Shown here piece after piece: positions 1 to 53,408 of a stretch of 53,408 nt of DNA; positions within the stretch are counted from its first letter, which is position 1, and every line of letters begins with the position of its first letter. Origin of the DNA: an uncultured Lentisphaeraceae bacterium (lineage in GTDB: Bacteria; Verrucomicrobiota; Lentisphaeria; Oligosphaerales; Oligosphaeraceae); the NCBI GenBank assembly GCA_964407145.1, contig CAYOUR010000002.1, positions 1 to 53,408 on the forward strand. Reading direction: 5' to 3'. The notes below the pieces were generated by a model. That model searched no databases, was not told where the DNA came from, and saw only the letters and a list, made by a program, of their open reading frames with translations. A program made the position numbers and the translations under genes.

Positions 1-74
1 AGCCATCAGGCTGCCGTATGCAGTCCAGCCTTCAGGCTGCTGTATGTAGTCCAGCCTTCAGGCTGCCGAACATA
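1..74. repeat. Tandem ~26-nt repeat, about 3 units, first unit cut by the window edge
   Basis: Units 1-22 (partial), 23-48 gtccagccttcaggctgctgtatgta and 49-74 gtccagccttcaggctgccgaacata, read directly. The minus strand carries GGAC once per unit. Confidence 0.85.
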
Positions 75-145
75 GCCATGGCTCAATGGTCAATCAGTGA
101 CCGACTACACGTCTTGGCTTTCCTGCCGGTCTTGTGCGGCCCGGC

Positions 146-186
146 AAAAAACTGGCCGACGGAACGCAGGTGGTTCCGTCGGCCAG
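146..186 (-). terminator. Rho-independent terminator of rpsU
   Basis: 14-bp perfect stem ctggccgacggaac (152-165) / gttccgtcggccag (173-186) with a 7-nt loop. On the minus strand it is followed by TTTTTT (146-151). It lies 25 nt downstream of the rpsU stop. Confidence 0.8.
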
Positions 187-210
187 GGTGGAGGCGGTCA
201 TTTGTCCCGG

Positions 211-372
211 TCAATGAGACCGGCGGCTTTCGCGGCGTTTGACCTCGCTCGGTTTTTCATAGTGGCGGCGGTTGCGCAGCTCCTTCATCGTACCTTCCTT
301 GTCCATCTTCTTCTTCAGACGGCGAAGGGCGCGTTCGATCGGTTCGCCTTTACGGCATTTGATGTCTGACAT
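211..372 (-). CDS. rpsU: 30S ribosomal protein S21 (53 aa; below the ORF-track length cutoff)
   Basis: Hand translation MSDIKCRKGEPIERALRRLKKKMDKEGTMKELRNRRHYEKPSEVKRRESRRSH* matches the S21 family pattern. SD-like GGGGGTGA lies upstream and the terminator above lies downstream. Confidence 0.9.
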   Translation of the reverse strand: MSDIKCRKGEPIERALRRLKKKMDKEGTMKELRNRRHYEKPSEVKRRESRRSH

Positions 373-487
373 GTGTTGCTCACCCCCTTTGCTCGTCTTT
401 GCTGGTGGAAAATGAAAAAAAAACAGGTGTCCTCAAGATGAGCCTGATGAAAGATCATACTATAAATGTCGACTCGCGGAATACAAT

Positions 488-1915
488 TCAGCGGACGTTG
501 TTTTTCACCCATTGGCGGGCGAACGCCAGGATTTCGAGGTTGAGGGGAATCAGTTTCGGTTTTTTGGCGAAGTTCGCCTCCAGGGCTTTGGTGAAGGCCT
601 GCTCCGGGAGCCTGGTGATGCCCAGTTCGAGCATGACGCCGAACATGATGGTGTTGGCGGCCTTGCCGGAGCCGGCCTGCTCCGCCAGGTCCTGGGCCGG
701 GACGGCGACACCCTTGACGCCGGCCGGCATTTCGACTTCGCCGATCTGGGCGTCATACATGATGATGCCGCCCGGCTTGACATCGTTCTTGAAGCGTTCG
801 AACGAAGGCCGGTTCATGGCCACCAGCAGATCCGGATGGTAGACCACCGGCGAGCCGATCGCCTGCCGGGAAATGATCACCGAGCAGTTCGACGTGCCGC
901 CGCGCTGCTCCGGACCGTAGGACGGATACCAGGAGACCTGCTTGGCGGCCGCCTGCGCGGCCTCGGTCAGCATGATGCCCAGGCTCAGCACGCCCTGGCC
1001 GCCAAAGCCGGAAATCTTCACCTGCGTCTCCGGAAAATCGCCGTCGTCATGCCGGATGGGCGGCGGGATGGCGGCCAGGTCGAACAGGGCGTCCAGGCTT
1101 GCCTTGGTGAGGTCGCTGGCCGCACGCTCGATGGGCTCCGCCTCCGCCGTCCGGTCGCGGAAGTTGCCCAAGGGGAATTCGCGGGCCATCTGTTCGTTGA
1201 TGAAGTCGTTGTTGCCCACCGAGGACTGGCCCAGGTTGGTCGGGCAGGGTGAAAGCACTTCGACGAAGGTGTAGCCTTTGCCGTCGCGCTGGATTTCCAG
1301 GGCTTTGCGCACGGCGCGCCGGGCGTTGCGGATGTTCTTGGGGTCGGACAGGGCCACGCGTTCGACATAGACGGGGGCCTGGAGGCTGCTGATCAGTTCA
1401 CACATGTGCAGCGGGTACCCCTGGGTCAGGGGGTCGCGGCCGTTCGGGCAGGTGACGGTTTTTTCGCCGATCAGCGTGGTCGGCGCCATTTGGCCGCCGG
1501 TCATGCCGTAGACGGTGTTGTTGACGAAAAAGACGGCGATTTTCTCGCCGCGGTTGGCGGCCTGGAGGGTCTCGTTGAGGCCGATGGAGGCCAGGTCGCC
1601 GTCGCCCTGGTAGGCGATGACGACGGCGTCGGTGGCGCGGGACACGCCGGTGGCCACGGCCGGGGCCCGGCCATGGGCGACCTGGATGTTGCCGGTGTCG
1701 AAATAGTAGTAGGCGAACACGGCGCAGCCGACCGGGCTGATGGTCACGGTGCGGTCCTGGAGGCCGAGGTCGGCCAGCGCCTCGCCGAGCAGTTTGTGCA
1801 GAATCCCGTGGCCGCAGCCCGGGCAGTAGTGGGTGGCGGACGGGGCCGGGTTGTTCTCGCCCTTGCGGGGGAACTCGCGGTAGATGCCTTTGGTGCGGAT
1901 GATTTTCTCGGTCAT
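488..1915 (-). CDS. 2-oxoacid:ferredoxin oxidoreductase, beta (TPP-binding) subunit fused to gamma subunit
   Basis: N-terminal part has HYCPGCGHG and GDGD TPP motifs. C-terminal part [13 protein letters not shown]...[11 protein letters not shown] is gamma-subunit-like. ATG at 1915 is preceded by AGAGGTGA; the track start at 1924 is GTG. Confidence 0.9.
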
Positions 1916-1927
1916 GGTGGTCACCTC

Positions 1928-2980
1928 TTACTTGCCTGCGACGTCGTTGATTTTGTCCATCACCTGGTCGAGGGTGATGAGGTTTCCGCCGAGTCGGCTG
2001 ACCAGTTCGACGGGCCGGCGGCAGGCGATGGCGAGCCGGAGATCATCGGCCAGCTGTCCATTGCTCATTTCGACGGCGATGAAGGTGACCGGCTTGTCGG
2101 CCAGGGCATGGATCTGCGTTTTCGGGAAGGGGAACAGGGTCTGGGGTCGGAACAGGCCGACCTTCAGGCCCTGGCGCCGGGCGTTGTCCATGGCGGTTTT
2201 GGCAATGCGCGAGCTGATGCCATAGGCGACCAGGACGATGTCGGCATCGTCGGTATGCTGCTGTTCGCAGCGTGATTCGGTGCGTTCAATGGCGGCGTAT
2301 TTTTCCTGCAGGTGGTTGTTGAAGTCTTCGAGCTGGGCGAAATCCAGGAAGATGCTGGTGACCAGGTTGGGCCGTGTTTCGGCCGTGCCGCTGACGGCGC
2401 GGGCGGTGTCCGTGGCGGGGGTGACGGCTTGTTCGGGGAAAGTGAACGGCTCGATCATCTGTCCGAGCACGCCGTCGGCCAGGACATAGACCGGCGTGCG
2501 CCATTTGTCGGCCAGTTCAAAGGCCAGCATGGTGCAGTCGCACATTTCCTGGACGGAATTGGGGGCGAGGACGATGTTCTTGTAGTTGCCGTGGCCGCCG
2601 CCTTTGACGACCTGGTTGTAGTCCGACTGTTCCGGGCCGATGTTGCCCAGGCCGGGTCCGGCCCGCATGATGTCGACGATGACGGTGGGCAGTTCGGCGC
2701 CGGCCAGGTAGGAGACGCCTTCCTGCATCAGGCTGATGCCGGGGCCGGACGAGGCGGTGAACACGCGGTGTCCGGCGGAGGCGGCGCCATAGCACATGTT
2801 GATGGAGGCTTCCTCCGACTCGGCCTGCAGGAATTTGCGTCCCAGCGGCGGGTAGAGGCGGGAGGCTTCGTGCAGGATTTCGCTGGCCGGCGTGATCGGG
2901 TATCCGAAGAAGCAGTCGGCGCCGGCGTAGAGGGCGCCGATCACCACCGCGGTATTGCCTTTGATGAGTTTTGTTGCCAT
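1928..2980 (-). CDS. 2-oxoacid:ferredoxin oxidoreductase, alpha subunit
   Basis: [35 protein letters not shown] is the typical Kor/Vor/Por alpha N-terminus. The stop lies 13 nt from the beta start. The track start at 2992 is TTG; ATG at 2980 is chosen. Confidence 0.9.
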
Positions 2981-3025
2981 GTTGTTGCCCAAGCTGGTCT
3001 ATGGTGGGGGGTGAAGGTGGGTTGG

Positions 3026-3262
3026 TCAGGATTTTTTCGGCGGGATGTGGATTTCGATGGCGTGCGGTTCCGGGCAGGTATAGAAGCAGGTCGCGCAGCC
3101 GATGCAGCCGTGTCCGAGATAGATGGCGGCGTGGTATCCGCGTTCATTGAGGACATCGCCGATGGCGAGGACCTTCTGCGGACAGGCCGCAACGCAGCGG
3201 CCGCAGGATTTGCATTCCAGTGGATTGATGACGGGGTAGGGCTTGGTCTTGTCTATGTCCAT
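3026..3262 (-). CDS. 2-oxoacid:ferredoxin oxidoreductase delta subunit (2x[4Fe-4S] ferredoxin)
   Basis: [12 protein letters not shown] and [12 protein letters not shown] motifs. The internal ATG at 3262 is preceded by AGGAGG at good spacing. Gene order is delta-alpha-beta/gamma. Confidence 0.85.
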
Positions 3263-3430
3263 GGCGCAACGGCCTCCTGTGGATGACGTCCGGCAAAAAC
3301 CGAACGGCGGCAATTGCCGGGTCTGAGCAGGATTCCCGACAACGCCGCTGGTGGGTGAAAACGCAACAGAATAGGATATACTATAGCATCAAAAGGCGTT
3401 TTGGAAAATCGGCTGCTTCTATTCGAACCA

Positions 3431-3539
3431 CCGATGGATACCGATGTTGTCAGGCCATCAGCGGCTCCGGCTGGTTATGGACACCGATGGACACCGATGG
3501 ACACCGATGTTGTCAGGTCATCAGCGGCTACGGCTGGTT
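3431..3539. repeat. 46-bp direct repeat x2 bracketing a 10-mer (atggacaccg) x3
   Basis: Unit 1 is 3431-3476 and unit 2 is 3494-3539, with 3 mismatches. atggacaccg repeats at 3477, 3487 and 3497. Unit 2 overlaps the last 3 codons and the TAG stop of the 3528..7382 gene. Confidence 0.9.
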
Positions 3540-6500
3540 TCGGAGGGCCGGCGAGGGCCCCGGCGCCAGCTGGAAGGTCTCGCGGCAGGAGAAGGTCTGG
3601 CCGGGCTGGAGGGTGACCGGCCGGTAAATCCATTCCTGGGTCGAGGTCGTCTGGCCATTGTACAGATAATAGGCCAGGAGTGCCTGGTGGTCCGTGGTTA
3701 TGGCGAGGTGGACATTGCTGCCGGTGAAGTCGACGAAGGCGGGGCCGGGAACGGCCCGTTCGGCGATCAGGGCGCGGGGGTTGCCCAGGTCTTCCGGGCG
3801 GCCGGCGCGGCTCAGGATGAAGGTCGAGTCCTGCTTGCGGTCGGCGGCCAGGTAGCCGTTGGCGGTGGGGAAGCGGAACTCGCCGTCCAGGAGGGTGTTG
3901 GCGATGTTTCCGGGGTTGATTACGTTTCTCGTCCAGAAGGCGATGTCGAGTGGTTCGCGGCCGGTGTTGGCCAGCACGTAGTCGACGGTGAACGAGGTGG
4001 CGTCGGCCGGGACGGTGAAGGTCTTGTCCAGCTGGAGCGGGACGGCTGCGAAGGCGCGGCGCAGGGTGAGGACGGCGTTCCGGTCGCGCAGGGCGCTTTC
4101 CAGCACCTGGCAGGGTTGCTGCGCCGAGGCGTCGGAGCGGGCCGCCTTGGGCGTCCACAGGCGGCTGTCGGCCAGGACCTGGCCGCGGCCGGGGTCCGGG
4201 CAGAGACGGAGGCCGTTGGCCTGCCAGTCCAGGAGGGCGCCGCCATGTTCGGCATTGACGAACAGCTTCTGGTGCGGGGTGAGGATGGCCAGGTCCAGGC
4301 TGCCATCGCCGTCAAGGTCGGTGAAGGCCAGTTCGAGGCCGTCGTTTTTTTGGGGCTGGAAGGCGCTGGGCGCCGGACCGCCGGTGAAGGCCTGGGCATC
4401 ACGCTGCCAGGCCGTCTGGATGGCGTCCTGCGGGGGCGCCGGAGTGAAGCCGGCGGTGTCGGCGGCCGGCGCGAATTCGAGCAGCCGGGCGTCGCGCGGC
4501 GGCACGGTCACGGTCACGCGGCCGGCCGCGGCCGGGACCGTGAAGACGGTTTTGCTGACATGGTCGCGGATGACGGCCTGGGACCAGGGCTGTTCCAGGG
4601 TGATGTCGACGTAGGCGGTCAGTTCCGGATGATGATTGAGCAGGGAGACGAGGCGGCCCTGGCCGTGTTCGCGGGTGATGTGCCGGAAGGACTGTTCCCA
4701 GCGCGGGTAGCTGATGGTCATGTCCTGGCCGCCGACGGAAGTGGTGACCGTGCGGTAGGGCCGGGGAGTCACAGCCGGGCCAGGCACGGTCCGGCCGTCG
4801 AGCAGGTAGTCCTCGACGGCGGCGACTTCCGCCATGGCTTGGTCGGCCGCCAGGTAGAACATGGCGTCCAGTCGTTCGCCGGGATAGATGGACACGCCGG
4901 GGCAGCCGGTGACGGCGGCGTTCAGGCACATCATGCGGAAGCGCGGCGGGGTCAGCACCTCGTCCCGGGTCAGGTAGGTCCCGGCGCCGTCGACCGCGAC
5001 AATCGGGTAGTACGGCTTGGCCAGCGCGTCCAGGCCGACGCGCATCATGTCAAACGCCTCGGCGTCGAGGATGTGGTAGTAGCTGGCCAGGTGCATGTCC
5101 TGGTACTTCTCGTTGCGCAGGGCGTCCTTGGCAATGGCGTAGAACCGGTTCTGGTAGTCCGGCCGGGTGTAGTCGACGACGTAGTTGTAGTCGCCGATGA
5201 GCAGGAACGGAAAATGTTTTCTGGCCACGTCGAAGACCATCTTGACCTTTCCCATGGCGTTGTCGACCCGGAAATCCCGCCATTGTTCGGCGTATTGGCG
5301 TTTGATGGTCGCGGCGTCGGGGGCCTGTTGCAGGCCGATGCGCCGGGCGAAGTTGGCGCGGCAGCGGTCGCAGAAGCACCAGTCCATCGGCGCCCAGTCT
5401 TCGCTGTCCATGATCAGGACGTCGCCGGGCCGCGGGTGCCGTCGCCGGATGCCGTCGAGGATCATGGCGTCCCGCTGTTCGGTGAAGGACGGGTCGTTGA
5501 CGATGTATTCGGGGCACAGGCGGTTGATTTCCTTGCCGGTGACATCCACGACGCGGACCTTTTCCGCGCCTTCCGGGATGTATCGGTCGGAGAGTGAACC
5601 GGCCAGTTTGAAGCGCCAGCCGCGTTGGGCGAGCAGGGCGCAGATTTCGGCGTTGCGCGGGTTGTCGGCATAGCGGATGTACCAGTTGTAGCCGGCTTCC
5701 TCGATGCATCGCAGGGAGGCGAGCAGCACGTCGTCCCGGCTGAGGGCGACGTCTTCGTAGTTCCAGCGGAAGAACTGGAAGCGCTTGGGATTGGGGGTGC
5801 TGGGCATGGGCGGGAGGATGTTGAGCCGGAAGGATTCCTCGCTGTCGGCCAGGCCGTCGTTTTCCAGGTGCCAGAAGACCAGGTGGCCGTGTTTGACCGC
5901 CTCGGGTGATTCCGGCATCAGGGCGAGGACGACGCGTCGCTGGTAGGCGTATTCGCCGGGGCGTGCCAGGCGCATGCCCTTGGGGTTTTCCAGTCGCCAG
6001 CGCCGGTAGTTGCCTTCCGGCCTGGTCAGGGGCTGGCTGGTGAAGGGCTCCGGGCGCCACTGGGCGGGATGGCTGGTGAAGGCGTCGGCCAGGCGCACAT
6101 CGGCGGGCAGGTCGAGGACCAGGGCCGGCTTGACCAGCTGCGGGCCATTGCCCTTGAAATGGAACGTCAGTTTGGTGGGGCTGTCGGCGAAAGTGTTGAA
6201 CTGCGGCGGTCCGCCCAGTTGTTCCGGCGAGGTGGAGACGGGGAAGACCTTCGCCTCGATCTGACGTTCGCGCAGGCGCAGGGCGCCAGCGTCGTCCTGG
6301 CCTGGCAGAAGGGTCACCCCGGCAAACCAGACGTCGCCGGCGCCGCTGTTCAGAAGCAGGATGTTGACTTGCCGCGCGGCGGCGGGCAGGGCGAAGGTGC
6401 TGTCCATCGTGAACCAGCTGTCACGGCGGACGGCGGGAGCGAGGATTTCGCCGAGCACCTGGCCGCCGGCGTCCAGACATTCCAGGCCGAGGACGGCTTC

Positions 6501-7382
6501 GCCGGCGCCCGCGGTCCTGGCTTCCGCCAGCAGGCGGACGGCGCCGGCGCCGGGCAGGGATTCGGGCCATGGTGCGGTCAGGCCGGAAAGGGCGGCGCCG
6601 GCCGACCACTGTTGGCGGACTGCCGTCCGCCCGTCCAGGGATTCGATGGCGACGGACGAGACGTTTTCATTGCCGTGGTACTTTTTTTCCAGCCAGGGGT
6701 CAGGCAGTCCGGTGCGCGGGTTGACCGCGCCGGTGAAGTCGATTTTGGCGGTGGCGTTTTCGGGTGCGGCGGTGTCGTCGCCGGGTATGGGCAGGAGGAG
6801 CTGTGCGTCGTCGATCCAGAGGGTGCCGGCGCCGCGCAGGCGGAAGGAGAAGGTGATGGCTGTGGTGCCGGGGTTGAATTCCAGGTCATGGGTGACGGTC
6901 TTCCAGTCGAAGGTGCCGCGGTGGTTGCCGGTGTTGACCCATTGTGTCCTGGCTTTTTCCTGGTTGGCGGTGGTGATCACCAGGCAGGCGACGCCCTGGA
7001 CCGCATGGGCATAGAAACGGCAGGAGACCCGGCCCTGGACCGGCGTTGCCAGCGGGGCGGCCAGCCGGACCGTCTGGGTGAGCGTGGCGCTGTCGCGGTC
7101 GGCTTGGGTGATGTCGATTTTGACGGCGCGGCCGCCCGAGGCGTAGAGGCGGTCATCGAGCGAGATGCTGCCCTGGACCGTGGCCGGCACCCCGCGGTTC
7201 CAGCCGCCGGCAAAACCGGTCCTGGCATCGACTTCCTCAAACCCGGGATTGGTCAGCTTCGCCATGGCGGTGACGTCTTCGGCGGAGGAGGGGTGGCAGA
7301 CTGCCAGGGCGGCTGCCAATGCGCCGGCCAGCAGCAGAGATTGACTCAACGGCAGCCGTCGCGGAAGGTAAGGATTTTGCAT
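3528..7382 (-). CDS. Large secreted glycan-active protein (1284 aa): signal peptide, 2 CBM4/9-like modules, TIM-barrel glycoside-hydrolase-like core with CFCDRC motif, mutarotase-like C-terminus
   Basis: The start is moved to MQNPYLPRRLPLSQSLLLAGALAAALAVCHPSSAED, which is a signal peptide. NPGFEE...WIDDAQLL style CBM modules occur twice. The core contains DWAPMDWCFCDRCRANF. FTDLDGDGSLD lies near the C-terminal beta-sandwich. Function is inferred from motifs only. Confidence 0.7.
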   Translation of the reverse strand: MQNPYLPRRLPLSQSLLLAGALAAALAVCHPSSAEDVTAMAKLTNPGFEEVDARTGFAGGWNRGVPATVQGSISLDDRLYASGGRAVKIDITQADRDSATLTQTVRLAAPLATPVQGRVSCRFYAHAVQGVACLVITTANQEKARTQWVNTGNHRGTFDWKTVTHDLEFNPGTTAITFSFRLRGAGTLWIDDAQLLLPIPGDDTAAPENATAKIDFTGAVNPRTGLPDPWLEKKYHGNENVSSVAIESLDGRTAVRQQWSAGAALSGLTAPWPESLPGAGAVRLLAEARTAGAGEAVLGLECLDAGGQVLGEILAPAVRRDSWFTMDSTFALPAAARQVNILLLNSGAGDVWFAGVTLLPGQDDAGALRLRERQIEAKVFPVSTSPEQLGGPPQFNTFADSPTKLTFHFKGNGPQLVKPALVLDLPADVRLADAFTSHPAQWRPEPFTSQPLTRPEGNYRRWRLENPKGMRLARPGEYAYQRRVVLALMPESPEAVKHGHLVFWHLENDGLADSEESFRLNILPPMPSTPNPKRFQFFRWNYEDVALSRDDVLLASLRCIEEAGYNWYIRYADNPRNAEICALLAQRGWRFKLAGSLSDRYIPEGAEKVRVVDVTGKEINRLCPEYIVNDPSFTEQRDAMILDGIRRRHPRPGDVLIMDSEDWAPMDWCFCDRCRANFARRIGLQQAPDAATIKRQYAEQWRDFRVDNAMGKVKMVFDVARKHFPFLLIGDYNYVVDYTRPDYQNRFYAIAKDALRNEKYQDMHLASYYHILDAEAFDMMRVGLDALAKPYYPIVAVDGAGTYLTRDEVLTPPRFRMMCLNAAVTGCPGVSIYPGERLDAMFYLAADQAMAEVAAVEDYLLDGRTVPGPAVTPRPYRTVTTSVGGQDMTISYPRWEQSFRHITREHGQGRLVSLLNHHPELTAYVDITLEQPWSQAVIRDHVSKTVFTVPAAAGRVTVTVPPRDARLLEFAPAADTAGFTPAPPQDAIQTAWQRDAQAFTGGPAPSAFQPQKNDGLELAFTDLDGDGSLDLAILTPHQKLFVNAEHGGALLDWQANGLRLCPDPGRGQVLADSRLWTPKAARSDASAQQPCQVLESALRDRNAVLTLRRAFAAVPLQLDKTFTVPADATSFTVDYVLANTGREPLDIAFWTRNVINPGNIANTLLDGEFRFPTANGYLAADRKQDSTFILSRAGRPEDLGNPRALIAERAVPGPAFVDFTGSNVHLAITTDHQALLAYYLYNGQTTSTQEWIYRPVTLQPGQTFSCRETFQLAPGPSPALRNQP

Positions 7383-7519
7383 GATTTTTCGCAGTGGTTG
7401 AGGTTGGATTTGTGCAGATGGACGGTGGCGGCGGAAAATCGCAGTCGGCCCGGAAATTTTATGGCGAAGCCAACATTCAACGTGGTCCTGGCCGGCATGG
7501 CTCTTCGGCTTCCAAGGCA

Positions 7520-7695
7520 ATGCTCTTCACTGATGCGTAACCAGGGCTGGAAACATGGGACCCATAGGACAGTGGAATGGGACGTATAGGACCTATAGGA
7601 CGTATGGGACGGTGGAATAGGACAATAGGACAAATATGCACTTGGTTTATTGAAGTCGCCCAAAGCCATACTGAACCCTTAAGCAAGGAGTATGG
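7520..7695 (+). repeat. ~176-bp repeated intergenic element, copy A, with an internal GGAC 9-mer array (7557-7631)
   Basis: About 90% identical by eye to 45276-45452 in the same orientation. It is flanked by a perfect 14-bp direct repeat ggcttccaaggcaa at 7507-7520 and 7696-7709. Confidence 0.85.
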
Positions 7696-7794
7696 GGCTT
7701 CCAAGGCAACATGTTTGGGGAATTTGTTGGGGTTTGGTCGACTTCAAGGAGTAAAAAGTGTCAGACGGTATCAAGGCGCCTGCTGTGCGCGGGG

Positions 7795-8649
7795 CTATCT
7801 GGCCTGGACCACGGCGAAGCGGTGTCGCCGGAAATGGGTCAGGAGGCTTTCCCGGCCGACCAGATGGCCGGCGCCGACGGCGACCAGGATGCGGCGGCCC
7901 AGCCGGTTCTGGTGTTCCAGTTGCGAAAACCAATTGCGGTTGCGCTGTTGCAGCATCTGCTCGCGTTGGTCCGGTTGTCCGGCAAAGCTGCGGCCGATGA
8001 GTCGTGCCAGGGGCTGGGCTGCGCCCTGGCGCCAAAGGGCCAGCAGGCGCCGGGAGAAGTCCGGCATGGCGTCGAGTTCATCAAGCATGTTGAGGATCAG
8101 GGCCTCGTCGGAGCCGGCCTGGATGGACGCGAGCAGGTCGAGCTGCTGTTCCGGCGTTTCCAGGCAGAGAGTCTCCTTGGCGTCAGCGGCCGTGCGGCTG
8201 AACAGGAATGAATCAAGGCCGAGGGCCGAGGCCAGGCCGGAGCGACGCAGGGCGGTTGAGGTCAATGTCGAAGCGCAGTACCAGGGAGCCAGGGTGCTGA
8301 TCAGCGCCGCGGAATAGCCCAGTTTGGCGGCTGCGGCCTGCAGGCGTTCCCAGGTGGTGGCGGTCAGTTTTCGGGGCAGGGCGTCTTCGGGCGGCAGGGC
8401 ACCGCGCTGCCCGATGGCGGCGGCAAAGGCCGGGGCCGATATCTGCCGCAGGTCGGTCTCAAAGGCCACCAGGTCGGCGGCGGCATAGGCGCCCTCGACC
8501 GTGTCAGGCAGGGGGTACATGTCCGGGGCGCCGAAATGCAGCACGCCGAGAAAGGCGATTGGCGGCCGGCCGGTCCGGGTCGCCGTCCACAACAGCGGCC
8601 GGGACGGTGGGGCGGCGCCGTCCGGCAAGTTGGTCGGGGCATTTTCCAT
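7795..8649 (-). CDS. TraB/GumN family protein
   Basis: Family-typical blocks: IAFLGVLHFG...AAADLVAFETDL and RILVAVGAGHLVG. Confidence 0.8.
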   Translation of the reverse strand: MENAPTNLPDGAAPPSRPLLWTATRTGRPPIAFLGVLHFGAPDMYPLPDTVEGAYAAADLVAFETDLRQISAPAFAAAIGQRGALPPEDALPRKLTATTWERLQAAAAKLGYSAALISTLAPWYCASTLTSTALRRSGLASALGLDSFLFSRTAADAKETLCLETPEQQLDLLASIQAGSDEALILNMLDELDAMPDFSRRLLALWRQGAAQPLARLIGRSFAGQPDQREQMLQQRNRNWFSQLEHQNRLGRRILVAVGAGHLVGRESLLTHFRRHRFAVVQAR

Positions 8650-8691
8650 GACGTCGGTTCGTGCCCGGCCGCGGGTCGGCGGCAGGTGTGA

Positions 8692-9498
8692 TCAGACAAA
8701 TCGGCGGAAGAAGGCGGCTTCCTGCCGGGCGAAGTCGTCGAACTGCTCCTGGGGGACGGCATATTCGCAGTGCACGGTCACCGGTCCCGTGAACTGGTGC
8801 TGTCGGAGGACGTCGAAGACCTGGGTCCAATTGACCATGCCTTGTCCGGCTGGTGTCAGGTGGCGGGTGGCCTTGCCGTGGCCGTTGCATTCTTCGCGGA
8901 CCAGGGTCATGTCCTTGGCGGAAACGATGCTCAGCCAGGGCTTGAGCATGGCCGCGGCCATGGCGAAATCCTCGCCTTCCACCCGCAGGTGCGCGGGGTC
9001 GATATAGGCGCCGAAAAGCTGCGGGTCAAGTCCCTGCAGAAGATGGGCCATGGCCGCGCCATTGAGGCCGAGGTTCTTGTTGCTGTGGGTGTGGTAGCAG
9101 ACTTTGACGCGGTATCGGCGGGCAAGGGGTCCCCAGGAGAGAATGGCGGCCCGCGCCCGGGCCAGCTCGTCGGCATAGTTCATGGTGTCCGGATGGAAGG
9201 GGAAGTAGCCGAGTTTGAGCAGGCGGACATTGGCGGCGTCCATCGCGGCCAGCAGGGCTTCGGCGCCAGGCTGCTCCGGTCGGAGCAGAGCGCCCTCGCC
9301 GGTGACCATGCCGATCTCCAGGCCGTGGTCCCGGAGAATTCCGGCGGCGTTGAGCAATTCCTCGGGACGGTCCGGGCTGACCGGATGGCCTTGGCGGACG
9401 CAGAGGTCAAAGCCGTCCAGCTGCCATTGCCGGCCCAGGCGGGCCAGCTCGACCATGGAACGCTGCGGCATCAGCTTGGTAAACATGAGCAGTTGCAT
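8692..9498 (-). CDS. Sugar phosphate isomerase/epimerase (xylose isomerase-like TIM barrel)
   Basis: VKVCYHTHSN...GAYIDPAHLRVEGED pattern. The track start at 9516 is TTG; the first ATG at 9498 is chosen and remains uncertain. Confidence 0.75.
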   Translation of the reverse strand: MQLLMFTKLMPQRSMVELARLGRQWQLDGFDLCVRQGHPVSPDRPEELLNAAGILRDHGLEIGMVTGEGALLRPEQPGAEALLAAMDAANVRLLKLGYFPFHPDTMNYADELARARAAILSWGPLARRYRVKVCYHTHSNKNLGLNGAAMAHLLQGLDPQLFGAYIDPAHLRVEGEDFAMAAAMLKPWLSIVSAKDMTLVREECNGHGKATRHLTPAGQGMVNWTQVFDVLRQHQFTGPVTVHCEYAVPQEQFDDFARQEAAFFRRFV

Positions 9499-10227
9499 GA
9501 GTTTCACCGATGGCAAGGATGGATGACGGACTGGTCCGGTTCACGGATTCCGGATACACAGGCCCGGTCAGGTGACTGATAATATATCACCATAAAAAGG
9601 CGTTGAGTGGAATTTCTGGCGCGGTTGTGAAAAAAGCGGTAACCGGTCACCGATTGAGAACAACTCAACGGCACGGTTCCGTCGTCCTTGCCGGATGGCC
9701 TCTCGCTATGCTGGCGTTACGGTTAGGGTTTTGGGACGACCTCTGATTGGGACGCGCGTAGGGTGGTGGGCGGGCAGCGCTCTCCAGACCGTTATGGCAG
9801 CCATGGGCGACTGAGCCGTTTTTTGGCTTTCGGTCGGCCTTTGGCCCGCGGCGCTGCATGAACAGAAATGTTTTATTTCGCCCAAGATGAATAACCTGGG
9901 TCACCCATGATACCCGCCAGAAGAGTTGACCTTTAATGAAATGTTTCAGCAGATTCGGTCATATAATTCTCTGCCCTGTTGGTTCATAGATAAATACGCA
10001 TGTCCATGAAAAGAGTATTGCGCTCTTGTTTTCATGACCGATAATGAGTATAGTATTATTCCCTCTGGGTGGTAATTGCATTTGCATTCTTCCTCCGATT
10101 TTTTTATTCGTCTGGCCTTGGCTCTGTCACGTACAGGTGGCTTTTATATGAGTGGAATCGCGGCGGTGAGTTGGAGTCGTCAGGCCTGCCTTGGAGGTCA
10201 GGCCATCGCCGGTCGTGAGGTTGGCGA

Positions 10228-13200
10228 GTGAAAGCGTTCAGCAACAAACAGGGTGAGGAAACCTCACCCAATGGGTTTCATCATGCGCGTGAGTCATTGG
10301 CTCACGTGCACGCCTTTTTTGTGCTTTTTGTCCTGCTGGCCGGCGGCATTTATGTCATGCATTCGCTCCGTCAGGCAGATCGCCGTCTGCGTGCCGACTT
10401 GATGGCGCGGACGCGTCTTTTGTCAGCGGCGGTCAATCCGGTACGCGTCAAGGCGCTGCGTGTTGCCAGCGAAGACCGCGGCCCGTCCGAGTCCGGGCGT
10501 CTGCAGGCACAGCTGACTGCGGTTCGTCAGGCGGCCGGTGACATCCGGTCGATCTGCCTGTTAAGCATCGACCGTGCTGACCAGGTCGTCTGTCTGGTTT
10601 GCAGCGAGGCTGCGTCTTCCGGTTGCGGCGGGGGCTGCGGTCCGGCGCCGATTGAGAGCTATCCGGTTCTGCGGCAGGCGCTGCGCGAATGGCGGTCGGC
10701 GGTCGGCGGTCCGGTCCGTGATGAAGGCGGAACCTGGTTTGCGGCCATGGCGCCGGTGCGTGACCCCATGGACGGAAAGCCGCTGGCGGTGCTGCTGTTG
10801 GAGGTGGCGGTCCTGGACTGGCGCAGACGGCTTCTGCCGGCGGTCTGGCCCGGCCTGGTTGTGACCCTGTTTGTTTTGGGGCTGACTTGGGGCAGCCACG
10901 TGCGGACACGCCGCCGGGTCCGGCTCGAGGCGGCGGCCCGCCGGCAGAACTCCGTCCTGGAGCCGCCCCTGCTGATGGCTGTCGGCGTCGTCCTGACGGT
11001 GTTCTGCGCCTGGCGGGTTGCCGTCCATGACGTCGCCCGGCACCGGCAGAAATTCCAGTCGTTCGCCGAGGATGCCACCGGGCTCATTGCCAGGAATTTC
11101 AACGACATCCGTCATTTCGAATTGGACGGCGTGGCCGGTTTTCTGCAGCACAGCCGGGACATTTCGCGTTCGGAGTTTTCGACTTACATTTCTCATATGA
11201 CCCAGCACGCGATGGTCCAGGTGTGGGCCTGGGTGTCAGTCGTGCCGGAGGCGGAGCGTGAGCCGTTTGAGGCCTCGGTCAGGGCCGCCGGTCTGCCGTC
11301 GTATCAGATCTGGCAGGTGGCGGAGGACGGGCGGCGCGTGCCGGCCGAACGGCGGCCGTGCTATTATCCAGTCGTCTTTGCCGCTCCGGAAGCCGGCAAT
11401 GCCGAGGTGCCGGGCTTCGATCTGGGCTCGGAGCCGCGCCGGCGCGCCGCCATTGAGGAGGCTCTGGCCTCGAAGCTGCCGACGGCGACCGCGCCGCTGC
11501 AGCTGGTGCATCAGACCGCCGGCCGGAAAAGCCTGCTGGTCCTGCAGCCAGTGCTGGACGGCCCCGACCGCCAGGTCCGGGGCTTTGCCGTCGCCGCCAT
11601 TCAGGTCAGCATGCTGTTTGGCCCTGAACCGGAAAGGTTCAATGGCACGCAGATGTCGATCTCCGTCTTGCAGCCGCCGGGCCAGCCGGAGGTCCTGGCG
11701 TCAACCAATGGGTTGGTGACTTCGCCTGGCGCCCTGGTGATGTCCCGGCCTGTTTTCGCCTTTGGCAAGGCTCTGGCGGTCACGGCGACGTCGCCGCCGA
11801 AGGCCATCGATGTCCGAATGCTGTCGCGGGTGCTGCTGGTGCTGGCCGCCGGGCTGCTGCTTTCCGGGGCGGTGACCGTGCTGGCCATGGCCATGACACG
11901 CCGCGGGCTGGAACTGTCGTTTCTGGTGGCGGAGCGGACGTCCAGCCTGAGCCGGACCGAGGAACGCTTCCACCAGCTGGCGGCTAATACCCGTACTGTG
12001 TACTGGGAATGTGACCCGCAGGGACTTTACACCCTGGTCGGTCCGGGCGCCGTCAACGTGTATGGCTATGCGCCCGAAGAACTGATCGGCAAGAGATATT
12101 TCTATGATCTGCATCCGGCCGAGGGCCGGGAGGACTTCAAGAAGATGGCGCTGGATTTTTTCCAGACACGGCAGCCGTCCTTTGAATTTTCCAATCCGAT
12201 TGAAACCAAGGACGGCCGTGTCCTGATCATGTCCACCAGCGGCATGCCGATTCTGTCGGGCGATGGCGAACTGGCGGGATATTACGGCACCGACCGCGAT
12301 GTGACCGAACGAGAACAGCTGCTGGAAGAGCTGCGGCGAAGCCACCAGGAGGCCGTGGCCGCCAACCAGGCCAAAAGCGATTTCCTGACCAACATGAGCC
12401 ATGAAATCCGCACCCCCATCAACGGCATCGTCGGCCTGGCCGACCTGCTGCGCGATTCCGACTTGAAACAGGAGCAGCGCGAATTCGTCGACATCATCGA
12501 CACCAGCGGCCGACTGCTGCTCGACCTGGTCAATGAAATCCTGGATTTTTCCCGGATCGAGGCCGGCCGGATTGCGCCGGTGCAGGAGTACTTTGACCTG
12601 CGCCGGCTGGTCGAGGACGTCGTCAGTGGCCTGGCCTTGTCAGCCCAGGCCAAGCAGGTCGAGCTGTACTGCCAAGTTGCGCCCGAGGCGCCGGTTCAGA
12701 TGTACGGGGACGACTTCCACCTGCGGCAGATCTTGGTCAATCTGACGGGCAACGCGATCAAGTTCACCGACCGCGGCGAAATCGTCCTCTCAGTCGTCGT
12801 ACAGGGTGAGCAGACCGGCCGGAAGGTGTTCCGGTTCGCGGTGCGCGACACCGGCATCGGCATTTCCCCGGAGCAGCAGCCACGGGTGTTCCAGACGTTT
12901 TTCCAGGCCGACTCTTCCATCAGCCGCCGGCATGGCGGCAGCGGCCTGGGCCTGGCCATTGTGAAGCGGCTGGTCGAAAAGCTCGGCGGCGAGATTGGCT
13001 TTGTCAGCGATTTCGGGGTCGGCACGGAATTCTTCTTCACGCTGCCGTTGGTCGCCAGGCCCGGGGTGGCGGCCTTGCCCGAAGCCTGGCCGGCCGAGCT
13101 GCGCCAGGGTGCGGTCGTGGTGATTGAACGCCATGACGGCCTCCGCCAGGAACTCGCGGCCCGGCTTGCCGCCGTGGGCCTGCGGGTCAGCACGGCGGCG

Positions 13201-13977
13201 ACGCTGGAACAGGCCGCGGCCGCCTTGGCCGGCGCCGGCGCCGGGACCTTTGTCCTGCTTGACCTTGGCCTGCCGGAACTCGTGACCGGCGCCGGCGGCG
13301 ACGGGCCTCCGGCCGTCCTGCTGCGACCCGAATTGCGCCTGATCGGTCTGTGCCATTTGTGCCGGTCGGAGGACGATGAATGCCGAAGCGCCCTGCCGCT
13401 GGCCGCGGAGCTGCACAAGCCGGTCAGGACGGATGAGCTCATTGAGGCCCTGCGCCTGGCCGCCGCGGCCGCGGACCGCCGCCAGGTGGAGGAGGCGATG
13501 GCTGAGACGGCGGCCGCCGCGCCAGGCGGGCGTTCGAAAGCGGATTGCGGCGACGCTGATGCCGGCCGGCCGGTCGCTGCCGATGGCCTGTCTGTTCTCC
13601 TTGCCGAGGACAATGTCGTCAACCAGAAAGTCACTCTTGCCCTGCTGCAGAAGATTGGCTTGCACGCCGATCTCGCCGCCAACGGACGGGAAGTCCTGGC
13701 CATGCTCAAGGAGAAGGACTACCGGCTGGTCCTGATGGATGTGCAGATGCCGGAAATGGACGGCCTGGAAGCCGCTCGTCTTATCCGTGACCCGGCCACC
13801 CCGGTGCGGAACCACGCCATCACGATCATCGCCCTGACCGCCCATGCCGTCGGCGGCTACAAGGAAACCTGCCTGAACGCCGGCATGGACGACTACATCG
13901 CCAAGCCCATCACCGCCAGTGGCCTGCGAGAAGTCCTCAAACGATGGCTGAAAATTGATGAGGGTGCAAGGTCATAG
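10228..13977 (+). CDS. Hybrid sensor histidine kinase/response regulator (TM - CHASE - TM - PAS - HisKA - HATPase - pseudo-receiver - REC)
   Basis: CHASE-like block WAWVSVVPEAEREPFE...CYYPVVFAAP. H-box FLTNMSHEIRTPINGI. GGSGLGLAIV G2 box. C-terminal REC with LVLMDVQMPEMDG...KPI. The start is GTG. Confidence 0.9.
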   Translation: MKAFSNKQGEETSPNGFHHARESLAHVHAFFVLFVLLAGGIYVMHSLRQADRRLRADLMARTRLLSAAVNPVRVKALRVASEDRGPSESGRLQAQLTAVRQAAGDIRSICLLSIDRADQVVCLVCSEAASSGCGGGCGPAPIESYPVLRQALREWRSAVGGPVRDEGGTWFAAMAPVRDPMDGKPLAVLLLEVAVLDWRRRLLPAVWPGLVVTLFVLGLTWGSHVRTRRRVRLEAAARRQNSVLEPPLLMAVGVVLTVFCAWRVAVHDVARHRQKFQSFAEDATGLIARNFNDIRHFELDGVAGFLQHSRDISRSEFSTYISHMTQHAMVQVWAWVSVVPEAEREPFEASVRAAGLPSYQIWQVAEDGRRVPAERRPCYYPVVFAAPEAGNAEVPGFDLGSEPRRRAAIEEALASKLPTATAPLQLVHQTAGRKSLLVLQPVLDGPDRQVRGFAVAAIQVSMLFGPEPERFNGTQMSISVLQPPGQPEVLASTNGLVTSPGALVMSRPVFAFGKALAVTATSPPKAIDVRMLSRVLLVLAAGLLLSGAVTVLAMAMTRRGLELSFLVAERTSSLSRTEERFHQLAANTRTVYWECDPQGLYTLVGPGAVNVYGYAPEELIGKRYFYDLHPAEGREDFKKMALDFFQTRQPSFEFSNPIETKDGRVLIMSTSGMPILSGDGELAGYYGTDRDVTEREQLLEELRRSHQEAVAANQAKSDFLTNMSHEIRTPINGIVGLADLLRDSDLKQEQREFVDIIDTSGRLLLDLVNEILDFSRIEAGRIAPVQEYFDLRRLVEDVVSGLALSAQAKQVELYCQVAPEAPVQMYGDDFHLRQILVNLTGNAIKFTDRGEIVLSVVVQGEQTGRKVFRFAVRDTGIGISPEQQPRVFQTFFQADSSISRRHGGSGLGLAIVKRLVEKLGGEIGFVSDFGVGTEFFFTLPLVARPGVAALPEAWPAELRQGAVVVIERHDGLRQELAARLAAVGLRVSTAATLEQAAAALAGAGAGTFVLLDLGLPELVTGAGGDGPPAVLLRPELRLIGLCHLCRSEDDECRSALPLAAELHKPVRTDELIEALRLAAAAADRRQVEEAMAETAAAAPGGRSKADCGDADAGRPVAADGLSVLLAEDNVVNQKVTLALLQKIGLHADLAANGREVLAMLKEKDYRLVLMDVQMPEMDGLEAARLIRDPATPVRNHAITIIALTAHAVGGYKETCLNAGMDDYIAKPITASGLREVLKRWLKIDEGARS

Positions 13978-14103
13978 GCGTTTGCGAAAAAAACGTAGGC
14001 CAAGACCCGTGGTCATGACGGAAATGCGCTGGGACTGGCGAGTGGCCGGCGGTGGAAGGCGGGTGGGCAAAAGGACTTTTTGACGATGATCCCGGGGTTG
14101 GTC

Positions 14104-14841
14104 TCACGCCTGGAAAATGTTGTCCCGGTGATACTCAAGAAATTGTTTCCCTGGCATGAATCTATCCGGCGTGGAGATTTTTTTGCCCTCATAATCCAGA
14201 ATCAGTGCGAGTTGTTTTTGGCGTGGCAGCTGTTTGGAGACAACGACGGTCAGTGCTTCATCAAGCGTGATCAGGCCGCGGTCAAAGGCGCGGTCATGGA
14301 GGGCATTGAGGCAAAGTCCATTTTGTGGATTGAGGCGATTGTTGGCATCCTTTGTCCAAGGGATGATGTGACTTGCAACCAGTAATTCCTTGCTGTTGAT
14401 GCCTGTGATGCAACACTGGTCATTGAAATTGGAGAGAACGACATCCCGGAAGAAGTTCTGTCGTGTGCGGGTATAGGTAAAACTCTCCTTGTTTTCCGCG
14501 AAAAAGTCTGTTTCCGGAATGATCATTTTGGCATCAGTGCCTTGCAGGATGGATTGCAGCCTGCGGTCGGATGTTATGATCATTTCTTCGTTGTGGAAAT
14601 ACTCCTGCCAGGTTTCATGGTCCAGGCGACTGCACCCCCTCAAGCCGGCTCGGGGGAGTAGCGGGTCGATGGCGGCGAAGTTGCACAGTTTCATGGCTAC
14701 TGACCCCGGCGTGCGACCTAAATATACCGCTAGTCGCCGGATATCTGGGTTGGTCTGGTGCAGTCTGCCAAAGGCGGTTCTGGAATATAGATTGAGCACC
14801 AGTTGGAGCTCTTCTTTTGTCCATCTTTTACCGTTCGCCAT
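14104..14841 (-). CDS. HNH endonuclease (HNH_2 / COG3440-type putative restriction endonuclease)
   Basis: C-terminal CCITGINSKELLVASHIIPW...NGLCLNALHDRAFDRGLITLD is the HNH_2 signature. The N-terminal WTKEELQLVLNLYSRTAFGRL...VAMKLCNFAAIDP module is typical of this family. The gene lies in a low-GC segment. Confidence 0.85.
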   Translation of the reverse strand: MANGKRWTKEELQLVLNLYSRTAFGRLHQTNPDIRRLAVYLGRTPGSVAMKLCNFAAIDPLLPRAGLRGCSRLDHETWQEYFHNEEMIITSDRRLQSILQGTDAKMIIPETDFFAENKESFTYTRTRQNFFRDVVLSNFNDQCCITGINSKELLVASHIIPWTKDANNRLNPQNGLCLNALHDRAFDRGLITLDEALTVVVSKQLPRQKQLALILDYEGKKISTPDRFMPGKQFLEYHRDNIFQA

Positions 14842-14847
14842 GGGTCG

Positions 14848-15294
14848 TCAGCTTTGATTTTGAAAGGTTTTGTCGTTCCATGCCTCAAGCAGTTGTGCAA
14901 CGTCTGCGTATCCCCAGTCGATGACAGTCATGCCGTTGTCGTGGACGATCAGCACGCAAAGCATCATGTCGTTGCCGTCGGCATCAGCGCCGATCTGGCA
15001 GAGTTTCCATTCTTGGCTTTCAATGGCAAGAATATAATATTTGGCCTTGCCTTTGAGCATGTCAGGGCTGTCTGTCTGTTTGGGATTGGCGATGACAATA
15101 TCCGTTCGTGCGGCGAGTAATTCTTCGGCGGTCAGGTAGCCGGCATCCACTATTTCAGCATTGTTCGGCCATACCGCCACCACGCAGAACACGTGTTTCG
15201 TTTTTGTGTCGGTATGGGAGAAGCACAAAAGCGAGCTTGTCTCACCTTGGTAGCTCTCCAGTTTGAGCATGTAGTATTTTGGTTCAGTATTCAT
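14848..15294 (-). CDS. Hypothetical protein (148 aa) made of two ~65-aa internal repeats
   Basis: KYYMLKLES..LLCF..VFCVVAV..IVDAGYLTAEELLAA aligns with KYYILAIES..LCQI..MLCVLIV..VIDWGYADVAQLLEAW. The stop lies 6 nt before the HNH ATG. GC is low. I recognise no family. Confidence 0.6.
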   Translation of the reverse strand: MNTEPKYYMLKLESYQGETSSLLCFSHTDTKTKHVFCVVAVWPNNAEIVDAGYLTAEELLAARTDIVIANPKQTDSPDMLKGKAKYYILAIESQEWKLCQIGADADGNDMMLCVLIVHDNGMTVIDWGYADVAQLLEAWNDKTFQNQS

Positions 15295-15476
15295 TTTGAC
15301 TTTGTCCAGGAAAATGGTTTTAGCCGGGCAGCCCTTATGCCATTTTTTGCACGGTGGAGGAAGTCAGTAGCCAAACGGCCCAATCGGGTTTTGCATGTCG
15401 CTGCATGGTGTTGAAAGACGGGGTCTGCTACAGTCATCTCATGATGAAGGTCTGAAATAGAAATGTAGCTGTTGGG

Positions 15477-15784
15477 AAGTAATTGGTAATGTGCGAAATC
15501 TTGTGATGAACACTTGTGAGCTTTCAGACCGCCGGAGGTAGTCCAGGTTTATGTATCGCCCTTTCAGGGCTCAATGAACATTTGCCTTTACCCAGGGCGG
15601 CGCACGCCTCCGGCGTGCTTGCCCTGGGTGATAAGGATAAATAAACAGGGAGCCCTGAAAGGGCGACACATAACCTCCTTGGTGCTGGCAATGTCGCGCC
15701 CAGTAGGAGCATTACCGTAAGCTTGACAACCACCAGGTCAAATCTCTCTTCCTATCACAACACTTCGCACATTAACAAGTAATT
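15477..15784. mobile_element. MITE-like non-autonomous element: 292-bp body, ~24-bp imperfect terminal inverted repeats, 8-bp direct duplication AAGTAATT
   Basis: AAGTAATT occurs at 15477-84 and 15777-84. Left end is GGTAATGTGCGAAATCTTGTGAT; reverse complement of the right end is GTTAATGTGCGAAGTGTTGTGAT (20/23). The interior folds into a nested long hairpin (tcgccctttcagggctc / gagccctgaaagggcga, apex 15591-15628). There is no credible ORF. Confidence 0.6.
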
Positions 15785-16002
15785 TAATCGTTTTCGCTCA
15801 AGGTGCAACAGCCTACGAGATGGCAACACAGGTGTTTCTTTCACCCGCCCCATCCCGGGGAATTTCCGTTCTGTCGGCTTTTCGGTGTGGCGATGACGGT
15901 ATACATTGGGGGAGGGCTGGCGGCGCGGGCATTGTGCCTCAGCGCGGCAGATGGCCGAAGGCTGTAAGAATCAACGGTGATTTACGGGTGAGGGCAGGAA
16001 TA

Positions 16003-17298
16003 ATGCGTCAGGATCTGTTGTTGTGCGGGGCGCGGGTGGTCGACCCGGTTCAGGGGATTGATGAAGTTCGCGACATCGGTGTTCATGGCGGCTGCTTTGC
16101 CGCCCTGGAGTCGCTGGTGTCGCCGCGGCGGATTGACCTGCGCGGTCTGGTTCTGGCGCCGGGCTTCATTGATCTGCATGTGCACCTGCGCGAGCCGGGG
16201 CAGACCCACAAGGAGGACATCGGCAGCGCGACCCGGGCGGCGGCGGCCGGCGGGTTCACGTCGGTTCTGGCCATGCCGAACACATCTCCGGCGGTCGACT
16301 CGGCCGCGGCGGTGCGGGCGGTGCTGCACGGCGCCTCGGAGCGGGGCGCGGTGCGGGTGCTGCAGGCCGGCGCCCTGACCATGGGGCGGGGCGGGAAGGA
16401 ACTGGCGGACTACGCGGCCATGCAGGCGGCCGGAGTGCCGGCCTTGACGGATGACGGCAGTACGCCGCAGGGCCGCGACGTCATGCGGGCCGCGATGCTG
16501 GCGGCGGTCGCACTCGGATTGCCGGTGATCGACCATTGCGAGGACGTCGCCATGTCCAAACCCGGGGTCATGCATGGCGGTGCCGTGGCTGCCCGGCTGC
16601 GGTTGCCGGGGCAGCCGCGTGAGGCCGAGGAGACGGTCGTCGCCCGTGACATCGCCCTGGCGCGGGAGACCGGCTGCCGGGTGCATGTGCAGCACTTGAG
16701 CTCGGCCGGGTCCGTGGCGCAGCTGCGGGCCGCCCGGCAGGAAGGTCTGCCGGTCAGCGGCGAAGTCACCCCGCATCACTTGTTCCTGACCGATGGCGCC
16801 GCCGAGATCTATGGCGTCAATGCCAAGATGGCGCCGCCGCTGCGTGAGGAGGGCGACCGGCAGGCCCTGCTGGCCGGAGTTCTGGACGGAACCATCACCT
16901 GTCTGGCGACCGACCATGCTCCGCATACGGATTCGGAGAAAGCCGCTGGCTGGCTGGAGGCGCCGTTTGGCATCATCGGCTTGGAGGCCGCCGTGCCGTT
17001 GTGTCTGACCGGCCTGTACCATACCGGTTTTCTCAGCCTCAGCCGGCTGGTGTCGCTGTTTACGCAGGGTCCGCGGGAGCTGCTGGGGCTGCCGGTCGGC
17101 GCCATGACGCTCGGCGCCGCCGCGGACGCCACCATTCTGGATCCGGATGCGCCGCACTGTCTGAAGGTGACTGATTTTGTGTCCCGGTCGCATAATTGCC
17201 CATACGACGGCTGGGCCTGCCGCGGGAAAGTCGTCGGCGTGCTCGTTGGGGGAGTGGGCCGTGGGCCGTGGACGCCAGTGGACAATAGTGGACGTTAA
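16003..17298 (+). CDS. pyrC: Dihydroorotase
   Basis: MRQDLLLCGARVVDP...APGFIDLHVHLREPG...AAAAGGFTSVLAMPNTSP. The start is moved to the ATG at 16003, after AGGGCAGGA. The last ~14 codons run into a tandem-repeat array. Confidence 0.9.
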   Translation: MRQDLLLCGARVVDPVQGIDEVRDIGVHGGCFAALESLVSPRRIDLRGLVLAPGFIDLHVHLREPGQTHKEDIGSATRAAAAGGFTSVLAMPNTSPAVDSAAAVRAVLHGASERGAVRVLQAGALTMGRGGKELADYAAMQAAGVPALTDDGSTPQGRDVMRAAMLAAVALGLPVIDHCEDVAMSKPGVMHGGAVAARLRLPGQPREAEETVVARDIALARETGCRVHVQHLSSAGSVAQLRAARQEGLPVSGEVTPHHLFLTDGAAEIYGVNAKMAPPLREEGDRQALLAGVLDGTITCLATDHAPHTDSEKAAGWLEAPFGIIGLEAAVPLCLTGLYHTGFLSLSRLVSLFTQGPRELLGLPVGAMTLGAAADATILDPDAPHCLKVTDFVSRSHNCPYDGWACRGKVVGVLVGGVGRGPWTPVDNSGR

Positions 17299-17348
17299 TA
17301 GACCGTAGACCGTAGACCGTGGGCCGTAGACCGTGGCCGCGAGTAGAC
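17254..17348. repeat. GGAC/AGAC-core short tandem array (7-nt tagaccg units plus gtggac units)
   Basis: gtgggccgtgggccgtggacgccagtggacaatagtggacgttaatagaccgtagaccgtagaccgtgggccgtagaccgtggcc. It spans the pyrC stop (17296-98). A further gtcccatac lies at 17375-83. Confidence 0.85.
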
Positions 17349-17401
17349 AAGGTCAGCCCCGCCATCGGTCATCGGTCCCATACGGGTCAGGCGCAGGCTT
17401 T

Positions 17402-18799
17402 TCAGGCGGTCGGCTCCAGCATGCGGATTTTTTTCCAGCTTCCTTTTTTGAAGCGGATGGCGAGGACGACGCTGCCGATCATGAAGGAGATGACGAGAGC
17501 GACCCAGGAGGTCATGGGCTGCCAGTTGAAGTAGTGGACGCCGCCGAGGGCCAGCCCGGCCGAAATCCAGTGGATGTTGGTGGTGATCAGCATGACGGCC
17601 AGGGTGTCGCCGGCGCCGCGCAGGGCGCCGGAGGAGATCAGCATGAAGCCGTCGAACATCAGGTACAATGAGGCGACGCGGATCATCGGTATGGCCAGGT
17701 CGCGTGCGGCCTGGTAGTCGACGCCGGGGATGTCCGGCGTGAAGACGCCGACCAGCAGGTGCGGAACCGAGCAGAAGACGATGACGCCGATGGCGGAATA
17801 GACCGAGGCCAGCTTGAAGCCGGAATACGCGGAGCGTTCGGCCGAGGGGATGTCGCCGGCGCCGAGATTCTGTCCGACCAGGGTGCTGACGCCGACCTGG
17901 AGCCCCAGCAGCGGGAAGAACATCACCATGTCCCAGCTGAACACGATGGTGGTCGCGGCGGCCACGTCGGCGCCATAGCTGTGCAGGGCCGAGTTGATGG
18001 CGACAAAGGAGCCCATGCCGAGGAGGTTCTCCAGTCCATTGGGGGAGCCGAAGCGGAGCAGGGCCTTGAGGTTGTGCCAGTCGAGGCGGGCGAAGCGGCC
18101 GGTCAGGAAGGGCTCGCGCCGGGCATGTCGCCAGAAGGAAGCGGCGATGATTCCGGTCATGCAGGCGCTGGACAGCAGCGTGCCAATGGCGGCGCCGTCG
18201 ATTCCCAGGGCCGGGAAGCCGCATTTGCCGAAGATGAGCATGTAGTTGGCGGTCAGGTTGACGACGAGGGCGGCGGCGTTGGCCTGCATGATGACCTTGG
18301 TCTTGCCGATGCCGGCGAAGAACGCGGCGAAGGCGGCGCGGAGCAGGGCGAGGATGCCGCCAAAAGCCATGTACCAGAAGTACCGGCGTTCCAGTTCAAG
18401 CTGGATGCGGTCATGGCCGGGCACATCGAAGGTCATGGCCGCGAAATAGGACGCCGCCAAGGCGAGCGGGTAGCTGGCGAAGGCCAGGCAGACCGCCTGG
18501 AAGACGACCTTGGGGCATTCGCCGAACCGGCGGGCGCCATAGTGGTGCGCGACCAGGGTGGAGGAATAGCCGATCAGTCCGACAAACAGGGTCAGGCAGA
18601 GCCAGGAAGTGATGCCGCCGCTCATGCAGGCGGCGATGTGCTCCTTGCCGACATGGGCGAGGTACAGCCGGTCGATGAAGGTCATCAGCGTGTCAAAGAC
18701 GCTGGACATGATCATCGGGATGGCGATCGGCAGCAGGGCGGCGATGCCGCCAGGGCCGTCGCAGTGGCGGCGTTTGAGCTGATTCAGGCAGGTGGGCAT
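17402..18799 (-). CDS. MATE family efflux transporter
   Basis: 12-TM profile, with LLPIAIPMIMSSVFDTLMTFIDRLYLAHVG at the N-terminus. The track start at 18805 is TTG; ATG at 18799 is chosen. Confidence 0.9.
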   Translation of the reverse strand: MPTCLNQLKRRHCDGPGGIAALLPIAIPMIMSSVFDTLMTFIDRLYLAHVGKEHIAACMSGGITSWLCLTLFVGLIGYSSTLVAHHYGARRFGECPKVVFQAVCLAFASYPLALAASYFAAMTFDVPGHDRIQLELERRYFWYMAFGGILALLRAAFAAFFAGIGKTKVIMQANAAALVVNLTANYMLIFGKCGFPALGIDGAAIGTLLSSACMTGIIAASFWRHARREPFLTGRFARLDWHNLKALLRFGSPNGLENLLGMGSFVAINSALHSYGADVAAATTIVFSWDMVMFFPLLGLQVGVSTLVGQNLGAGDIPSAERSAYSGFKLASVYSAIGVIVFCSVPHLLVGVFTPDIPGVDYQAARDLAIPMIRVASLYLMFDGFMLISSGALRGAGDTLAVMLITTNIHWISAGLALGGVHYFNWQPMTSWVALVISFMIGSVVLAIRFKKGSWKKIRMLEPTA

Positions 18800-18846
18800 G
18801 AACAAGGGTCCAGGGGGTCGAGTCGAACCGGCGGGAAGAGTGCGGC

Positions 18847-18890
18847 GGGAGAGCCTGGCGCGTGGTCGCCGGCGTCAGGCTTTCGTTCCC
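18847..18890 (-). promoter_or_regulatory. Stem-loop in the putative 5' leader of the MATE gene
   Basis: On the minus strand GGGAacgaaAGCCTG-18 nt-CAGGCTcTCCC forms an 11-bp interrupted stem about 50-90 nt upstream of the start. A TATAT-containing -10 candidate lies near 18905. I recognise no riboswitch class. Confidence 0.3.
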
Positions 18891-19121
18891 GGGCAAAGCA
18901 CATACCATATATCGGAAATCTGGATTTGTTACTGGCCCGGGTGCGAATTGTGATGTTTTCAGGTAATCGGCCAGCCATTGACAGAGCCCATCCGAAAAGC
19001 CTGCCCATAGCGTCAGCAACCTTTCTCGTGAAGGCGGCTGATCCGCATTTTCGCGGCCCGTTCCGGGGCGGTTATGTTGTCTCGCCTCTGCGTGGCTCCT
19101 TTCGGGAAAAAGCGTCATTTT

Positions 19122-19156
19122 CAGGGCGGCGCGGTCTTGCGGCCGCTTGCCCTGGG
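19122..19156 (+). repeat. GC-rich hairpin followed by a T-run; near-copy of the MITE apex hairpin
   Basis: cagggcggcgc-N11-gcttgccctggg here compares with cagggcggcgc-N10-gcttgccctggg at 15592-15628. It is followed by cttttgtgtt and a second hairpin ctgcggg-ccg-cccgcag. Confidence 0.55.
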
Positions 19157-19513
19157 CTTTTGTGTTGCGGTTCTGCGGGCCGCCCGCAGGTGGGGTGTTG
19201 CCTGACCCTGACGGCGTGGCTTCTCAGAGTGCTGGTGCCTGGCACTGTTCTGATGATCCCGGCGGGGCCGTTGCGGCTCGGCGTCGGCGAGGGAAATACG
19301 CCCCGGGCAGACGCCAAGCCACTACGGCCTGCCAGTTTCAATGGGTGATCGATTACGGTCCTGCCGGCGCAATGGCGCTGACAGGCTGGCGGGGTGCGGG
19401 GCGAAGAGTATATTTTACGTCAACCCAATGGGGGCAACGATAGTTCAGGATGATTTCCGAAAGGTTGGAATAATGCAGCTGGCGTCCGGGCGCTGCGGGC
19501 AAAGGATGAAGTC

Positions 19514-20539
19514 ATGTGTGTATGGACGGGTTACATCGGGCCGCGTGACGCGGCGTCAGAGGCATTCGGGATGCTTCAACGCATCGAAGGGCTGTGGAGC
19601 GGCTTTTACACCGGCCTGGCTGTGCTTGGCGAGGACGGCTGTCTCCGCCACGCCAAGACGGTGGGGTACTCCCGGCATTGGTTGGAGCAGTATCGACTGG
19701 ATGGCTATCCGGGTCATGTCGGTCTGGCGCACAGCCGGACGAACAGCGGCGGCGGCCGGGAATGGGCCCATCCTTTTGTCAGCGCCGAGGGGCGTCTTGC
19801 CCTGGTGGCGCAGGGTTCTCCAGGGGTTTTTGCCGGCAGCAAGCAGGTGCTGGAAGCGTGGGGCAATCGGCTTCTGGCGGAGGGCCGGCGTTTTACCAGC
19901 GCGGTTCCGAAGCGTACGGGCCGTTATCCCGTCTTGGCGGATGACACTGAAGTGCACAGCAGCGAAATTCATGAGGAGGCGACGGACAGCGAGTACCAGG
20001 TCTGCGGCGACCACCGCCAGGCCGTGACCCGGGTCGGTTCGGAGCTGTCTTCGGAGGCCATCTACGCCATGCTGTTTCAGGATTGCGCGGACACGCTATG
20101 GCTTGCCAATGTCAACCAGCGCTGCGTCATCGGCTTTGCCCCGGGAGAAGTTTTTCTGGCGACGTCCGTCCTGGCTTTTCCCGATCGGGTGGAGCGGTTT
20201 AAGGAGTTGCCGGGAAACACGGTTGCGGCCGTTCGGGTGGCGGGTGTGAGTCAGCAGCCGTTGTCCCCGCGTTATGAGGGTGTTGCGGCGCCGCCGGCAG
20301 GGCTGGAGGAGGCCTTTGTCGCGTATCTGGCCGGGCATCCCGGGGCCTTGCTGGGGCACATTGTCGACCAGGCGATCAAGCCGTGCTATCCGGGAAGCGG
20401 CCTGCGCCGCACCGGCACGGCTGGATACCGGATTCTGGAAGGCCTGGAGCGGCGTGGCCGGATTGATTTCGCATCTGCCGAGCATTGGAATCCCGACGGC
20501 AGCTGCGGTCTGCTGACCAGGCTGACTCTGCGTGGCTGA
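19514..20539 (+). CDS. Class II (Ntn-type) glutamine amidotransferase-like protein
   Basis: Starts MC(V)W with Cys2 as the putative N-terminal nucleophile, followed by HVGLAHSRTNSGG, which resembles GATase_2. The C-terminal half is unassigned. AAGGATGAA lies upstream. Confidence 0.55.
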   Translation: MCVWTGYIGPRDAASEAFGMLQRIEGLWSGFYTGLAVLGEDGCLRHAKTVGYSRHWLEQYRLDGYPGHVGLAHSRTNSGGGREWAHPFVSAEGRLALVAQGSPGVFAGSKQVLEAWGNRLLAEGRRFTSAVPKRTGRYPVLADDTEVHSSEIHEEATDSEYQVCGDHRQAVTRVGSELSSEAIYAMLFQDCADTLWLANVNQRCVIGFAPGEVFLATSVLAFPDRVERFKELPGNTVAAVRVAGVSQQPLSPRYEGVAAPPAGLEEAFVAYLAGHPGALLGHIVDQAIKPCYPGSGLRRTGTAGYRILEGLERRGRIDFASAEHWNPDGSCGLLTRLTLRG

Positions 20540-20590
20540 CGGAGCGCTGCGGCCCACTCGACAGGCAAAACCGGGCTGACCGCATGGCGG

Positions 20591-23500
20591 TCATTTGGCG
20601 TCGGGTTGCGGGTGGCAGAGGGCGCCGACCGGGCAGATGTCAATCAGTTCTTCGGCCAGGTTTTCGGTGGCCTGTTCCCAGGACTGCCCCCAGGGAGGGG
20701 CGACTTCCGTGTATCCGCCGCGGTGGTGGAAGCAGAGTCCGGCGCCGCGTTGCCGGGACAGGGCCACGCAGCGTCCGCAGAGCACGCATCGTTCCGGGAA
20801 GAAGGCGAGCCTGGCGGTCCGAATGACCGTGGTCGCGGGCGGGTTGGGTGACGACTTGCGGGCGCGGAACGTACGCATCAGGCGACGGAGCAGGCAGGGG
20901 TCTTTTTTGGCGCAGGCCGAGCAGCGCAGGTCATGCCGGTCCAGCAGCAGCTCAACGGCGCGGCGCCGGAACGCCGCCACCCGTGGCGTTTCATTTTCAT
21001 AGGAATGGCCGGCAACCGCCAGGGTGTCGCAGGCCGGCACGAACAGGTCAAGGGCCTGGTCATAGACCGAACAGACCAGGCAGCGGGCGTTTTCCTGACA
21101 GCCCGGCAGATGGCACAGGGTCGGGATGGCGACGCCATGGGCGGCGGCCAGCTGCAGGATGGTCTGGCCTTCCTGCCAGGGGACGGTTGCACTGTCCAGC
21201 CAGATGACCTTGTCCTGACCGGCCAGGGGCGGGACGGCCAGGACTTCGTCGGCGGTTTCCAGCGGTGCGGTGGCTTCTTCCGGCGTGTTGGCGGTTTCTG
21301 CCGGTGGCGGCGCCGTCGCGGGGCGGCCCGGGGAGACGGCGATGACGGCGTGCCGGGGGCAGAGGTCGCGGCAGACGCCGCAGCGGACGCAGAGGTCCTG
21401 GTTGATGCGGTGTTGTTCAAAAGGCGTGAAGGGGATGGCGGCGGCGGCGCAGTTCTGGGCGCATTTGGTGCAGCCGATGCAGTCTTCCGTGATTTCGAAC
21501 CGGCTCAATTCGCGGCATTTGCCGGTTGGGCAGGCCCCTTGGAGGTGGGCCTCGAACTCTTCGCGGAAATAGCGGATGGCGCTGAGGATCATGTTGGGCG
21601 CGGTTCGTCCCAGTCCGCAGAGGGCGCCCTGGCGGAGGTGGTGGGCCAGCGCCTGGATGTCCTCCAGGACGTGGGTGGGCTGGGGGGTGTCATGGCGTCG
21701 GGTCAGGCTGACGACCATGGCGTGGAGCCGCCGCAGTCCTTCCCGGCAGAGCGTGCATTTGCCGCAGGACTCGCCGCGGGTGAAGTCGAGAAAATAGGCC
21801 GCGATGTCGACCAGGCAGTCGCGTTCGTCGAGGACGACCAGGCCGCCGGAGCCCATCATGGCGCCATGGGCGGTGAGGGCTTCGTAGTCGACCGGCAAGT
21901 CGAAATGCCCGGCGGGCAGGCATCCTCCGGACGGCCCGCCGATGAGCACCGCCTTGAGTTGGTGGCCGTCCTCGGCGCCGCCGCCGATGTCTTCGACGAT
22001 GGTGCGGATGGATGTCCCCATCGGCACTTCGATCAGTCCGCCGCGCCGGACTTTTCCGGCCAGGGCGAAGGTCTTGGTTCCGGCGGAGGTGGCTGTTCCG
22101 AGGTTGGCGAAGGCCGCTCCGCCGTGGCGGACGATCCAGGGCACGCAGGCGAAGGTTTCGACATTGTTGATCAGGGTGGGCTGCCCGAACAGTCCGGCCG
22201 TGGTCGGGAAGGGCGGCCGTCGGCGTGGGATGCCGCGGCGTCCTTCCAGGGATTCCAGCAGGGCGGTTTCCTCGCCGCAGACGAAGGCTCCGGCGCCGCG
22301 GAAGAGGACGATGTCAAAGTCCGGATTCAGGCGGGCGAGCAGGCCCTGGTCGCGGCACCGGTCAATGGCCCTGGTCAGGGTGTCGATGGCCTGGGTGTAT
22401 TCTTCGCGGATGTAGATGACGGCGTCCTGGGCGCCGATGACGCGGGCGGCGATGAGGATGCCTTCCAGGACGCGGAACGGAAATGATTCCAGGAGCATGC
22501 GGTCCATGAAGGCTCCGGGGTCGCCCTCGTCGGCGTTGCAGATGACGACTTTGCCGGGGGCTGCGGTTTCCCGGGCAAGCCGCCATTTGCGGGCGGTGGG
22601 GAAGCCGGCGCCGCCGCGGCCGCGCAGCCGGGCCGTTTCCAGCTGCTGCAGGATGGCCTCTGACGACGAGTTCAGGGCCGTGTCCAGGGCGGCGAAGCCG
22701 CCGTGGCGGCAGTAGTCGTCCAGATCGAGCGGCGAGGATTCGCCGCCGCGCTCGGTGGCAATGGCCCGGCCGCCGCCGGTTCCGCCATCACCGCCTTTAC
22801 TGCCTTTGGCGTGGTCTACGGCGGCGGCTTTGGCGCAGTCCTGGTCTTGTTCGCGGTCGGTGGTTTGGCAGGGGCAGGAGGCCTGGCCGGCATAGAGTGC
22901 GTCGAGCATGGAAAGGGCGTGCCAGCGCAGGTTGGCCAGGGCGCCCTGCGGGGAGAAGTGTTCGTGAAGCAGTCGCGGGACCATGTCCGGCTGGACGTGG
23001 GGATAGTGGAAGACGTGTCCATTGCTGGCGATGGTGACTTCCGGCGCGCGGAAGGACTTGCCGGTGCAGCTGACTTCCCGGACGCGCACGGGCAGGCCGT
23101 GCCGGGCGACTTCGCGGCGCAGGTTCTGCCAGACGTTGCCGGCGCCGGCGGCCCGGCAGGACGAGCAGCGGCAGAGGCGCGCCTCCGCGCCGCCGTCGCT
23201 GTTGCCGGCGTGGCGTTGGGGGGTATTGCTGCGGGCGTCGTGAGCGGCTGTCTGCTCTTCGAGTATGGCTTGCCGGAAAGCGCTGATCACATCGGGGACG
23301 GTGGCCGGTTCGACCCAGCCGAAGATATGGTCGTCGATCTGCACGGCGACAGCCAGCATGCAGCAGCCCAGGCAGGCCACCTTGGTGACGGTGAACCGGC
23401 CCTGGTCGTCGGTGTCCTCTTCGCCGGTGATGGCCAGTTCGCGCCGGAAGGCGTCATAGACTTTTTCGGCGCCTTTGACGTGGCAGGCCGCGCCGACGCA

Positions 23501-23683
23501 GACGCGGACCAGGTGTTTTCCGGCCGGTTTGGTTCGGAAGCCGCTGTAGAAGGTCGCCGCCGAGGTGATGGCGGCCATGCCGACGCCGGTTTCCCGGGCC
23601 AGGGCGGTCAGTTCCGGCAGGGGCAGGTAGCCGAATTGTCGCTGGATGGCATTGAGCCGCGGCAGGAGGTCGTTGACGATCAT
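20591..23683 (-). CDS. Fused NADH dehydrogenase module: NuoE-like [2Fe-2S] + thioredoxin-like ferredoxin + NuoF (FMN/NADH) + 2x[4Fe-4S] + NuoG N-terminal FeS domain (1030 aa)
   Basis: RVCVGAACHVKGAEKV is NuoE-like. LRGRGGAGFPTARKW...ICNADEGDPGAFMDR is NuoF. CIGCTKCAQNC and CVRCGVCRDLCP are ferredoxin motifs. CHLPGCQENARCLVCSV...HDLRCSACAKK...CVLCGRCV is NuoG-N-like. The start is moved to MIVNDLL at 23683 and overlaps the upstream stop as ATGA. Confidence 0.85.
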   Translation of the reverse strand: MIVNDLLPRLNAIQRQFGYLPLPELTALARETGVGMAAITSAATFYSGFRTKPAGKHLVRVCVGAACHVKGAEKVYDAFRRELAITGEEDTDDQGRFTVTKVACLGCCMLAVAVQIDDHIFGWVEPATVPDVISAFRQAILEEQTAAHDARSNTPQRHAGNSDGGAEARLCRCSSCRAAGAGNVWQNLRREVARHGLPVRVREVSCTGKSFRAPEVTIASNGHVFHYPHVQPDMVPRLLHEHFSPQGALANLRWHALSMLDALYAGQASCPCQTTDREQDQDCAKAAAVDHAKGSKGGDGGTGGGRAIATERGGESSPLDLDDYCRHGGFAALDTALNSSSEAILQQLETARLRGRGGAGFPTARKWRLARETAAPGKVVICNADEGDPGAFMDRMLLESFPFRVLEGILIAARVIGAQDAVIYIREEYTQAIDTLTRAIDRCRDQGLLARLNPDFDIVLFRGAGAFVCGEETALLESLEGRRGIPRRRPPFPTTAGLFGQPTLINNVETFACVPWIVRHGGAAFANLGTATSAGTKTFALAGKVRRGGLIEVPMGTSIRTIVEDIGGGAEDGHQLKAVLIGGPSGGCLPAGHFDLPVDYEALTAHGAMMGSGGLVVLDERDCLVDIAAYFLDFTRGESCGKCTLCREGLRRLHAMVVSLTRRHDTPQPTHVLEDIQALAHHLRQGALCGLGRTAPNMILSAIRYFREEFEAHLQGACPTGKCRELSRFEITEDCIGCTKCAQNCAAAAIPFTPFEQHRINQDLCVRCGVCRDLCPRHAVIAVSPGRPATAPPPAETANTPEEATAPLETADEVLAVPPLAGQDKVIWLDSATVPWQEGQTILQLAAAHGVAIPTLCHLPGCQENARCLVCSVYDQALDLFVPACDTLAVAGHSYENETPRVAAFRRRAVELLLDRHDLRCSACAKKDPCLLRRLMRTFRARKSSPNPPATTVIRTARLAFFPERCVLCGRCVALSRQRGAGLCFHHRGGYTEVAPPWGQSWEQATENLAEELIDICPVGALCHPQPDAK

Positions 23684-25398
23684 GGCGCGGTCTCCAGGCA
23701 GAGCAGGCGGTTGTCCGTGGTGCGGATGATGATTCTGGCCTGGGCGAAGGCCGGGATGGCCACGACCTGGGCGCCCAGGTCGTGTTCGGCGGTCAGGATG
23801 AAACGGTCCGGGGACGGTTCGACGACCAGGAGCTTGCCGTCCAGGTTGACCGCGATGATTTTGCCGTCGACGACGACCGGTGAAGCATAGAAGCCGTTGT
23901 CGAAGTTTTCCTCGAAGACCTCCTCGCCGGTGGTGGCGTTGAGGGCGATGACGCTGCCGCCGCTGGTGAACAGGTACATGGTGTTTTGGGCGACGACCGG
24001 TGAAGCCACGTCCGGCATGGGCACATTGTGGTTCTGCCAGCGCGGGGTCGGGCTGAGGGGCTCGAAGGCCGCCGCGACGGCGCCGGAGTTGGCGAAGAAG
24101 AACAGTCCCAGGTCGGGGAAGGCTGAGGTCGCCACTTCGCCGCCCAGACATTCATTTTCCCAGAGCTGCCTGCCGGTATTGAGGTCGAAGGCCTCGGCCT
24201 TGGCGTTGCCGGCGGTGAAGAGGACGGGCGTGCCCTCGGGGGTGACCAGCAAAGACGGCGAGGACCAGGAGGTGGCGGAGGGTCGGGAGGTTTTCCAGAG
24301 CGTCTTGCCGGTGGTCGTGTCCAGGGCCAGGATTGTCTGCTGCTTTTCCGTGTCGTGCTGAAGTACGAGGGTGTTTCCGGCCAGGAGGGGCGAGGAGGCG
24401 TAGCCGTAGAGGATTTCGAAGTCCGGCAGCTGGCTGGTCCAGCGCCGGTTGCCCTGGTGGTCGAAGGCGACGATCTGGCCGGTGGCAAAGACGGCGAAGA
24501 CGCCGGTGTCATCAACGGCGGCGGTCGGCGCGGCGTAGCCGGTGTCGTCGGTGACGGCCGGGACTTTGGCGGCGCGGTCAACGGCGCCGGTCCAGAGCAG
24601 GCGGCCGTCGTCCAGGCTGAAGCAGTAAACGGCCCGGGACTGCCGGTCGCCGCCGGTCAGGAAAATGCGGTTTTCCCAGACGACCGGCGAGCTGTAGCCC
24701 GGCAGGGGGATTTTGGTCGACCAGGCGACCGTGAGGTCCCATTTGGCCGGCAGGCGGTTCCGGTTGGGGAGGACGGAGCCGCGGAAGCCAGGCCAGAATT
24801 CGGCGGCCCGTTCCAGGGCTTCGCCGAGGGGGAGGGTCGGGGTGGCGTCCGTGGCTGGCTGGTCCGGCCCGTTGCCGCGGGTTTGTTCATGGTCCGGGCT
24901 GGTTGCCGCCGCCGCCGTCAGTCGTCGTGGCCGGCTGGCGTCGCGGAGGGTGTTGGCGGCGAGGGCGATGACGACGACGGCCAGGCACGCGGCCAGTCCG
25001 TGGCGCAGGCAGGTGTTCTGGCGGAGGCGTTTCGCGGCCGGCGCGCCGGACGGTTTTTTCAGTTCATGGCTGCTGGTGACGGCCATGACCGCGGCGCCGG
25101 TGAGGAAGGCGATCAATCCGGCTGCGGCCAGGGCGCGGCCGAGGTCCATGCGGTCATGGTGGCGGAAGTAGGTCTGCCGGTACAGGAGGTCGAGTTCACG
25201 GATGACGTTGACGAAGTTTTGGTCGGCCGCCTTCTGGCCGATTTGGCTGCGCAGGTCCTGGAGGATGGCCTCGGTGTCCGGCAGCGCCTGGCGGGCCCGG
25301 TGGGTTTCGGCGGCCAGGAGGCAGCCCAGCAGAATCAGGAAAGCCAGGGCGACCAGGCAGAGATTCCGGCTGAGGTTGTACAGGAGGGAGCGATTCAT
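23680..25398 (-). CDS. PQQ-like (BamB-type) beta-propeller repeat protein, N-terminal membrane anchor
   Basis: TM segment LCLVALAFLILLGCLLAA, then FWPGFRGS...GYSSPVVWENRIFLTG and repeated propeller blades. The start is moved to MNRSLLY at 25398. Confidence 0.8.
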   Translation of the reverse strand: MNRSLLYNLSRNLCLVALAFLILLGCLLAAETHRARQALPDTEAILQDLRSQIGQKAADQNFVNVIRELDLLYRQTYFRHHDRMDLGRALAAAGLIAFLTGAAVMAVTSSHELKKPSGAPAAKRLRQNTCLRHGLAACLAVVVIALAANTLRDASRPRRLTAAAATSPDHEQTRGNGPDQPATDATPTLPLGEALERAAEFWPGFRGSVLPNRNRLPAKWDLTVAWSTKIPLPGYSSPVVWENRIFLTGGDRQSRAVYCFSLDDGRLLWTGAVDRAAKVPAVTDDTGYAAPTAAVDDTGVFAVFATGQIVAFDHQGNRRWTSQLPDFEILYGYASSPLLAGNTLVLQHDTEKQQTILALDTTTGKTLWKTSRPSATSWSSPSLLVTPEGTPVLFTAGNAKAEAFDLNTGRQLWENECLGGEVATSAFPDLGLFFFANSGAVAAAFEPLSPTPRWQNHNVPMPDVASPVVAQNTMYLFTSGGSVIALNATTGEEVFEENFDNGFYASPVVVDGKIIAVNLDGKLLVVEPSPDRFILTAEHDLGAQVVAIPAFAQARIIIRTTDNRLLCLETAP

Positions 25399-25444
25399 GG
25401 TCTGAGGCAGTCTGGCTTCGGGAGTGAGGTGGGCGGTGTCGCGG

Positions 25445-26068
25445 TCAGCGGATGAAGTTGGTCTGGGTGCGTTGTTCGAGGATGGGTCTGGGCACCTTGC
25501 CCTTGGCGTTGTCAATGCATTTCAGCAGCCAGGCCATGTTGCGGGCCAGGGTGCGCAGGGTCTGCTGGCCCTCCAGGTCGGCCTTGCCCTCTTCGGGCGT
25601 CAGGCCATGCATTGAATTCCAGTACTGCGAGGATACGACCGGCATGTTGGACATGGTGAAGTACTTGTTGAGCCGGTCGAAGGCGGCGCTGGCGCCGCCG
25701 CGGCGGCAGTTGACGACCGCGGCGGCCGGCTTGAAGGCGAAGGCGTAGTAGCGGGAGAAGAACATCCGGTCGAGGAAGGCGCACAGCGAGCCGTTGGGGC
25801 CGGCGAAGTACACGGGCGAGCCGACGATCAGGCCGTCCGCCCGGCACAGGCGTTCGGCGGCCTCGTTGACCAGGTCTCCGGTGAAGATGCAGCCGTTGCC
25901 GGTTTTGCGGCAGGCGCCGCAGGCGGTGCAGGCCTGGATCGGCTTGTCGCTGATATGCAGCAGATGCGTGTCGACGCCTTCCTGCTGCAGCTGGTCGGCG
26001 ACGGTCTGCAGGGCGGCGCTGGTGCAGCCATTGCGGCGGGGGCTGCCATTGATGAGCAGGACATTCAT
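25445..26068 (-). CDS. Iron-sulfur flavoprotein (Isf) / NADPH-dependent FMN reductase family
   Basis: MNVLLINGSPRRNGCT flavodoxin-like start. Compact CTACGACRKTGNGC (Cx2Cx2Cx6C) cluster motif. GGAGAAAA SD upstream. Confidence 0.8.
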   Translation of the reverse strand: MNVLLINGSPRRNGCTSAALQTVADQLQQEGVDTHLLHISDKPIQACTACGACRKTGNGCIFTGDLVNEAAERLCRADGLIVGSPVYFAGPNGSLCAFLDRMFFSRYYAFAFKPAAAVVNCRRGGASAAFDRLNKYFTMSNMPVVSSQYWNSMHGLTPEEGKADLEGQQTLRTLARNMAWLLKCIDNAKGKVPRPILEQRTQTNFIR

Positions 26069-26142
26069 GTGGTTTTCTCCAGGGGCAGATGGGTTGAGCG
26101 ATGACGGTGGGGGAGACTGGGAAGGGCGGGGCGTTGCCGGCG

Positions 26143-27438
26143 CTACGTGTTCGCCGGCGGGGCGGAGTTGCTGGCGGCTGCGGCGGCGGGCTGGCTCCGG
26201 CTCGGGCGCCGTTGCCGGGCCTGTTCGACCGGGCAGAGTGCGAAGCAGCGGCCGCAGACCAGGCAGAGGGTCTGGTCGATTTCATAGGTCCGCCGTTCCG
26301 GGTGGCGTCTGGCCAGGGCGATCAGTTCGGCCATGACGACGAGGGCCAGGACGGCGCCGGCGCCGGTCATGCCGAAGCGCGCGGTGCGTTCGGCCTGCCA
26401 GGCGGCCTGGCGCAGTTCCGTTTCCGGCCGTCCGGAGACGATGAAGGCGATGACGGCTTCGGAGTCGCTGAATTCGTCGAGTTCCCTGACCAGGGCCACG
26501 TCCGGGTTGGTGGTGGCGAGCAGTGGCGCCAGGGCGAAGCCGAGCCAGGCGCCGGCGGCGAGGGCCAGGGGCGTCATCGTCAGCAGCCGTTTGACGCGTT
26601 CCCGGCCGCGGGCGTGTTTTTCGGGCCAGTTGGGCGGTTCCGGTGCCAGGATGGCGCCATTGGGGCAGGTCTGTTCGCACAGTCGGCAGTTGACGCAGTC
26701 GCCATGGGTGATGGTGAGTCTTTTGACGCTGAACAGCGTGAGGAAGCGGAGCAGCACGCCATACGGGCAGAGATAGCGGCAGAAGGGCCTGGAGACAAAG
26801 ACGCCAATGGCGAGCAGGACCACGCCGAGATACACGGCCGGAGCCGCAAAGGTGAAGGTGAAGATGGGGAAGAACGGGTCCAGCTGACAGAGGTGAAAGG
26901 CGCCGCCGGCCGCGGCGGCCACAACGGACAGCAGGAGAATCAGCACGGGCAGGAACCGCAGCAGGCGGTCCAGGGCCATGGGCACGCGAACGGTTTTCAG
27001 GTGGACGAGTTCCTGGATGGCGCCGAGGGGGCAGCCGCCGATGCAGAACAGCCGTCCAAACAGCAGGGCGGTGGCGAGCGGCAGGACGACCAGGAGGGTG
27101 AGAGTGAGGGGCAAGGCGTTGTCGCCGGCCAGGGCGGCGGCCAGGTTGAGATGCAACCCGACCGGGCAGGGGCAGGGGCGCAGCCAGAAGCCGCTGACGA
27201 TCAGGGTGAGGCCGGAAAGCGCGAGCAGGGCGCGGCGGGATTTCAGGCGATGGGCGGCCAGCCCGGCCAGGAGCATCAGGCCGACCAGGATGGCGACCCT
27301 GACCCACCCGTCGTCAAACAACGACGGTTCCAGGTCCATGAGCGGTTCGGTGTAGTCCTGGAATTCGGGTTTGGGGAATCTGGCCTGGGCGGTGATTTGC
27401 GCCAGGGTGGGCAGGAGCCAGGCGGGCAGGACCATCAT
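26143..27438 (-). CDS. NapH/NosH/CcoG-like integral-membrane polyferredoxin
   Basis: Two CX3CP motifs (CIGGCPLG, CRYLCPYG) between TM helices. CVNCRLCEQTCP and CLVCGRCFALCP 4Fe-4S motifs. GGAGGTG SD upstream. Confidence 0.8.
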   Translation of the reverse strand: MMVLPAWLLPTLAQITAQARFPKPEFQDYTEPLMDLEPSLFDDGWVRVAILVGLMLLAGLAAHRLKSRRALLALSGLTLIVSGFWLRPCPCPVGLHLNLAAALAGDNALPLTLTLLVVLPLATALLFGRLFCIGGCPLGAIQELVHLKTVRVPMALDRLLRFLPVLILLLSVVAAAAGGAFHLCQLDPFFPIFTFTFAAPAVYLGVVLLAIGVFVSRPFCRYLCPYGVLLRFLTLFSVKRLTITHGDCVNCRLCEQTCPNGAILAPEPPNWPEKHARGRERVKRLLTMTPLALAAGAWLGFALAPLLATTNPDVALVRELDEFSDSEAVIAFIVSGRPETELRQAAWQAERTARFGMTGAGAVLALVVMAELIALARRHPERRTYEIDQTLCLVCGRCFALCPVEQARQRRPSRSQPAAAAASNSAPPANT

Positions 27439-27980
27439 GGGGCCACCTCCCCGGGGATGTTTTTGAAGATGTATGGCTGATCAGCCGGTACTTTGACGAA
27501 GGCCTGTGCCGGGCAGGTCAGGGCGATCTGGCATTGGTTGCAGTTGAGGCAGAGGCCATGCCGGACCTGCAGAAACAGCGAGCCGTTGCCGAAGGAGGCG
27601 CAGCCTTTGACGCATTTTCCGCAGCCGATGCAGAGTTCCTCGTCGATTTTGTATTCGAAGTACGGGTCTTCGACGAAGGTGCGGACGATGGCGCCGGTTG
27701 GGCAGCGCTGGTTTTCGGCGGCGGTATCGAAGTCAACGCGGTCGTCATGGTAGTAGCCGCTGCAGAAGTCGCAGTAGCCGCAGCTGGCATATTGATGGAC
27801 GCATTTGACCGCGGAGGGTTTTTTGACGCAGGCGGTGGCGCAGTTGCCGCACTGGATGCATTTTTCCGGGTCGATCTGCCAGTAGGTGCGGGGTGGTGGG
27901 GGGCGTTTGCGCAGGAGGTTGAGGACCGGCAGGGCCAGCGCCGTTCCCAGCAGATATTGAAAGAAGTGTCGTCGGTTCAT
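27435..27980 (-). CDS. Tat-signal poly-[4Fe-4S] ferredoxin (NapG-like periplasmic FeS protein)
   Basis: MNRRHFFQYLLGTALALPV is a twin-arginine signal. CIQCGNCATAC, CIGCGKCVKGC and CLNCNQCQIALTCP motifs. ATGA overlaps occur at both ends (27435-38 and 27977-80). Confidence 0.8.
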   Translation of the reverse strand: MNRRHFFQYLLGTALALPVLNLLRKRPPPPRTYWQIDPEKCIQCGNCATACVKKPSAVKCVHQYASCGYCDFCSGYYHDDRVDFDTAAENQRCPTGAIVRTFVEDPYFEYKIDEELCIGCGKCVKGCASFGNGSLFLQVRHGLCLNCNQCQIALTCPAQAFVKVPADQPYIFKNIPGEVAP

Positions 27981-28192
27981 CGGGTGTTCTCCCGGAAGGA
28001 ACGGGCGGTCGGGTGTCCGCAGGCGGCGAGGTATTGGCAGCCGCGGCAGACGCCTGATCCGCGGCAGCGGTCGTGGCCTGGGGCCGTCGCGGTCTGGCTG
28101 GCCGGCCGGCGGCTGGAACGGAAGACGAGCCGGGCCAGGACGGCGAACAGGGCCAGGCGCATGGCCAGGGCGATGAATTGGCGTCGTGTCAT
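27977..28192 (-). CDS. Small Tat-signal cysteine-rich protein (71 aa)
   Basis: MTRRQFIALAMRLALFAVLA is twin-arginine-like, followed by CRGSGVCRGCQYLAAC (Cx5Cx2Cx6C). The stop overlaps the next start as ATGA. There is no SD and the ORF is short, so confidence is moderate. Confidence 0.45.
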   Translation of the reverse strand: MTRRQFIALAMRLALFAVLARLVFRSSRRPASQTATAPGHDRCRGSGVCRGCQYLAACGHPTARSFRENTR

Positions 28193-28272
28193 GGTTGTTG
28201 TGGGGCTGGGGCTGCGGTGGCGATTGCGGGCGACAGGTGGTGACCGGCGTCGTCGACCGGTGCCGGTGGGGG

Positions 28273-28938
28273 TCAGTCTCCGGGGTCCGGCACGGTCCAG
28301 ACGCGTTGCCGCTGCCGGTCGATAATATAGGCGGCGTCGGGGACATGGATGAGCCCGTAGTCGAATTCGGACGGGGGCAGGTCGTCGGTGATGACGCTGA
28401 CTTCATTGCCGGCCGGATCGAACAGGCGCGCCTGGCGGGTTCCTTTCTCCATGGTGACGAAGCGTCCATGGCGGAGGGCGGCGAAGCGGACGGGGTTGCA
28501 GCAGCCGCGGAAGGGCTCCTGCGGTTGCCAGGCGGCAAGGAAGCGGCCGGTCCGCGGGTCAAGCTGTTCCAGACGTTTGCGGCCGACGTTGGCGACCCAG
28601 AGGTTGCCCTCGGGGGACAGATCCAGGGGGAAGGCGTCCCCGGGGACGATGAAGCGGTCCTGGCCCGAGGATTCCCAGGCGGTTTCCCCGGTGGCGACCG
28701 AGGTGGCCTTGACCAGGAAACGTTCGCGGTCGACGCTGAAGGCGAGGCCGTGGAGGTGCAGCGGCTGCGGTTCCGGAAGGGCGGCCAGCTCGCCATTGCC
28801 GGCGGCGGCGGCATTGGCCAGGGCCGGGTCCTGCTCCGGCGGCGCTGGCGGGCTGAGACGGAACATCATGATGGCCGAGCCCAGCAGGATGAGCAGGCCA
28901 AGCACCAGCAGCGCGAATGGGACGGGAGAGAGTCTCAT
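28273..28938 (-). CDS. Membrane-anchored NHL-repeat-like protein (221 aa)
   Basis: N-terminal TM FALLVLGLLILLGSAIMMF. NLWVANVGRKRLEQLDPRTGRF is an NHL-type blade. The start overlaps the upstream stop as ATGA. Confidence 0.6.
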   Translation of the reverse strand: MRLSPVPFALLVLGLLILLGSAIMMFRLSPPAPPEQDPALANAAAAGNGELAALPEPQPLHLHGLAFSVDRERFLVKATSVATGETAWESSGQDRFIVPGDAFPLDLSPEGNLWVANVGRKRLEQLDPRTGRFLAAWQPQEPFRGCCNPVRFAALRHGRFVTMEKGTRQARLFDPAGNEVSVITDDLPPSEFDYGLIHVPDAAYIIDRQRQRVWTVPDPGD

Positions 28939-30374
28939 GGTTGCGTCCTTTTCAGTTCCAGGCAGGCCATGGAGGTGGAGTCGCGCACGATCATCAGCCC
29001 GTCCGCCAGGGCGATTGGTCCCCAGGAATCGACGCCGGGGAGGACTCGGGCGGCGGCGAGGCGGGTGAAGGTGTGGTTGTCGTAGGCCAGGACGGACAGG
29101 TGGCCGTCGTCGTCCAATATCCAGAATTTGTCATCGGCCAGGAGGAACGGTCCGAGGCCGAAGCGCAGGTCGCGTCCTGACGCGGCGACGATGTCAGGCA
29201 GGTGTTCGGGGTCGGCGGCGACGAGTTGGGCGCGGCGGGCGCCGGCGTCCTTGGGCTGGATGGTGAAGAGGAGGCCATGGTGGAAGATCGGGGTTTGCTG
29301 TTCGGCGGCGGGCGCCAGGGTGGGTTTCCATTTGCCCAGCAGAGCTGTCTGCCAGCCGGCCGGGCCGCGTTCGACCTGCAGCAGGGCGGAGCCCATGCCG
29401 TAGCCGGCGGTCAGGAACAGCCGGTTGTGAGCGACCTGGACCGGCGAGGGCGCCCAGACGGGCGGCAGCCATTCGCGCGAGCTCCAGAGCAGCTCGCCGT
29501 CGGGCGACACGCCGATGATGCCGCCGAGGCCGGCGTACACATAGTGTTTTTCGCCGGCCAGGGTGGCGATGATGACGGAGCTGTGGGACATTTTCAGGCC
29601 GGGGGCATTGGGCAAACTCCAGATTGGTTCGCCGGTTTTGAGGTCGAGGGCGAGGAGCAGGGTGTTGGCGCCGGCGGGCGCGAGGATGACCCGGTCGCCG
29701 TCGATGAGCGGGCATTGACCGGCGTACCATTGCGGGGGTTCGGCGCCGTCCTGTCCGACCAGGTCACGCGTCCAGAGCAGGTCGCCGGTGATGGCCTGGG
29801 CAGCCATGACATGGGCCAGGGGCCCCAGGGTGACGACGGTGTCGTCGGCGACGGCCGGCACGGTCCGGGACTTGCCGTGGTTGCGGCGGATTTCATTGCG
29901 GTAGGACCGTCGCCACAGTTCGCGGCCGTCCTCCAGGGCAAAGCAGCGCAGGGCGTCTTCCTCCTCCTGCTCCAGGTAATCCAGGATGTAGACGCGCTGG
30001 CGGGCGATGACGGGTGCGGCATAGCCTTCGCCGAGTGGGATGCGCCAGCGGACCGGCGGGCCGTCCGCCGGCCAGTCGTGGTTCAGCGGCGGGGCGGTGG
30101 CGGCGGCGGCGATGTTGTCGCGGTTTGGGCCGCGGAAGCCTGGCCAGGGATAGTCCTGGTCGCCGGAGTCAGGGTCGTCCGGCGAAAAGCGTTGGAAGGA
30201 TTCGCCGATGATGACGGTTTTCGCCGCGGCAGTGCGGCTGTCGGCGCCGTCCATGCCCGGCAGGGCGATGGTGATGTCCCGCTGCGGGGTGACGGTGGCG
30301 AAGACGACGATGCCGGCGGCGGCGGCGGCCAGGCAGAGGCAGGTGAACAAGGTGATGATCAGGCGGTCAGGCAT
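28935..30374 (-). CDS. PQQ-like (BamB-type) beta-propeller repeat protein, N-terminal membrane anchor
   Basis: TM LIITLFTCLCLAAAAAGIVVF, then YPWPGFRGPNRDN...GEGYAAPVIARQRVYILD. The track start at 30401 is TTG; ATG at 30374 is chosen. Confidence 0.8.
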   Translation of the reverse strand: MPDRLIITLFTCLCLAAAAAGIVVFATVTPQRDITIALPGMDGADSRTAAAKTVIIGESFQRFSPDDPDSGDQDYPWPGFRGPNRDNIAAAATAPPLNHDWPADGPPVRWRIPLGEGYAAPVIARQRVYILDYLEQEEEDALRCFALEDGRELWRRSYRNEIRRNHGKSRTVPAVADDTVVTLGPLAHVMAAQAITGDLLWTRDLVGQDGAEPPQWYAGQCPLIDGDRVILAPAGANTLLLALDLKTGEPIWSLPNAPGLKMSHSSVIIATLAGEKHYVYAGLGGIIGVSPDGELLWSSREWLPPVWAPSPVQVAHNRLFLTAGYGMGSALLQVERGPAGWQTALLGKWKPTLAPAAEQQTPIFHHGLLFTIQPKDAGARRAQLVAADPEHLPDIVAASGRDLRFGLGPFLLADDKFWILDDDGHLSVLAYDNHTFTRLAAARVLPGVDSWGPIALADGLMIVRDSTSMACLELKRTQP

Positions 30375-30434
30375 GGGGGATGTGCTGTCGATGTCGGTCA
30401 ATCCGGTTGGGTTTCATTGGCTGGGGTGGTTCAG

Positions 30435-32237
30435 TTATGCGTGGCCGTGGTCTGGAGGCGGTTTGGTTCCGGTCTGATCGGGCGCCGGCGCCGGCGCCGG
30501 CAGGTGCTGGTATTGGCCGGCGGCCAGGAAGGCCCTGGTAATGAAGATTCGCGGGTAGAGCTGTTCGGAATACCACAGCTGGGAGAAATATAATCCGACC
30601 GGTTCCGGGGGCAAGTCATCGAGGTTTTCCGGGGCGGTGCGGAGGAAGTCGAGGCCGCGCTGGATGGCCTGGCGGGTGTCGGCGCCGGTGTCGTGGCCGG
30701 TCGCCAGGGCGGCGATGGCCCTGGCCGTGAAGATGAATCGCGGCGTGGCTCCGGGGCGGTCATCGGCGCCCCAGGCGCCGGAGGGCTGCTGGGCAGCCAG
30801 CAGATAGTCGCGGGCCTTGGCGCACCATGGCGTCGCCAGGCCGCAGAGGTTTTCCAGGACGACGGCGGTGCCGTAGACCGGGGCCAGGCCGTCAGGGGCG
30901 AGCTGGTCGCCGAACCAGAGCGGCAGGAAGGCGCCGTCGGCCCGCTGGTTGCGGGACAGGAAGTCGAGGATGCGTTTTTGGCAGCGTTCGGCCGCGTGTC
31001 GCCAATCGGGCTGGAGGGCATGGCGCCAGAGGTCAAGGGCGTGGTAGGCGTGGGCGGAGAGGTCGGGGCAGCTGCGGTCAAAGGGAAGCTTCCCCCAGCC
31101 GCGGCAGAAGGTGGGGATACCCCCGTCGCGGTTTTGCAGGTTGATGAGCCAGGCACAGCCGTCGGCGATTTCTGGTGTCAGGCGGTCGGGCTGGAGGGCG
31201 TGGAGGGCGACCAGGGCCGCGGCCGTGTCATCGGCGTCCGGGACCGCGCCGGACTGATGTGTCCAGGCCCAGCCGCCGGGTGCGGCGCCGGTGAATGGAT
31301 GGACGGCGGCGAACTGCCGTTGCCGGATGATGTCGGCGAGGTCTTCGCGTTCGGCGGCGGTCATGGCCGGCGCTGCCGCCTTGGCGGCCAGGGCGGTGCA
31401 CCATTGTGCCAGGCTGGTGTCGATTGGCCAGGCGCCGTCAGGCCGGACCGTGGTGGTGAGGAACCGCTCCGCGGCCAGGGCGACCGGATGGGCGCGAAGG
31501 TTGGCGGCCGACAGGCAGATGAGGCAGAAGGCGGTGAGCGGCGCGGCCTCCAGAAAGCCCCCGGAGGGCGGTTGCAGTCTGGTGAGCAGGCGGAGCACGG
31601 CGGGGATCAGACGGCGCCGGAGGCGGGCAGGCAGGCCTGGCCGGGCATGAGTGGCCTGGGCGACGCCGATGGCGATCAGGGCGGGGAGGGCGTAGCTGAC
31701 CACGCGCAGATTGAGGAAACGGAAACAGGCCCGCGGCAGCAGCGCCAGTTCAAACGGCAGCTGGGGCATCCGGCTCCAGGGGTGGTCGTCGTCGTGAAGC
31801 AGGTCTGAGGCTGTGCATAGTGCCAGGATCGGCACGGAGAAGGTCAGATCCTGGCCATATTTTTCCAGGATGGCAGCGCGGATGGCGGCGGGCGAGAAGC
31901 CGCCAAGTCTGGCGGTCAGGTACGCCCGGGCGCGGGTTGCGGCCGGGGAATCGGCGTCGGCATGGGCCAGGGCGGCGTAGCCCAGCAGGCTGGCGGTGAG
32001 ATTGGGCGGGGATTCCGGGGTGTCGCCCCAGGCGCCGTCGGCCAGTTGGGTGTCGGCCAGCCATTGGCAGGCGGCGGCAATGGTCTTGGCGTGCCGGTCC
32101 GGGGCGGCCAGGGCCAGGCTGATGGCGGCCGTCGCCGTGGAGACGGCTGAAGGTGCGAGGTGGCCTGACCAGTCCCCTGACGGGAGGCGACGGCGCAGCA
32201 GTTCGGTGCTCAGGCGTTGATAATCGTGGCAGGTCAT
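30435..32237 (-). CDS. Squalene-hopene-cyclase-like class II terpene cyclase (600 aa)
   Basis: DADDTAAALVAL matches the DxDDTA catalytic motif. QW-type repeats present (QLADGAWG, QNRDGGIP, QQPSGAWG). The C-terminal GLYFSQLWYSEQLYPRIF resembles the SHC C-terminus. Confidence 0.8.
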   Translation of the reverse strand: MTCHDYQRLSTELLRRRLPSGDWSGHLAPSAVSTATAAISLALAAPDRHAKTIAAACQWLADTQLADGAWGDTPESPPNLTASLLGYAALAHADADSPAATRARAYLTARLGGFSPAAIRAAILEKYGQDLTFSVPILALCTASDLLHDDDHPWSRMPQLPFELALLPRACFRFLNLRVVSYALPALIAIGVAQATHARPGLPARLRRRLIPAVLRLLTRLQPPSGGFLEAAPLTAFCLICLSAANLRAHPVALAAERFLTTTVRPDGAWPIDTSLAQWCTALAAKAAAPAMTAAEREDLADIIRQRQFAAVHPFTGAAPGGWAWTHQSGAVPDADDTAAALVALHALQPDRLTPEIADGCAWLINLQNRDGGIPTFCRGWGKLPFDRSCPDLSAHAYHALDLWRHALQPDWRHAAERCQKRILDFLSRNQRADGAFLPLWFGDQLAPDGLAPVYGTAVVLENLCGLATPWCAKARDYLLAAQQPSGAWGADDRPGATPRFIFTARAIAALATGHDTGADTRQAIQRGLDFLRTAPENLDDLPPEPVGLYFSQLWYSEQLYPRIFITRAFLAAGQYQHLPAPAPAPDQTGTKPPPDHGHA

Positions 32238-33163
32238 GAGGTCAATCCCATGGCCACCAGGCCGTAGGCGGTATATTCCAGGTCGGGCGTGTCGTCGCCG
32301 GGGAAGGCGCCGAAACCGCCGGCGTCGGTGATGGTCTGACGGAGAAAAGGCTTGAGGGAAAACGGCGCGGGTCGCCCGCAGCAGTGCAGGGCCAGGCTGG
32401 CCGTGGCGGTCGAGAGCAGGTCCGGGCCGGGCGCCATTGGCGTGGCCGGGAAGCCGCCGGTCTGAGTCTGGAGGGTGGCGAGGCGTTCCAGGTCGGGGCG
32501 GAGCGCGTCGGGCCTGGGACGGCCGTCATTGAGCAGCATGAGTGCGGCGGCGGTGGCGTTGACGGCCGGAGTTGAGTCGCCGGGCAGGTTGGCGAACAGG
32601 CCGTCGGTCAGGCGGTACTGCTCCAGGCGTTGGGGCGTGAAGTCCAGGCCCAGGTCGCCGGCCAGGGACCAGCGCAGGAGCTGCGAGTAGGGCGACCATG
32701 GGTCGTGGTGGGGGAAGCGTGCGGCGCCAACGCCGGCGTCGGCGCCGGCGTCGGCATTCAGGTCATCCCAGGCTTCGCGCAGGTCTGGCCGGAGCGGTGG
32801 CGTCAGCCGGCGGCGCCGGATGATGGCGGCGAAGCGGGCGATGGCCGGCTGGCGGAGATACAGAAGCAGGGCGTGTGAGCGGGTAAGGCAGGCGAGGTGG
32901 ACCAGGTCCAGGGAGTTCGGGGCAAAGCCGCGCAGGTAGGTTTCCTGTGCCGGCAGGTCGAGGCGGAGGCCGGCGGCAGCGGCGATCAGCAGCCCGAACA
33001 TGGTGTAGTAGAGGTCGGCATTGCCGTGCCGGTCGGCGAATCCGCCGGCGGGCGCCAGCCGCGAGCGCACGAAGTCGAGCAGGCGCGCCGCCGTGTCCGG
33101 GTGGCATTTTTGCCAGCCGGCGCGGATGGTGCGGAACATGATGATGGAAAGCGGAGTCGGCAT
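32234..33163 (-). CDS. Prenyltransferase/squalene oxidase repeat protein (single alpha-alpha toroid, 309 aa)
   Basis: Repeated xxGGF motifs (APAGGFADRHG, QTGGFPATP, DAGGFGAFPG) resemble protein-prenyltransferase beta / terpene cyclase repeats. ATGA overlap with the cyclase gene. Confidence 0.7.
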   Translation of the reverse strand: MPTPLSIIMFRTIRAGWQKCHPDTAARLLDFVRSRLAPAGGFADRHGNADLYYTMFGLLIAAAAGLRLDLPAQETYLRGFAPNSLDLVHLACLTRSHALLLYLRQPAIARFAAIIRRRRLTPPLRPDLREAWDDLNADAGADAGVGAARFPHHDPWSPYSQLLRWSLAGDLGLDFTPQRLEQYRLTDGLFANLPGDSTPAVNATAAALMLLNDGRPRPDALRPDLERLATLQTQTGGFPATPMAPGPDLLSTATASLALHCCGRPAPFSLKPFLRQTITDAGGFGAFPGDDTPDLEYTAYGLVAMGLTS

Positions 33164-33195
33164 GTGTGGGGGCTATTTCGGTCCGGCGCCGCCGG

Positions 33196-34728
33196 TCATT
33201 TTTCCGGCAGGATTTTTTCCGTGATTCGGCAGAGGAGGATTTTCAGCTGGATGTTGCTGACGCCGTCGATGGCCTGGAAGGCCTGTTGTCGGAAGTCGCG
33301 ATACAGTTGCGTCACCGCCGCCGCGGCCTCTGTCCGGGAGACGCGGTTGGCGTGGCCATGGAGGGTGACCAGGGAGGCCGGGTCGTCGTCCTCGAGGTCG
33401 TCCAGGAGCTGGTAGGCGACGCCCATGGCGTCGGACAGTTCGAGCAGGGCCTGTCGGTGGCGATCGGCCTGGCCGGCGGCGATGGCGCCGAGGAGGAAGG
33501 CGACGCGGAAGGCCGGCGCTGTTTTGAGTCGGAAGGTGGCCATGACGGTGTCGAGGCCGGGGTGACCGGTGTGCAGTTCGAATTCGCGGGCCTGTCCGAG
33601 GGCGAGCTGGCAGTGGCCGTCCGCGGCGGCCGCGACCAGTTCGGCCTGGATGGTTGCCGGGACCGGCGCCGACGCCAGCAGCCGGTAGCCTTCACCGACC
33701 AGGTAGTCGCCGACATTGATGGCGACGGGTACGCCGAGCTGGTGGTGGAGCGTCTCCTCGCCGTAGCGGAAATCGTCATCGTCTTCAATGTCGTCGTGGA
33801 TCAGTGACGCTTTGTGGAAACATTCGACGGCGATGGCGATGCGGTCGACCCAGTCCGGGATTTCCGGCGCTTCGGTCAGTGCCAGGTAGACGAGGGTGGT
33901 CAGCAGGGGCCGGTAGTGCTTGCCGTGCCGGGAGAGGGCGCTGACGGCGGCGGCGTTGAAGCGGCCCAGGTCGTGGTGCCGGGTGCAGGCCAGGCAACGG
34001 CGCAGGGCGTCGTCCTGGAACAGGGCGGCGAGGTGGTTTTTGACCTCGGGCAACGGTGGTGTGAGAACCGGGTTTTCTTCGGGGATGGCGAGGGCGTAGA
34101 GCAGTTCATCCTGGTCGAATTCGGTGTTTCGGCAGCCGTCGCGGTTGAGTGGAATGGCGTATCCCGGCACGGCGTGTCGGTCCATGGCCGGGAAGGTCCT
34201 GGTCAGGGCATCGAGGCAGGACACGCCGATGACGGCCTGGATTTCCCCGGCCTCGACCCAGGCGGCGACGCGGGACGACGATTCCGCGACGAGCGTGGCC
34301 ATGCCGAGGCGTTCGGCCTGTTCCCGCCAGGCGGCGACCGGGCATCGTCCGCAGCCGGCGCAGAGCAGTCCCAGGTCGTCGAATTCGGCCTGGCAGTGTT
34401 CATGGTCGCGGATGCAGACGGGCAGGAGCAGCAGCCGTCGTTCGCGGGGGATGCGGCGGATGGCTTTTTCCCAGATGACGTTGCTGATGCAGACGACGCA
34501 CCAGTCACGCCAGGCTTCCGGCAGGGCGTTGTCGGCGAGGAAGCCGGTGGCGAGGCGAATCAGGCGTGGCAGCGGCACGGGCGGCCGGAGCGCCAGGCCG
34601 CTGACGCGGATCCGGAGACGGGCCCGCAGGTCGCGGCGCAGCTCCGGCGTTTCGGGCACGCACGGTGTGCTTGCGCCGCCGGTCGCGGTGTTTTCCGGCG
34701 CTGCCGGGGTGGTGTTGAGGTCAGCCAT
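33196..34728 (-). CDS. DUF116-like Cys-rich domain fused to trans-polyprenyl diphosphate synthase (510 aa)
   Basis: N-terminal LLLLPVCIRDHEHCQA...CAGCGRCPV...VIGVSCLDAL is DUF116-like. C-terminal LIHDDIEDDDDFRYG (FARM DDxxD) and YQLLDDLEDDD (SARM). The start is moved to MADLNTT at 34728 and overlaps the upstream stop by 8 nt. Confidence 0.8.
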   Translation of the reverse strand: MADLNTTPAAPENTATGGASTPCVPETPELRRDLRARLRIRVSGLALRPPVPLPRLIRLATGFLADNALPEAWRDWCVVCISNVIWEKAIRRIPRERRLLLLPVCIRDHEHCQAEFDDLGLLCAGCGRCPVAAWREQAERLGMATLVAESSSRVAAWVEAGEIQAVIGVSCLDALTRTFPAMDRHAVPGYAIPLNRDGCRNTEFDQDELLYALAIPEENPVLTPPLPEVKNHLAALFQDDALRRCLACTRHHDLGRFNAAAVSALSRHGKHYRPLLTTLVYLALTEAPEIPDWVDRIAIAVECFHKASLIHDDIEDDDDFRYGEETLHHQLGVPVAINVGDYLVGEGYRLLASAPVPATIQAELVAAAADGHCQLALGQAREFELHTGHPGLDTVMATFRLKTAPAFRVAFLLGAIAAGQADRHRQALLELSDAMGVAYQLLDDLEDDDPASLVTLHGHANRVSRTEAAAAVTQLYRDFRQQAFQAIDGVSNIQLKILLCRITEKILPEK

Positions 34729-35917
34729 AGGCGCCAAATCCGCAGAAGTAGTATTTTTTGGCCAGTCGGTAGGCCCAGGATTTTTCCGGGATGACGCCTT
34801 CGGGGTCATGATGTCCCGGCAGGATGGAAGCCCGGTCGAGTTCGGCGAGGGCATCGCGGTTGGAGGAGTCGATGGGGTGGTGTCGGCGCAGGAATGCGGC
34901 CAGTGCGGCGGGGTCTTCGAGGAGGATGCAGCCGCGGGACCGTTCGGCGGTGAAGGCCCGCAGCGCCGGCAGGAAGTCGTCCTGCTGCAGGATGGCCTGG
35001 AGGTTGTCGGCGGCTGGGTTGAGACGGCTGGAGCAGAACTGGAGCGGCGGGCAGAATTCGACGGCGCCGGACGGCGCGATGTGGTGCGAGAGTCCGGTTG
35101 CGCCCGGGCAGAGGGCGTTGCCCTGGTGGTCCCAGTAGGCGTCGATGATGAGCAGTTTGGCGGTGCGGCGTTGGTCAACCACGAATTGCCGCAGCTGGCG
35201 AATCTGTTCGCGGCTGAGGGCGTTTTCGGGTTCCGGGTGGGCGCCGGCTGGCCGGTAGATATAGTACCAGAGGTAGTGCACGCCCTTGCCGGTGAGCAGG
35301 TCGAGATAGTCCTTTGACACCAGCTCGGGGAAGTTCTGGCGGGTGATGCTGGCGGCCACGCCGGTGAACAGCTTTGCCTGGACCGCGGTCTCAAGGGCCT
35401 GGAGGGCGCGTTGGAAGACGTCGTCGCGGCCGCGTCGCCGGGCTGATTCATCCTGCAGTCCTTCGATGCTGATCAGAGGCGTCACGTTGCCGAGTCTGGC
35501 CAGCCGGCCGGCAAAGTCCGGGGTGAGGGCCAGGCCGTTGGTGAACAGCTGGAAGTAGCTTTTCGGGTGGGCGGCGAAGAAGTCGAGCAAGTCGTGGTGC
35601 AGGAGCGGTTCGCCGCCCAGGATGCCGAAGAAGAAGGACCGGTGCTGATTGGCCTGTTTGACCAGGGCGTCGAGCTGTGTTCGCGAAAGCTGCTGCGAAG
35701 GACTGGTCTGCTGCACCCAGCAGCCGCGGCACTGCAGCTGACACTGATTGGTGATGGACAGCATCAGGAAGGCCGGAAAGAACGGCTCGCCATTCCGGAG
35801 GCGCTTTTCAAAGGCTCGGACGGCGCCGGCGCCGCGCCAGGCGAAGTTGATGGCGAGGGAGCGCAGCACCGGCCAGGAGCAGCCGCGGGCAATGCGGCAC
35901 AGGGCGACGGGATTCAT
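34721..35917 (-). CDS. Radical SAM protein (398 aa) with short Cys-containing C-terminal (twitch/SPASM-like) region
   Basis: LMLSITNQCQLQCRGCW carries CX3CX2C. GILGGEPLL. C-terminal ALCPGATGLSHHIAPSGAVEFCPPLQFC. The start is moved to MNPVALC at 35917, an ATGA overlap with the ferredoxin gene. Confidence 0.85.
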   Translation of the reverse strand: MNPVALCRIARGCSWPVLRSLAINFAWRGAGAVRAFEKRLRNGEPFFPAFLMLSITNQCQLQCRGCWVQQTSPSQQLSRTQLDALVKQANQHRSFFFGILGGEPLLHHDLLDFFAAHPKSYFQLFTNGLALTPDFAGRLARLGNVTPLISIEGLQDESARRRGRDDVFQRALQALETAVQAKLFTGVAASITRQNFPELVSKDYLDLLTGKGVHYLWYYIYRPAGAHPEPENALSREQIRQLRQFVVDQRRTAKLLIIDAYWDHQGNALCPGATGLSHHIAPSGAVEFCPPLQFCSSRLNPAADNLQAILQQDDFLPALRAFTAERSRGCILLEDPAALAAFLRRHHPIDSSNRDALAELDRASILPGHHDPEGVIPEKSWAYRLAKKYYFCGFGAYG

Positions 35918-36609
35918 TGCGGGTCGTCCTTGAACAGGGGAGGAGTGGTGGGGCGGGAAGCGTGGCGCGACTTGAGGCGGGCCAGAAGACCGCGGGGGTC
36001 CCCAGCCGCCGCCGCCGCCGCCGGCGGCGGCGGCGGCGGTTCCGCGCCATTGATGGGCTCTTCCTTTGACTTTGGGAAGATGATGGCCTGCCGCGGGCAC
36101 ATGCGGGCGCAGGCCGGGCAGTCGGTCTTGCAGCTGGCCGGGGCCGTCACCAGGATTTTTCCGGAACCGTCTTTGGAATAAACGCCGAACATGCAGAAAT
36201 CCAAGCACTTGCCGCAGTTGACGCAGCGTTGTTGGTCGATGACGGGGAACCACGGAATCCATTCATCGTGTTCCGGCGCTTCGGGCGGCGGTGGCGGCGT
36301 TGTTGGGGCTGTGTCCTGATCGAAGGTGACGCCGAGCGCGTCTGCGGCCTCGTGGATGCTGCCGGTTCGCAGGTTGATGACGCAGGCGGCCGGGAAGTCC
36401 GGGAACATGGCGTGAATGGCGCGCGGATGGCAGGCCACGATTCGGTCGCAACCGCCGGGCAGCTGCGGCTGCGGCCTGGCCGCCAGGCGGCAGAGGTCCG
36501 GCACGACCGTCACCTGATGGCCGTGGCGACGGCAATTGGCCGCCAGGGCGGCCAGGGCCCGGGAGTCGAGGTGATGATAAAGCCGGCAGGTGCAGAAGAG
36601 GATGTGCAT
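35914..36609 (-). CDS. 4Fe-4S ferredoxin-domain protein with Pro/Ala-rich linker and tail
   Basis: CVNCGKCLDFC and CKTDCPACARMCP motifs. The N-terminal domain has a CxC (ILFCTCRLY). The track start at 36639 is GTG; ATG at 36609 is chosen. Confidence 0.7.
   Translation of the reverse strand: MHILFCTCRLYHHLDSRALAALAANCRRHGHQVTVVPDLCRLAARPQPQLPGGCDRIVACHPRAIHAMFPDFPAACVINLRTGSIHEAADALGVTFDQDTAPTTPPPPPEAPEHDEWIPWFPVIDQQRCVNCGKCLDFCMFGVYSKDGSGKILVTAPASCKTDCPACARMCPRQAIIFPKSKEEPINGAEPPPPPPAAAAAAGDPRGLLARLKSRHASRPTTPPLFKDDPQ
36005..36039. repeat. Perfect (GCC)6/(GGC)n trinucleotide palindrome inside the ferredoxin gene
   Basis: gccgccgccgccgccgcc|ggcggcggcggcggcgg, read directly. On the minus strand it encodes PPPPPPAAAAAAG. 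Confidence 0.95.
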
Positions 36610-36750
36610 GGGCAGGTGAATCCTTTCTCTGCGGAACACGTGGGTGATACGGTAAACGCTGCCTTGTCGGAATGTCGGGTGGTATCGCTGTCCCGTGGCC
36701 CGCGCCGCCGCTGGCCCGGTATTGCCCTTGCGGATGCCGCCAGAGCCGGT

Positions 36751-38070
36751 TCATGGTTTCAGGTCAAAGGCCAGGGCGACATCGCCGTGGCGGAGATAGA
36801 GCTTGCCATTGGCGATGATGGGGTGGCACCAGTGCTGCTGTTGACCGTCACGGATGGGGAAGCGCGAGACTTCGGCAAAGGCGTGCGGGTCCGGTTTGAC
36901 GAGGAAGACGTTGCCGCGCCCGGCATCGTAGAGGTAGATCATGTTGTCGGCGGCGATCACTTGTCCCACGCCCTGTCCGCTGATGCGTTCGGAAAAAATG
37001 GTTTTGCCGGTGCTGGCCTGGATGCAGGTCCATTTGTTGGCGCCATGCGAGGTGCCGAAGAGGTAGTCGCCCAGCCAGACGAAGCCGTGGTGCTGGGAGC
37101 AGAGGTCGAAGTTGGTCCAGAGGACGTTGGCCTGGCTGGCGTCGTCGTTGAGCCGGAACATCATGGAGCCGTGGCCATAGCCGTTGGAGAGGAACAGCCT
37201 GCCATCCTGGTAGACCAGGGAATTGACGATGATGTCATAGCGCTTGATGGTCCGGCCGGCGTCGAGGATTTTGGCGAAGTTGATGGACCAGGCCAGGTCG
37301 CCATTTTCGGGGTTGACGCCGAAGACGTAGTTGGTGGTGGCGCCGACGATCTGGCGGGTGCCCTGGTGCCGAATCATGGTCGGGGTGACGTAGCTGGCCT
37401 TGTCCCGGAGCGATTTTGTTTGCCAGCGGGTGCGGCCGGTTTTGCGGTCGAGGGCGACGAGGGTGGTCTGGGTGCCGCCGGGCGTGACGTAGACGGCGTC
37501 GTCATCGACCAGCGGTGATTCCGCTGTTCCCCAGCCGCCGTTGACGCCGCCGAAATCGTGTTTGGCATTCACCTTCCAGGCCAGCTTGCCGGTTTCGGCG
37601 TTGATGCAGACGACTTCGCCGCTGCCGGAAATCGCGAATACGTCACCTTTGCTGACGCTGGGGGTGGTTCGGGCGGCCGGATAGTCGCGCGACCAGGGGC
37701 TGCCGTATGCGGTCTGCCAGAGCACCTTGCCGTCGGCGATGTCCAGACAGGACATGAATTCGACCTTGCGGCCGTCGTCGTCCCTGATGCCGGTGAAGAA
37801 TATTTTGCCGTTGGCGGTGACTGGCGAGGAATAGCCGGCGCCGATGCCGTCTGTTTTCCAGAGCCTTGGCGGGCCGTTGTCGGGCCAGGATTTCCGGAGT
37901 CCGGTCTCGCGGTAGACGCCGGTGTGTCCCCTTCCGCGCCATTGGCCGACGTCTTCGGCGACGGCGGTGTTGAGGTGGGCGAGCCCCAGGAGGAGGGTGA
38001 GAAGCAGGAAGATTCGGGGCGGTCTTGCGGGCGCGTCCGGCGCCGTCAGGCGGTGGCGGTAGGTCGTCAT
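36751..38070 (-). CDS. PQQ-like (BamB-type) beta-propeller repeat protein, secreted
   Basis: Signal peptide IFLLLTLLLGLAHLNTAVA, then WRGRGHTGVY...GAGYSSPVTANGKIFFTG. First gene of the co-directional cluster. Confidence 0.8.
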   Translation of the reverse strand: MTTYRHRLTAPDAPARPPRIFLLLTLLLGLAHLNTAVAEDVGQWRGRGHTGVYRETGLRKSWPDNGPPRLWKTDGIGAGYSSPVTANGKIFFTGIRDDDGRKVEFMSCLDIADGKVLWQTAYGSPWSRDYPAARTTPSVSKGDVFAISGSGEVVCINAETGKLAWKVNAKHDFGGVNGGWGTAESPLVDDDAVYVTPGGTQTTLVALDRKTGRTRWQTKSLRDKASYVTPTMIRHQGTRQIVGATTNYVFGVNPENGDLAWSINFAKILDAGRTIKRYDIIVNSLVYQDGRLFLSNGYGHGSMMFRLNDDASQANVLWTNFDLCSQHHGFVWLGDYLFGTSHGANKWTCIQASTGKTIFSERISGQGVGQVIAADNMIYLYDAGRGNVFLVKPDPHAFAEVSRFPIRDGQQQHWCHPIIANGKLYLRHGDVALAFDLKP

Positions 38071-38140
38071 GGGCGGCGTCCTTGGTTGAAGGGCTGCTGG
38101 CGGTTGCCTTGAGCTGGGGTTGGCTTGAACGTCGGAAAAG

Positions 38141-38172
38141 GGTCTTAACGGATGTGGGGAAATGGTCTTAAC
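38141..38172. promoter_or_regulatory. Direct repeat GGTCTTAAC x2 (23-bp spacing) in the divergent promoter region; candidate operator
   Basis: ggtcttaac at 38141-49 and 38164-72, 71-102 bp upstream of the cluster's first gene. An inverted partial copy ccttaagac lies at 38434-42. The sites stand out in GC-rich DNA. Confidence 0.35.
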
Positions 38173-38582
38173 AGGTGTCAGTGTCCTGCGTCAGGCCATG
38201 GCCGGTGTGGCTGTGCGGGGGGCGCCTGGGACCGGCCGGGGCTGACATCATTCTGTTTCGGGAGGTGTTTGTGGCGATGGTTTCCTTTGCCGGCAGTTCC
38301 ATGGCACGGCAAACACCCGCTACGGCAGCAGTTGCGGCAATGCGGTCGCATTGACTCGGCTAATATACCGGCAGGTGCGGCGATTTCCCAAAATCAGGCA
38401 GGAAAAGTTTGCTTTTCTAAGGGTCAGGTTTTACCTTAAGACAGAGGTGGTGTGAGATAAGTTTCCAGGTATGGGCGAAGGGTCGGTCGTTCCCGGACCT
38501 ATCCATCTGCCGGCCAGTCGGATAAGCCGGAAACTATTTTTCATCGACGGGGGCGGACGTCATCAGGTCAAGGAGGGTATTC

Positions 38583-40034
38583 ATGCGCGGCAGTGTGGTG
38601 GTCATGTGTTGTCTTTTGGCCGGGCGTTGTCTGGCCGGCGGGCCATGGGCGTTTTCGGAATCGCTGGAGGAGCATGCGATAGTCACGCGGCCGGCGCTGC
38701 CGGTCGTGGGCGAGAAGGCGGAAATAGAGATCAGCCTGCGGTGCGGCGCGGACGCGTCCGGCGCCGTTCAGCTGTTGTTCTCGGTTGACGACGAGCTGAC
38801 CGGCGAAGTCAGTTTGCCGGTGGAGCCGAAAGTGACGACGCCCTATGTGTTTACCTATGAGCCGACGGCGCCCGGCTGGAAGACGGTGAGCGTGGTTGCC
38901 AGGCAGGGCGACCAGAGCGTTGCCGTCAGCCGCGCCATCCCGGTGGTGGCGCACCGGCTTTATTTCCCCTGGTTTGGCTTTGCGGACAAGGCCGCGAAGA
39001 CCTTTGCCCTGGAACGCTGCCGTTTTGCCAACATGGTCCTCAGCCGCGAGGAGGGGGCGTACTGGCGGCGGCGCGGCGTCATGGCCATGCGCTGGCGGGC
39101 CGGCCGATGGAAGCCGAAAAATCCCGGTGACACGTACGGGGACTACCTCGCCGATGGCCTGCAGGAGGCGCTTGCCGACGGGGTGATGATTGACGAAATC
39201 GGCGGCTATGACAATGACCTCCTGCGGGAATTGCCGGCTGTCAGCGGGCTGCGGGACTTCTGCCAGCAGGACCGGGACTTTTTCCTGGCTCTGTGGATTC
39301 CGGGAGTGCCCAAGGAGAGCCTGGTCAATCTCGGCAGGAACAGGTATCGCAAGAAGGGCATCGACCTGCTCATGTTCGAGGTGTACAACAACTATTTGGC
39401 GACCGAGCTGGGCGCTTATGACCCGGTGGCCAGCCTGAAGCAGCGCCTGGACGTGGCCCGCAGCCAGGATGCGCTTTATCATTCGGTCGTCACGATCGGC
39501 ATCAAAGGGCAGGAGAAGGTCTACCACCTCAGCCAGGAGGAGCTGGAGGACCAGGTCAGGACGATTCGGCGCCTGGCGCCGGAAATGCCCGGCCTGGGCG
39601 TCTATGCCGTCGTCCAGGAAGGCTGGGGCGCCGAACTGTCGGCTTTTGCGGACGATTTGTGCGGCAAGTATTTTGTCGGGCCGGTGCTGACGGTTTATGA
39701 CAGTCAGCTGCGGCTTTCGGAGCCGTCGCCGGTCAGGGGCGAGGCGGTGACCCTGTCGACCATGGTCTACAACATCGGCGGCATGGATTCCGGGCCGGTC
39801 GAGGTGGTTTTCCATGACGGCGAACCGACCCGCGGCGGCCGGCGGATCGGCGTCGTTGAACTGGGTTCCATACCAGCCCGCCGCGAGGGCGGTTTCCCGT
39901 CCGGGGCCAAGGCCGAGGTGGTGTGGAAGGCCAGGTCGCGCGGCAGCCGCGAAGTCTTTGCGGAAGTCGTTGCGCAGGTTCCGGGCGAGGTCGTGCTGGA
40001 CCATCTGGCCCGGCGGCGGGTGCAGGTGCGCTGA
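38583..40034 (+). CDS. Secreted hypothetical protein (483 aa), Ig/CARDB-like ends flanking a TIM-barrel-like core
   Basis: Signal peptide MRGSVVVMCCLLAGRCLAG and a strong AAGGAGGG SD. Composition is balanced, unlike the Arg/Pro-rich antisense 776-aa ORF. The domain call is tentative. Confidence 0.6.
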   Translation: MRGSVVVMCCLLAGRCLAGGPWAFSESLEEHAIVTRPALPVVGEKAEIEISLRCGADASGAVQLLFSVDDELTGEVSLPVEPKVTTPYVFTYEPTAPGWKTVSVVARQGDQSVAVSRAIPVVAHRLYFPWFGFADKAAKTFALERCRFANMVLSREEGAYWRRRGVMAMRWRAGRWKPKNPGDTYGDYLADGLQEALADGVMIDEIGGYDNDLLRELPAVSGLRDFCQQDRDFFLALWIPGVPKESLVNLGRNRYRKKGIDLLMFEVYNNYLATELGAYDPVASLKQRLDVARSQDALYHSVVTIGIKGQEKVYHLSQEELEDQVRTIRRLAPEMPGLGVYAVVQEGWGAELSAFADDLCGKYFVGPVLTVYDSQLRLSEPSPVRGEAVTLSTMVYNIGGMDSGPVEVVFHDGEPTRGGRRIGVVELGSIPARREGGFPSGAKAEVVWKARSRGSREVFAEVVAQVPGEVVLDHLARRRVQVR

Positions 40035-40070
40035 ACGGCGCGCGGGAACCGGAGCGAGCAGGGGCAGGAC

Positions 40071-41489
40071 ATGAAGATCGTCGCCGTCGATGTTGGAACA
40101 AGTCGCATCAAAGCCGCTGTTTTCAGCGGGGACGGCGGGATGGTCGGCCTGGCGGACCGTCGTCTGGCCCGCGTGTCCAGTCCCACGACCCAGTCGGCTG
40201 GGGAGTGGGCGGAGGTGACGGAGGCGCTGTTGCGGGGGCTGTCCGGGCAACATGGCCCCGAAGCCGTGGTTCTGACCGGCAACATGCACGCCCTGCTGGC
40301 GGTTGACGCCGCCGGCGAGCCGCTGGCGCCGGCCGTGTTGTGGAATGACACCGGCGCGCAGGCCGAGGCGGCCGAGTTGAACCGCCGTTGCGGCCAGGAG
40401 CTGTTGCGGCGGTTTGGCAACTGCGCCATACCCGTGTTTACCTTTCCCAAGATGATGCGTTTCCGGCGGGAGCATCCTGACGCGTATGCGCGAACCAGGG
40501 CCTTCCTGCAAAGCAAGGATTTCATCGCCCTGCGCCTTACCGGCCAGCTGGTGACCGACCCGGTTGACGCTTCCGGCGTTCTGGGCATGGACTTGGAGAC
40601 GCAGTCCTGGAATGGCGATTTCTTTGCGGAATTCGGCTTGGACGTTGGGCGGATGCCGGAGATTCGGCCGTCCGCGGGGCTGGCGGGCGTGGTCACGCCG
40701 GCGGCGGCGCGGCGGACCGGGCTGCGGGCGGGCATTCCGGTCATCGTCGGTTCCGGCGATTTGGCGACGGCGGCGCTCGGTTCCGGGGTTGACGACGCGA
40801 CCATGTCCCTGACTTTGGGCACGGCCGGGCAGCTGCTGGCGGCCGGCGGGGCGGCCGCGGGCGAGGCTCTGGCTGGCCGGCTGTTTGTCTTCGCCCATGC
40901 CGACCCGCGTCTGCGCCTGTTTCTTGGTTCAGTGCCGGCGGGCGGATTCAATTTTGAGTGGATTGCCAACTTGTTCGGCATGACGGTGCCGGATTTCTTT
41001 GCGGCCGCCGCAGCCGGCGCCGGTGCGGATGAGTTGCCGGTCTATCTGCCCTATCTGCTGGGTCGCGGTGCTCCGTTCATGGACTATGTGCCGGACGGCA
41101 GTTGGCGTGGTCTGACGGCGTCGCACCGGCGTGAGGACTTGTGCCGTTCGGCCGTTTTGGGCACGCTGTCGGCGTTGCGTCAGTCGGGCGACCTGCTGGA
41201 GGAGATCGCCGGTCCGCGTCGCCGTCTGGTGCTGCAGGCGTTGGCGTGTCGGGAGGCGGTCGTGCGCACGGCGGCAGCCGGGCTGTTTGCCGCCAAGCAG
41301 CTTCTGCTGCCGGGGAATTCGGAGGCCTCGCTGGTTGGCGCCGCGGCCCTGGCCTATGCCGGGTTGGGACTGGCGGCGGACATCCCGGAGGCCGTGGCCA
41401 GGCTGTTTCAGGCAACGGCCTTGCCGGCATCGGCGGATGACGCCGTTGGCCGCTATTACCGGCGTTTTCTGGAACGGCAGCGTGGATGA
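40071..41489 (+). CDS. FGGY-family carbohydrate kinase
   Basis: MKIVAVDVGTSRIKAAV (phosphate-1 motif), VLWNDTGAQAE, GSGDLATAALGSG. Confidence 0.85.
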   Translation: MKIVAVDVGTSRIKAAVFSGDGGMVGLADRRLARVSSPTTQSAGEWAEVTEALLRGLSGQHGPEAVVLTGNMHALLAVDAAGEPLAPAVLWNDTGAQAEAAELNRRCGQELLRRFGNCAIPVFTFPKMMRFRREHPDAYARTRAFLQSKDFIALRLTGQLVTDPVDASGVLGMDLETQSWNGDFFAEFGLDVGRMPEIRPSAGLAGVVTPAAARRTGLRAGIPVIVGSGDLATAALGSGVDDATMSLTLGTAGQLLAAGGAAAGEALAGRLFVFAHADPRLRLFLGSVPAGGFNFEWIANLFGMTVPDFFAAAAAGAGADELPVYLPYLLGRGAPFMDYVPDGSWRGLTASHRREDLCRSAVLGTLSALRQSGDLLEEIAGPRRRLVLQALACREAVVRTAAAGLFAAKQLLLPGNSEASLVGAAALAYAGLGLAADIPEAVARLFQATALPASADDAVGRYYRRFLERQRG

Positions 41490-41600
41490 CCGGCCAGGCC
41501 GGGAGTCACTGGAAATGCAGAGGCGCCCGGCGCTGGTGATGAAGACGATGGCGAGGGCGATGGCGCCAATGGCGGACAGGAACACAAGAAGGCTGAAGAC

Positions 41601-42758
41601 ATGCCGCGGTGGTGTTTCCTCATTATTCTGGTTGCATTGGCGCTCCCGGCCGCACGGGCGGCGGAGCCGGAGCTGTTGCGTGACTTCTTTTTGACGCTGC
41701 CGGGTCAGGCTGAGGCCGGCGAGCCAGATGGGCGGTCGCGGGCGGCGGCGGTCGCCGCCGCTCCGGAACCCGTCCGTCCGCCGGTGAGGCCGCGGCCCTT
41801 GCATTTGACCAGGCCGCGGCTTGAGTACTGGGGCATTGCTGCCTGGTCGTGGGCGGCCGCCGCCGGCGTCCTGGCGACCGGCCTGGGCCTGGCCGGTGCG
41901 CGCGCGGCGAAGCTGGCCGTTCAGTCGGAGTCTGGCCTCCGGTTCCGTCATCGTCGGCAGGCGTTGCGGGCCTTGCGTGCGGTCGTGGAGAACGCCGGTG
42001 ATGACAGTCTGTCGGAGGCGACCAGGTGGCTGGCGCAATGGTATGGGTTGCCCGGCGGCCAGGACGGCCAAGAGCTGGCCGCGGCATTGTCCGACCTTGA
42101 CCCGGCCATGGCGGCCGCCGTGGCGGCCTGGGAGGCTGGTCGGTTTGCGCCGGCAGGGGGGGCGGCTCAGGCTGCCCGGGTCTGGCGTGATTTTCTGCGT
42201 CGATGGCTGCGTCGCGGCGGCCGCCGGCAGGGCTGTGGCGGGCTGGCGTCGGCGGGGATGCCGCTGGCCGGCGTTCTGTCGCCGGCCGACCAGGCCGCGG
42301 TCTGGAACCGCCTGGCAAACTTGCCGCAGGAGGTCGCCGCGAGTCATCCGCACGGCTTGCCGGGGTGGTTTTCACCGGAAGCGGCGTTGGTGATGCTGGC
42401 GGTCGCCCTGGCGGGGATGCTGCTTTTCAGCCGCAGGCGGGCCGACGGCGTTCGCTGGCGGCGGCGGGTGCTGTTCGCCATGTTGACGCTGGCGGCCGTT
42501 TTGAGTGCGGCGCGCCTGCTGGTCTGCCATGGCCAGGACCAGGCGCGGCTGCGGCGCCTGGCCGTGGTTGTGCGGCATGAAATCCTGCGCCCGGCGCCGG
42601 GCAGCAGCCTGGAGGCGGGCATCCACCTCGCCCCTGGCGATGTCGTGGAAATCGTGGCTCGGCGCGACGGCTGGCACGAGGTTCGGTTTGTCCGTTGCCG
42701 CGGATGGATTCCGGCAGACGCGGCGATCCTCCGCCGCCAGTGGGAGGCGGCGGAATGA
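41601..42758 (+). CDS. Hypothetical membrane protein with C-terminal SH3b-like domain
   Basis: Signal peptide ILVALALPAARA, internal TM segments, C-terminal GDVVEIVARRDGWHEVRF..GWIPADA. Ala/Arg-rich, so confidence is moderate. Confidence 0.5.
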   Translation: MPRWCFLIILVALALPAARAAEPELLRDFFLTLPGQAEAGEPDGRSRAAAVAAAPEPVRPPVRPRPLHLTRPRLEYWGIAAWSWAAAAGVLATGLGLAGARAAKLAVQSESGLRFRHRRQALRALRAVVENAGDDSLSEATRWLAQWYGLPGGQDGQELAAALSDLDPAMAAAVAAWEAGRFAPAGGAAQAARVWRDFLRRWLRRGGRRQGCGGLASAGMPLAGVLSPADQAAVWNRLANLPQEVAASHPHGLPGWFSPEAALVMLAVALAGMLLFSRRRADGVRWRRRVLFAMLTLAAVLSAARLLVCHGQDQARLRRLAVVVRHEILRPAPGSSLEAGIHLAPGDVVEIVARRDGWHEVRFVRCRGWIPADAAILRRQWEAAE

Positions 42759-42850
42759 TTCGTGCCTGAAAAATGCGGTGCAGGCATGAAAATTCTGCGG
42801 CGGCGGTTTGCAAAGGGCAAAACCGGTGGTATTGTATTGCTCGTGTTCAC

Positions 42851-42937
42851 GCCGGAGTGGCGGAATTGGCAGACGCGCTGCGTTCAGGTCGCAGTGACCG
42901 CAAGGTCGTGGGGGTTCAAATCCCTTCTCCGGTACCA
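42851..42937 (+). tRNA. tRNA-Leu (anticodon CAG), type II with long variable arm, CCA encoded
   Basis: Hand-folded cloverleaf: acceptor GCCGGAG/CTCCGGT, anticodon stem CTGCG/CGCAG with loop TTCAGGT, variable arm GACC-GCAA-GGTC, T-loop GGTTCAAAT. Confidence 0.95.
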
Positions 42938-42950
42938 TCACCAAACAACA

Positions 42951-42991
42951 AAACCCGAAATCAGGCCGCAGGGCCGGGTTTCGGGTTTTTT
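42951..42991 (+). terminator. Rho-independent terminator after tRNA-Leu
   Basis: aaacccgaaa (42951-60) pairs with tttcgggttt (42979-88), followed by a T-run to 42991. Confidence 0.75.
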
Positions 42992-43104
42992 GTTGCCGGA
43001 CGGGGGACTTTTCAACGGCGGGAACGGCGCGCGGATGCTTGTGCATCGTCATCGGTTTGCGGGCGGGAGGCGACTGGCGGAATTGGCCAAGTTGACAATA
43101 CGGC

Positions 43105-43139
43105 GAAAAATAAACCCCGGCGGCATGAGGCCGCCGGGG
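43105..43139 (-). terminator. Rho-independent terminator of the symporter operon
   Basis: 10-bp GC stem ccccggcggc / gccgccgggg (43115-24 / 43130-39). On the minus strand it is followed by TTTATTTTTC. Confidence 0.7.
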
Positions 43140-43190
43140 TGAATCAGGCTTGAACGCGGGGGGCGAGGCCGGCCCGTTTGCCGGTTCGGT

Positions 43191-44846
43191 TTACGTCGCC
43201 GAGGGGAGTTTTCCCAGGCAGCGTTCCAGGTGTGCGTGGTCCATCTTCTTGGTGAAGCAGGACACGACAATGGTCACCACGATGGACAGCGGCAGGCCGA
43301 TGATCAGCGGGTCGACAAAGGCCCAGACAAAGGGTCCGAAGGCCAGCGGCTTGCCGTCAACGATGGCCAGCGAGGTCTGGCCAAACACGGCGTTGCAGAA
43401 CAGCAGGGCCTTGGCGGTGGTGGCGTGGACCAGGAGCATCCACAGCAGGCAGGCCACGGCGCCGCTGAGCATGCCGGCAATGGCGCCGGCCTTGGTGATC
43501 GAGCGGAACCACAGGGCGCCGACGTACATGGGCAGGAAGGCGCAGGCGCAGATGCCGAAGAAGATGGATGTGCCCCGGGCCACGATCTCCACCCCGGCCT
43601 TGCCCATGGTGTTTTCCAGGTAATAGCCGAGATAGACGCTGACAATGACGCCGACCAGCACGCCGATCCTGGTGGTGAGGACGCCGCGGTGGCGGTTTTT
43701 GGCGCTGCCCAGCCCCAGGGCCTGTTCATACAGGTCGCGCCCGGCGGCCGTGCCCATGGCGTGCATCTGGCTGCTGATGGTGCTCATGGCGGCGGAGAGC
43801 AGGGTCAGCATGAAGAGCACGGAGAACCACGGCGGCATGCTGCCCTTGATATACATGGGGATGATGGCCTCCACGTCGCCGCCGGCCGCGGCAATGGCGA
43901 CTTTGCCGCCGGTCTCCCAGAAGTAGACATTGGTCAGGGCGCCGACCACGAAGGCAACGCCGGTCATCATCAGGATGAAGACGCCGCCGACCGCCACGGC
44001 GCGGTTCAGTTCGCGCTGTCCTTTGACGGTCATGTAGCGGACGGCGAGCTGTGGCTGGGCCAGGACGCCGATGCCGACGCCCATGACAATGGTGCTGACC
44101 AGGGTCCACCAGAGCGGCGAACCGAAGGTCGGCATGGAGGTCCAGCCGGTGTGTCCGCCGGCCTGGAGCTTCTCCGGCACCAGCGCGGCCATTTCGGTCA
44201 GTTTCTGGTGGGCGTCCAGGACTCCGCCGAGCTTCCAGTAGGTCAGGGTGATGAGTGCGACCATTCCGAGCAGCATGATCGTGCCCTGCAGTGCGTCGCT
44301 GTACATCACGCCTTTCAGGCCGCCCATGATGACGTACAGCGCCATGATCGTCGAAAACACGAACAGCGCCGTCTCATAGTTCATGTGCAGCTGCTGCCCC
44401 AGGTACTTGGCTGCGCCGATGAGCACTGCCGACGCGTACAGTGGCATGACCAGGAAGATCACCACCGCGGCCGCGCCCTGGATGAAGCGCGACTGAAAGC
44501 GCCGGCCCAGGACTTCCGGAAAGGTGTGGGCGTCCAGGCGAAGGCCCATCTTGCGCGTGCGGTTGCCGAAAAAGACAAAGGCGAGGAAGATGCCGCAGAA
44601 GATGTTCAGGACGGTCAACCATAGGAGCCCCATGCCGAAAACACCGGCGGCGCCGCCGAAGCCGACTATCGCCGAGGTGCTGATGAAGGTCGCGCCGTAG
44701 GACATCGCCATGACATACGGGTGCGTCTTGCGGCCGGCCAGCAGGAAGTCCGTGGCCCCGTTCGTGGCGCGATAGCCGCGATACCCGAGGTAGCCGATCG
44801 CGAAAAAATAAATCAAAACCCAAATCGTCATCCATAATGAAGACAT
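43191..44846 (-). CDS. Sodium:solute symporter (SSS) family transporter
   Basis: IGYLGYRGYRATNGATDFLLAGR is the SSS N-terminal signature. About 13 TM segments. AAGGAG SD upstream. Confidence 0.9.
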   Translation of the reverse strand: MSSLWMTIWVLIYFFAIGYLGYRGYRATNGATDFLLAGRKTHPYVMAMSYGATFISTSAIVGFGGAAGVFGMGLLWLTVLNIFCGIFLAFVFFGNRTRKMGLRLDAHTFPEVLGRRFQSRFIQGAAAVVIFLVMPLYASAVLIGAAKYLGQQLHMNYETALFVFSTIMALYVIMGGLKGVMYSDALQGTIMLLGMVALITLTYWKLGGVLDAHQKLTEMAALVPEKLQAGGHTGWTSMPTFGSPLWWTLVSTIVMGVGIGVLAQPQLAVRYMTVKGQRELNRAVAVGGVFILMMTGVAFVVGALTNVYFWETGGKVAIAAAGGDVEAIIPMYIKGSMPPWFSVLFMLTLLSAAMSTISSQMHAMGTAAGRDLYEQALGLGSAKNRHRGVLTTRIGVLVGVIVSVYLGYYLENTMGKAGVEIVARGTSIFFGICACAFLPMYVGALWFRSITKAGAIAGMLSGAVACLLWMLLVHATTAKALLFCNAVFGQTSLAIVDGKPLAFGPFVWAFVDPLIIGLPLSIVVTIVVSCFTKKMDHAHLERCLGKLPSAT

Positions 44847-44866
44847 CGGTCGCTCCTTGCTTCGGA

Positions 44867-45043
44867 TTACAGCTTCTCCTCAACCTCGGTCTCTTCCTGC
44901 GCCCAGTGCGCAATCTCGGCCGGCGGTTCCTCGTCGCTCTCCTCCTTGTTCCAGTTTTTCAAACCCCAGAACAGACAGAGCAGCGAACTGCCGATCGATA
45001 GCACAAAAGCCAAAAATACCCACGGATCCGGAATGTTCAGCAT
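44867..45043 (-). CDS. Symporter small accessory membrane protein (58 aa)
   Basis: MLNIPDPWVFLAFVLSIGSSLLCLFWGLKNWNKEE is a single TM, followed by an acidic tail. GAAGGAG SD. It lies 20 nt upstream of the SSS gene. Confidence 0.7.
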   Translation of the reverse strand: MLNIPDPWVFLAFVLSIGSSLLCLFWGLKNWNKEESDEEPPAEIAHWAQEETEVEEKL

Positions 45044-45275
45044 GGAAGTCAGGCTCCTTCTCGGGTTGATTCCAGGGACGTCAACGATGGTTGTGCCAGC
45101 CGGAGGCAATCACAAAAAACGTCTAAACATAACCTCGTTCCGGAAATTTTCTTGACAAGAAGACAAAAATCGTCAAAGTAACGCCGCAGTGGACAGTGGA
45201 CGCTCAAGGAACAGTAGTCCTTGTTTGATGGTTCTGTCGGACTTATGGTAACTTCATCAACCAGCCATGCGTTCC

Positions 45276-45452
45276 ATGCTCTTCACTTATGCGAAACTAG
45301 GGCTGGAAACATGGGACCCATAGGACGGTGGAATTAGGACGTATAGGACCTATAGGACGTATGGGACGGTGGAATAGGACAATAGGACAAATATGCTGTT
45401 GGGTTATTGAAGTCGCCCAAAGCCATACTGAACTCCTGAACAAGGAGTATTG
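45276..45452 (+). repeat. ~176-bp repeated intergenic element, copy B, with an internal GGAC 9-mer array
   Basis: About 90% identical by eye to 7520-7695. It is flanked by gttcca at 45271-76 and 45453-58. Extra GGAC clusters lie at 45189-45203 and 45487-45510. Confidence 0.85.
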
Positions 45453-45619
45453 GTTCCAGCGATTCTATCTCAATTCCCATTGAGCCTTGGACTTTGGACA
45501 ATGGACGCTCCGGGCGGTATTGTATGTGAGGTTATGGTCAAGGAACGATCCGGTCGTGGGGGGCGTGTCTGGCCATGTCTGGAACGAAGGCGGGTGTGAT
45601 TCAACGGAAAGGCAGAGTC

Positions 45620-46636
45620 ATGCATTTGTCACCCTCGGAGCATCATCGTTATCTGTTGTCGTTGCAGCGTCCGCGGTACCGATATGACGGCGGGGATGTA
45701 AACGTGTGGCGTCGCGGCTGGCGTCGTCAGCTTCGGCGTCTCCTGGGCGACTGGCCGCGGGAGCGTTGTCCATTGGCTGCACGTCAGCTGTGGCAGCGGC
45801 CGCATCCGTTGGGGACGATGGAGAAGCTGGTGTTTACGGCGGAGCCGTATGCCGATGTCACGGGCTATCTGTGCCTGCCCTCGACCGGTTGCGTGCCTTA
45901 TCCGGTGATGATTTGCCTGCAGGGGCATACCAGCGGCATGCACCATTCGATTGCGGTGGAGGCGGCGGACGAGACGACGCCGATGACGGTGGCCGGCGAT
46001 CGCGATTTTGCCCTGGGCTGCCTGCGTCGCGGTTGGGCGGCGCTGTGTCTGGAACAGCGTTCGCTGGGTGAGCGCCGGGAGCTGCGGCAGGAAAAGGTGT
46101 CGCCGTACAACCGTTGCCACGACGCGTTTGTGCAGGCCTTGATGCTGGGGCGGACCTTGTTGGGCGAACGCGTGTATGATGTCGACCGGGGCATAGATTA
46201 TCTGCTGACGCGTCCGGAGATTGATTCGCGTCGCATCGGGGTGATGGGCAACTCCGGTGGCGGGACGGTTGCGATTTATGCGGCTGCGGTTCTGCCGCGG
46301 CTGGCGTATGCGATGCCCTCCTGTTCCTTTGGCGCCTTCGCAGAGACCAAGATGGCGTTGTACCATTGCGCCTGCGGGTACGTCCCCAGGCTGGCTCAGT
46401 ATGCTGAAATGGCGGATGTCCTGGGGTTGTTTGCGCCCAAGCCCGTCGTGGTGGTCGCCGGCCAGGACGACCCGATCATCCCGCTGCCCGGCGCCAGGCG
46501 GGCTTTCGAACAGCTGCAGGAAATCTACCGTGCTGCCGGGGCAGGTCAGCGTTGCCGGCTGGTGGTTGGCCCGGAAGGGCATCGGTTTTATGCCGCCGCC
46601 GCCTGGGAGGCGCTCCAGGCGCTGATTGGCGGATAA
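45620..46636 (+). CDS. Alpha/beta hydrolase (acetyl-xylan-esterase / dienelactone-hydrolase-like)
   Basis: Nucleophile elbow GVMGNSGGG, plus downstream Asp and His regions (VVVAGQDDPIIP, GPEGHRF). The start could be 45575 or 45620. Confidence 0.75.
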   Translation: MHLSPSEHHRYLLSLQRPRYRYDGGDVNVWRRGWRRQLRRLLGDWPRERCPLAARQLWQRPHPLGTMEKLVFTAEPYADVTGYLCLPSTGCVPYPVMICLQGHTSGMHHSIAVEAADETTPMTVAGDRDFALGCLRRGWAALCLEQRSLGERRELRQEKVSPYNRCHDAFVQALMLGRTLLGERVYDVDRGIDYLLTRPEIDSRRIGVMGNSGGGTVAIYAAAVLPRLAYAMPSCSFGAFAETKMALYHCACGYVPRLAQYAEMADVLGLFAPKPVVVVAGQDDPIIPLPGARRAFEQLQEIYRAAGAGQRCRLVVGPEGHRFYAAAAWEALQALIGG

Positions 46637-46940
46637 GTCCGGCGCGCCGCCCGCCGCGATTCCGGGACTGTCCCCGTCAACTTTCCGGAAAGGAAATCGG
46701 CGTTCACCCGTTGCCATGGGCAGGCCTTGGTTTTGAACCACCGATGGAAAGCGGTCCGTACGGGGATGTTGTGTCTGGTTGCGGAAAACAGGAGATGCGT
46801 TGTTGGCTGAGGGAGTTCGCCAGGCCGGTTGTTTTGCCGAAGTGCGTCCGCGGGGTTATATTGCATGTCGTCAATTATGTTTCGCGGAAGCGGGACGGTC
46901 ACAGGCAACTATGGACATGGAAGAGCAGGAGTCGGGAATC

Positions 46941-47261
46941 ATGGCCGGAAACAAGATTATCTGCAGCACCAACCAGGTCGATTATTCGGAAATCAGGAAG
47001 GCGATGTGCGCGGGGGCTCGGACGGAGGCGGAAGTCGCGCAGCTGGCCGGCACCTGCAATCAGTGCAAGGGCTGTCGCGAGAACCTGCCCTGGATTCTCG
47101 CTTCGGTCTGCGGCTGCAAGCAGGTGTCGCTGCAAGCGGTGATCGACGCAGTCAAGAATGGCGCCGATACCGTGGAGAAAGTCGGCGAAGCCACAGGCGC
47201 GGGCACGGATTGCGGCCGATGCAAGGCGCTGGTGGCCAATATCATCGCGTTGGGGCGATGA
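46941..47261 (+). CDS. BFD-like [2Fe-2S]-binding domain protein (tandem BFD-like domains, 106 aa)
   Basis: The second domain VCGCKQVSLQAVIDAV...GAGTDCGRCKALV is canonical CxC...CxxC. The first domain has ICSTNQV...CNQCKGC. AGGAG lies 10 nt upstream of the ATG. Confidence 0.7.
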   Translation: MAGNKIICSTNQVDYSEIRKAMCAGARTEAEVAQLAGTCNQCKGCRENLPWILASVCGCKQVSLQAVIDAVKNGADTVEKVGEATGAGTDCGRCKALVANIIALGR

Positions 47262-47356
47262 GGTCTCCGGCAGGCCAGGTGGGCGATGGTTCCGGCTTTC
47301 GGGCGATTCCGCCACCCCCTGCTGCGGTGTCAATGGGCAACCGGAAGGTCTGATTT

Positions 47357-48754
47357 ATGGCGACAACTCCGAATGTGCTGTTTTTTTTGACGGACGACCA
47401 GCGTTTTGACACGATTGGCGCCCTGGGCAATCCGCTGATTCGGACTCCGAACCTGGATCGGCTGGTGGCGCGCGGGGTCAGTTTCCGGCGCGCGCACATT
47501 CCCGGCGGCACTTCGGGCGCGGTCTGCATGCCGAGCCGGGCCATGCTGCATACCGGTCGGAGTCTGTTCCATCTCGACGATGTCGGACAGGAAATTCCCC
47601 GGGAGCATGCCACCCTGGGGGAGACTTTCCGGCGGGCCGGATATGAATGCCATGGCATTGGCAAATGGCACAACGGCCGGATGGCGTTCGCCCGCAGCTT
47701 CACCGGTGGCGACGAGATTTTCTTTGGCGGGATGAGCGACCACTGGAATGTGCCGGCGTACCATTTCGACCCGACTGGCGAGTATGCCGCCCGGCTTCCC
47801 CGGGTGCCGGACCCGATGCATTCCAATCAGGTGGAATACCGGGCGTGCGATCACATCCATGCCGGACGCCATTCCACGGAGCTTTTTGTTGACGCCGCCT
47901 GTGATTTTCTGCGGGAGCGTGACCGCCAGAGGCCGTTTTTCCTGTATGTCGCCCTGCTGGCTCCGCATGATCCGCGGACTATGCCCGAGGCCTTCCGGCA
48001 GCTTTACGACCCTGAATCCCTGCCGTTGCCGGAGAATTTCCGGGCGGAGCATGTTATTGACACGGGCGCGCTGCGGTGCCGGGATGAGCTTCTGGCCGGT
48101 TTTCCACGGCAGCCCTCCGAGGTGCGTCGGCATCTGGCCGAGTACTATGCGATGATCAGCCATCTTGATGCCGAGCTGGGGCGCCTTCTGGCGACGCTGG
48201 AATCTGTCGGCGATCTGTCAGATACGATCATCGTGGTAGCCGGCGACAATGGCCTGGCTGTCGGGCAGCATGGCCTGATGGGCAAGCAGAATGTCTATGA
48301 GCACAGTGTGCGGGTGCCGCTGCTGGTCAGCGGTCCGGAGGTTCCGGCCGGCGTCACCAGCGACGCTCTTGTTTATCTGTTCGATCTTTTCCCGACGTTG
48401 TGCGACTTGTGTCGGATGCCGGTTCCGGAATCGGTCGAGGGGCGCAGCCTGCGGCCCTGCTGGGAGACGGGTGACCGCGGCCGTGACAGTCTGTATCTGG
48501 TTTATGCCGATGCCGTCCGCGGCGTCAGCGATGGCCGCCGCAAGCTGATCGAGTATGCGTGCGGCGCCACGCAGCTGTTTGACTTGGAAGAAGATTCCTG
48601 GGAGAAGAACAACCTGGCCGAACAGCCCGAAGCGCGTGGCGACCTGGAGCAGTATCGGCGGGAAATGTGGAAGCTGTCCGGACAATGGGACGACCGCCGG
48701 CACCGGCTGGGCCAGGAGTTCTGGCGGCGGCGACGTGATTTGCGTCAGGGGTAG
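47357..48754 (+). CDS. Sulfatase (Cys-type, formylglycine-dependent)
   Basis: NVLFFLTDDQRFD and GAVCMPSRAMLHTGR (CxPxR). GKWH. GDNG. Confidence 0.9.
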   Translation: MATTPNVLFFLTDDQRFDTIGALGNPLIRTPNLDRLVARGVSFRRAHIPGGTSGAVCMPSRAMLHTGRSLFHLDDVGQEIPREHATLGETFRRAGYECHGIGKWHNGRMAFARSFTGGDEIFFGGMSDHWNVPAYHFDPTGEYAARLPRVPDPMHSNQVEYRACDHIHAGRHSTELFVDAACDFLRERDRQRPFFLYVALLAPHDPRTMPEAFRQLYDPESLPLPENFRAEHVIDTGALRCRDELLAGFPRQPSEVRRHLAEYYAMISHLDAELGRLLATLESVGDLSDTIIVVAGDNGLAVGQHGLMGKQNVYEHSVRVPLLVSGPEVPAGVTSDALVYLFDLFPTLCDLCRMPVPESVEGRSLRPCWETGDRGRDSLYLVYADAVRGVSDGRRKLIEYACGATQLFDLEEDSWEKNNLAEQPEARGDLEQYRREMWKLSGQWDDRRHRLGQEFWRRRRDLRQG

Positions 48755-48910
48755 CGGCGCATTGATTTGATGCGCCAAGGGCAGGCCATTGCGCACGGTC
48801 GCCAAGACTGACCGGATGAATTGTATCGGCGCCGAAGACGACCGAGCGGTCTGGGCGGGAATGGGATATTCGTGGGGTGACGGCATCACAGCGGAAAGGC
48901 CAGGTGACGA

Positions 48911-49738
48911 ATGCGGCCGGGGATTTTCACATCGTTTATGGCGGGCATGCCGTATGCGACGGCGCTGCCCATGATTCAGGCGGCTGGTTTCCAGGCCGTC
49001 AGTCTGGGCGGCGTGCCCGAGCTGGCCGGGTATGGCACGGGTGCAGATCGCCAGAAGCTGAAGGCGCTGCTGCGTGTTCACGGTCTGGTCATTGATTCGG
49101 TGCACGCGCCGTTTCCGGAGGGCGACCGGCTGTTTGCCGAGGACGAGGCCGTTCGTCAGGAGTCATTGCGGCAATGCCGGCTGGCTCTGGACGCGGCTTC
49201 TGAAGTCGATGGTCGTGTCGTCGTCATCCACCTGATTCAGCCCTACGGCATTCCGCCGGGCGAACAGCGCGACCGCATGGTTGAACAGGGCCGCCGCAGT
49301 GTCGCGGAGCTGGCCGGGTATGCCGCAAAGCGCCAGGTCTGCCTGGCCCTGGAAAATGGCCAGCGCCCCGACTATGACCAGGTGCTTTTTGCTCTTCTGG
49401 AGGAGTTGCCGGCCCCGCATGTCGGCCTTTGCTACGATTCCGGCCACGAGCATGTCCAGGGGCGGTGTTTTCAGATGCTGCGGCGCTATGGCCACCGGCT
49501 GCTGGCGTTGCACATCCACGACAACACCGGACGCGACACCCATCTTTTGCCGTATGAGGGCACGGTGCCATGGGAGGGTTTCGGCGAGGCCATGGCCGGA
49601 TTGAATTTTACCGGCGATCTCGTCCTGGAGCCCAGCATGGCCAATTCGCCGTTCCAGGACCCGGCGGAATTTTTGGCCGAGGCCATGCGTCGCTGCCGGC
49701 GTCTGTTGTCGGCATTGCCGGGAAACGTCGGTCAATGA
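48911..49738 (+). CDS. Sugar phosphate isomerase/epimerase (xylose isomerase-like TIM barrel)
   Basis: LALENG...CYDSGHEH...LHIHDN metal-binding pattern. Confidence 0.8.
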   Translation: MRPGIFTSFMAGMPYATALPMIQAAGFQAVSLGGVPELAGYGTGADRQKLKALLRVHGLVIDSVHAPFPEGDRLFAEDEAVRQESLRQCRLALDAASEVDGRVVVIHLIQPYGIPPGEQRDRMVEQGRRSVAELAGYAAKRQVCLALENGQRPDYDQVLFALLEELPAPHVGLCYDSGHEHVQGRCFQMLRRYGHRLLALHIHDNTGRDTHLLPYEGTVPWEGFGEAMAGLNFTGDLVLEPSMANSPFQDPAEFLAEAMRRCRRLLSALPGNVGQ

Positions 49739-49873
49739 AGCGACGCCATCGTCGTCGGCCGGCGATGGTCAGCTGTCTGGCGGATGCCAGCCGGCGACAC
49801 TTCCGGTTGTCTCCAGGCGCTTGGCCGCCGGGCAACCAGCTCAGAATCAATGATAGAAAAGGAGCCTGCTGCA

Positions 49874-51211
49874 ATGGAACAGGAAATCGCCACGTGCCGT
49901 GCCGGAGTCGCGCGGGTCTGCATCACACCGCCCCTGCCATGTGACATGGCCGGATACTTTCATCGCCGCATAGCCGAAAGCGTCGCCCGCGATTTGTATG
50001 CCACGGTGCTGGCCTTTGAGAAGGATGGCCAGGCGGCGGTCGTGGTCGGTGCCGATCTGATTGCCATGACCGACGAGGTCTGCAAGCCGGCGTTTGCGGC
50101 GGCGCATGAGCGCTGGGGCATCCCTTTGAGCAGCATGATCGCCAGCGCCACCCATACTCATACCGGACCGGAAATTCGCCGTGACGCCAGCAATCCGGTG
50201 TCTGAAGAGTATCTGGGCGTGCTGCCCGGACTGATTACGGAGGCCGTCGGGAACGCCCTGGAGAACATGTCCGAGTCGGTGTTGTGTTTTGGCGAGACCC
50301 GGGCGCCGGGTCTGGCCCACAACCGCCTTTCGCGTTGCGCCGACGGCTCGGAAGTGTTCGGCGCCCAAGGCGGCAGCGCCAAGGTCATCGGGCCGGCCGG
50401 GCCGACTGACGACAGCGTCCAGACCCTGGGCATTTACACGCCGGACAAGCAGCTGCGCGGCCTGCTGGTCAATTTCGCCTGTCATCCCGACACGTCCGGG
50501 GGCGGCAAGGCCACGGCGATTGATTCGGACTGGCCAGGCGAGATGACGTCGTATCTGCAGGGTGTTCTCGGCGCCGAGCTGCCAGTGCTGTTCATGCAGG
50601 GGACGGCCGGGGACATCAACCAACGCGATTCGCGCGCTCCGCGGCCGCACTGGCTGCCGGATGGACGCGGCAAGTTGGCTCGCGGCGTCGCCGGGGCGGT
50701 TCTTTATGCGGCGCAGATTGCCAGTCCGCTGCCGGAAATCGTCATCCGGAGCGCGCGCCAGGAGCTTGACCTGCCGTTTTATGTGCGTGACCAGACGCTC
50801 TATGATCTGGTTGAGAAGCTCAAGCAGAAGGGCGAGGCCGCCACGTATTTTGAGCAGAACCTGATCCGGCGGGTGGAGGCTTGGCAGAAGGACGGCCAGG
50901 TCGACCATGTGGAAATCACCGCGCTGCGAATCGGCGACCTGGCGATGGCGGCTTTGCCGGGCGAGATTTTCACTGGTTGGGGCCTGGAGATCAAGCGCTA
51001 TTCACCGGCCGGGCATACCATGATCGCCGAGCTGGCCAGTTCGCACAATGGCCTGACCGGCTACAAGGCGACGAGTGACCAGGCTTTGCGGGGCGCCCGC
51101 GCCAAGGGCGCCTATGGCACGCTGCCGACCATGAGCCAGCGCCATTGTCCCGCTTCCGGACAGATGATGACCGACAGCGCCATCGCCCTGCTGCATGAGT
51201 TGTGGTCCTGA
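49874..51211 (+). CDS. Neutral/alkaline ceramidase-like hydrolase family protein
   Basis: AGVARVCITPP...SATHTHTGPE motif. The start is moved to the ATG at 49874, behind GGAG. Confidence 0.7.
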   Translation: MEQEIATCRAGVARVCITPPLPCDMAGYFHRRIAESVARDLYATVLAFEKDGQAAVVVGADLIAMTDEVCKPAFAAAHERWGIPLSSMIASATHTHTGPEIRRDASNPVSEEYLGVLPGLITEAVGNALENMSESVLCFGETRAPGLAHNRLSRCADGSEVFGAQGGSAKVIGPAGPTDDSVQTLGIYTPDKQLRGLLVNFACHPDTSGGGKATAIDSDWPGEMTSYLQGVLGAELPVLFMQGTAGDINQRDSRAPRPHWLPDGRGKLARGVAGAVLYAAQIASPLPEIVIRSARQELDLPFYVRDQTLYDLVEKLKQKGEAATYFEQNLIRRVEAWQKDGQVDHVEITALRIGDLAMAALPGEIFTGWGLEIKRYSPAGHTMIAELASSHNGLTGYKATSDQALRGARAKGAYGTLPTMSQRHCPASGQMMTDSAIALLHELWS

Positions 51212-51240
51212 CGGCGCCGGCCCGATTATAGGGGCGCAAA

Positions 51241-51285
51241 GCAGGTCGCGGCCGGCGCCGGCGACCTGCTGGTCTGACCGTTTTG
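51241..51285 (+). terminator. Candidate terminator after the ceramidase-like gene
   Basis: gcaggtcgc (51241-49) pairs with gcgacctgc (51261-69). A TTTT run lies about 12 nt downstream, which is suboptimal. Confidence 0.45.
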
Positions 51286-51437
51286 GTCCATGTGCAGGAT
51301 GTGGTGATGGATGCTTCCGGCCACTGTCCCCGGAGACCATGCGTTTCCAGGTGGCGCCCTTTGGGCGCGGCGGTGGGGTTTCTCTGCCGCGGGTTTCCTT
51401 GCCCTTCGGGCTTCGGTCACCCGCGGTTATGTTTGTT

Positions 51438-51457
51438 GAGCCCTTCGGGCTTTTTTC
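51438..51457 (+). terminator. Short hairpin plus T6 (second of two gcccttcgggc hairpins)
   Basis: gagcccttcgggctttttt. The same gcccttcgggc occurs at 51401-11. It sits in the gap between convergent genes with no obvious upstream gene. Confidence 0.4.
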
Positions 51458-51595
51458 GTTATGGCTGCAGGAACGTCTTTCTGCATTCCACTCCACTATC
51501 GGGTTGAAAGTCTTTTCAAAGGAAGAGGCAGATAGATACCCCTTGTCAAGCACCTTCTCCCATCACCACATGTTGCACATTATCAAAAGTTCAGG

Positions 51596-53122
51596 TTATT
51601 TTCGGGCGGCTGTTTTGAGGCGATTTTCCCGGAAGAATCGGAACACGTCGTGGTCCTGTTCCGGCATGCCGTCGAGTCGTTCCTGGTAGTGCGGCGAGAC
51701 GAAGGCGCGTTCCAGGAGGGGCAGGGTGCCGTCGGCTTGCAGGGTGATGTTGCGCGGCGCCAGTTCGTCGGCCAGGCGCTGGCGCATTTTGAGCAGGGTG
51801 GTTTGCCAGTCGCGGTTGTTTGCCAGGTCGTGCCGTTCGCCCGGGTCGGCCGTCAGGTCGAACAGTTGCTCCTGGCCAGTGCGCGTGAACCAGATGTACT
51901 TGATTTTGCCGTCGGACAGATACTGCATTTCCTCGTCGCGGAAGTAGTTGGCGCAGTGTTCGCCGTGGACGAAGTCGCGCCAGGGGGCCGTGTGGCCCTG
52001 GGCCAGCGGCAGGACGCTCAGGCCGTCGACCATTTCCGGGGTCGGCAGACCCAGCGTGTCGAGGATGGTTGGCATCACATCGGCGAGGGAGACCGGCGCG
52101 TCATGGCTGGCAGGGGTGTTTTGCCGCAGGTCCTTGGGCAGTCTGACGAGGAAGGGGATGTGGGCGGAGCCTTCATAGGCGTAGGTCTTGCGCCACATGT
52201 GGTGGTCGCCGAGCATGTCGCCGTGGTCGCTGGTGAAGAGGATCAGGGTGTCGTCCAGAATGCCCTGCCGTTGCAGTTCGTCGAGGAGGCGGCCGATCTG
52301 GGCGTCGATATGGCTTACATTGCCATAGTATCCGGCCCGTGCCAGGCGGATTTCCCCGGGTGGGATGAGGCCATGCCAGGCCGCCGGGTTTTCAATTTGG
52401 GTCGGGTCGGCGTGTTTGTCGGCCCAGTCACCGATCCAAGGTTCGGGGGGCGGGTTGTCAAGGTAGCGGTTGAAGTATTCCGGGATGGCGTCGTAGGGTG
52501 AATGTGGCCGGGCGAACGAGGTTTTCAGGAAGAAGGGCCGGCTGCGGTCGCGGTCGCGCAGGAACCGGATTGAGCGTTCGCCGGTCCAGGCCGTCGGGTG
52601 CAGGTGCGGGGGCATGTCGTAGGGGCGACCGCACCAGCCGTTCCAGTTGCGTCCGGGGCCAATGGGAGTGTCCTGGCCGCATTGTTCGTGGTACCAGGTT
52701 TCGTAGTCGCAGCAGAAGTCCGGGTCCTGGTGGCGGCCCGACTCGTCCAGTTCGATATGATGGAAGCCATTCAGGCTGCGTTGCGGAAAGAAGTGCATTT
52801 TGCCGACGCCTTTGCAGTAGTAACCGGCCCGGGCCAGTTCTCCCGGCAGGGTGAACGGGAAGTTGGTTCCCATGTGGCCCTGGCCCTCGCCCATGCCGAG
52901 GATGCCGGTTTTCCACTGGTTCATGCCGGTCATCAGCATGGCTCGGGCAGGGATGCAGGACGGGCAGGAGGTGTAGGCCGAACGGAAGATCGTGCCTTCA
53001 GCAGCCAGCCGGTCGAGGTTCGGGGTGGCGATCGTCTCGTTGCCGGCGCAGTGCAGGGTGTCGAAACGCTGCTGGTCGGTCATCAGCAGCAGGACGTTGC
53101 AGCGTTTTTGGGCGGTGTCCAT
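51596..53122 (-). CDS. Sulfatase (Cys-type, formylglycine-dependent)
   Basis: NVLLLMTDQQRFD and SCPSCIPARAMLMTG (CxPxR). GKMH. SDHGD. Confidence 0.9.
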   Translation of the reverse strand: MDTAQKRCNVLLLMTDQQRFDTLHCAGNETIATPNLDRLAAEGTIFRSAYTSCPSCIPARAMLMTGMNQWKTGILGMGEGQGHMGTNFPFTLPGELARAGYYCKGVGKMHFFPQRSLNGFHHIELDESGRHQDPDFCCDYETWYHEQCGQDTPIGPGRNWNGWCGRPYDMPPHLHPTAWTGERSIRFLRDRDRSRPFFLKTSFARPHSPYDAIPEYFNRYLDNPPPEPWIGDWADKHADPTQIENPAAWHGLIPPGEIRLARAGYYGNVSHIDAQIGRLLDELQRQGILDDTLILFTSDHGDMLGDHHMWRKTYAYEGSAHIPFLVRLPKDLRQNTPASHDAPVSLADVMPTILDTLGLPTPEMVDGLSVLPLAQGHTAPWRDFVHGEHCANYFRDEEMQYLSDGKIKYIWFTRTGQEQLFDLTADPGERHDLANNRDWQTTLLKMRQRLADELAPRNITLQADGTLPLLERAFVSPHYQERLDGMPEQDHDVFRFFRENRLKTAARK

Positions 53123-53282
53123 GAGAATGCTCCGAGTTGGTTGCCGGCGGCGCCGGGCGGGATGTCGAGTCTCCGCCGTATCGACCTAAGCCTGGCACAA
53201 GGCCTGACCGGGGAGGATTGTCTTCAATAAGGCATAACGTATTGTTTTTTGCGATGACTGCAAGCCGGAGGTGCGTTTTGGT

Positions 53283-53408
53283 GTGGACAATGTACAGTGG
53301 ACGATGGACTTTTATGGACTTTATTGGACAATGGGGCAACACTCCTATCCCAGCGTCCCATACGTCCCACACGTCCCATACGTCCCATACGTCCCATACG
53401 TCCCATAC
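53283..53408. repeat. GGAC-core array on the plus strand, then a perfect 9-mer array (gtcccatac x6) in opposite orientation, running off the window
   Basis: gtggacaatgtacagtggacgatggacttttatggactttattggacaatgg (53283-53333). gtcccatac units run from 53355 to 53408 with one variant, gtcccacac. It lies upstream of the sulfatase start at 53122. Confidence 0.9.

Follow-up and report, generated by a model that had tools for sequence, protein, structure and literature searches.

Gene content and organisation of the locus

The window, a 53,408-nucleotide stretch of contig CAYOUR010000002.1 (assembly GCA_964407145.1) from an uncultured Lentisphaeraceae bacterium, carries 14 consecutive minus-strand genes at 20591-38070, as judged from an open reading frame listing and codon-position GC, with g14 as the first gene of the operon and g1 as the last in the window. 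The block is bordered by a convergent plus-strand ORF (19514-20539) and by a divergent plus-strand gene starting at 38583. Its features, in order of transcription, are:

38071-38582, no strand: intergenic region between g14 and the divergent gene, containing one sigma-70-like site (38391-38362, minus strand)
36751-38070, minus: g14, PQQ_2 (BamB-like) beta-propeller with N-terminal signal peptide (PF13360, E=8e-32)
35914-36639, minus: g13, Cys-rich N-terminal domain (CxC...DLC...AC) plus 2x[4Fe-4S] ferredoxin domain (Fer4 families, Pfam)
34721-35917, minus: g12, radical SAM enzyme, CX3CX2C at residue 59 (PF04055)
33196-34728, minus: g11, fusion of DUF116 (Cys-rich, predicted Fe-S/flavodoxin-like) with a trans-polyprenyl diphosphate synthase (PF01976 and PF00348)
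32234-33163, minus: g10, single alpha/alpha-toroid protein, relative of prenyltransferase beta subunits and class II cyclases (family profile A3)
30435-32237, minus: g9, SHC-like class II terpenoid cyclase with DADDTA motif (SQHop_cyclase_C/N)
28935-30401, minus: g8, membrane-anchored 8-bladed PQQ_2 propeller (PF13360)
28273-28938, minus: g7, short NHL-repeat protein with N-terminal anchor (profile A4 against NHL domains, E=1e-22)
27977-28192, minus: g6, protein of 71 aa whose hydrophobic N-terminus is twin-arginine-like (RRQF) and which has four Cys (Cx6CxxCx5C), from sequence
27435-27980, minus: g5, Tat-exported poly-[4Fe-4S] ferredoxin, NapG/NosG-like (Fer4 families)
26143-27438, minus: g4, NapH/NosH-like integral-membrane polyferredoxin (Fer4_5, PF12801)
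25445-26068, minus: g3, FMN reductase, Isf-like, carrying a compact CxxCxxCx5C motif (PF03358, E=2e-31)
23680-25398, minus: g2, PQQ_2 propeller whose long N-terminal region contains about 3 hydrophobic segments (PF13360, E=5e-29)
20591-23683, minus: g1, NuoE-like [2Fe-2S], HydB/NfnB-type flavoprotein and NuoG/HydA N-terminal Fe-S parts, fused (Pfam domains)

Neighbouring genes overlap by ATGA (TCAT on the plus strand) at 23680-83, 27435-38, 27977-80, 28935-38, 32234-37 and 35914-17, and g12 and g11 overlap by 8 nt at 34721-28 (TCAGCCAT on the plus strand, equal to ATGGCTGA); all remaining gaps in the block are 141 nt or less. The gene count, gap limit and overlap positions given in a preliminary description of this DNA were all reproduced, as were, by Pfam, the families that it had named (SHC-like, polyprenyl synthase, radical SAM, NuoE/F/G, Isf, NapH-like, Tat ferredoxin and propellers), with its NHL propeller identified as g7 by profile search. 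The start of g2 was revised, ATG 25398 (572 aa) being most likely rather than TTG 25515, and ATG 36609 is a possible alternative start for g13. The sigma-70-like site upstream of g14 is a consensus match only, the count of such sites not exceeding shuffled expectation, and sites within the block that resemble terminators or promoters are no commoner than in shuffled sequence.

The 14 genes are a tightly packed, conserved single unit, probably co-translated, and make up one operon of two evolutionarily separable modules. Module A, the core, comprises g13-g9 (ferredoxin-like protein, radical SAM enzyme, DUF116::polyprenyl synthase, prenyltransferase-beta-like toroid and DxDD class II cyclase), and module B comprises g8-g1 together with g14 (propellers, Tat ferredoxin, NapH-like protein and fused Bfu-type protein). 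No CxxCH haem motif was found in any cluster protein by motif scan, no squalene synthase, molybdopterin or H-cluster domain in the cluster or the other large ORFs of the window, and no transporter, flippase or glycosyltransferase gene in the window. The locus is, as previously described, neither a canonical hopanoid locus nor one of the nap, nos, rnf, nuo, hydrogenase or formate dehydrogenase type.

Module A genes

In g13, alignment A5 revealed the conserved motifs CxxCxxCxxFC and CKTxCPACARxCP, and the profile matches HdrA and HydB ferredoxin domains; its N-terminal domain is a separate gene (c8) in other phyla. The radical SAM protein g12 is 56-59% identical to its syntenic relatives and has SkfB as its best PDB match (E=2e-10), every NCBIfam subfamily match being far under cut-off (HpnH, 46 bits against a cut-off of 225); a longer radical SAM protein (c15) replaces it in some Planctomycetota and Desulfobacterales loci. 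Both DDxxD motifs are kept in g11 (DDIED at residue 312, DDLED at 443), the first being preceded by the small residues Ala (-5) and Ser (-4), and the synthase domain looks like FPP/GGPP synthases in the AlphaFold model of g11 (pLDDT 87.5). The DUF116::polyprenyl-synthase fusion is encoded in at least 588 species genomes; both the fusion and the Fe-S/flavodoxin-like prediction for DUF116 have been noted before (PMC5898192).

Always located between g11 and g9, g10 lacks a DxDD motif and gave no Pfam match as a single sequence, and its family profile A3 matches class II cyclase C-domains and RabGGTase/FTase beta subunits (E~1e-8). The cyclase g9 has no signal peptide, and its best solved-structure match is SHC. 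Its DADD motif lies at residue 334; aligned to A. acidocaldarius SHC, DADDTA falls on DVDDTA (DxDD on DVDD) and a His on the 'TAHVLE' stretch, with all SHC/OSC NCBIfam models under cut-off (72 against 431 bits). By taxon range and context g9 appears to fit the published 'SHC-like' clade of unknown function. The motifs retained in g9, g11 and g12 are those expected of catalytically competent enzymes, as far as sequence can predict.

Module B genes

The preliminary description had called g1 a NuoEFG fusion. Nuo-type domains were indeed found, but the best PDB matches are Bfu-type B subunits (NfnB 9n5u, E=8e-170; HydB 7p5h, 8a6t and 7q4v, ~1e-145), NuoF matching more weakly (~1e-92), and the flavoprotein part ends in a C-terminal 2x[4Fe-4S] domain; g1 is better called a Bfu-type (HydB/NfnB-like) fusion. 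As g1 is closest to electron-bifurcating Bfu subunits, ferredoxin or flavodoxin may be its co-substrate. It has no catalytic domain, the [FeFe]-hydrogenase model covering only positions 4-206 of 571; in the relative L167 a GltD/NfnC-like NAD(P)H domain protein occupies the BfuA position, as in NfnABC.

The motif of g3 begins 47 residues after the Met. A g3 homologue is present in the close relative L166 and, at 51% identity, beside module A in Desulfobacterales L017, and is missing from the L001, L003 and L168 loci. The membrane protein g4 has about 6 hydrophobic segments and two CX3CP plus two CxxCxxCxxxCP motifs whose Cys columns are invariant in alignment A2, and scores under the NapH model cut-off (TIGR02163, 49 against 213 bits). 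With 17 Cys and a leader (MNRRHFF) whose RR pair is conserved in homologues, g5 is the best-conserved gene of the cluster (50-67% identity to relatives). Genes for 64-81-aa proteins of 34-49% identity stand at the g6 position in L001, L002, L003 and L167. This chain of iron-sulfur proteins would probably take electrons from NADH or ferredoxin and carry them over the inner membrane.

Among the propellers, g8 has many invariant polar residues of an enzyme-like kind (RNHGxSRT, GQCPL, EQQ, KD) and is 45-77% identical across PVC phyla; its AlphaFold model (pLDDT 88.6) has an N-terminal helix and resembles most closely BamB and a cofactor-less tetrathionate hydrolase, at 13-17% identity. It is the best candidate for a periplasmic enzyme of the cluster. 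An invariant vicinal-Cys motif (F-x-G-C-C-N-P ... T-x-E-K-G) marks g7, of which the Bacteroidota form is about 100 aa longer, some copies having a Tat signal and a C-terminal CxxCxxxCP. The g14 protein has a hydrophobic N-terminus and conserved residues only of the structural Gly/Trp type, and a propeller gene takes its position in L001, L002, L003, L166 and L168; g2 comes after the NapH-like gene in all relatives.

Conservation and distribution of the modules

Lentisphaerota, Planctomycetota and Opitutales, and also rumen MAGs, have the genes in the same order, their proteins being 35-67% identical in amino acids, with 13 of the 14 genes kept in more distant relatives and the Isf-like g3 as the sole variable one; because identical gene order is kept in distant genomes, the cluster is far beyond chance. 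The preliminary description had proposed asking whether the terpenoid and redox halves stay syntenic, and they do so not only in related genomes but also in a second phylum group; elsewhere, however, the modules are mostly not adjacent. At least 588 species genomes carry module A. Of 31 adequately flanked species loci, 25 have two or more other core genes adjacent, and only 6 have module B adjoining. Module B is often found alone, adjoining module A in only 5 of 19 adequately flanked metagenomic loci and having no core within ~9 kb upstream in the other 14. As both modules stand alone in most genomes, the cluster is a recurrent juxtaposition and not an indivisible system. The neighbours of the core in other phyla are GcvH-like, CobW-like and NifS-like genes instead, and the lipid pathway therefore has no need of module B.

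Where the modules meet, they do so in at least four different layouts in several phyla: a PQQ propeller, then the core, then PQQ-NHL and onwards in PVC bacteria; the core followed by PQQ and onwards in Bacteroidales (L012, L015, L019, L027 and L075); the core embedded within module B, between its last propeller and its GT4, in L057; and the modules divergent in L049. Partial sets were found in Gemmatimonadales L025 (core, propeller and GT4) and Desulfobacterales L017 (propeller, core, Isf and propeller). The g9-g8 boundary overlaps by 4 nt in relatives (L001, 14059-14062; L168, 10001-10004), and in PVC clusters g14, a propeller of the module B type, precedes the core, which makes the modules interleaved. 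This variety of layouts across phyla argues for functional coupling of the modules.

Beyond g1, relatives carry at least three further genes that are missing in the window, for a propeller, an ABC ATPase and an FtsX permease; the ATPase and the 900-1090-aa FtsX-domain permease form the end of module B, to which a GT4 glycosyltransferase is often added. On many metagenomic contigs, and in L167, module B stands as a self-contained unit of about 14 genes that include GT4 and ABC/FtsX genes of its own.

A proposed envelope lipid pathway and its alternatives

Our tentative explanation, which we hold to be possible though somewhat short of probable, is that two modules in one operon act on one envelope lipid, predicted to be a ring-shaped isoprenoid. 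The anatomy of the operon, its conservation, the domain identities, the catalytic motifs and the modular distribution are observed; the substrate, product, direction of electron flow, periplasmic acceptor and physical contacts are what we infer. Module A would work at the cytoplasmic face of the inner membrane, where the synthase half of g11 would make a polyprenyl diphosphate of the regular, head-to-tail kind, probably of C20 or more, which the DxDD cyclase g9, probably with the toroid g10, would protonate and cyclise in place of squalene; the DUF116 domain, g13 and the radical SAM protein g12 would add a radical or reductive tailoring step. The Bfu-type flavoprotein g1 would oxidise NADH, a possible second partner being ferredoxin or the Isf-like g3, and pass electrons to the cytoplasmic [4Fe-4S] clusters of g4, which would reduce the exported ferredoxin g5 in the periplasm; g5 would in turn supply the Cys-rich pair g6/g7 and the enzyme-like propeller g8, with propellers g2 and g14 as putative scaffolds. 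Since a MacB/LolCDE-like ABC exporter, often with a GT4 glycosyltransferase, completes module B in relatives, the periplasmic part most likely modifies the cyclised lipid and/or passes it on en route to the outer envelope.

The preliminary description had proposed a dedicated NADH-driven reductive system for synthesis or remodelling of an envelope polyprenoid. Its observation is confirmed and its interpretation partly supported: the conserved redox/terpenoid unit stands, but 'NADH-driven reductive' was inferred, g1 being closest to Bfu subunits, and the exporter and GT4 of relatives speak no less for an envelope lipid being exported or processed than for its remodelling.

That the modules are functionally independent, A making a membrane terpenoid and B serving periplasmic redox or export of an unrelated substrate, with the two merged into a single transcription unit in some lineages but not coupled biochemically, would agree with each being mostly alone, with the self-contained form of module B and with the different partners of module A elsewhere (GcvH, CobW, NifS). 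We regard it as unlikely given the independent juxtapositions in at least four layouts, including the core inserted in module B of L057, the recurrence of propellers, Isf and GT4 beside the core even where the NapH-like protein and ferredoxin are lacking, the 4-nt overlaps at the boundary in relatives and the interleaved PVC clusters. Module B might instead mainly supply electrons to module A, with g1 bifurcating electrons from NADH, a low-potential branch reducing Isf/g13 and so driving the radical SAM and DUF116 Fe-S chemistry, and the NapH-like/Tat-ferredoxin branch as an exergonic sink to the periplasm or quinone pool. The much better match of g1, including its extra C-terminal domain, to bifurcating HydB/NfnB than to NuoF, the richness of the core in Fe-S and radical SAM proteins requiring low-potential electrons, the NfnABC-like arrangement in L167, and the Isf-like gene beside the core in L017, a locus in which no NapH-like gene was detected, all favour this. 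We nonetheless find it decidedly unlikely: module B occurs without adjacent radical SAM or terpenoid genes and is not nearby in most core-bearing genomes, four periplasmic propellers and the ABC exporter would be left without a role, and bifurcation is not readable from sequence.

NapH and NosH homologues of the Nap and Nos systems are regarded as quinol dehydrogenases, polyprenyl synthases are the usual source of quinone tails, and the modules appear to be co-transcribed, all of which would suit a terpenoid that serves the NapH-like complex in the membrane as redox partner or cofactor, an electron-transport chain with its dedicated lipid carrier. The cluster, however, has no aromatic head-group gene or UbiA/MenA-type prenyl-to-arene transferase gene, DxDD cyclase products are redox-inert carbocycles, and the core is widespread without module B, making such a role very improbable. 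A divergent yet ordinary hopanoid locus, with g9 as squalene-hopene cyclase and g12 as HpnH, is scarcely credible: the SHC structure match of g9, its retained DxDD and the weak HpnH match of g12 suggest it, but both model scores are far under cut-off, squalene synthase, HpnCDE, HpnG and HpnN were not found in the window, the neighbouring synthase g11 yields regular polyprenyl diphosphates, and published phylogenies put the 'SHC-like' clade that g9 fits by taxon range and context outside SHC.

Comparison with known systems

No characterised pathway equal to the cluster was found in the searched literature, nor any published function or experiment for a cluster component. Its cyclase/polyprenyl-synthase half is not a new observation: Santana-Molina et al. 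2020 (PMC7306690) and a 2025 triterpenoid cyclase phylogeny (PMC12324236/PMC12414744) had already drawn attention to an 'SHC-like' clade, uncharacterised, among the class II terpenoid cyclases. These papers place the clade in PVC, FCB and Acidobacteriota, with catalytic residues retained and a context that suggests a precursor other than squalene; g9, with the polyprenyl synthase beside it, agrees in taxon range, length class, catalytic residues and context. Their passages on the clade cover the cyclase and its general context only, and describe neither the five-gene Fe-S/radical SAM cassette nor a link to a Bfu-type/NapH-like/Tat-ferredoxin conduit, propellers and ABC exporter.

Hopanoid loci (HpnCDE, SHC/HpnF, HpnH, HpnG, HpnN) likewise pair a beta-gamma DxDD class II cyclase with a radical SAM enzyme for an envelope lipid, and the dedicated exporter and glycosyltransferase of relatives are comparable to HpnN and HpnI. 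The cluster differs in having no squalene synthesis genes, in the low scores of g9 and g12, in an exporter (in relatives) of ABC/FtsX rather than RND type, and in its redox conduit and propellers. Bacillus sporulenol synthesis (HepS/HepT heptaprenyl synthase, YtpB, SqhC) and the actinomycete epoxy-polyprenyl cyclases Lon15 and AtoE set a precedent for SHC-family cyclases that use regular head-to-tail polyprenyl chains supplied by a neighbouring or associated polyprenyl synthase; these systems belong to other taxa and have no Fe-S/radical SAM or periplasmic partners, whereas the cluster has no YtpB-type class I synthase or epoxidase.

The g4 Fer4_5 membrane domain, with two CX3CP and two cytoplasmic-type [4Fe-4S] motifs, and the Tat-exported polyferredoxin g5 directly upstream with a 4-nt overlap resemble NapGH, NosGH and MauMN. 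However, g4 reaches neither the NapH nor the NosR cut-off and contains additional transmembrane segments, and no NapAB/NapC, NosZ or methylamine dehydrogenase partner is present in the cluster. Nap and Nos systems are generally taken to be fed from the quinol pool, whereas the adjacent electron input of the cluster is a soluble Bfu-type flavoprotein. With the Bfu family (HydABC, NiFe-HydABCSL, NfnABC) g1 shares its NuoE-like, HydB/NfnB-like (C-terminal 2x[4Fe-4S]) and HydA/NuoG N-terminal Fe-S modules, but fuses the three into a single polypeptide. The third, catalytic site of these enzymes (H-cluster, NiFe, formate dehydrogenase or GltD-like domain) has no counterpart in the window; in the relative L167 a GltD-like protein stands at that position. 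The ABC ATPase and FtsX permease that end module B in relatives, and are missing from the window, are like those of MacB/LolCDE-type transporters. Finally, the cluster propellers have the fold of BamB in common, but at only 13-17% identity and, in g8, with a conserved surface that is enzyme-like.

Organisation of the cluster and its surroundings

ORF listing, codon-position GC and translation resolved 14 consecutive genes on the minus strand, running from 38070 down to 20591 and numbered against transcription from g14 (first gene) to g1, with a terpenoid cassette (g13 to g9; module A, or the core) set among redox and propeller genes (g14 and g8 to g1; module B). The tight packing reported in the preliminary description was reproduced: all six ATGA overlaps were found (23680-83, 27435-38, 27977-80, 28935-38, 32234-37 and 35914-17), as was the 8-nt overlap at 34721-28 (sequence ATGGCTGA), and the remaining intergenic gaps were all of 141 nt or less. 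Its Pfam domain calls were likewise all recovered across the 14 genes, and none of the 14 proteins reached an NCBIfam curated cut-off. The cluster is bordered by a convergent plus-strand ORF (19514-20539) and by a divergent plus-strand gene starting at 38583. A consensus scan placed one sigma-70-like site upstream of the first gene, g14, and within the block the counts of promoter- and terminator-like consensus sites did not rise above those in shuffled sequence. A sigma-70-like hexamer pair at 30614-30587 (minus strand), in the 3' part of g9, precedes the start of g8 by about 190 nt and might serve the redox half as an internal promoter, its type of site being no more frequent than expected by chance.

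The functions encoded in the flanks are unrelated to those of the cluster (MatE, FGGY kinase, sodium:solute symporter, sulfatases, 2-oxoacid:ferredoxin oxidoreductase and hybrid histidine kinase), and the context genes listed here are consistent with an anaerobic bacterium of the Planctomycetota/Verrucomicrobiota/Lentisphaerota (PVC) group that degrades sulfated polysaccharides.

Context genes in the window
488-2998, 2-oxoacid:ferredoxin oxidoreductase pair
42851-42937, tRNA-Leu(CAG)
43191-44879, sodium:solute symporter
47357-48754, sulfatase
51596-53122, sulfatase

GC skew on the plus strand was positive over the whole window (1-53408; +0.03 to +0.24), most strongly so (about 0.2) at 24-38 kb. 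Since every gene there is encoded by the minus strand, the cluster has a markedly C-rich coding strand. At 14001-16000, between the hybrid histidine kinase gene (10219-13977) and an amidohydrolase gene (15820-17298), GC content falls to 0.515 relative to about 0.65 elsewhere in the window, and 23 stop codons were met at 14100-15700 in the one reading frame tried. A minus-strand ORF at 3528-7526 (1332 aa) has a coding-type GC3 of 0.85 and no Pfam match at E <= 1e-4. The convergent ORF at 19514-20539, also devoid of a Pfam match, begins MCVWTGYIG and resembles the start of an N-terminal-Cys (Ntn) amidotransferase.

The terpenoid cassette encodes an SHC-like cyclase and a fused polyprenyl synthase

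The g9 product (600 aa) carries the catalytic acid motif DADDTA at residue 334, aligned on DVDDTA of the A. acidocaldarius squalene-hopene cyclase (1gsz), and scored far below the cut-offs of both the hopene cyclase model TIGR01507 (72 bits, cut-off 431) and the squalene cyclase model TIGR01787 (84 bits, cut-off 323). Domains of HpnCDE, Sqs, HpnG and HpnH were absent from the 14 genes and from the remaining large ORFs of the 53-kb window, as the preliminary description had said of squalene synthase. An ordinary hopanoid locus was rejected on these scores and on the absence of squalene genes from the window. Syntenic homologues of g9 occur in Planctomycetota, Verrucomicrobiota, Lentisphaerota, Bacteroidota, Acidobacteriota and others. 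In its predicted catalytic residues, its length (550-700 aa in the clade description), its PVC/FCB/Acidobacteriota distribution and its non-squalene context, g9 fits the 'SHC-like' clade of the published accounts. Santana-Molina et al. (PMC7306690) describe catalytic residues as conserved in Planctomycetes 'SHC-like' members and genomic context as suggesting a non-squalene precursor; together with a second phylogenetic study (PMC12324236/PMC12414744), they present these cyclases as the main uncharacterised triterpenoid-cyclase branch and a possible key to unassigned lipid fossils. The neighbouring g10 has no Pfam match; searched as a family profile, it resembles both class II cyclase domains and the beta subunits of prenyltransferases (E~1e-8).

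The g11 product fuses a DUF116 domain to a polyprenyl synthase (PF00348, E=5e-36) in which both Asp-rich DDxxD motifs are kept (DDIED at 312, DDLED at 443), and its structural model (pLDDT 87.5) superposes on FPP and GGPP synthases with a TM score of 0.78-0.83 relative to the target. All 16 NCBIfam models tried for chain-length class scored far under cut-off (best 97 bits vs 450). Under established chain-length rules for polyprenyl synthases, the Ala and Ser of g11 at -5 and -4 argue against a strict C15 product and no further. DUF116 contains invariant cysteines, a CxxCxxC among them. A DUF116-only profile found no match in the PDB, and with the complete g11 model the Foldseek matches were dominated by the synthase domain. 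The sole lead on the DUF116 fold is a published prediction of a flavodoxin-like/Fe-S electron-transfer domain, whose authors also noted the fusion with polyprenyl synthetase in Pirellula (PMC5898192).

The two remaining proteins of the cassette are of Fe-S type: g13 combines a Cys-rich N-domain with a 2x[4Fe-4S] domain, and g12 is a radical SAM enzyme with a CX3CX2C motif. By its sequence g12 is not assignable to any radical SAM subfamily, scoring 46 bits against the HpnH model TIGR03470 (cut-off 225) and similarly weakly against many others. At the g12 position of seven loci from Planctomycetota and Desulfobacterales (L017, L018, L020, L021, L030, L034 and L049) stands a different and longer radical SAM protein, c15 (520-630 aa), which suggests an alternative tailoring step.

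The redox module combines a Bfu-type flavoprotein with a NapH-like protein

The preliminary description had assigned NuoE, NuoF and NuoG domains to g1, a 1030-aa fusion, and the Pfam domains themselves were recovered (NuoE-like domain at residues 5-136, Fer4 pair at 733-781). In a PDB search, residues 306-780 matched NfnB and HydB, B subunits of the flavin-based electron-bifurcating (Bfu) family, end to end and with the C-terminal 2x[4Fe-4S] included, at E-values (NfnB 8e-170, HydB ~1e-145) better than that of NuoF (~1e-92), and the NuoF model TIGR01959 stayed under cut-off (411 bits vs 559). The NuoG model was matched at positions 3-199 of 606 only, and the BfuA-like module of g1 comprises only the Fe-S N-terminal part. 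In L167, which has the redox genes only, the NuoEF-like gene is followed by one (18770-20338) that encodes Fer2_4, Fer4_20 and Pyr_redox_2 domains and is GltD/NfnC-like, and with it the module resembles a complete NfnABC-type enzyme. The g3 product is an FMN_red protein (PF03358, E=2e-31) whose Isf-type compact Cys motif CTACGACRKTGNGC starts 47 residues past the start Met; in Methanosarcina Isf, the compact CX2CX2CX4-7C motif lies near residue 47.

The NapH hallmarks of g4 are two CX3CP motifs (CIGGCP at 132, CRYLCP at 220) in a Fer4_5 membrane protein (PF12801) and two C-terminal [4Fe-4S] motifs, CVNCRLCEQTCP at 248 and CLVCGRCFALCP at 392, and the cysteines of these motifs are invariant in the g4 family alignment. 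Scores against NapH TIGR02163 (49 bits, cut-off 213) and NosR (47 bits, cut-off 1000) were low, and NapA/B/C and NosZ were absent from the Pfam domains of the 14 genes and from the other large ORFs of the window. Molybdopterin and H-cluster domains and CxxCH motifs were likewise found neither in the cluster nor in those ORFs. The earlier claim that the gene set lacks the catalytic partners of nap, nos, rnf, nuo, hydrogenase and formate dehydrogenase loci was upheld, and a locus of any of these kinds was rejected on the absence of both catalytic partner and haem motif.

On the predicted periplasmic side, g5 is a polyferredoxin with a Tat signal. The 71-aa g6 product has an RRQF leader and four cysteines, and g7 belongs to the NHL-repeat proteins (E=1e-22) and carries the invariant motif F-x-G-C-C-N-P...T-x-E-K-G. 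Cysteines of these two proteins, a vicinal pair in g7 and a cluster in g6, are candidates for taking up electrons from g5. Three further proteins are propellers.

Propeller genes of the cluster, each PQQ_2/BamB-like with an N-terminal signal or anchor
36751-38070, minus strand, g14
28935-30401, minus strand, g8
23680-25398 or 23680-25515, minus strand, g2

True PQQ dehydrogenases were rejected, PF01011 matching as single repeats only and TIGR03075 scoring 18-44 bits against a cut-off of 480. Modelling of g8 (pLDDT 88.6) gave a propeller of eight blades with an anchor; its nearest folds are BamB and the cofactor-less tetrathionate hydrolase (identity 13-17%). With 45-77% identity across PVC phyla and many invariant polar residues (RNHGxSRT, GQCPL, EQQ, KD), g8 is the most enzyme-like of the propellers; conservation in g2 and g14 is limited to structural Gly/Trp positions.

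The gene order is conserved and its two modules are separable

Full-length relatives of the DUF116::polyprenyl synthase fusion number in the hundreds, and the fusion was found in at least 588 species-representative genomes, the matches listed including Planctomycetota, Verrucomicrobiota, Lentisphaerota, Kiritimatiellae, Bacteroidota, Acidobacteriota, Gemmatimonadales, Myxococcota, Desulfobacterales and Chloroflexota; the closest named relatives are Lentisphaerae MAGs at 71% identity. On the synteny check that the preliminary description had proposed, the complete order g14-g13-g12-g11-g10-g9-g8-g7-g6-g5-g4-(g3)-g2-g1 recurred in the loci listed here, with identities from 34% (g10) to 67% (g5).

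Loci with the full gene order
L001, 5.6-Mb genome
L002 and L005, Planctomycetes bacterium syqfu
L003, Lentisphaeria MAG
L007, rumen MAG
L166, 2.5-Mb contig
L168, Opitutales MAG

The g9-g8 boundary is a 4-nt overlap in L001 and L168, and L166 shares with the window both g3 and an FGGY kinase gene located beyond g14. The g11 protein of L166 (JGI 3300053716) is identical to that of L165 (GCA_900198705.1, 3.98-Mb contig), where the cluster ends after g10 and gives way to zeta-toxin/AAA genes, a gene for an FAD protein and a pair of B12-radical SAM genes. Both assemblies have a DDE transposase immediately upstream, and their difference could be rearrangement, strain variation or misassembly.

Of 31 species loci with sufficient flanking sequence, 25 have two or more of g13, g12, g10 and g9 adjoining g11, and only 6 have redox genes next to the core. 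The feature is real and its order strongly conserved, and the earlier interpretation, a dedicated reductive system tied to a cyclic polyprenoid, is partly supported. Outside PVC anaerobes and Bacteroidales, the core has other neighbours (L022, L023, L025, L026, L031, L033, L040, L078 and others): a GcvH-like protein whose Lys stands in the lipoyl-type context EGFKA, a CobW-like GTPase, the g13 N-domain as a protein of its own, and a class V aminotransferase resembling NifS. These annotations hint at chemistry involving sulfur or metal clusters.

From the redox side, a g4 profile scan of metagenome contigs gave at least 530 relatives, and among the matches listed the closer ones (42-47% identity where tblastn-scored) carry the full cluster. 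Where at least 9 kb of upstream sequence was present, the core stood upstream in 5 of 19 redox loci and was absent from 14. Core-less loci form a conserved block of their own of about 14 genes: two or three propellers, a longer NHL protein, a small Cys protein, a Tat ferredoxin and a NapH-like protein, then a propeller, NuoEF-like and separate NuoG-like proteins, a propeller, a GT4 glycosyltransferase, an ABC ATPase and an FtsX permease (900-1090 aa). Propeller, ABC and FtsX genes also lie downstream of g1 in full-cluster loci (L086, L088, L090, L092, L097 and L168); downstream of g1 in the window they are missing, with no detectable remnant.

Proposed coupling of the modules and proposed mechanism

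Modules A and B are separable, yet joined in several independent ways. The layout in PVC bacteria is propeller, core, then propeller-NHL and onwards, and in Bacteroidales core, then propeller(s)-NHL and onwards; in L057 (Bacteroidetes MAG) the core is inserted between the last propeller of module B and GT4, and in L049 (Planctomycetaceae MAG) the modules are divergent. Partial sets were seen in Desulfobacterales L017 (propeller, core, Isf-like protein with 51% identity to g3, propeller) and Gemmatimonadales L025 (GcvH, CobW, core, propeller, GT4). In neighbour-joining trees of g9-g13, linked loci were enriched in one clade of PVC anaerobes and Bacteroidota, which also holds core-only and truncated loci. 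Recurrent independent juxtaposition is a classical signature of functional coupling. The competing reading, that the modules are independent, accounts for their separability, for the core lacking redox genes in most flanked loci and for the majority of redox loci lacking the core, but not for juxtaposition in several independent layouts, and because this has happened repeatedly we rank coupling above coincidence. Two rival forms of coupling are that module B is a bifurcating electron supply for radical SAM chemistry, and that the terpenoid is itself the redox carrier of the NapH-like complex.

Anatomy, conservation, motifs and modularity of the cluster are established, and the steps of the following mechanism are those we infer. 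In the coupling we propose, g11 would make a regular polyprenyl diphosphate, g9 with g10 would cyclise it, and DUF116, g13 and g12 would carry out Fe-S/radical tailoring. Electrons would enter at g1, possibly with g3, from NAD(P)H and perhaps ferredoxin, and pass through g4 to periplasmic g5, which would supply g6, g7 and g8; in relatives, GT4 and an ABC/FtsX exporter may complete processing of the lipid and its delivery to the outer envelope. It is conceivable, if on balance rather improbable, that the cluster is an unrecognised envelope system in which a fused Bfu-type, potentially electron-bifurcating NAD(P)H/ferredoxin oxidoreductase would be connected, by way of a NapH-like polyferredoxin and a Tat ferredoxin, to periplasmic NHL/propeller enzymes that reductively process, and with ABC/FtsX deliver, a cyclised regular polyprenoid made by the 'SHC-like' cassette, this lipid being a possible source of orphan polycyclic terpane biomarkers such as tricyclic terpanes, for which the precursor tricyclohexaprenol has been proposed and the source is still debated.

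Significance and comparison with known systems

With this locus and its relatives, found in hundreds of species, the 'SHC-like' branch gains a concrete and testable genetic context, and the five-gene Fe-S/radical SAM cassette is a unit open to heterologous expression. The recurrent partner module suggests periplasmic processing or export of a lipid with cytoplasmic reducing power. In its own right, module B would be an undescribed route for low-potential electrons to the periplasm, pairing a Bfu-type flavoprotein with a NapH-like conduit and lacking a terminal reductase, and would concern anaerobic PVC bacteria and Bacteroidota, rumen and digester organisms included.

Our literature search found no description of the whole cluster, of the five-gene cassette as such, of its link to module B, or of module B. 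A 2025 preprint on a Bipolaricaulota isolate places DUF116, IspH, SHC, an HpnH-annotated radical SAM protein and polyprenyl synthetase in one gene cluster. The terpenoid half is a family already known but uncharacterised, and its combination with a Bfu-type, NapH-like, Tat-ferredoxin and propeller module, while absent from the literature searched, is assembled from known part types.

What the first reader, a model, noticed from the sequence alone, without database searches (positions are those of the whole stretch)
25445..28192. Isf flavoprotein, NapH-like membrane polyferredoxin, Tat ferredoxin and Tat mini-protein: a NapGH-style transmembrane conduit lacking any terminal reductase
Seen: CX3CP x2 plus two 4Fe-4S motifs in a multi-TM protein, followed by ATGA-overlapped genes for a twin-arginine (NRRHFF) poly-ferredoxin and a 71-aa TRRQFI protein. 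Known: NapGH, NosGH, MauMN and CcoG-type pairs move electrons between the quinone pool or cytoplasm and periplasmic enzymes. Inference: the only periplasm-facing candidates nearby are cofactor-less-looking PQQ-like and NHL propellers, so the electron acceptor is unknown. It could be a lipid or small molecule rather than a classical respiratory substrate.
Basis: partly seen in the sequence, partly recalled or inferred. Interest (0 to 1): 0.65.

Follow-up and report, generated by a model that had tools for sequence, protein, structure and literature searches.

The report
NADH-fed transmembrane iron-sulfur wire to periplasmic propellers
The four genes are real, and three of them form the centre of a widespread, undescribed gene cluster that most likely carries electrons from cytoplasmic NADH through a heme-free iron-sulfur membrane protein to periplasmic propeller proteins whose substrate is unknown.

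Summary

The membrane polyferredoxin and the Tat ferredoxin resemble NapGH in design. They are not NapH, NosR, CcoG or NapG orthologues, and the 53-kb window holds no classical reductase.

The order propB – p221 (partial NHL propeller) – 4-Cys mini-protein – Tat ferredoxin – polyferredoxin – propC – NuoE/NuoF/HydA-N fusion recurs in loci from Lentisphaerota, Kiritimatiellota, Planctomycetota, Bacteroidales and others. Per-gene conservation is 56/60 to 76/76.

- **Likely electron input:** the NuoEF fusion is closest to B subunits of Bfu-type (electron-bifurcating) enzymes.
- **Isf:** a lineage-specific insertion, found at this position in 1 of 75 other loci.
- **Physical partnership:** natural polyferredoxin–propC fusions exist, plus one p221–ferredoxin product.
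- **propB:** more conserved than the conduit itself, with invariant Cys, His and polar residues in the loops of one propeller face.

Ten literature searches found no description of this cluster. Substrate and direction of electron flow remain unknown. A conserved terpenoid cassette (class-II cyclase-like) lies next to the core here and in about a third of the genome loci.

The parts
26143..27438 (-). polyFd: 7-TM NapH/NosR-superfamily polyferredoxin. Both CX3CP motifs and both 4Fe-4S motifs are predicted cytoplasmic. Invariant C89, C91 and C184 and an N-terminal RFPxPEF motif are predicted on the periplasmic face. No invariant His.
   Evidence: Pfam and NCBIfam. Alignment A1. Topology by hydropathy and the positive-inside rule. 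15/15 Cys invariant in 83 sequences, and Sec-type signal peptides before RFPxPEF in most orthologues.
27435..27980 (-). TatFd: twin-arginine (NRRHFF) ferredoxin with 17 invariant Cys, enough for four [4Fe-4S] clusters. ATGA overlaps at both ends.
   Evidence: Adjacent to polyFd in 76/76 loci. The best solved relative is WorS (9mqx_E, E=3.6e-5), a four-cluster wire bound to a Bfu core.
27977..28192 (-). Mini-protein (71 aa): N-terminal R-R-x-F motif, one TM helix, and a 4-Cys knot (C-X5-C-X2-C-X5-C) followed by CGHPTARSF.
   Evidence: A comparable TM + 4-Cys mini-ORF lies between p221 and TatFd in 67 of 84 loci. The spacing is 2-5-5 in the group that includes the Bacteroidales-labelled loci and 5-2-5 or 6-2-5 in the PVC-type loci. 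RR is present in 33/67. No Pfam or NCBIfam hit.
25445..26068 (-). Isf-like FMN_red flavoprotein with a compact 4-Cys motif. A lineage-specific insertion between polyFd and propC.
   Evidence: Pfam FMN_red 7e-32. 74-bp and 46-bp spacers. Present at this position only in L005 among 75 loci.
28273..28938 (-). p221: TM-anchored partial NHL propeller (about 4 blades) with invariant GCCNP and T-x-EKG motifs.
   Evidence: AF2 pLDDT 89; best Foldseek hits are NHL domains. Alignment A3. Present in 69/72 loci. One p221-TatFd fused product, P0341.
28935..30401 (-). propB: TM-anchored 8-bladed PQQ_2/BamB-fold propeller and the best candidate for the catalytic or substrate-binding subunit. Invariant residues include R173 N174 H175 S178 R179, Q229 C230, S272 H273 S275, E367 Q368 Q369, D458 and R473 D474; T180, C153, M271 and C480 are nearly invariant.
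   Evidence: Pfam. 45-64% identity across phyla. Conservation analysis. AF2 pLDDT 89 and Foldseek hits to BamB and tetrathionate hydrolase. Present in 61/63 loci.
23680..25398 (-). propC: three N-terminal TM helices plus a PQQ_2 propeller. Naturally fused to polyFd in other organisms.
   Evidence: Present in 67/68 loci. Fusion proteins of about 970-1140 aa: P0352, P0358, P0372, P0379, P0426. P0352 residues 510-1037 align with propC residues 46-568, E=1e-65.
20591..23683 (-). NuoE-NuoF-2x[4Fe-4S]-HydA N-terminal/HoxU-like fusion (1030 aa), cytoplasmic, with no catalytic domain. Proposed NADH (and ferredoxin) interface. Its ATG overlaps the propC stop codon (ATGA).
   Evidence: Pfam and NCBIfam. 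Best PDB hits are Bfu-type B subunits: NfnB 9n5u_B 8e-170, then HoxF, HydB and WorB, well ahead of complex-I NuoF at about 1e-92. Present in 56/60 loci. Junction read.
36751..38070 (-). propA: secreted PQQ_2 propeller and first gene of the long same-strand gene run.
   Evidence: Present upstream in many loci.
30435..36639 (-). Terpenoid cassette. It comprises a Fer4 protein (35914-36639), a radical SAM/SPASM-like enzyme (about 34721-35950), a DUF116::polyprenyl diphosphate synthase (33196 to about 34710; both DDxxD motifs kept), a 309-aa toroid protein (32234-33163) and a class-II terpene-cyclase-like protein (30435-32237; DxDDT invariant).
   Evidence: Lies within 10 kb upstream of the core in 19/56 genome loci. 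It is a conserved cassette in its own right, joined to the core in three different arrangements.

Best explanation
The polyferredoxin, Tat ferredoxin and mini-protein are the membrane-crossing middle of one multi-subunit, heme-free redox complex.

**Proposed path**
1. A cytoplasmic NuoE-NuoF-HydA-N fusion (Bfu-type architecture) oxidises NADH, possibly exchanging electrons with ferredoxin as well.
2. It hands electrons to the cytoplasmic [4Fe-4S]/CX3CP clusters of the 7-TM polyferredoxin.
3. Electrons cross the membrane through that protein. The three invariant Cys on its outer face are the candidate exit.
4. They enter the Tat-exported four-cluster ferredoxin, perhaps with the 4-Cys mini-protein as an anchor or extra centre.
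5. They end at a periplasmic assembly of propB, the partial NHL propeller p221 and the membrane-tethered propC.
6. A still-unknown envelope or periplasmic substrate is reduced in the conserved propB pocket.

In this organism an Isf-like flavoprotein has been inserted as an accessory, perhaps as a second ferredoxin-linked input or a protective enzyme.

**Shown:** gene content, motifs, conservation, synteny, gene fusions and fold classes.

**Inferred:** complex formation, topology, outward direction of flow, role of the outer-face Cys triad, and propB as the end point.
For: - **Synteny.** Across 84 loci from several phyla: TatFd 76/76, p221 69/72, propB 61/63, propC 67/68, NuoEFG 56/60.
- **Translational coupling.** ATGA overlaps join mini-protein→TatFd, TatFd→polyFd and propC→NuoEFG. 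By ORF coordinates, 4-bp overlaps also join propB→p221 and the 309-aa toroid gene→the cyclase-like gene.
- **Rosetta-stone fusions.** polyFd-propC fusion proteins exist, and one p221-TatFd product.
- **Topology.** Both ferredoxin motifs and both CX3CP motifs fall on the K/R-rich side. The signal peptide + RFPxPEF, C89/C91 and C184 fall on the K/R-free side.
- **Tat export.** The ferredoxin's Tat motif is conserved in 73-77 of 80.
- **Input module.** NuoEFG has no signal peptide or convincing TM segment. It carries the NuoE 2Fe-2S, NuoF FMN and 4Fe-4S domains, an extra C-terminal 2x[4Fe-4S] domain and a HydA-N/HoxU-like domain. Its best solved relatives are Bfu B subunits. Bfu cores are modular and are known to plug into a four-cluster ferredoxin wire in WorABCSL (PMC12318220, PMC11829005). 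That wire subunit is the closest solved relative of TatFd.
- **propB.** Its invariant polar/Cys/His residues sit in the loops that precede strand A of successive blades, that is, on one face around the central channel.
- **No heme route.** No CXXCH motif in any protein of the gene run and no invariant His in polyFd.
- **Transcription.** Metatranscriptome contigs span polyFd/TatFd/mini/p221 (27080-28343) and Isf/polyFd (25778-26654).
Against: - There are no experimental data for any member, and no substrate clue beyond gene neighbours.
- Direction of electron flow is not determined.
- No route is known for building an Fe-S cluster on the outer face of a Sec-inserted membrane protein. The C89/C91/C184 triad may therefore be a thiol relay or purely structural.
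- How NapH-type proteins pass electrons is itself unresolved (PMC6195509).
- propB has no recognisable cofactor motif, and its fold neighbours are BamB scaffolds and a cofactor-free hydrolase.
- The mini-protein's RR is missing in half of its orthologues.
- I could not inspect model coordinates, so the 'pocket' is inferred from secondary structure plus conservation.
- RNA evidence comes from assembled contigs at low, flat depth and could include DNA carry-over.
- The P0341 fusion is a single gene call and could be a frameshift or assembly artefact.
Confidence: 0.55

Rival explanations
1. Reverse flow. One or more propellers oxidise a periplasmic substrate. Electrons travel inward through TatFd and polyFd to the Bfu-type module, which reduces NAD+ (and/or ferredoxin).
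For: Bfu enzymes are reversible, and in WorABCSL the ferredoxin wire feeds electrons into the Bfu core (PMC12318220). The propellers belong to the PQQ_2 superfamily, which includes periplasmic dehydrogenases.
Against: propB, propC and propA score far below the quinoprotein dehydrogenase models (for example TIGR03075, 18 vs 480 bits). Nothing in the window or the loci points to PQQ synthesis. Few periplasmic donors are reducing enough to drive NAD+ reduction through [4Fe-4S] clusters.
Confidence: 0.15
2. A true NapGH-type quinol dehydrogenase. polyFd oxidises quinol and passes electrons to TatFd. The NuoEF fusion would be a separate soluble enzyme that merely shares the operon.
For: CX3CP motifs and Fer4_5 domains are shared with NapH/MauN. 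NapGH has been proposed to be a quinol dehydrogenase (PMC6195509).
Against: The protein is not a NapH orthologue (49 vs 213 bits). It has 7 predicted TM segments rather than the 4 I recall for NapH, and a different N-terminus. NuoEFG is retained next to propC in 56/60 loci and overlaps it by ATGA, which is hard to explain for an unrelated enzyme. NuoEFG lacks any catalytic partner domain of its own.
Confidence: 0.12
3. A reductive maintenance or biogenesis machine rather than an energy-metabolism enzyme. The electrons serve thiol/disulfide chemistry or cofactor or lipid maturation in the envelope (DsbD- or CcoG-like in logic). The propellers would act as BamB-like scaffolds, and the ABC/FtsX transporter would move the product.
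For: - There are many invariant periplasmic Cys: the polyFd triad, p221 CC, propB C153/C230, propC C258 and the mini-protein's 4 Cys.
- A fourth propeller plus an ABC ATPase and a large FtsX permease follow the core in 32-35 of 48 full loci. A glycosyltransferase does so in 23.
- The terpenoid cassette has been joined to the core in three different arrangements.
- A maturation role has also been suggested for NapGH (PMC6195509).
Against: A four-cluster Tat ferredoxin and a Bfu-type input are heavy machinery for housekeeping thiol reduction. The transporter and the terpenoid cassette are absent from many loci, and the transporter is absent from this window.
Confidence: 0.15
4. In this organism the Isf-like flavoprotein, not NuoEFG, is the physiological donor to the polyferredoxin. 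The four genes of the finding would then form a self-contained unit.
For: Isf sits directly after polyFd on the same strand. One RNA contig spans the junction.
Against: It is absent at this position from 74 of 75 other loci. It is flanked by spacers while its neighbours are joined by overlaps. NuoEFG is still present and intact here.
Confidence: 0.05

Closest known systems
NapGH (periplasmic nitrate reductase accessory pair), and likewise NosGH and MauMN
   Same: A membrane protein with two CX3CP motifs and C-terminal 4Fe-4S motifs, paired with a Tat-exported four-cluster ferredoxin. The genes are adjacent.
   Different: Not orthologous: NapH/MauN model 49 vs 213 bits, and no NapG/MauM hit at E<=0.01. 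There are seven predicted TM segments. The protein has a secreted N-terminal RFPxPEF motif, three invariant outer-face Cys and a two-helix insertion between the ferredoxin motifs. The partners are propellers and a NuoEF-type module, not NapA, NosZ or MADH.
NosR/NirI and PceC/RdhC membrane polyferredoxins
   Same: Periplasmic N-terminus, CX3CP motifs and a cytoplasmic ferredoxin tail. These proteins are thought to carry electrons to a periplasm-facing enzyme (own knowledge).
   Different: There is no FMN-binding N-terminal domain; only about 20 residues precede TM1. The NosR model scores 47 vs 1000 bits.
CcoG/RdxA/FixG
   Same: A NapH-like polyferredoxin that reduces a small non-respiratory substrate (Cu2+, own knowledge). 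This is a precedent for a conduit without a classical reductase.
   Different: Not among the 25 best NCBIfam hits. There are no cbb3 oxidase genes in the window. The domain layout differs.
BfuABC family (HydABC, NfnABC, WorABCSL)
   Same: NuoE-like, NuoF-like (with an extra C-terminal 2x[4Fe-4S]) and HydA-N-like parts. The best solved relatives are Bfu B subunits. In WorABCSL the core is plugged into a four-cluster ferredoxin (WorS), which is the closest solved relative of TatFd. In Pirellulales loci the HydA-N-like part carries a GltD-like domain, as in NfnABC.
   Different: All three parts are fused into one 1030-aa protein here. There is no hydrogenase, FDH, GltD or WOR module. The presumed third partner is a membrane protein and a periplasmic chain, which has not been described for the family.
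Methylamine dehydrogenase / quinohemoprotein amine dehydrogenase systems
   Same: A periplasmic propeller subunit plus a small Cys-rich subunit. NapGH-like ferredoxins (MauMN) lie nearby. A radical SAM/SPASM enzyme and an ABC exporter lie in the neighbourhood, as in the qhp cluster (own knowledge).
   Different: The mini-protein has no conserved Trp and only about 35 residues beyond its helix. The radical SAM gene accompanies only a minority of cores (15 of 56). There is no heme subunit.

Membership tests
NapH/MauN ferredoxin-type protein (TIGR02163; NF007013) | Score at or above the curated cut-off of the family model | tested here: not met
   49.3 vs 213 bits and 43.3 vs 234 bits.
NapH/MauN ferredoxin-type protein | Two CX3CP motifs plus two C-terminal 4Fe-4S motifs on the cytoplasmic side | tested here: met
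   C132-P137, C220-P225, C248-P259 and C392-P403. All are invariant in 83 sequences and lie on the K/R-rich side.
NapH/MauN ferredoxin-type protein | Four TM helices with the N-terminus in the cytoplasm (own knowledge of E. coli NapH) | tested here: not met
   Seven hydrophobic segments. Sec-type signal peptides in most orthologues place the N-terminus outside. This is prediction only.
NapH/NosH/MauN | Genomic linkage to napA, nosZ or mauAB | tested here: not met
   None in the window, and no hit to such families among the called genes of the four annotated related loci.
NosR/NirI | N-terminal periplasmic FMN-binding domain; family model score | tested here: not met
   No FMN_bind hit. NF046105 scores 47 vs 1000 bits, and only the membrane/ferredoxin part matches.
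CcoG/RdxA/FixG | Family model match and linkage to cbb3 oxidase genes | tested here: not met
   Absent from the 25 best of 45 NCBIfam hits. No cco genes in the window.
NapG/MauM-type periplasmic ferredoxin | Tat signal plus four 4Fe-4S motifs | tested here: met
   NRRHFF, with RR kept in 73-77 of 80. 17 invariant Cys in four motif groups.
NapG/MauM-type periplasmic ferredoxin | Match to the curated NapG/MauM models | tested here: not met
   No such family among the hits at E<=0.01.
Iron-sulfur flavoprotein (Isf) | Flavodoxin-like FMN_red fold with a compact N-terminal CX2CX2CX5-7C motif (own knowledge) | tested here: inconclusive
   FMN_red 7e-32. Cys at 47/50/53/60. No Isf-specific curated model or solved Isf appeared among the hits.
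BfuABC (bifurcating NuoEF-type) family | NuoE-like 2Fe-2S (C1), NuoF FMN + 4Fe-4S (B1), an extra ferredoxin domain on the B part, and a HydA-N-like A part (PMC11829005) | tested here: met
   PF01257, PF01512, PF10589, Fer4_21, NADH-G_4Fe-4S_3 and Fer4_Nqo3 in one protein. The best PDB hits are Bfu B subunits at 466-570 bits, against about 310 for NuoF.
BfuABC family | Demonstrated bifurcating activity with a third-site catalytic module | not testable with these tools
   There is no catalytic domain in the fusion. Activity needs biochemistry.
PQQ-dependent dehydrogenases | Match to the quinoprotein dehydrogenase model | tested here: not met
   TIGR03075 scores 18 bits (propB) and 44 bits (propC) vs 480.
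BamB | Match to the BamB equivalog | tested here: not met
   TIGR03300 scores 38 bits (propB) and 94 bits (propC) vs 285. Only the fold is shared.
Tat substrate (mini-protein) | Conserved twin-arginine before the hydrophobic segment | tested here: inconclusive
   RR in the window and in 33/67 orthologues; KR or RK in 19; a single basic residue in 15.

The most novel reading that the evidence does not exclude
This would be the first membrane-spanning member of the Bfu electron-bifurcating family. NADH oxidation would be split between cytoplasmic ferredoxin (uphill) and a higher-potential periplasmic or envelope acceptor (downhill). That acceptor would be reached through a heme- and quinone-independent Fe-S/Cys path in a NapH-type protein and reduced by a new class of propeller enzyme (propB/p221). 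In many lineages the substrate might be a polycyclic terpenoid made by the neighbouring cassette. If true, it would define a new way for fermenters to dispose of electrons outside the cytoplasm while gaining reduced ferredoxin. It would also show what NapH-type proteins actually do.
Probability: 0.15. Interest if true: 0.9.

Novelty: new variant of a known kind. Interest (0 to 1): 0.7.

Why it matters
The conduit family is large and evolutionarily old. It occurs in abundant anaerobic glycan degraders of rumen, digesters, landfill and sediments. Every component is annotated only as '4Fe-4S binding protein', 'PQQ-binding-like propeller' or 'hypothetical'.

The function of NapH/NosR-type polyferredoxins is a long-standing open question, and even the role of NapGH is disputed (PMC6195509). 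Here the family appears with an explicit cytoplasmic donor module and fixed periplasmic partners, and some of these are fused to it in other organisms. That makes transmembrane electron transfer by this fold directly testable.

The system also widens the range of modules that may attach to Bfu cores. It points to strongly conserved propellers as possible enzymes rather than scaffolds.

Tried and rejected
- **Literature.** Ten full-text searches used combinations of DUF116, polyprenyl, polyferredoxin, BamB, NuoF, NapH-like, Kiritimatiella and COG0348. None found a description of this cluster. Only a remark that DUF116 is fused to a polyprenyl synthetase in Pirellula staleyi turned up (PMC5898192).
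- **PDB sequence search with the polyFd profile.** It matched only generic ferredoxin domains. No NapH/NosR-type structure exists to compare.
- **Foldseek.** propB gave BamB, tetrathionate hydrolase and quinoproteins at 13-17% identity, with no catalytic homologue. p221 gave NHL domains.
- **Cytochrome route.** No CXXCH motif in any of the 14 proteins and no invariant His in polyFd.
- **NosZ-like copper propeller.** There is no His-rich pattern; only H175, H273 and, less strictly, H197 are conserved.
- **TTQ/CTQ-type quinoprotein or RiPP reading of the mini-protein.** Rejected because there is no conserved Trp, it has a TM helix, and the radical SAM gene accompanies only 15 of 56 cores.
- **Promoter/terminator scan.** Counts were at shuffle level and uninformative.
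- **Rfam and tRNA scans.** Only a tRNA-Leu at 42851.

Full report
**What is at the coordinates.** The region lies in a high-GC genome (about 66% GC). A 100%-identical protein is labelled as coming from a Lentisphaeria MAG. All genes of interest are on the minus strand.
- Isf-like protein: 25445-26068, 207 aa. Pfam FMN_red E=7e-32. Cys at 47/50/53/60 form a compact CX2CX2CX6C motif.
- Membrane polyferredoxin (polyFd): 26143-27438, 431 aa. It has two Fer4_5 hits, two CX3CP motifs and two CX2CX2CX3CP motifs.
- Tat ferredoxin (TatFd): 27435-27980, 181 aa. It begins MNRRHFF and has 17 Cys.
- Mini-protein: 27977-28192, 71 aa. It begins MTRRQFI, then has one TM helix and 4 Cys.

The two ATGA overlaps are visible in the sequence. 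It is not a chance pattern: all 15 polyFd Cys are invariant in 83 orthologues, and all 17 TatFd Cys are kept in 76-80 of 80.

**The real unit is larger.** Pfam and NCBIfam annotation of the surrounding minus-strand ORFs gives a continuous gene run from 38070 down to 20591:
1. propA, a PQQ_2 propeller
2. a Fer4 protein
3. a radical SAM/SPASM-like enzyme
4. a DUF116::polyprenyl synthase
5. a 309-aa toroid protein
6. a class-II cyclase-like protein
7. propB, a PQQ_2 propeller
8. p221
9. the mini-protein
10. TatFd
11. polyFd
12. Isf
13. propC, three TM helices plus a PQQ_2 propeller
14. a 1030-aa NuoE-NuoF-ferredoxin-HydA-N fusion (NuoEFG)

ATGA overlaps link mini-protein→TatFd→polyFd and propC→NuoEFG. 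By ORF coordinates, 4-bp overlaps also link propB→p221 and the toroid gene→the cyclase-like gene. Isf alone is set off by spacers of 74 and 46 bp.

**Comparative evidence.**
- polyFd homologues come from Lentisphaerota, Kiritimatiellota, Planctomycetota, Hydrogenedentota and Bacteroidales.
- Four annotated neighbourhoods showed the same order of propeller, unknown protein, small ORF, ferredoxin, polyferredoxin, propeller and NuoEF.
- In the 84 loci then in hand, tblastn with the window's proteins gave TatFd 76/76, p221 69/72, propB 61/63, propC 67/68 and NuoEFG 56/60. Isf was adjacent in only 1 of 75, the 80%-identical relative L005.
- A TM + 4-Cys mini-ORF sits between p221 and TatFd in 67 of 84 loci. 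Its Cys spacing differs between lineages, and RR is present in only 33 of 67.
- An exhaustive HMM search of 1.84 billion representative proteins found 596 family members at E<=1e-30. About ten of the best 150 are roughly 1000 aa long. The five of these checked carry a PQQ_2 propeller after the polyferredoxin, and P0352 aligns with propC at E=1e-65. They are polyFd-propC fusions.
- One p221-TatFd fused product also exists.

**Anatomy of the conduit.** Hydropathy and the positive-inside rule give seven TM segments with the N-terminus outside and the C-terminus inside.
- Most orthologues start with a Sec-type signal peptide followed directly by an invariant RFPxPEF motif.
- Both CX3CP motifs and both ferredoxin motifs fall in K/R-rich, cytoplasmic loops. 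The second ferredoxin motif is brought back to that side by a two-helix hairpin.
- Three further invariant Cys (C89 and C91 in GCxCPxG, and C184) fall in K/R-free, periplasmic loops.
- There is no invariant His in polyFd and no CXXCH in any protein of the gene run, so the path is heme-free.
- This differs from NapH, which I recall as having four TM segments. The protein scores far below the curated NapH/MauN, NapH and NosR cut-offs, and CcoG is not among its 25 best hits.
- TatFd has no NapG/MauM model hit. Its closest solved relative is WorS (9mqx_E), the four-cluster wire of WorABCSL.

**The input module.** NuoEFG carries a NuoE-type 2Fe-2S domain, the NuoF FMN and 4Fe-4S domains, an extra 2x[4Fe-4S] domain and a HydA-N/HoxU-like end. 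It has no catalytic domain. Its best solved relatives are B subunits of Bfu-type bifurcating enzymes: NfnB at 8e-170, then HoxF, HydB and WorB, well ahead of complex-I NuoF at about 1e-92. Bfu cores are modular and attach to different catalytic modules, in one case through a polyferredoxin wire (PMC11829005, PMC12318220). In the Pirellulales locus L003 the HydA-N-like part is a separate protein with a GltD-like domain, as in NfnABC; L090, L098 and L100 carry a full-length 52%-identical match to it. This is the most likely electron donor, or acceptor if the flow is reversed.

**The periplasmic end.**
- propB is 45-64% identical across phyla, against 36-49% for polyFd.
- Its AF2 model (pLDDT 89) is an 8-bladed propeller. 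The fold neighbours are BamB and tetrathionate hydrolase.
- Its invariant or near-invariant residues are R173 N174 H175 S178 R179 T180; Q229 C230; M271 S272 H273 S275; E367 Q368 Q369 T370; R413; D458; R473 D474; and C153. They lie mostly in the loops that lead into strand A of successive blades, so they sit on one face around the central channel. That pattern suits an active or cofactor site better than a scaffold.
- p221 (AF2 pLDDT 89) is a TM-anchored partial NHL propeller of about four blades, with invariant GCCNP and T-x-EKG motifs.
- All propellers have a signal peptide or TM anchors.
- None reaches the quinoprotein dehydrogenase or BamB model cut-offs.

**Accessory modules.**
- The terpenoid cassette keeps the class-II cyclase DxDDT motif in all 19 orthologues aligned with the window and both DDxxD motifs of the prenyl synthase. 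It lies within 10 kb upstream of the core in 19 of 56 genome loci.
- A metagenome scan shows it is a conserved five-gene cassette in its own right. It is joined to the core in three different arrangements but is often free-standing.
- A fourth propeller, an ABC ATPase and a large FtsX permease follow NuoEFG in 32-35 of 48 full loci. A glycosyltransferase does so in 23. None of these is present in this window.
- The window contains no NosZ, Nap, cbb3 or other classical terminal reductase.

**Expression and habitat.** The sequence occurs in bioreactor, digester, landfill, wastewater and compost runs. Contigs from metatranscriptome runs cover the whole gene run at low, even depth. They span the polyFd/TatFd/mini/p221 junctions (27080-28343) and the Isf/polyFd junction (25778-26654). 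This fits a polycistronic transcript, but contigs cannot exclude DNA carry-over.

**Interpretation.** The best-supported reading is a single heme-free complex that links cytoplasmic NADH (and perhaps ferredoxin) through polyFd and TatFd to a propB/p221/propC assembly in the periplasm. I give this a confidence of about 0.55. Direction, substrate and the role of the outer-face Cys triad are inferred. Rival readings are reverse flow, a genuine quinol-dependent NapGH-type module, a reductive maintenance or biogenesis role, and Isf as the local donor.

Ten literature searches found no prior description. Even for NapGH the function is debated (PMC6195509).

I rate this a new variant of a known kind. 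The conduit design is familiar, but its donor module, partners and fusions are not.

Noticed in passing
window 30435-36639 (-); loci L085-L164: A five-gene terpenoid cassette is conserved on its own. It comprises a Fer4 protein, a radical SAM/SPASM-like enzyme, a DUF116::polyprenyl synthase, a 309-aa toroid protein and a class-II cyclase-like protein with an invariant DxDDT motif. The metagenome scan returned at least 585 related stretches. The cassette has been joined to the redox core in three different gene orders. Its product is unknown.
   Followed up: partly
loci L001, L002, L004 and about 30 others, downstream of NuoEFG; absent from the window: A fourth propeller (about 365-375 aa), an ABC ATPase and a 900-1090-aa FtsX-type permease follow the core in 32-35 of 48 full loci. 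A GT4 glycosyltransferase does so in 23. The window's lineage lacks them within 53 kb and has gained Isf instead.
   Followed up: partly
window 22285-22499 (inside the NuoF part of NuoEFG): Contigs of the two metatranscriptome runs X16 and X19 skip 201-213 nt here. Depth in the bin 22191-22787 is 3-5 times higher than in neighbouring bins. This may be cross-mapping of conserved nuoF-like sequence or a strain variant with an in-frame deletion.
   Followed up: no
window 3528-7520 (-): A 1330-aa ORF with coding-like GC3 has no Pfam or NCBIfam hit at all.
   Followed up: no
window 14001-16000 and 44001-46000: GC content dips to 0.515 and 0.58, against about 0.65 elsewhere. The cause was not examined.
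   Followed up: no
window 488-2992 (-): Two subunits of a 2-oxoacid:ferredoxin oxidoreductase (POR_N/PFOR_II and TPP_C/POR). This shows the organism runs ferredoxin-linked anaerobic metabolism, which is relevant to a Bfu-type module.
   Followed up: no
window 19514-20539 (+): A 341-aa ORF directly after the gene run matches only the N-terminal glutamine amidotransferase part of GlmS, and weakly (46 vs 381 bits). It may be a divergent or truncated amidotransferase.
   Followed up: no
runs X2 and X15: These runs are labelled 'TRANSCRIPTOMIC' but yield contigs up to 68 kb, including a 10.1-kb contig across 22599-32711. They probably contain DNA, so I did not use them as evidence of transcription.
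   Followed up: partly

Follow-up and report, generated by a model that had tools for sequence, protein, structure and literature searches.

A stretch of 53,408 nucleotides from an uncultured Lentisphaeraceae bacterium (contig CAYOUR010000002.1, hereafter the window) carries on its minus strand, from 36609 to 30435, genes for a ferredoxin, a radical SAM enzyme (rSAM), a DUF116::trans-polyprenyl synthase fusion, an alpha/alpha-toroid protein and a squalene-hopene cyclase (SHC)-like cyclase, in that order. We consider it rather probable that these five genes form a co-translated operon producing a cyclic terpenoid lipid from a head-to-tail all-trans polyprenyl diphosphate, not from squalene, and that they do not belong to a hopanoid pathway. 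We judge the pathway to be real and widespread. A previous sequence-only reading of this DNA had interpreted the locus as a non-squalene terpenoid module, an interpretation supported by the results below. It did not mention that a non-squalene precursor had already been suggested in 2020, in a passage of a phylogenomic paper, for SHC-like enzymes of Planctomycetes (PMC7306690).

Gene content and layout of the locus

The five-gene order and the motifs described in the sequence-only reading were recovered to the base, and the gene set is confirmed. Overlaps are found at three of the four gene junctions, with an ATGA overlap between ferredoxin and rSAM and between toroid and cyclase, and an 8 bp overlap between rSAM and synthase. 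The motifs are not due to chance, as they lie in intact ORFs which are 99-100% identical to database proteins and give domain matches with strong E-values (Table 1).

Table 1. Genes of the terpenoid locus and of its conserved flanks (positions in the window)
Feature	Position	Strand	Basis
PQQ_2/BamB-like beta-propeller	36751-38070	-	PF13360 E=8e-32; N-terminal signal peptide
Ferredoxin-like protein, 231 aa	35914-36609	-	ATG at 36609; Fer4_7 E=3.8e-6; Fer4 family matches
Radical SAM enzyme, 398 aa	34721-35917	-	PF04055 E=1.1e-15
DUF116::polyprenyl_synt fusion, 510 aa	33196-34728	-	PF01976 E=6e-29; PF00348 E=4.7e-36
Single alpha/alpha-toroid protein, 309 aa	32234-33163	-	family profile to RabGGTase beta E=3e-9
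SHC-like class II terpene cyclase, 600 aa	30435-32237	-	PF13243 E=4.6e-24; PF13249 E=1.9e-17
Downstream redox-associated module	20591-30401	-	Pfam and NCBIfam; ORFs and starts
PQQ_2 propeller	28935-30401	-	
221-aa TM protein	28273-28938	-	
71-aa RR/4-Cys peptide	27977-28192	-	
Tat-signal NapG-like polyferredoxin	27435-27977	-	
NapH/NosR-like Fer4_5 membrane protein	26143-27438	-	
FMN reductase	25445-26068	-	
PQQ_2 propeller	23680-25398	-	
NuoE-NuoF-NuoG(N-terminal)-like fusion	20591-23683	-	

The fused polyprenyl synthase

Both domains of the fusion protein were present in 120 of 120 listed homologues, and its AF2 model has a pLDDT of 88 and a pTM of 0.88. The DUF116 domain (about 34096-34506) contains seven invariant cysteines, including a CxxCxxC at 34342-34362; a Foldseek search with this domain returned no match. 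The best PDB relative is P. horikoshii GGPPS (142 bits). In the synthase domain, the first Asp-rich motif, ECFHKASLIHDDIED, is found at 33781-33825 (DDIED at 33781-33795) and the second, DDLED, at 33388-33402. Together with K402-T403 (KT) and G378-Q379 (GQ, of an equally invariant GQxxE), these are invariant across 31 sequences, and the domain combines both Asp-rich motifs with the IPP-binding KT and GQ of trans-isoprenyl diphosphate synthases (PF00348). Judged from these residues, the catalytic motifs are intact. An invariant RYG (33760-33768) replaces the canonical RRG, so that the chemistry of the synthase may be non-standard.

The residues preceding the first Asp-rich motif had been singled out in the sequence-only reading as a guide to chain length. 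According to a rule reportedly formulated by Ohnuma and colleagues in 1996, short-chain (FPP/GGPP) synthases carry a bulky aromatic residue at -4 or -5 from this motif. Here A307 and S308, at -5 and -4, are invariant in the family, which thus lacks any such aromatic residue, whereas in the aligned GGPP synthases the residue at -5 is Y (1wy0 and 3m9u) or F (5jfq). We infer from the Ala/Ser pair that the product is longer than C20. The synthase did not reach the cut-off of any NCBIfam chain-length equivalog, and by whole-domain HMM score it is no closer to long-chain synthases than to short-chain (FPP/GGPP) ones; this score, as well as RYG in place of RRG, may be counted against the reading that we favour.

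The cyclase and the toroid protein

In the cyclase, DADDTA occurs at 31221-31238 (residues 334-339), with A335, D336 and D337 invariant and either D or E at 334. Profile alignment places this DxDD on D374-D377 of SHC, where the sequence is PDVDDTA. In SHC, D376, H451 and Y495 constitute the general acid motif with its His and Tyr partners. The equivalents of SHC H451, Y495 and W312, namely H396, Y455 and W279, are invariant in the family, the first lying within 31038-31055 and the second within 30864-30881. The protein has the DxDD(TA) in its C-terminal barrel and the His/Tyr partners by which the class II superfamily is recognised, and going by these residues its protonation machinery is conserved. 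A signature proper to the family, FCRGWGKLPFDRSCPD, lies at 31062-31109.

When placed by HMM, as the sequence-only reading had proposed, the cyclase proved very distant from the curated families for SHC, OSC and tetrahymanol synthase. It scored 72.1 bits with TIGR01507 (squalene-hopene cyclase, cut-off 431.1), 83.6 with TIGR01787 (squalene-oxidosqualene cyclases, cut-off 322.7), 81 with the OSC model (cut-off 851) and 21.5 with the tetrahymanol synthase model (cut-off 500). Among solved proteins the closest relative is SHC (99 bits by profile), followed by drimenyl-PP synthase (58), OSC (49) and ent-CPS (28). That the nearest structure is a squalene enzyme counts against our main explanation. 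Family-specific basic residues, R379, K383 and R388, surround F386, which aligns with SHC F434, the residue that we take to form the substrate-channel constriction in the SHC structure. Such a basic cluster beside the channel Phe would fit an anionic head group. Some source annotations give family members the name 'squalene--hopene cyclase'.

The toroid protein of the window has no Pfam match; many of its homologues carry PF00432. Three repeats of the prenyltransferase/squalene-oxidase type were recognised (33002-33046, 32438-32458 and 32270-32320), and AF2 predicts an alpha/alpha toroid with a pLDDT of 94.6, the barrel fold of PF00432. Its top Foldseek matches are the GGTase3 and RabGGTase beta subunits (TM 0.55-0.60), with the single-barrel 'SHC' entries 8pak/8paj also found (TM 0.51). 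The protein has no DxDD. No cysteine is conserved among 26-62 family members, hence the protein lacks the zinc site that Asp, Cys and His form in prenyltransferase beta subunits; the invariant residues are D50, Y52, F56, D86, H89, D248, D294, E296 and Y297.

The ferredoxin and the radical SAM enzyme

Two CxxCxxCxxxC [4Fe-4S] motifs (36193-36225 and 36097-36132) are present in the ferredoxin, whose N-terminal domain has four further conserved cysteines (C6, C8, C40 and C60). A natural Fd::rSAM fusion was found among the relatives (P0350). It backs the view of the sequence-only reading that the rSAM has its own ferredoxin, a partnership for which this fusion is sequence-level evidence.

The CX3CX2C of the rSAM reads CQLQCRGC (35720-35743), with C59, C63 and C66 invariant in the family. 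Three more cysteines are invariant, C270, C289 and C330 (within 35093-35110, 35045-35056 and 34922-34936), and PF04055 and Fer4_12 are the only Pfam domains. CX3CX2C with extra conserved cysteines is the mark of the SPASM/twitch branch; the three auxiliary cysteines would fit a twitch-type domain better than a full SPASM. The C-terminal tail is near-invariant, with the family consensus YFFGFGAYG; in the window it is YYFCGFGAYG (34724-34753), with a Cys where more than 90% of the family have Phe.

The comparison with HpnH, also proposed in the sequence-only reading, indicates that the enzyme is not HpnH: in the Pfam/NCBIfam search it scored 46.4 bits with TIGR03470 (cut-off 225.05) and had no DUF3463 domain. 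HpnH ranked no better among the weak matches than NirJ, MftC and similar families. Unnamed SPASM/twitch-type enzymes are the closest relatives, none reaching any NCBIfam cut-off, and the best PDB matches are SkfB (78 bits) and BlsE (53 bits). Between compared loci of different phyla the rSAM is 46-81% identical. In Phycisphaerae and related lineages its slot is occupied by a B12-type enzyme.

Distribution and conserved neighbours

Cyclase relatives are encoded by at least 594 species genomes. The carriers include hundreds of anaerobic bacteria from gut, rumen and sediment, and their phyla include Lentisphaerota, Planctomycetota, Kiritimatiellota, Verrucomicrobiota and Bacteroidota. In Bacteroidota, where the family is abundant, SHC itself is reported to be almost lacking (PMC7306690). 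Upstream flank of at least 5 kb was available for 59 loci; in these, the fusion synthase adjoins the cyclase in 56, the toroid gene is colinear in 55 and the ferredoxin gene in 54, and this type of rSAM occurs in 49. The five-gene set is kept even where its order is scrambled. No squalene synthase or hpn gene was found within the 53-kb window, nor did any recur near the cyclase when all 3,090 ORFs from 84 loci were clustered.

Conservation extends beyond the five genes. The sequence-only reading mentioned neither the propeller gene upstream nor the conserved redox module downstream, the latter lying outside the region that it described. The upstream propeller, encoded directly upstream of the ferredoxin, is a frequent sixth member of the terpenoid module. 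It occupies the same position in two other loci inspected (L001 and L082) and in most others, and it is kept in 13 of 21 loci without the downstream module. This module follows in the same order in L001. Among the 61 loci with at least 7 kb of downstream flank, the NapG/H-like pair is found in 43 and the NuoEFG-like protein in 41, so that a redox module (NapG/H-like, NuoEFG-like and propeller) comes after the terpenoid genes in about 70% of loci. In Pontiella sulfatireligans the same gene set is present, rearranged.

Proposed pathway and alternatives

We propose that the synthase domain would add IPP units to an allylic primer until the chain exceeds C20. In the SHC-like cyclase, the terminal double bond would then be protonated by the central Asp of DADDT, with help from the conserved His and Tyr, and this would start a cation-olefin cascade, on a substrate and with a number of rings that we can only suggest; the toroid protein probably acts as a partner. 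Reduced by the ferredoxin, the rSAM would make one radical modification of the lipid, presumably C-C bond formation or addition of an adenosyl group, while in Phycisphaerae and related lineages the B12-type enzyme in its slot probably methylates instead. More speculatively, the seven-Cys DUF116 is probably an Fe-S domain which processes or gates the prenyl diphosphate reductively; the roles given here to DUF116 and to the toroid protein are guesses. The cell envelope is the most likely location of the product, and the adjacent periplasmic propellers and NADH-to-periplasm Fe-S module might employ or handle it, or might need it in some way.

A simple role as membrane lipid leaves the strong linkage with the redox module unexplained. 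Rather than being a bulk membrane lipid, the terpenoid could serve the neighbouring electron-transfer system as a dedicated cofactor, anchor or substrate of lipid nature. This system is made up of the NuoEFG-like NADH module, the NapH/NosR-like membrane polyferredoxin, the Tat-exported NapG-like ferredoxin and several periplasmic beta-propellers, and the whole 17.5-kb string would then be one functional unit. The order propeller-Fd-rSAM-synthase-toroid-cyclase-propeller-(H)-NapG-NapH-propeller-NuoEFG, common to Lentisphaerota, Planctomycetota and Bacteroidota at 41-50% protein identity, argues in this direction, as do the frequency of the NapG/H-like pair (43 of the 61 loci with enough flank), the unchanged gene set of Pontiella after rearrangement, the persistence of the upstream propeller where redox genes are absent, and junction overlaps along the entire string. 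However, in about 30% of loci the five-gene terpenoid module stands without redox genes, no gene for aromatic or quinone-ring biosynthesis is present, a polyprenyl chain that has been cyclised has no redox activity of its own, and island co-transfer or shared regulation could also produce the linkage. We regard this explanation as unlikely, though it deserves more credit than the others. It seems less plausible still that the product is a secreted, antibiotic-type specialised metabolite with a competitive rather than structural or physiological role. An MFS_3 exporter lies inside the module of the Phycisphaerae versions, and in a preprint on a Bipolaricaulota isolate (10.1101/2025.11.21.689855) an antibacterial 'terpenoid alkaloid-like' compound is linked to a cluster that encodes a polyprenyl synthetase, an rSAM labelled 'adenosyl-hopene transferase', an 'SHC', a DUF116 protein and a hypothetical protein; the same preprint gives no genetic link between cluster and compound. 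Moreover, gene content and order conserved over several phyla and the rSAM identity of 46-81%, with relatives in at least 594 species genomes, are typical of core physiology and not of variable secondary metabolism.

An ordinary but dispersed hopanoid pathway, with a divergent SHC acting on squalene from Sqs or HpnCDE encoded elsewhere, a divergent HpnH, and the synthase supplying FPP, appears very improbable. SHC as closest solved relative, the SHC name in some annotations and HpnH among the weak rSAM matches would agree with it, but the scores stay far from the cut-offs (72 against 431 bits for TIGR01507, 84 against 323 for TIGR01787, 46 against 225 for HpnH), DUF3463 is missing and NirJ, MftC and similar families match at least as well as HpnH. 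Also against it are the lack of a recurrent hpn or sqs gene around the 84 loci, the abundance of the family in Bacteroidota, a phylum reported to have hardly any SHC, the Ala at -5 of the synthase in place of Tyr/Phe, a poor fit to an FPP synthase, and the B12-type enzyme replacing the rSAM in some lineages. We give slightly less weight again to the idea that the toroid and cyclase proteins do not cyclise anything in vivo but are a prenyl-binding or -transferring pair, which by analogy with protein prenyltransferases would load the polyprenyl chain onto a protein or small acceptor. RabGGTase/GGTase3 beta subunits are indeed the best structural and sequence matches of the 309-aa protein and the periplasmic propellers could be acceptors, yet the TM to these subunits is only 0.55-0.60, the toroid has no conserved Cys and hence no zinc site, and a transferase would have no use for the full protonation apparatus of DxDD, His and Tyr that the cyclase keeps unchanged across phyla.

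Comparison with known systems

The hopanoid route (Sqs/HpnCDE, then SHC, then HpnH) shares with the operon the two-barrel class II fold, the DxDD(TA) with His/Tyr, and an rSAM encoded beside the cyclase. It differs in that the cyclase and the rSAM of the operon are both far under the curated family cut-offs, and in that they are accompanied by a DUF116-fused polyprenyl synthase of the head-to-tail kind, as against a head-to-head squalene synthase. The operon adds a toroid protein and a dedicated ferredoxin and has no hpn genes nearby. Its cyclase family is common among Bacteroidota, which reportedly have almost no SHC.

A precedent for an SHC-family cyclase supplied by a regular polyprenyl diphosphate synthase is known from the sesquarterpene pathway of Bacillus. 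As reportedly described by Sato and colleagues in 2011, it consists of the C35 synthase HepS/HepT, the tetraprenyl-beta-curcumene synthase YtpB and the cyclase SqhC. With Ala-Ser before its first Asp-rich motif, the synthase studied here is like medium- and long-chain enzymes such as HepT. Unlike Bacillus, the operon lacks a YtpB-like diphosphate-removing enzyme and its hosts are anaerobic and Gram-negative; Bacillus in turn has no counterparts of DUF116, toroid protein, rSAM and ferredoxin. Nor is the cyclase orthologous to SqhC; 'squalene-hopene/tetraprenyl-beta-curcumene cyclase', the name given by JGI, is generic.

Drimenyl-PP synthase SsDMS (7xq4/8zg0) and ent-copalyl-PP synthase (5bp8) also start with DxDD protonation, and they keep the diphosphate of their substrate. 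The basic cluster by the channel-entrance Phe of the cyclase would fit such a diphosphate-retaining substrate. The cyclase is nevertheless less similar to these enzymes (58 and 28 bits) than to SHC (99); enzymes of this type are about 500 aa long and act on C15/C20 substrates, and the operon is missing a class I partner.

A further parallel is the Planctomycetes 'SHC-like' group of Santana-Molina et al. 2020 (PMC7306690), matched here by its description and probably of the same family as our cyclase. The main text of that paper, as far as consulted, names no DUF116 fusion, toroid, rSAM/ferredoxin pair, propellers or redox module. The relevant passage states that the catalytic residues are kept and that genomic context suggests a non-squalene precursor and unknown polycyclic products (PMC7306690). 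It does so in passing and for a group limited to Planctomycetes, whereas the cyclase family described here spans further phyla.

Results

The five minus-strand ORFs proposed by the sequence-only reading for a non-squalene terpenoid module are all intact and lie between 36609 and 30435 exactly in the order it gave: ferredoxin, radical SAM enzyme, DUF116::polyprenyl synthase fusion, toroid protein and squalene-hopene cyclase (SHC)-like cyclase. ATGA overlaps join the ferredoxin to the radical SAM gene and the toroid to the cyclase gene, and 8 bp are shared at the radical SAM/synthase junction; these overlaps argue for translational coupling. Since scanning 19.4-38.7 kb for promoters and terminators gave no more sites than shuffled sequence, operon boundaries cannot be drawn from the scan. 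Overlooked by the sequence-only reading was the embedding of the module in a longer minus-strand string, running from 38070 to 20591. The main features are collected in the table below.

Features of the window and of compared loci (L numbers, loci carrying relatives of the module)
Feature	Position	Strand	Remarks
PQQ_2 beta-propeller protein, signal peptide		-	upstream end of string, precedes the ferredoxin side
Ferredoxin	35914-36609	-	two CxxCxxCxxxC motifs; several Fer4 families (Pfam)
Radical SAM enzyme	34721-35917	-	CQLQCRGC; PF04055, 1.1e-15 (Pfam)
DUF116::polyprenyl synthase fusion, 510 aa	33196-34728	-	DDIED, DDLED; PF00348, 4.7e-36; PF01976, 6.1e-29
Toroid protein, 309 aa	32234-33163	-	no Pfam match
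Cyclase, 600 aa	30435-32237	-	DADDTA; PF13243, 4.6e-24; PF13249, 1.9e-17
Redox module	20591-30401	-	directly downstream of cyclase
Redox module, first in order after cyclase		-	second PQQ_2 propeller, 221-aa TM protein, 71-aa RR/4-Cys peptide
Redox module, next in order		-	Tat-signal NapG-like polyferredoxin, NapH/NosR-like Fer4_5 membrane polyferredoxin, FMN reductase
Redox module, last in order		-	third propeller, NuoE-NuoF-NuoG(N-terminal)-like fusion
Low-GC islet	14000-15700		GC 0.515 vs about 0.65
Islet ORF, 245 aa	14104-14841		HNH-endonuclease-like motif
Islet ORF, 148 aa	14848-15294		
ORF, 1330 aa	3528-7520	-	GC3 0.86; no Pfam match
Two-subunit 2-oxoacid:ferredoxin oxidoreductase	488-2992		
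Sulfatase	47357-48754		
Sulfatase	51596-53122		
B12-type radical SAM/MFS_3 versions, examples	L080:3968-5980, L080:7651-9057		
His_kinase/LytTR pair, example	L012:2104-3917		Bacteroidota
DUF6132 membrane proteins	L080:12392-13051, L084:4984-5232		

Scores against the curated NCBIfam models bore out the suspicion that the cyclase is not a bona fide SHC. It obtained 72 bits with the hopene cyclase model TIGR01507 (cut-off 431), 84 with the squalene/oxidosqualene cyclase model TIGR01787 (cut-off 323), 81 with the oxidosqualene cyclase model (cut-off 851) and 21.5 with the tetrahymanol synthase model (cut-off 500), and reached none of these cut-offs. The protein is 99% identical to an NCBI entry labelled 'MAG: Lentisphaeria bacterium'. 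With the family profile, the best solved relative was the A. acidocaldarius SHC, at just 99 bits, and drimenyl-PP synthases (58 bits), lanosterol synthase (49) and ent-CPP synthase (28) were also matched. The PDADDT motif of the family aligns with PDVDDTA of SHC, and A335, D336 and D337 never vary, nor do H396, Y455 and W279, the equivalents of SHC H451, Y495 and W312; the roles of all these residues are presumably those that they have in SHC. Because these residues are invariant, the protonation machinery appears to be under selection, and the protein is predicted to be a working class II cyclase of a family separate from SHC. The most conserved signature of the family, FCRGWGKLPFDRSCPD, sets R379, K383 and R388 around F386. 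This Phe aligns with SHC F434, which we take to belong to the substrate-channel constriction, in a stretch where SHC has no basic residues, and the three basic residues might accommodate an anionic head group.

The two Asp-rich motifs of the fused synthase, KT and GQxxE were invariant in 31 homologues, and for this reason the domain is predicted to be catalytic. The segment ECFHKASLxHDD, which precedes and enters the first Asp-rich motif, places Ala at -5 and Ser at -4; the GGPP synthases aligned with it carry Tyr (1wy0, 3m9u) or Phe (5jfq) at -5. The Ala-Ser pattern is also found before the first Asp-rich motif of hepta- and octaprenyl synthases. According to the chain-length rule, reportedly formulated by Ohnuma et al. 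in 1996, a small residue at -5 gives a product longer than C20, and on the strength of the Ala such a product is predicted here; an invariant Phe at -8 might limit its length to about C25-C35. Whole-domain NCBIfam scores do not set short-chain apart from long-chain families for this synthase. After the first Asp-rich motif, RYG is invariant at residues 321-323 (33760-33768), where the trans-IPPS norm is RRG. The DUF116 part has seven invariant Cys, CxxCxxC included, and the fusion was present in 120 of the 120 homologues listed. In the structure model of the fusion (pLDDT 88, pTM 0.88), DUF116 is a small alpha/beta domain lying against the synthase; a Foldseek search with this full model returned polyprenyl synthases only and no match for DUF116.

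For the 309-aa protein, the label "single-toroid prenyltransferase-like" proved correct, because its family profile matches RabGGTase beta (E=3e-9), its AlphaFold2 model is an alpha/alpha toroid (pLDDT 94.6, pTM 0.92) and Foldseek matches this model best to GGTase3/RabGGTase beta subunits (TM up to 0.60). D294 and E296 were considered as a mimic of the prenyltransferase zinc site and rejected, both being part of a generic repeat motif with no conserved Cys/His partner.

The proposed comparison of the radical SAM enzyme with HpnH showed that it is not an HpnH ortholog: it scored 46 bits for a cut-off of 225, NirJ, MftC and AhbC scored no worse, and DUF3463 was absent in the Pfam search. Among solved structures it comes closest to SkfB (78 bits) and BlsE (53 bits); the archaeal tetraether synthase scored 28. 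Searched exhaustively, 1.84 billion representative proteins yielded about ten full-length family clusters, below which the matches drop to uncharacterised SPASM/twitch enzymes of 28-32% identity; these nearest outsiders reached no curated NCBIfam cut-off that would name a function. Besides CX3CX2C, the family has three further invariant Cys and a near-invariant C-terminal tail (consensus YFFGFGAYG, YYFCGFGAYG in the window). The same search gave P0350, a 675-aa protein in which a Fer4 ferredoxin domain (residues 127-176) is naturally fused to a module-type radical SAM enzyme (residues 277-660) that is 52% identical to ours. This fusion confirms the ferredoxin as partner of the radical SAM enzyme and upholds the proposal that the enzyme has a ferredoxin of its own. 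An anaerobic sulfatase-maturating enzyme (anSME), considered for sulfatase-rich hosts, was discarded: no anSME model was among the best 25 of 47 NCBIfam matches, and the gene is tightly linked to those for the terpenoid.

This type of radical SAM enzyme was not detected in seven loci of Phycisphaerae, Pirellulales and Sedimentisphaerales. In those of the seven that were examined (L066, L068, L069, L080 and L081), a B12-binding-type radical SAM protein of about 520 aa, with 58-63 bits on TIGR04013 (under the cut-off), fills the same slot, and in four of them (all except L069) an MFS_3 transporter lies between synthase and toroid. As another radical SAM type occupies the slot in some lineages, the radical step looks like an exchangeable tailoring step.

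Relatives of the cyclase were found in at least 594 genomes in a scan of one genome per species. Among the carriers are Lentisphaerota, Kiritimatiellota, Verrucomicrobiota, Planctomycetota (Phycisphaerae, Pirellulales, Thermoguttaceae) and many Bacteroidota (Prevotella, Alistipes, Parabacteroides, Bacteroidaceae, Tannerella, Marinilabiliales), to which metagenome proteins add Chitinispirillia. Over 59 loci whose upstream flank was 5 kb or longer, the fusion synthase was colinear with the cyclase in 56, the toroid in 55, the ferredoxin in 54 and the present radical SAM type in 49; in Pontiella and in L084 the gene set is kept despite a scrambled order. When all 3,090 ORFs of 84 loci were clustered, neither squalene synthase nor any hpn or class I terpene synthase gene came up as a recurrent family, and the window has none of these either. 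The families that did recur were those of the module, propellers and Fe-S proteins, joined in Bacteroidota by a LytTR two-component pair. A His_kinase/LytTR pair lies directly upstream of the ferredoxin in about 9-10 Bacteroidota loci, and may be a dedicated regulator of these versions. Two unrelated loci without redox genes have small DUF6132 membrane proteins in the neighbourhood of the module, and DUF5714 adjoins the cyclase in L084.

Elsewhere on this GC-rich contig (about 0.63-0.70), the low-GC islet is probably a recent insertion, and the 1330-aa ORF has a strong coding signal. The sulfatases and the 2-oxoacid:ferredoxin oxidoreductase fit an anaerobic degrader of sulfated glycans.

Discussion

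We rate the module as a real, widespread and uncharacterised pathway. From its enzymes we infer substrate, chain length, ring number, order of steps and the roles of DUF116 and the toroid, and judge the following scheme, on balance, probable. The fused synthase would make a polyprenyl diphosphate longer than C20, on which DUF116, a fused Fe-S domain, would act or which it would gate; the cyclase, with the toroid as its probable partner, would protonate the terminal double bond and cyclise the omega end; and the ferredoxin-driven radical SAM enzyme would add one radical modification.

The main rival reading ties the terpenoid to the adjacent redox module, which by its composition looks like a putative NADH-to-membrane-to-periplasm electron route. 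The order of the string recurs across phyla, and the redox module is colinear with the terpenoid genes in about 70% of related loci (NapG/H-like pair in 43 and NuoEFG-like protein in 41 of the 61 loci with enough flank), as such a tie would have it; about 30% of the loci, however, lack the redox genes. Where it exists, this tight linkage to an NADH-to-periplasm Fe-S/propeller module hints at a role of the lipid in uncharted envelope redox biology.

The tricyclic terpane (cheilanthane) series occurs in sediments and petroleum; its precursor was postulated in the 1980s and, to our knowledge, has yet to be assigned to any organism or enzyme. That the module is the source of this series, its products being omega-cyclised regular polyprenoids of the tricyclopolyprenol ('tricyclohexaprenol') type that serve as hopanoid surrogates in anaerobes, is an idea we hold to be improbable. 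If the proposed pathway is right, the module is a concrete gene set that organic geochemists can compare with orphan polyprenoid biomarkers.

A non-squalene route is not in itself a new idea, given two earlier sources. According to Santana-Molina et al. 2020 (PMC7306690), the 'SHC-like' proteins of Planctomycetes retain the catalytic residues, their genomic context suggests non-squalene precursors, their products would be unknown polycyclic triterpenes that may interest geologists, and SHC is almost missing from the FCB group. A 2025 preprint (10.1101/2025.11.21.689855) shows that a Bipolaricaulota isolate carries a cluster with these gene types, which it does not characterise. New here are the range of carriers, the set of partner genes and the link to the redox genes. 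Our literature searches returned no paper naming a product or assaying any enzyme of the module.

If the proposed pathway is true, an undescribed cyclic terpenoid lipid would be made by a large group of Gram-negative anaerobes, among them rumen and gut Bacteroidales, Lentisphaerota, Kiritimatiellota and anaerobic Planctomycetota, by a route that bypasses squalene and needs no O2. It would also place DUF116 in a first functional context and extend the radical SAM chemistry of lipids by a new reaction. The pathway is directly testable, since cultured carriers exist, among them Oligosphaera ethanolica DSM 24202, Pontiella sulfatireligans, several Parabacteroides strains, Carboxylicivirga linearis and Labilibaculum sp. 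Among known systems, SHC is the closest structural relative of the cyclase, and the Bacillus C35 route (HepST, YtpB, SqhC) is the closest functional precedent of the module, which would then be the third feed for an SHC-type cyclase, after squalene and that route.
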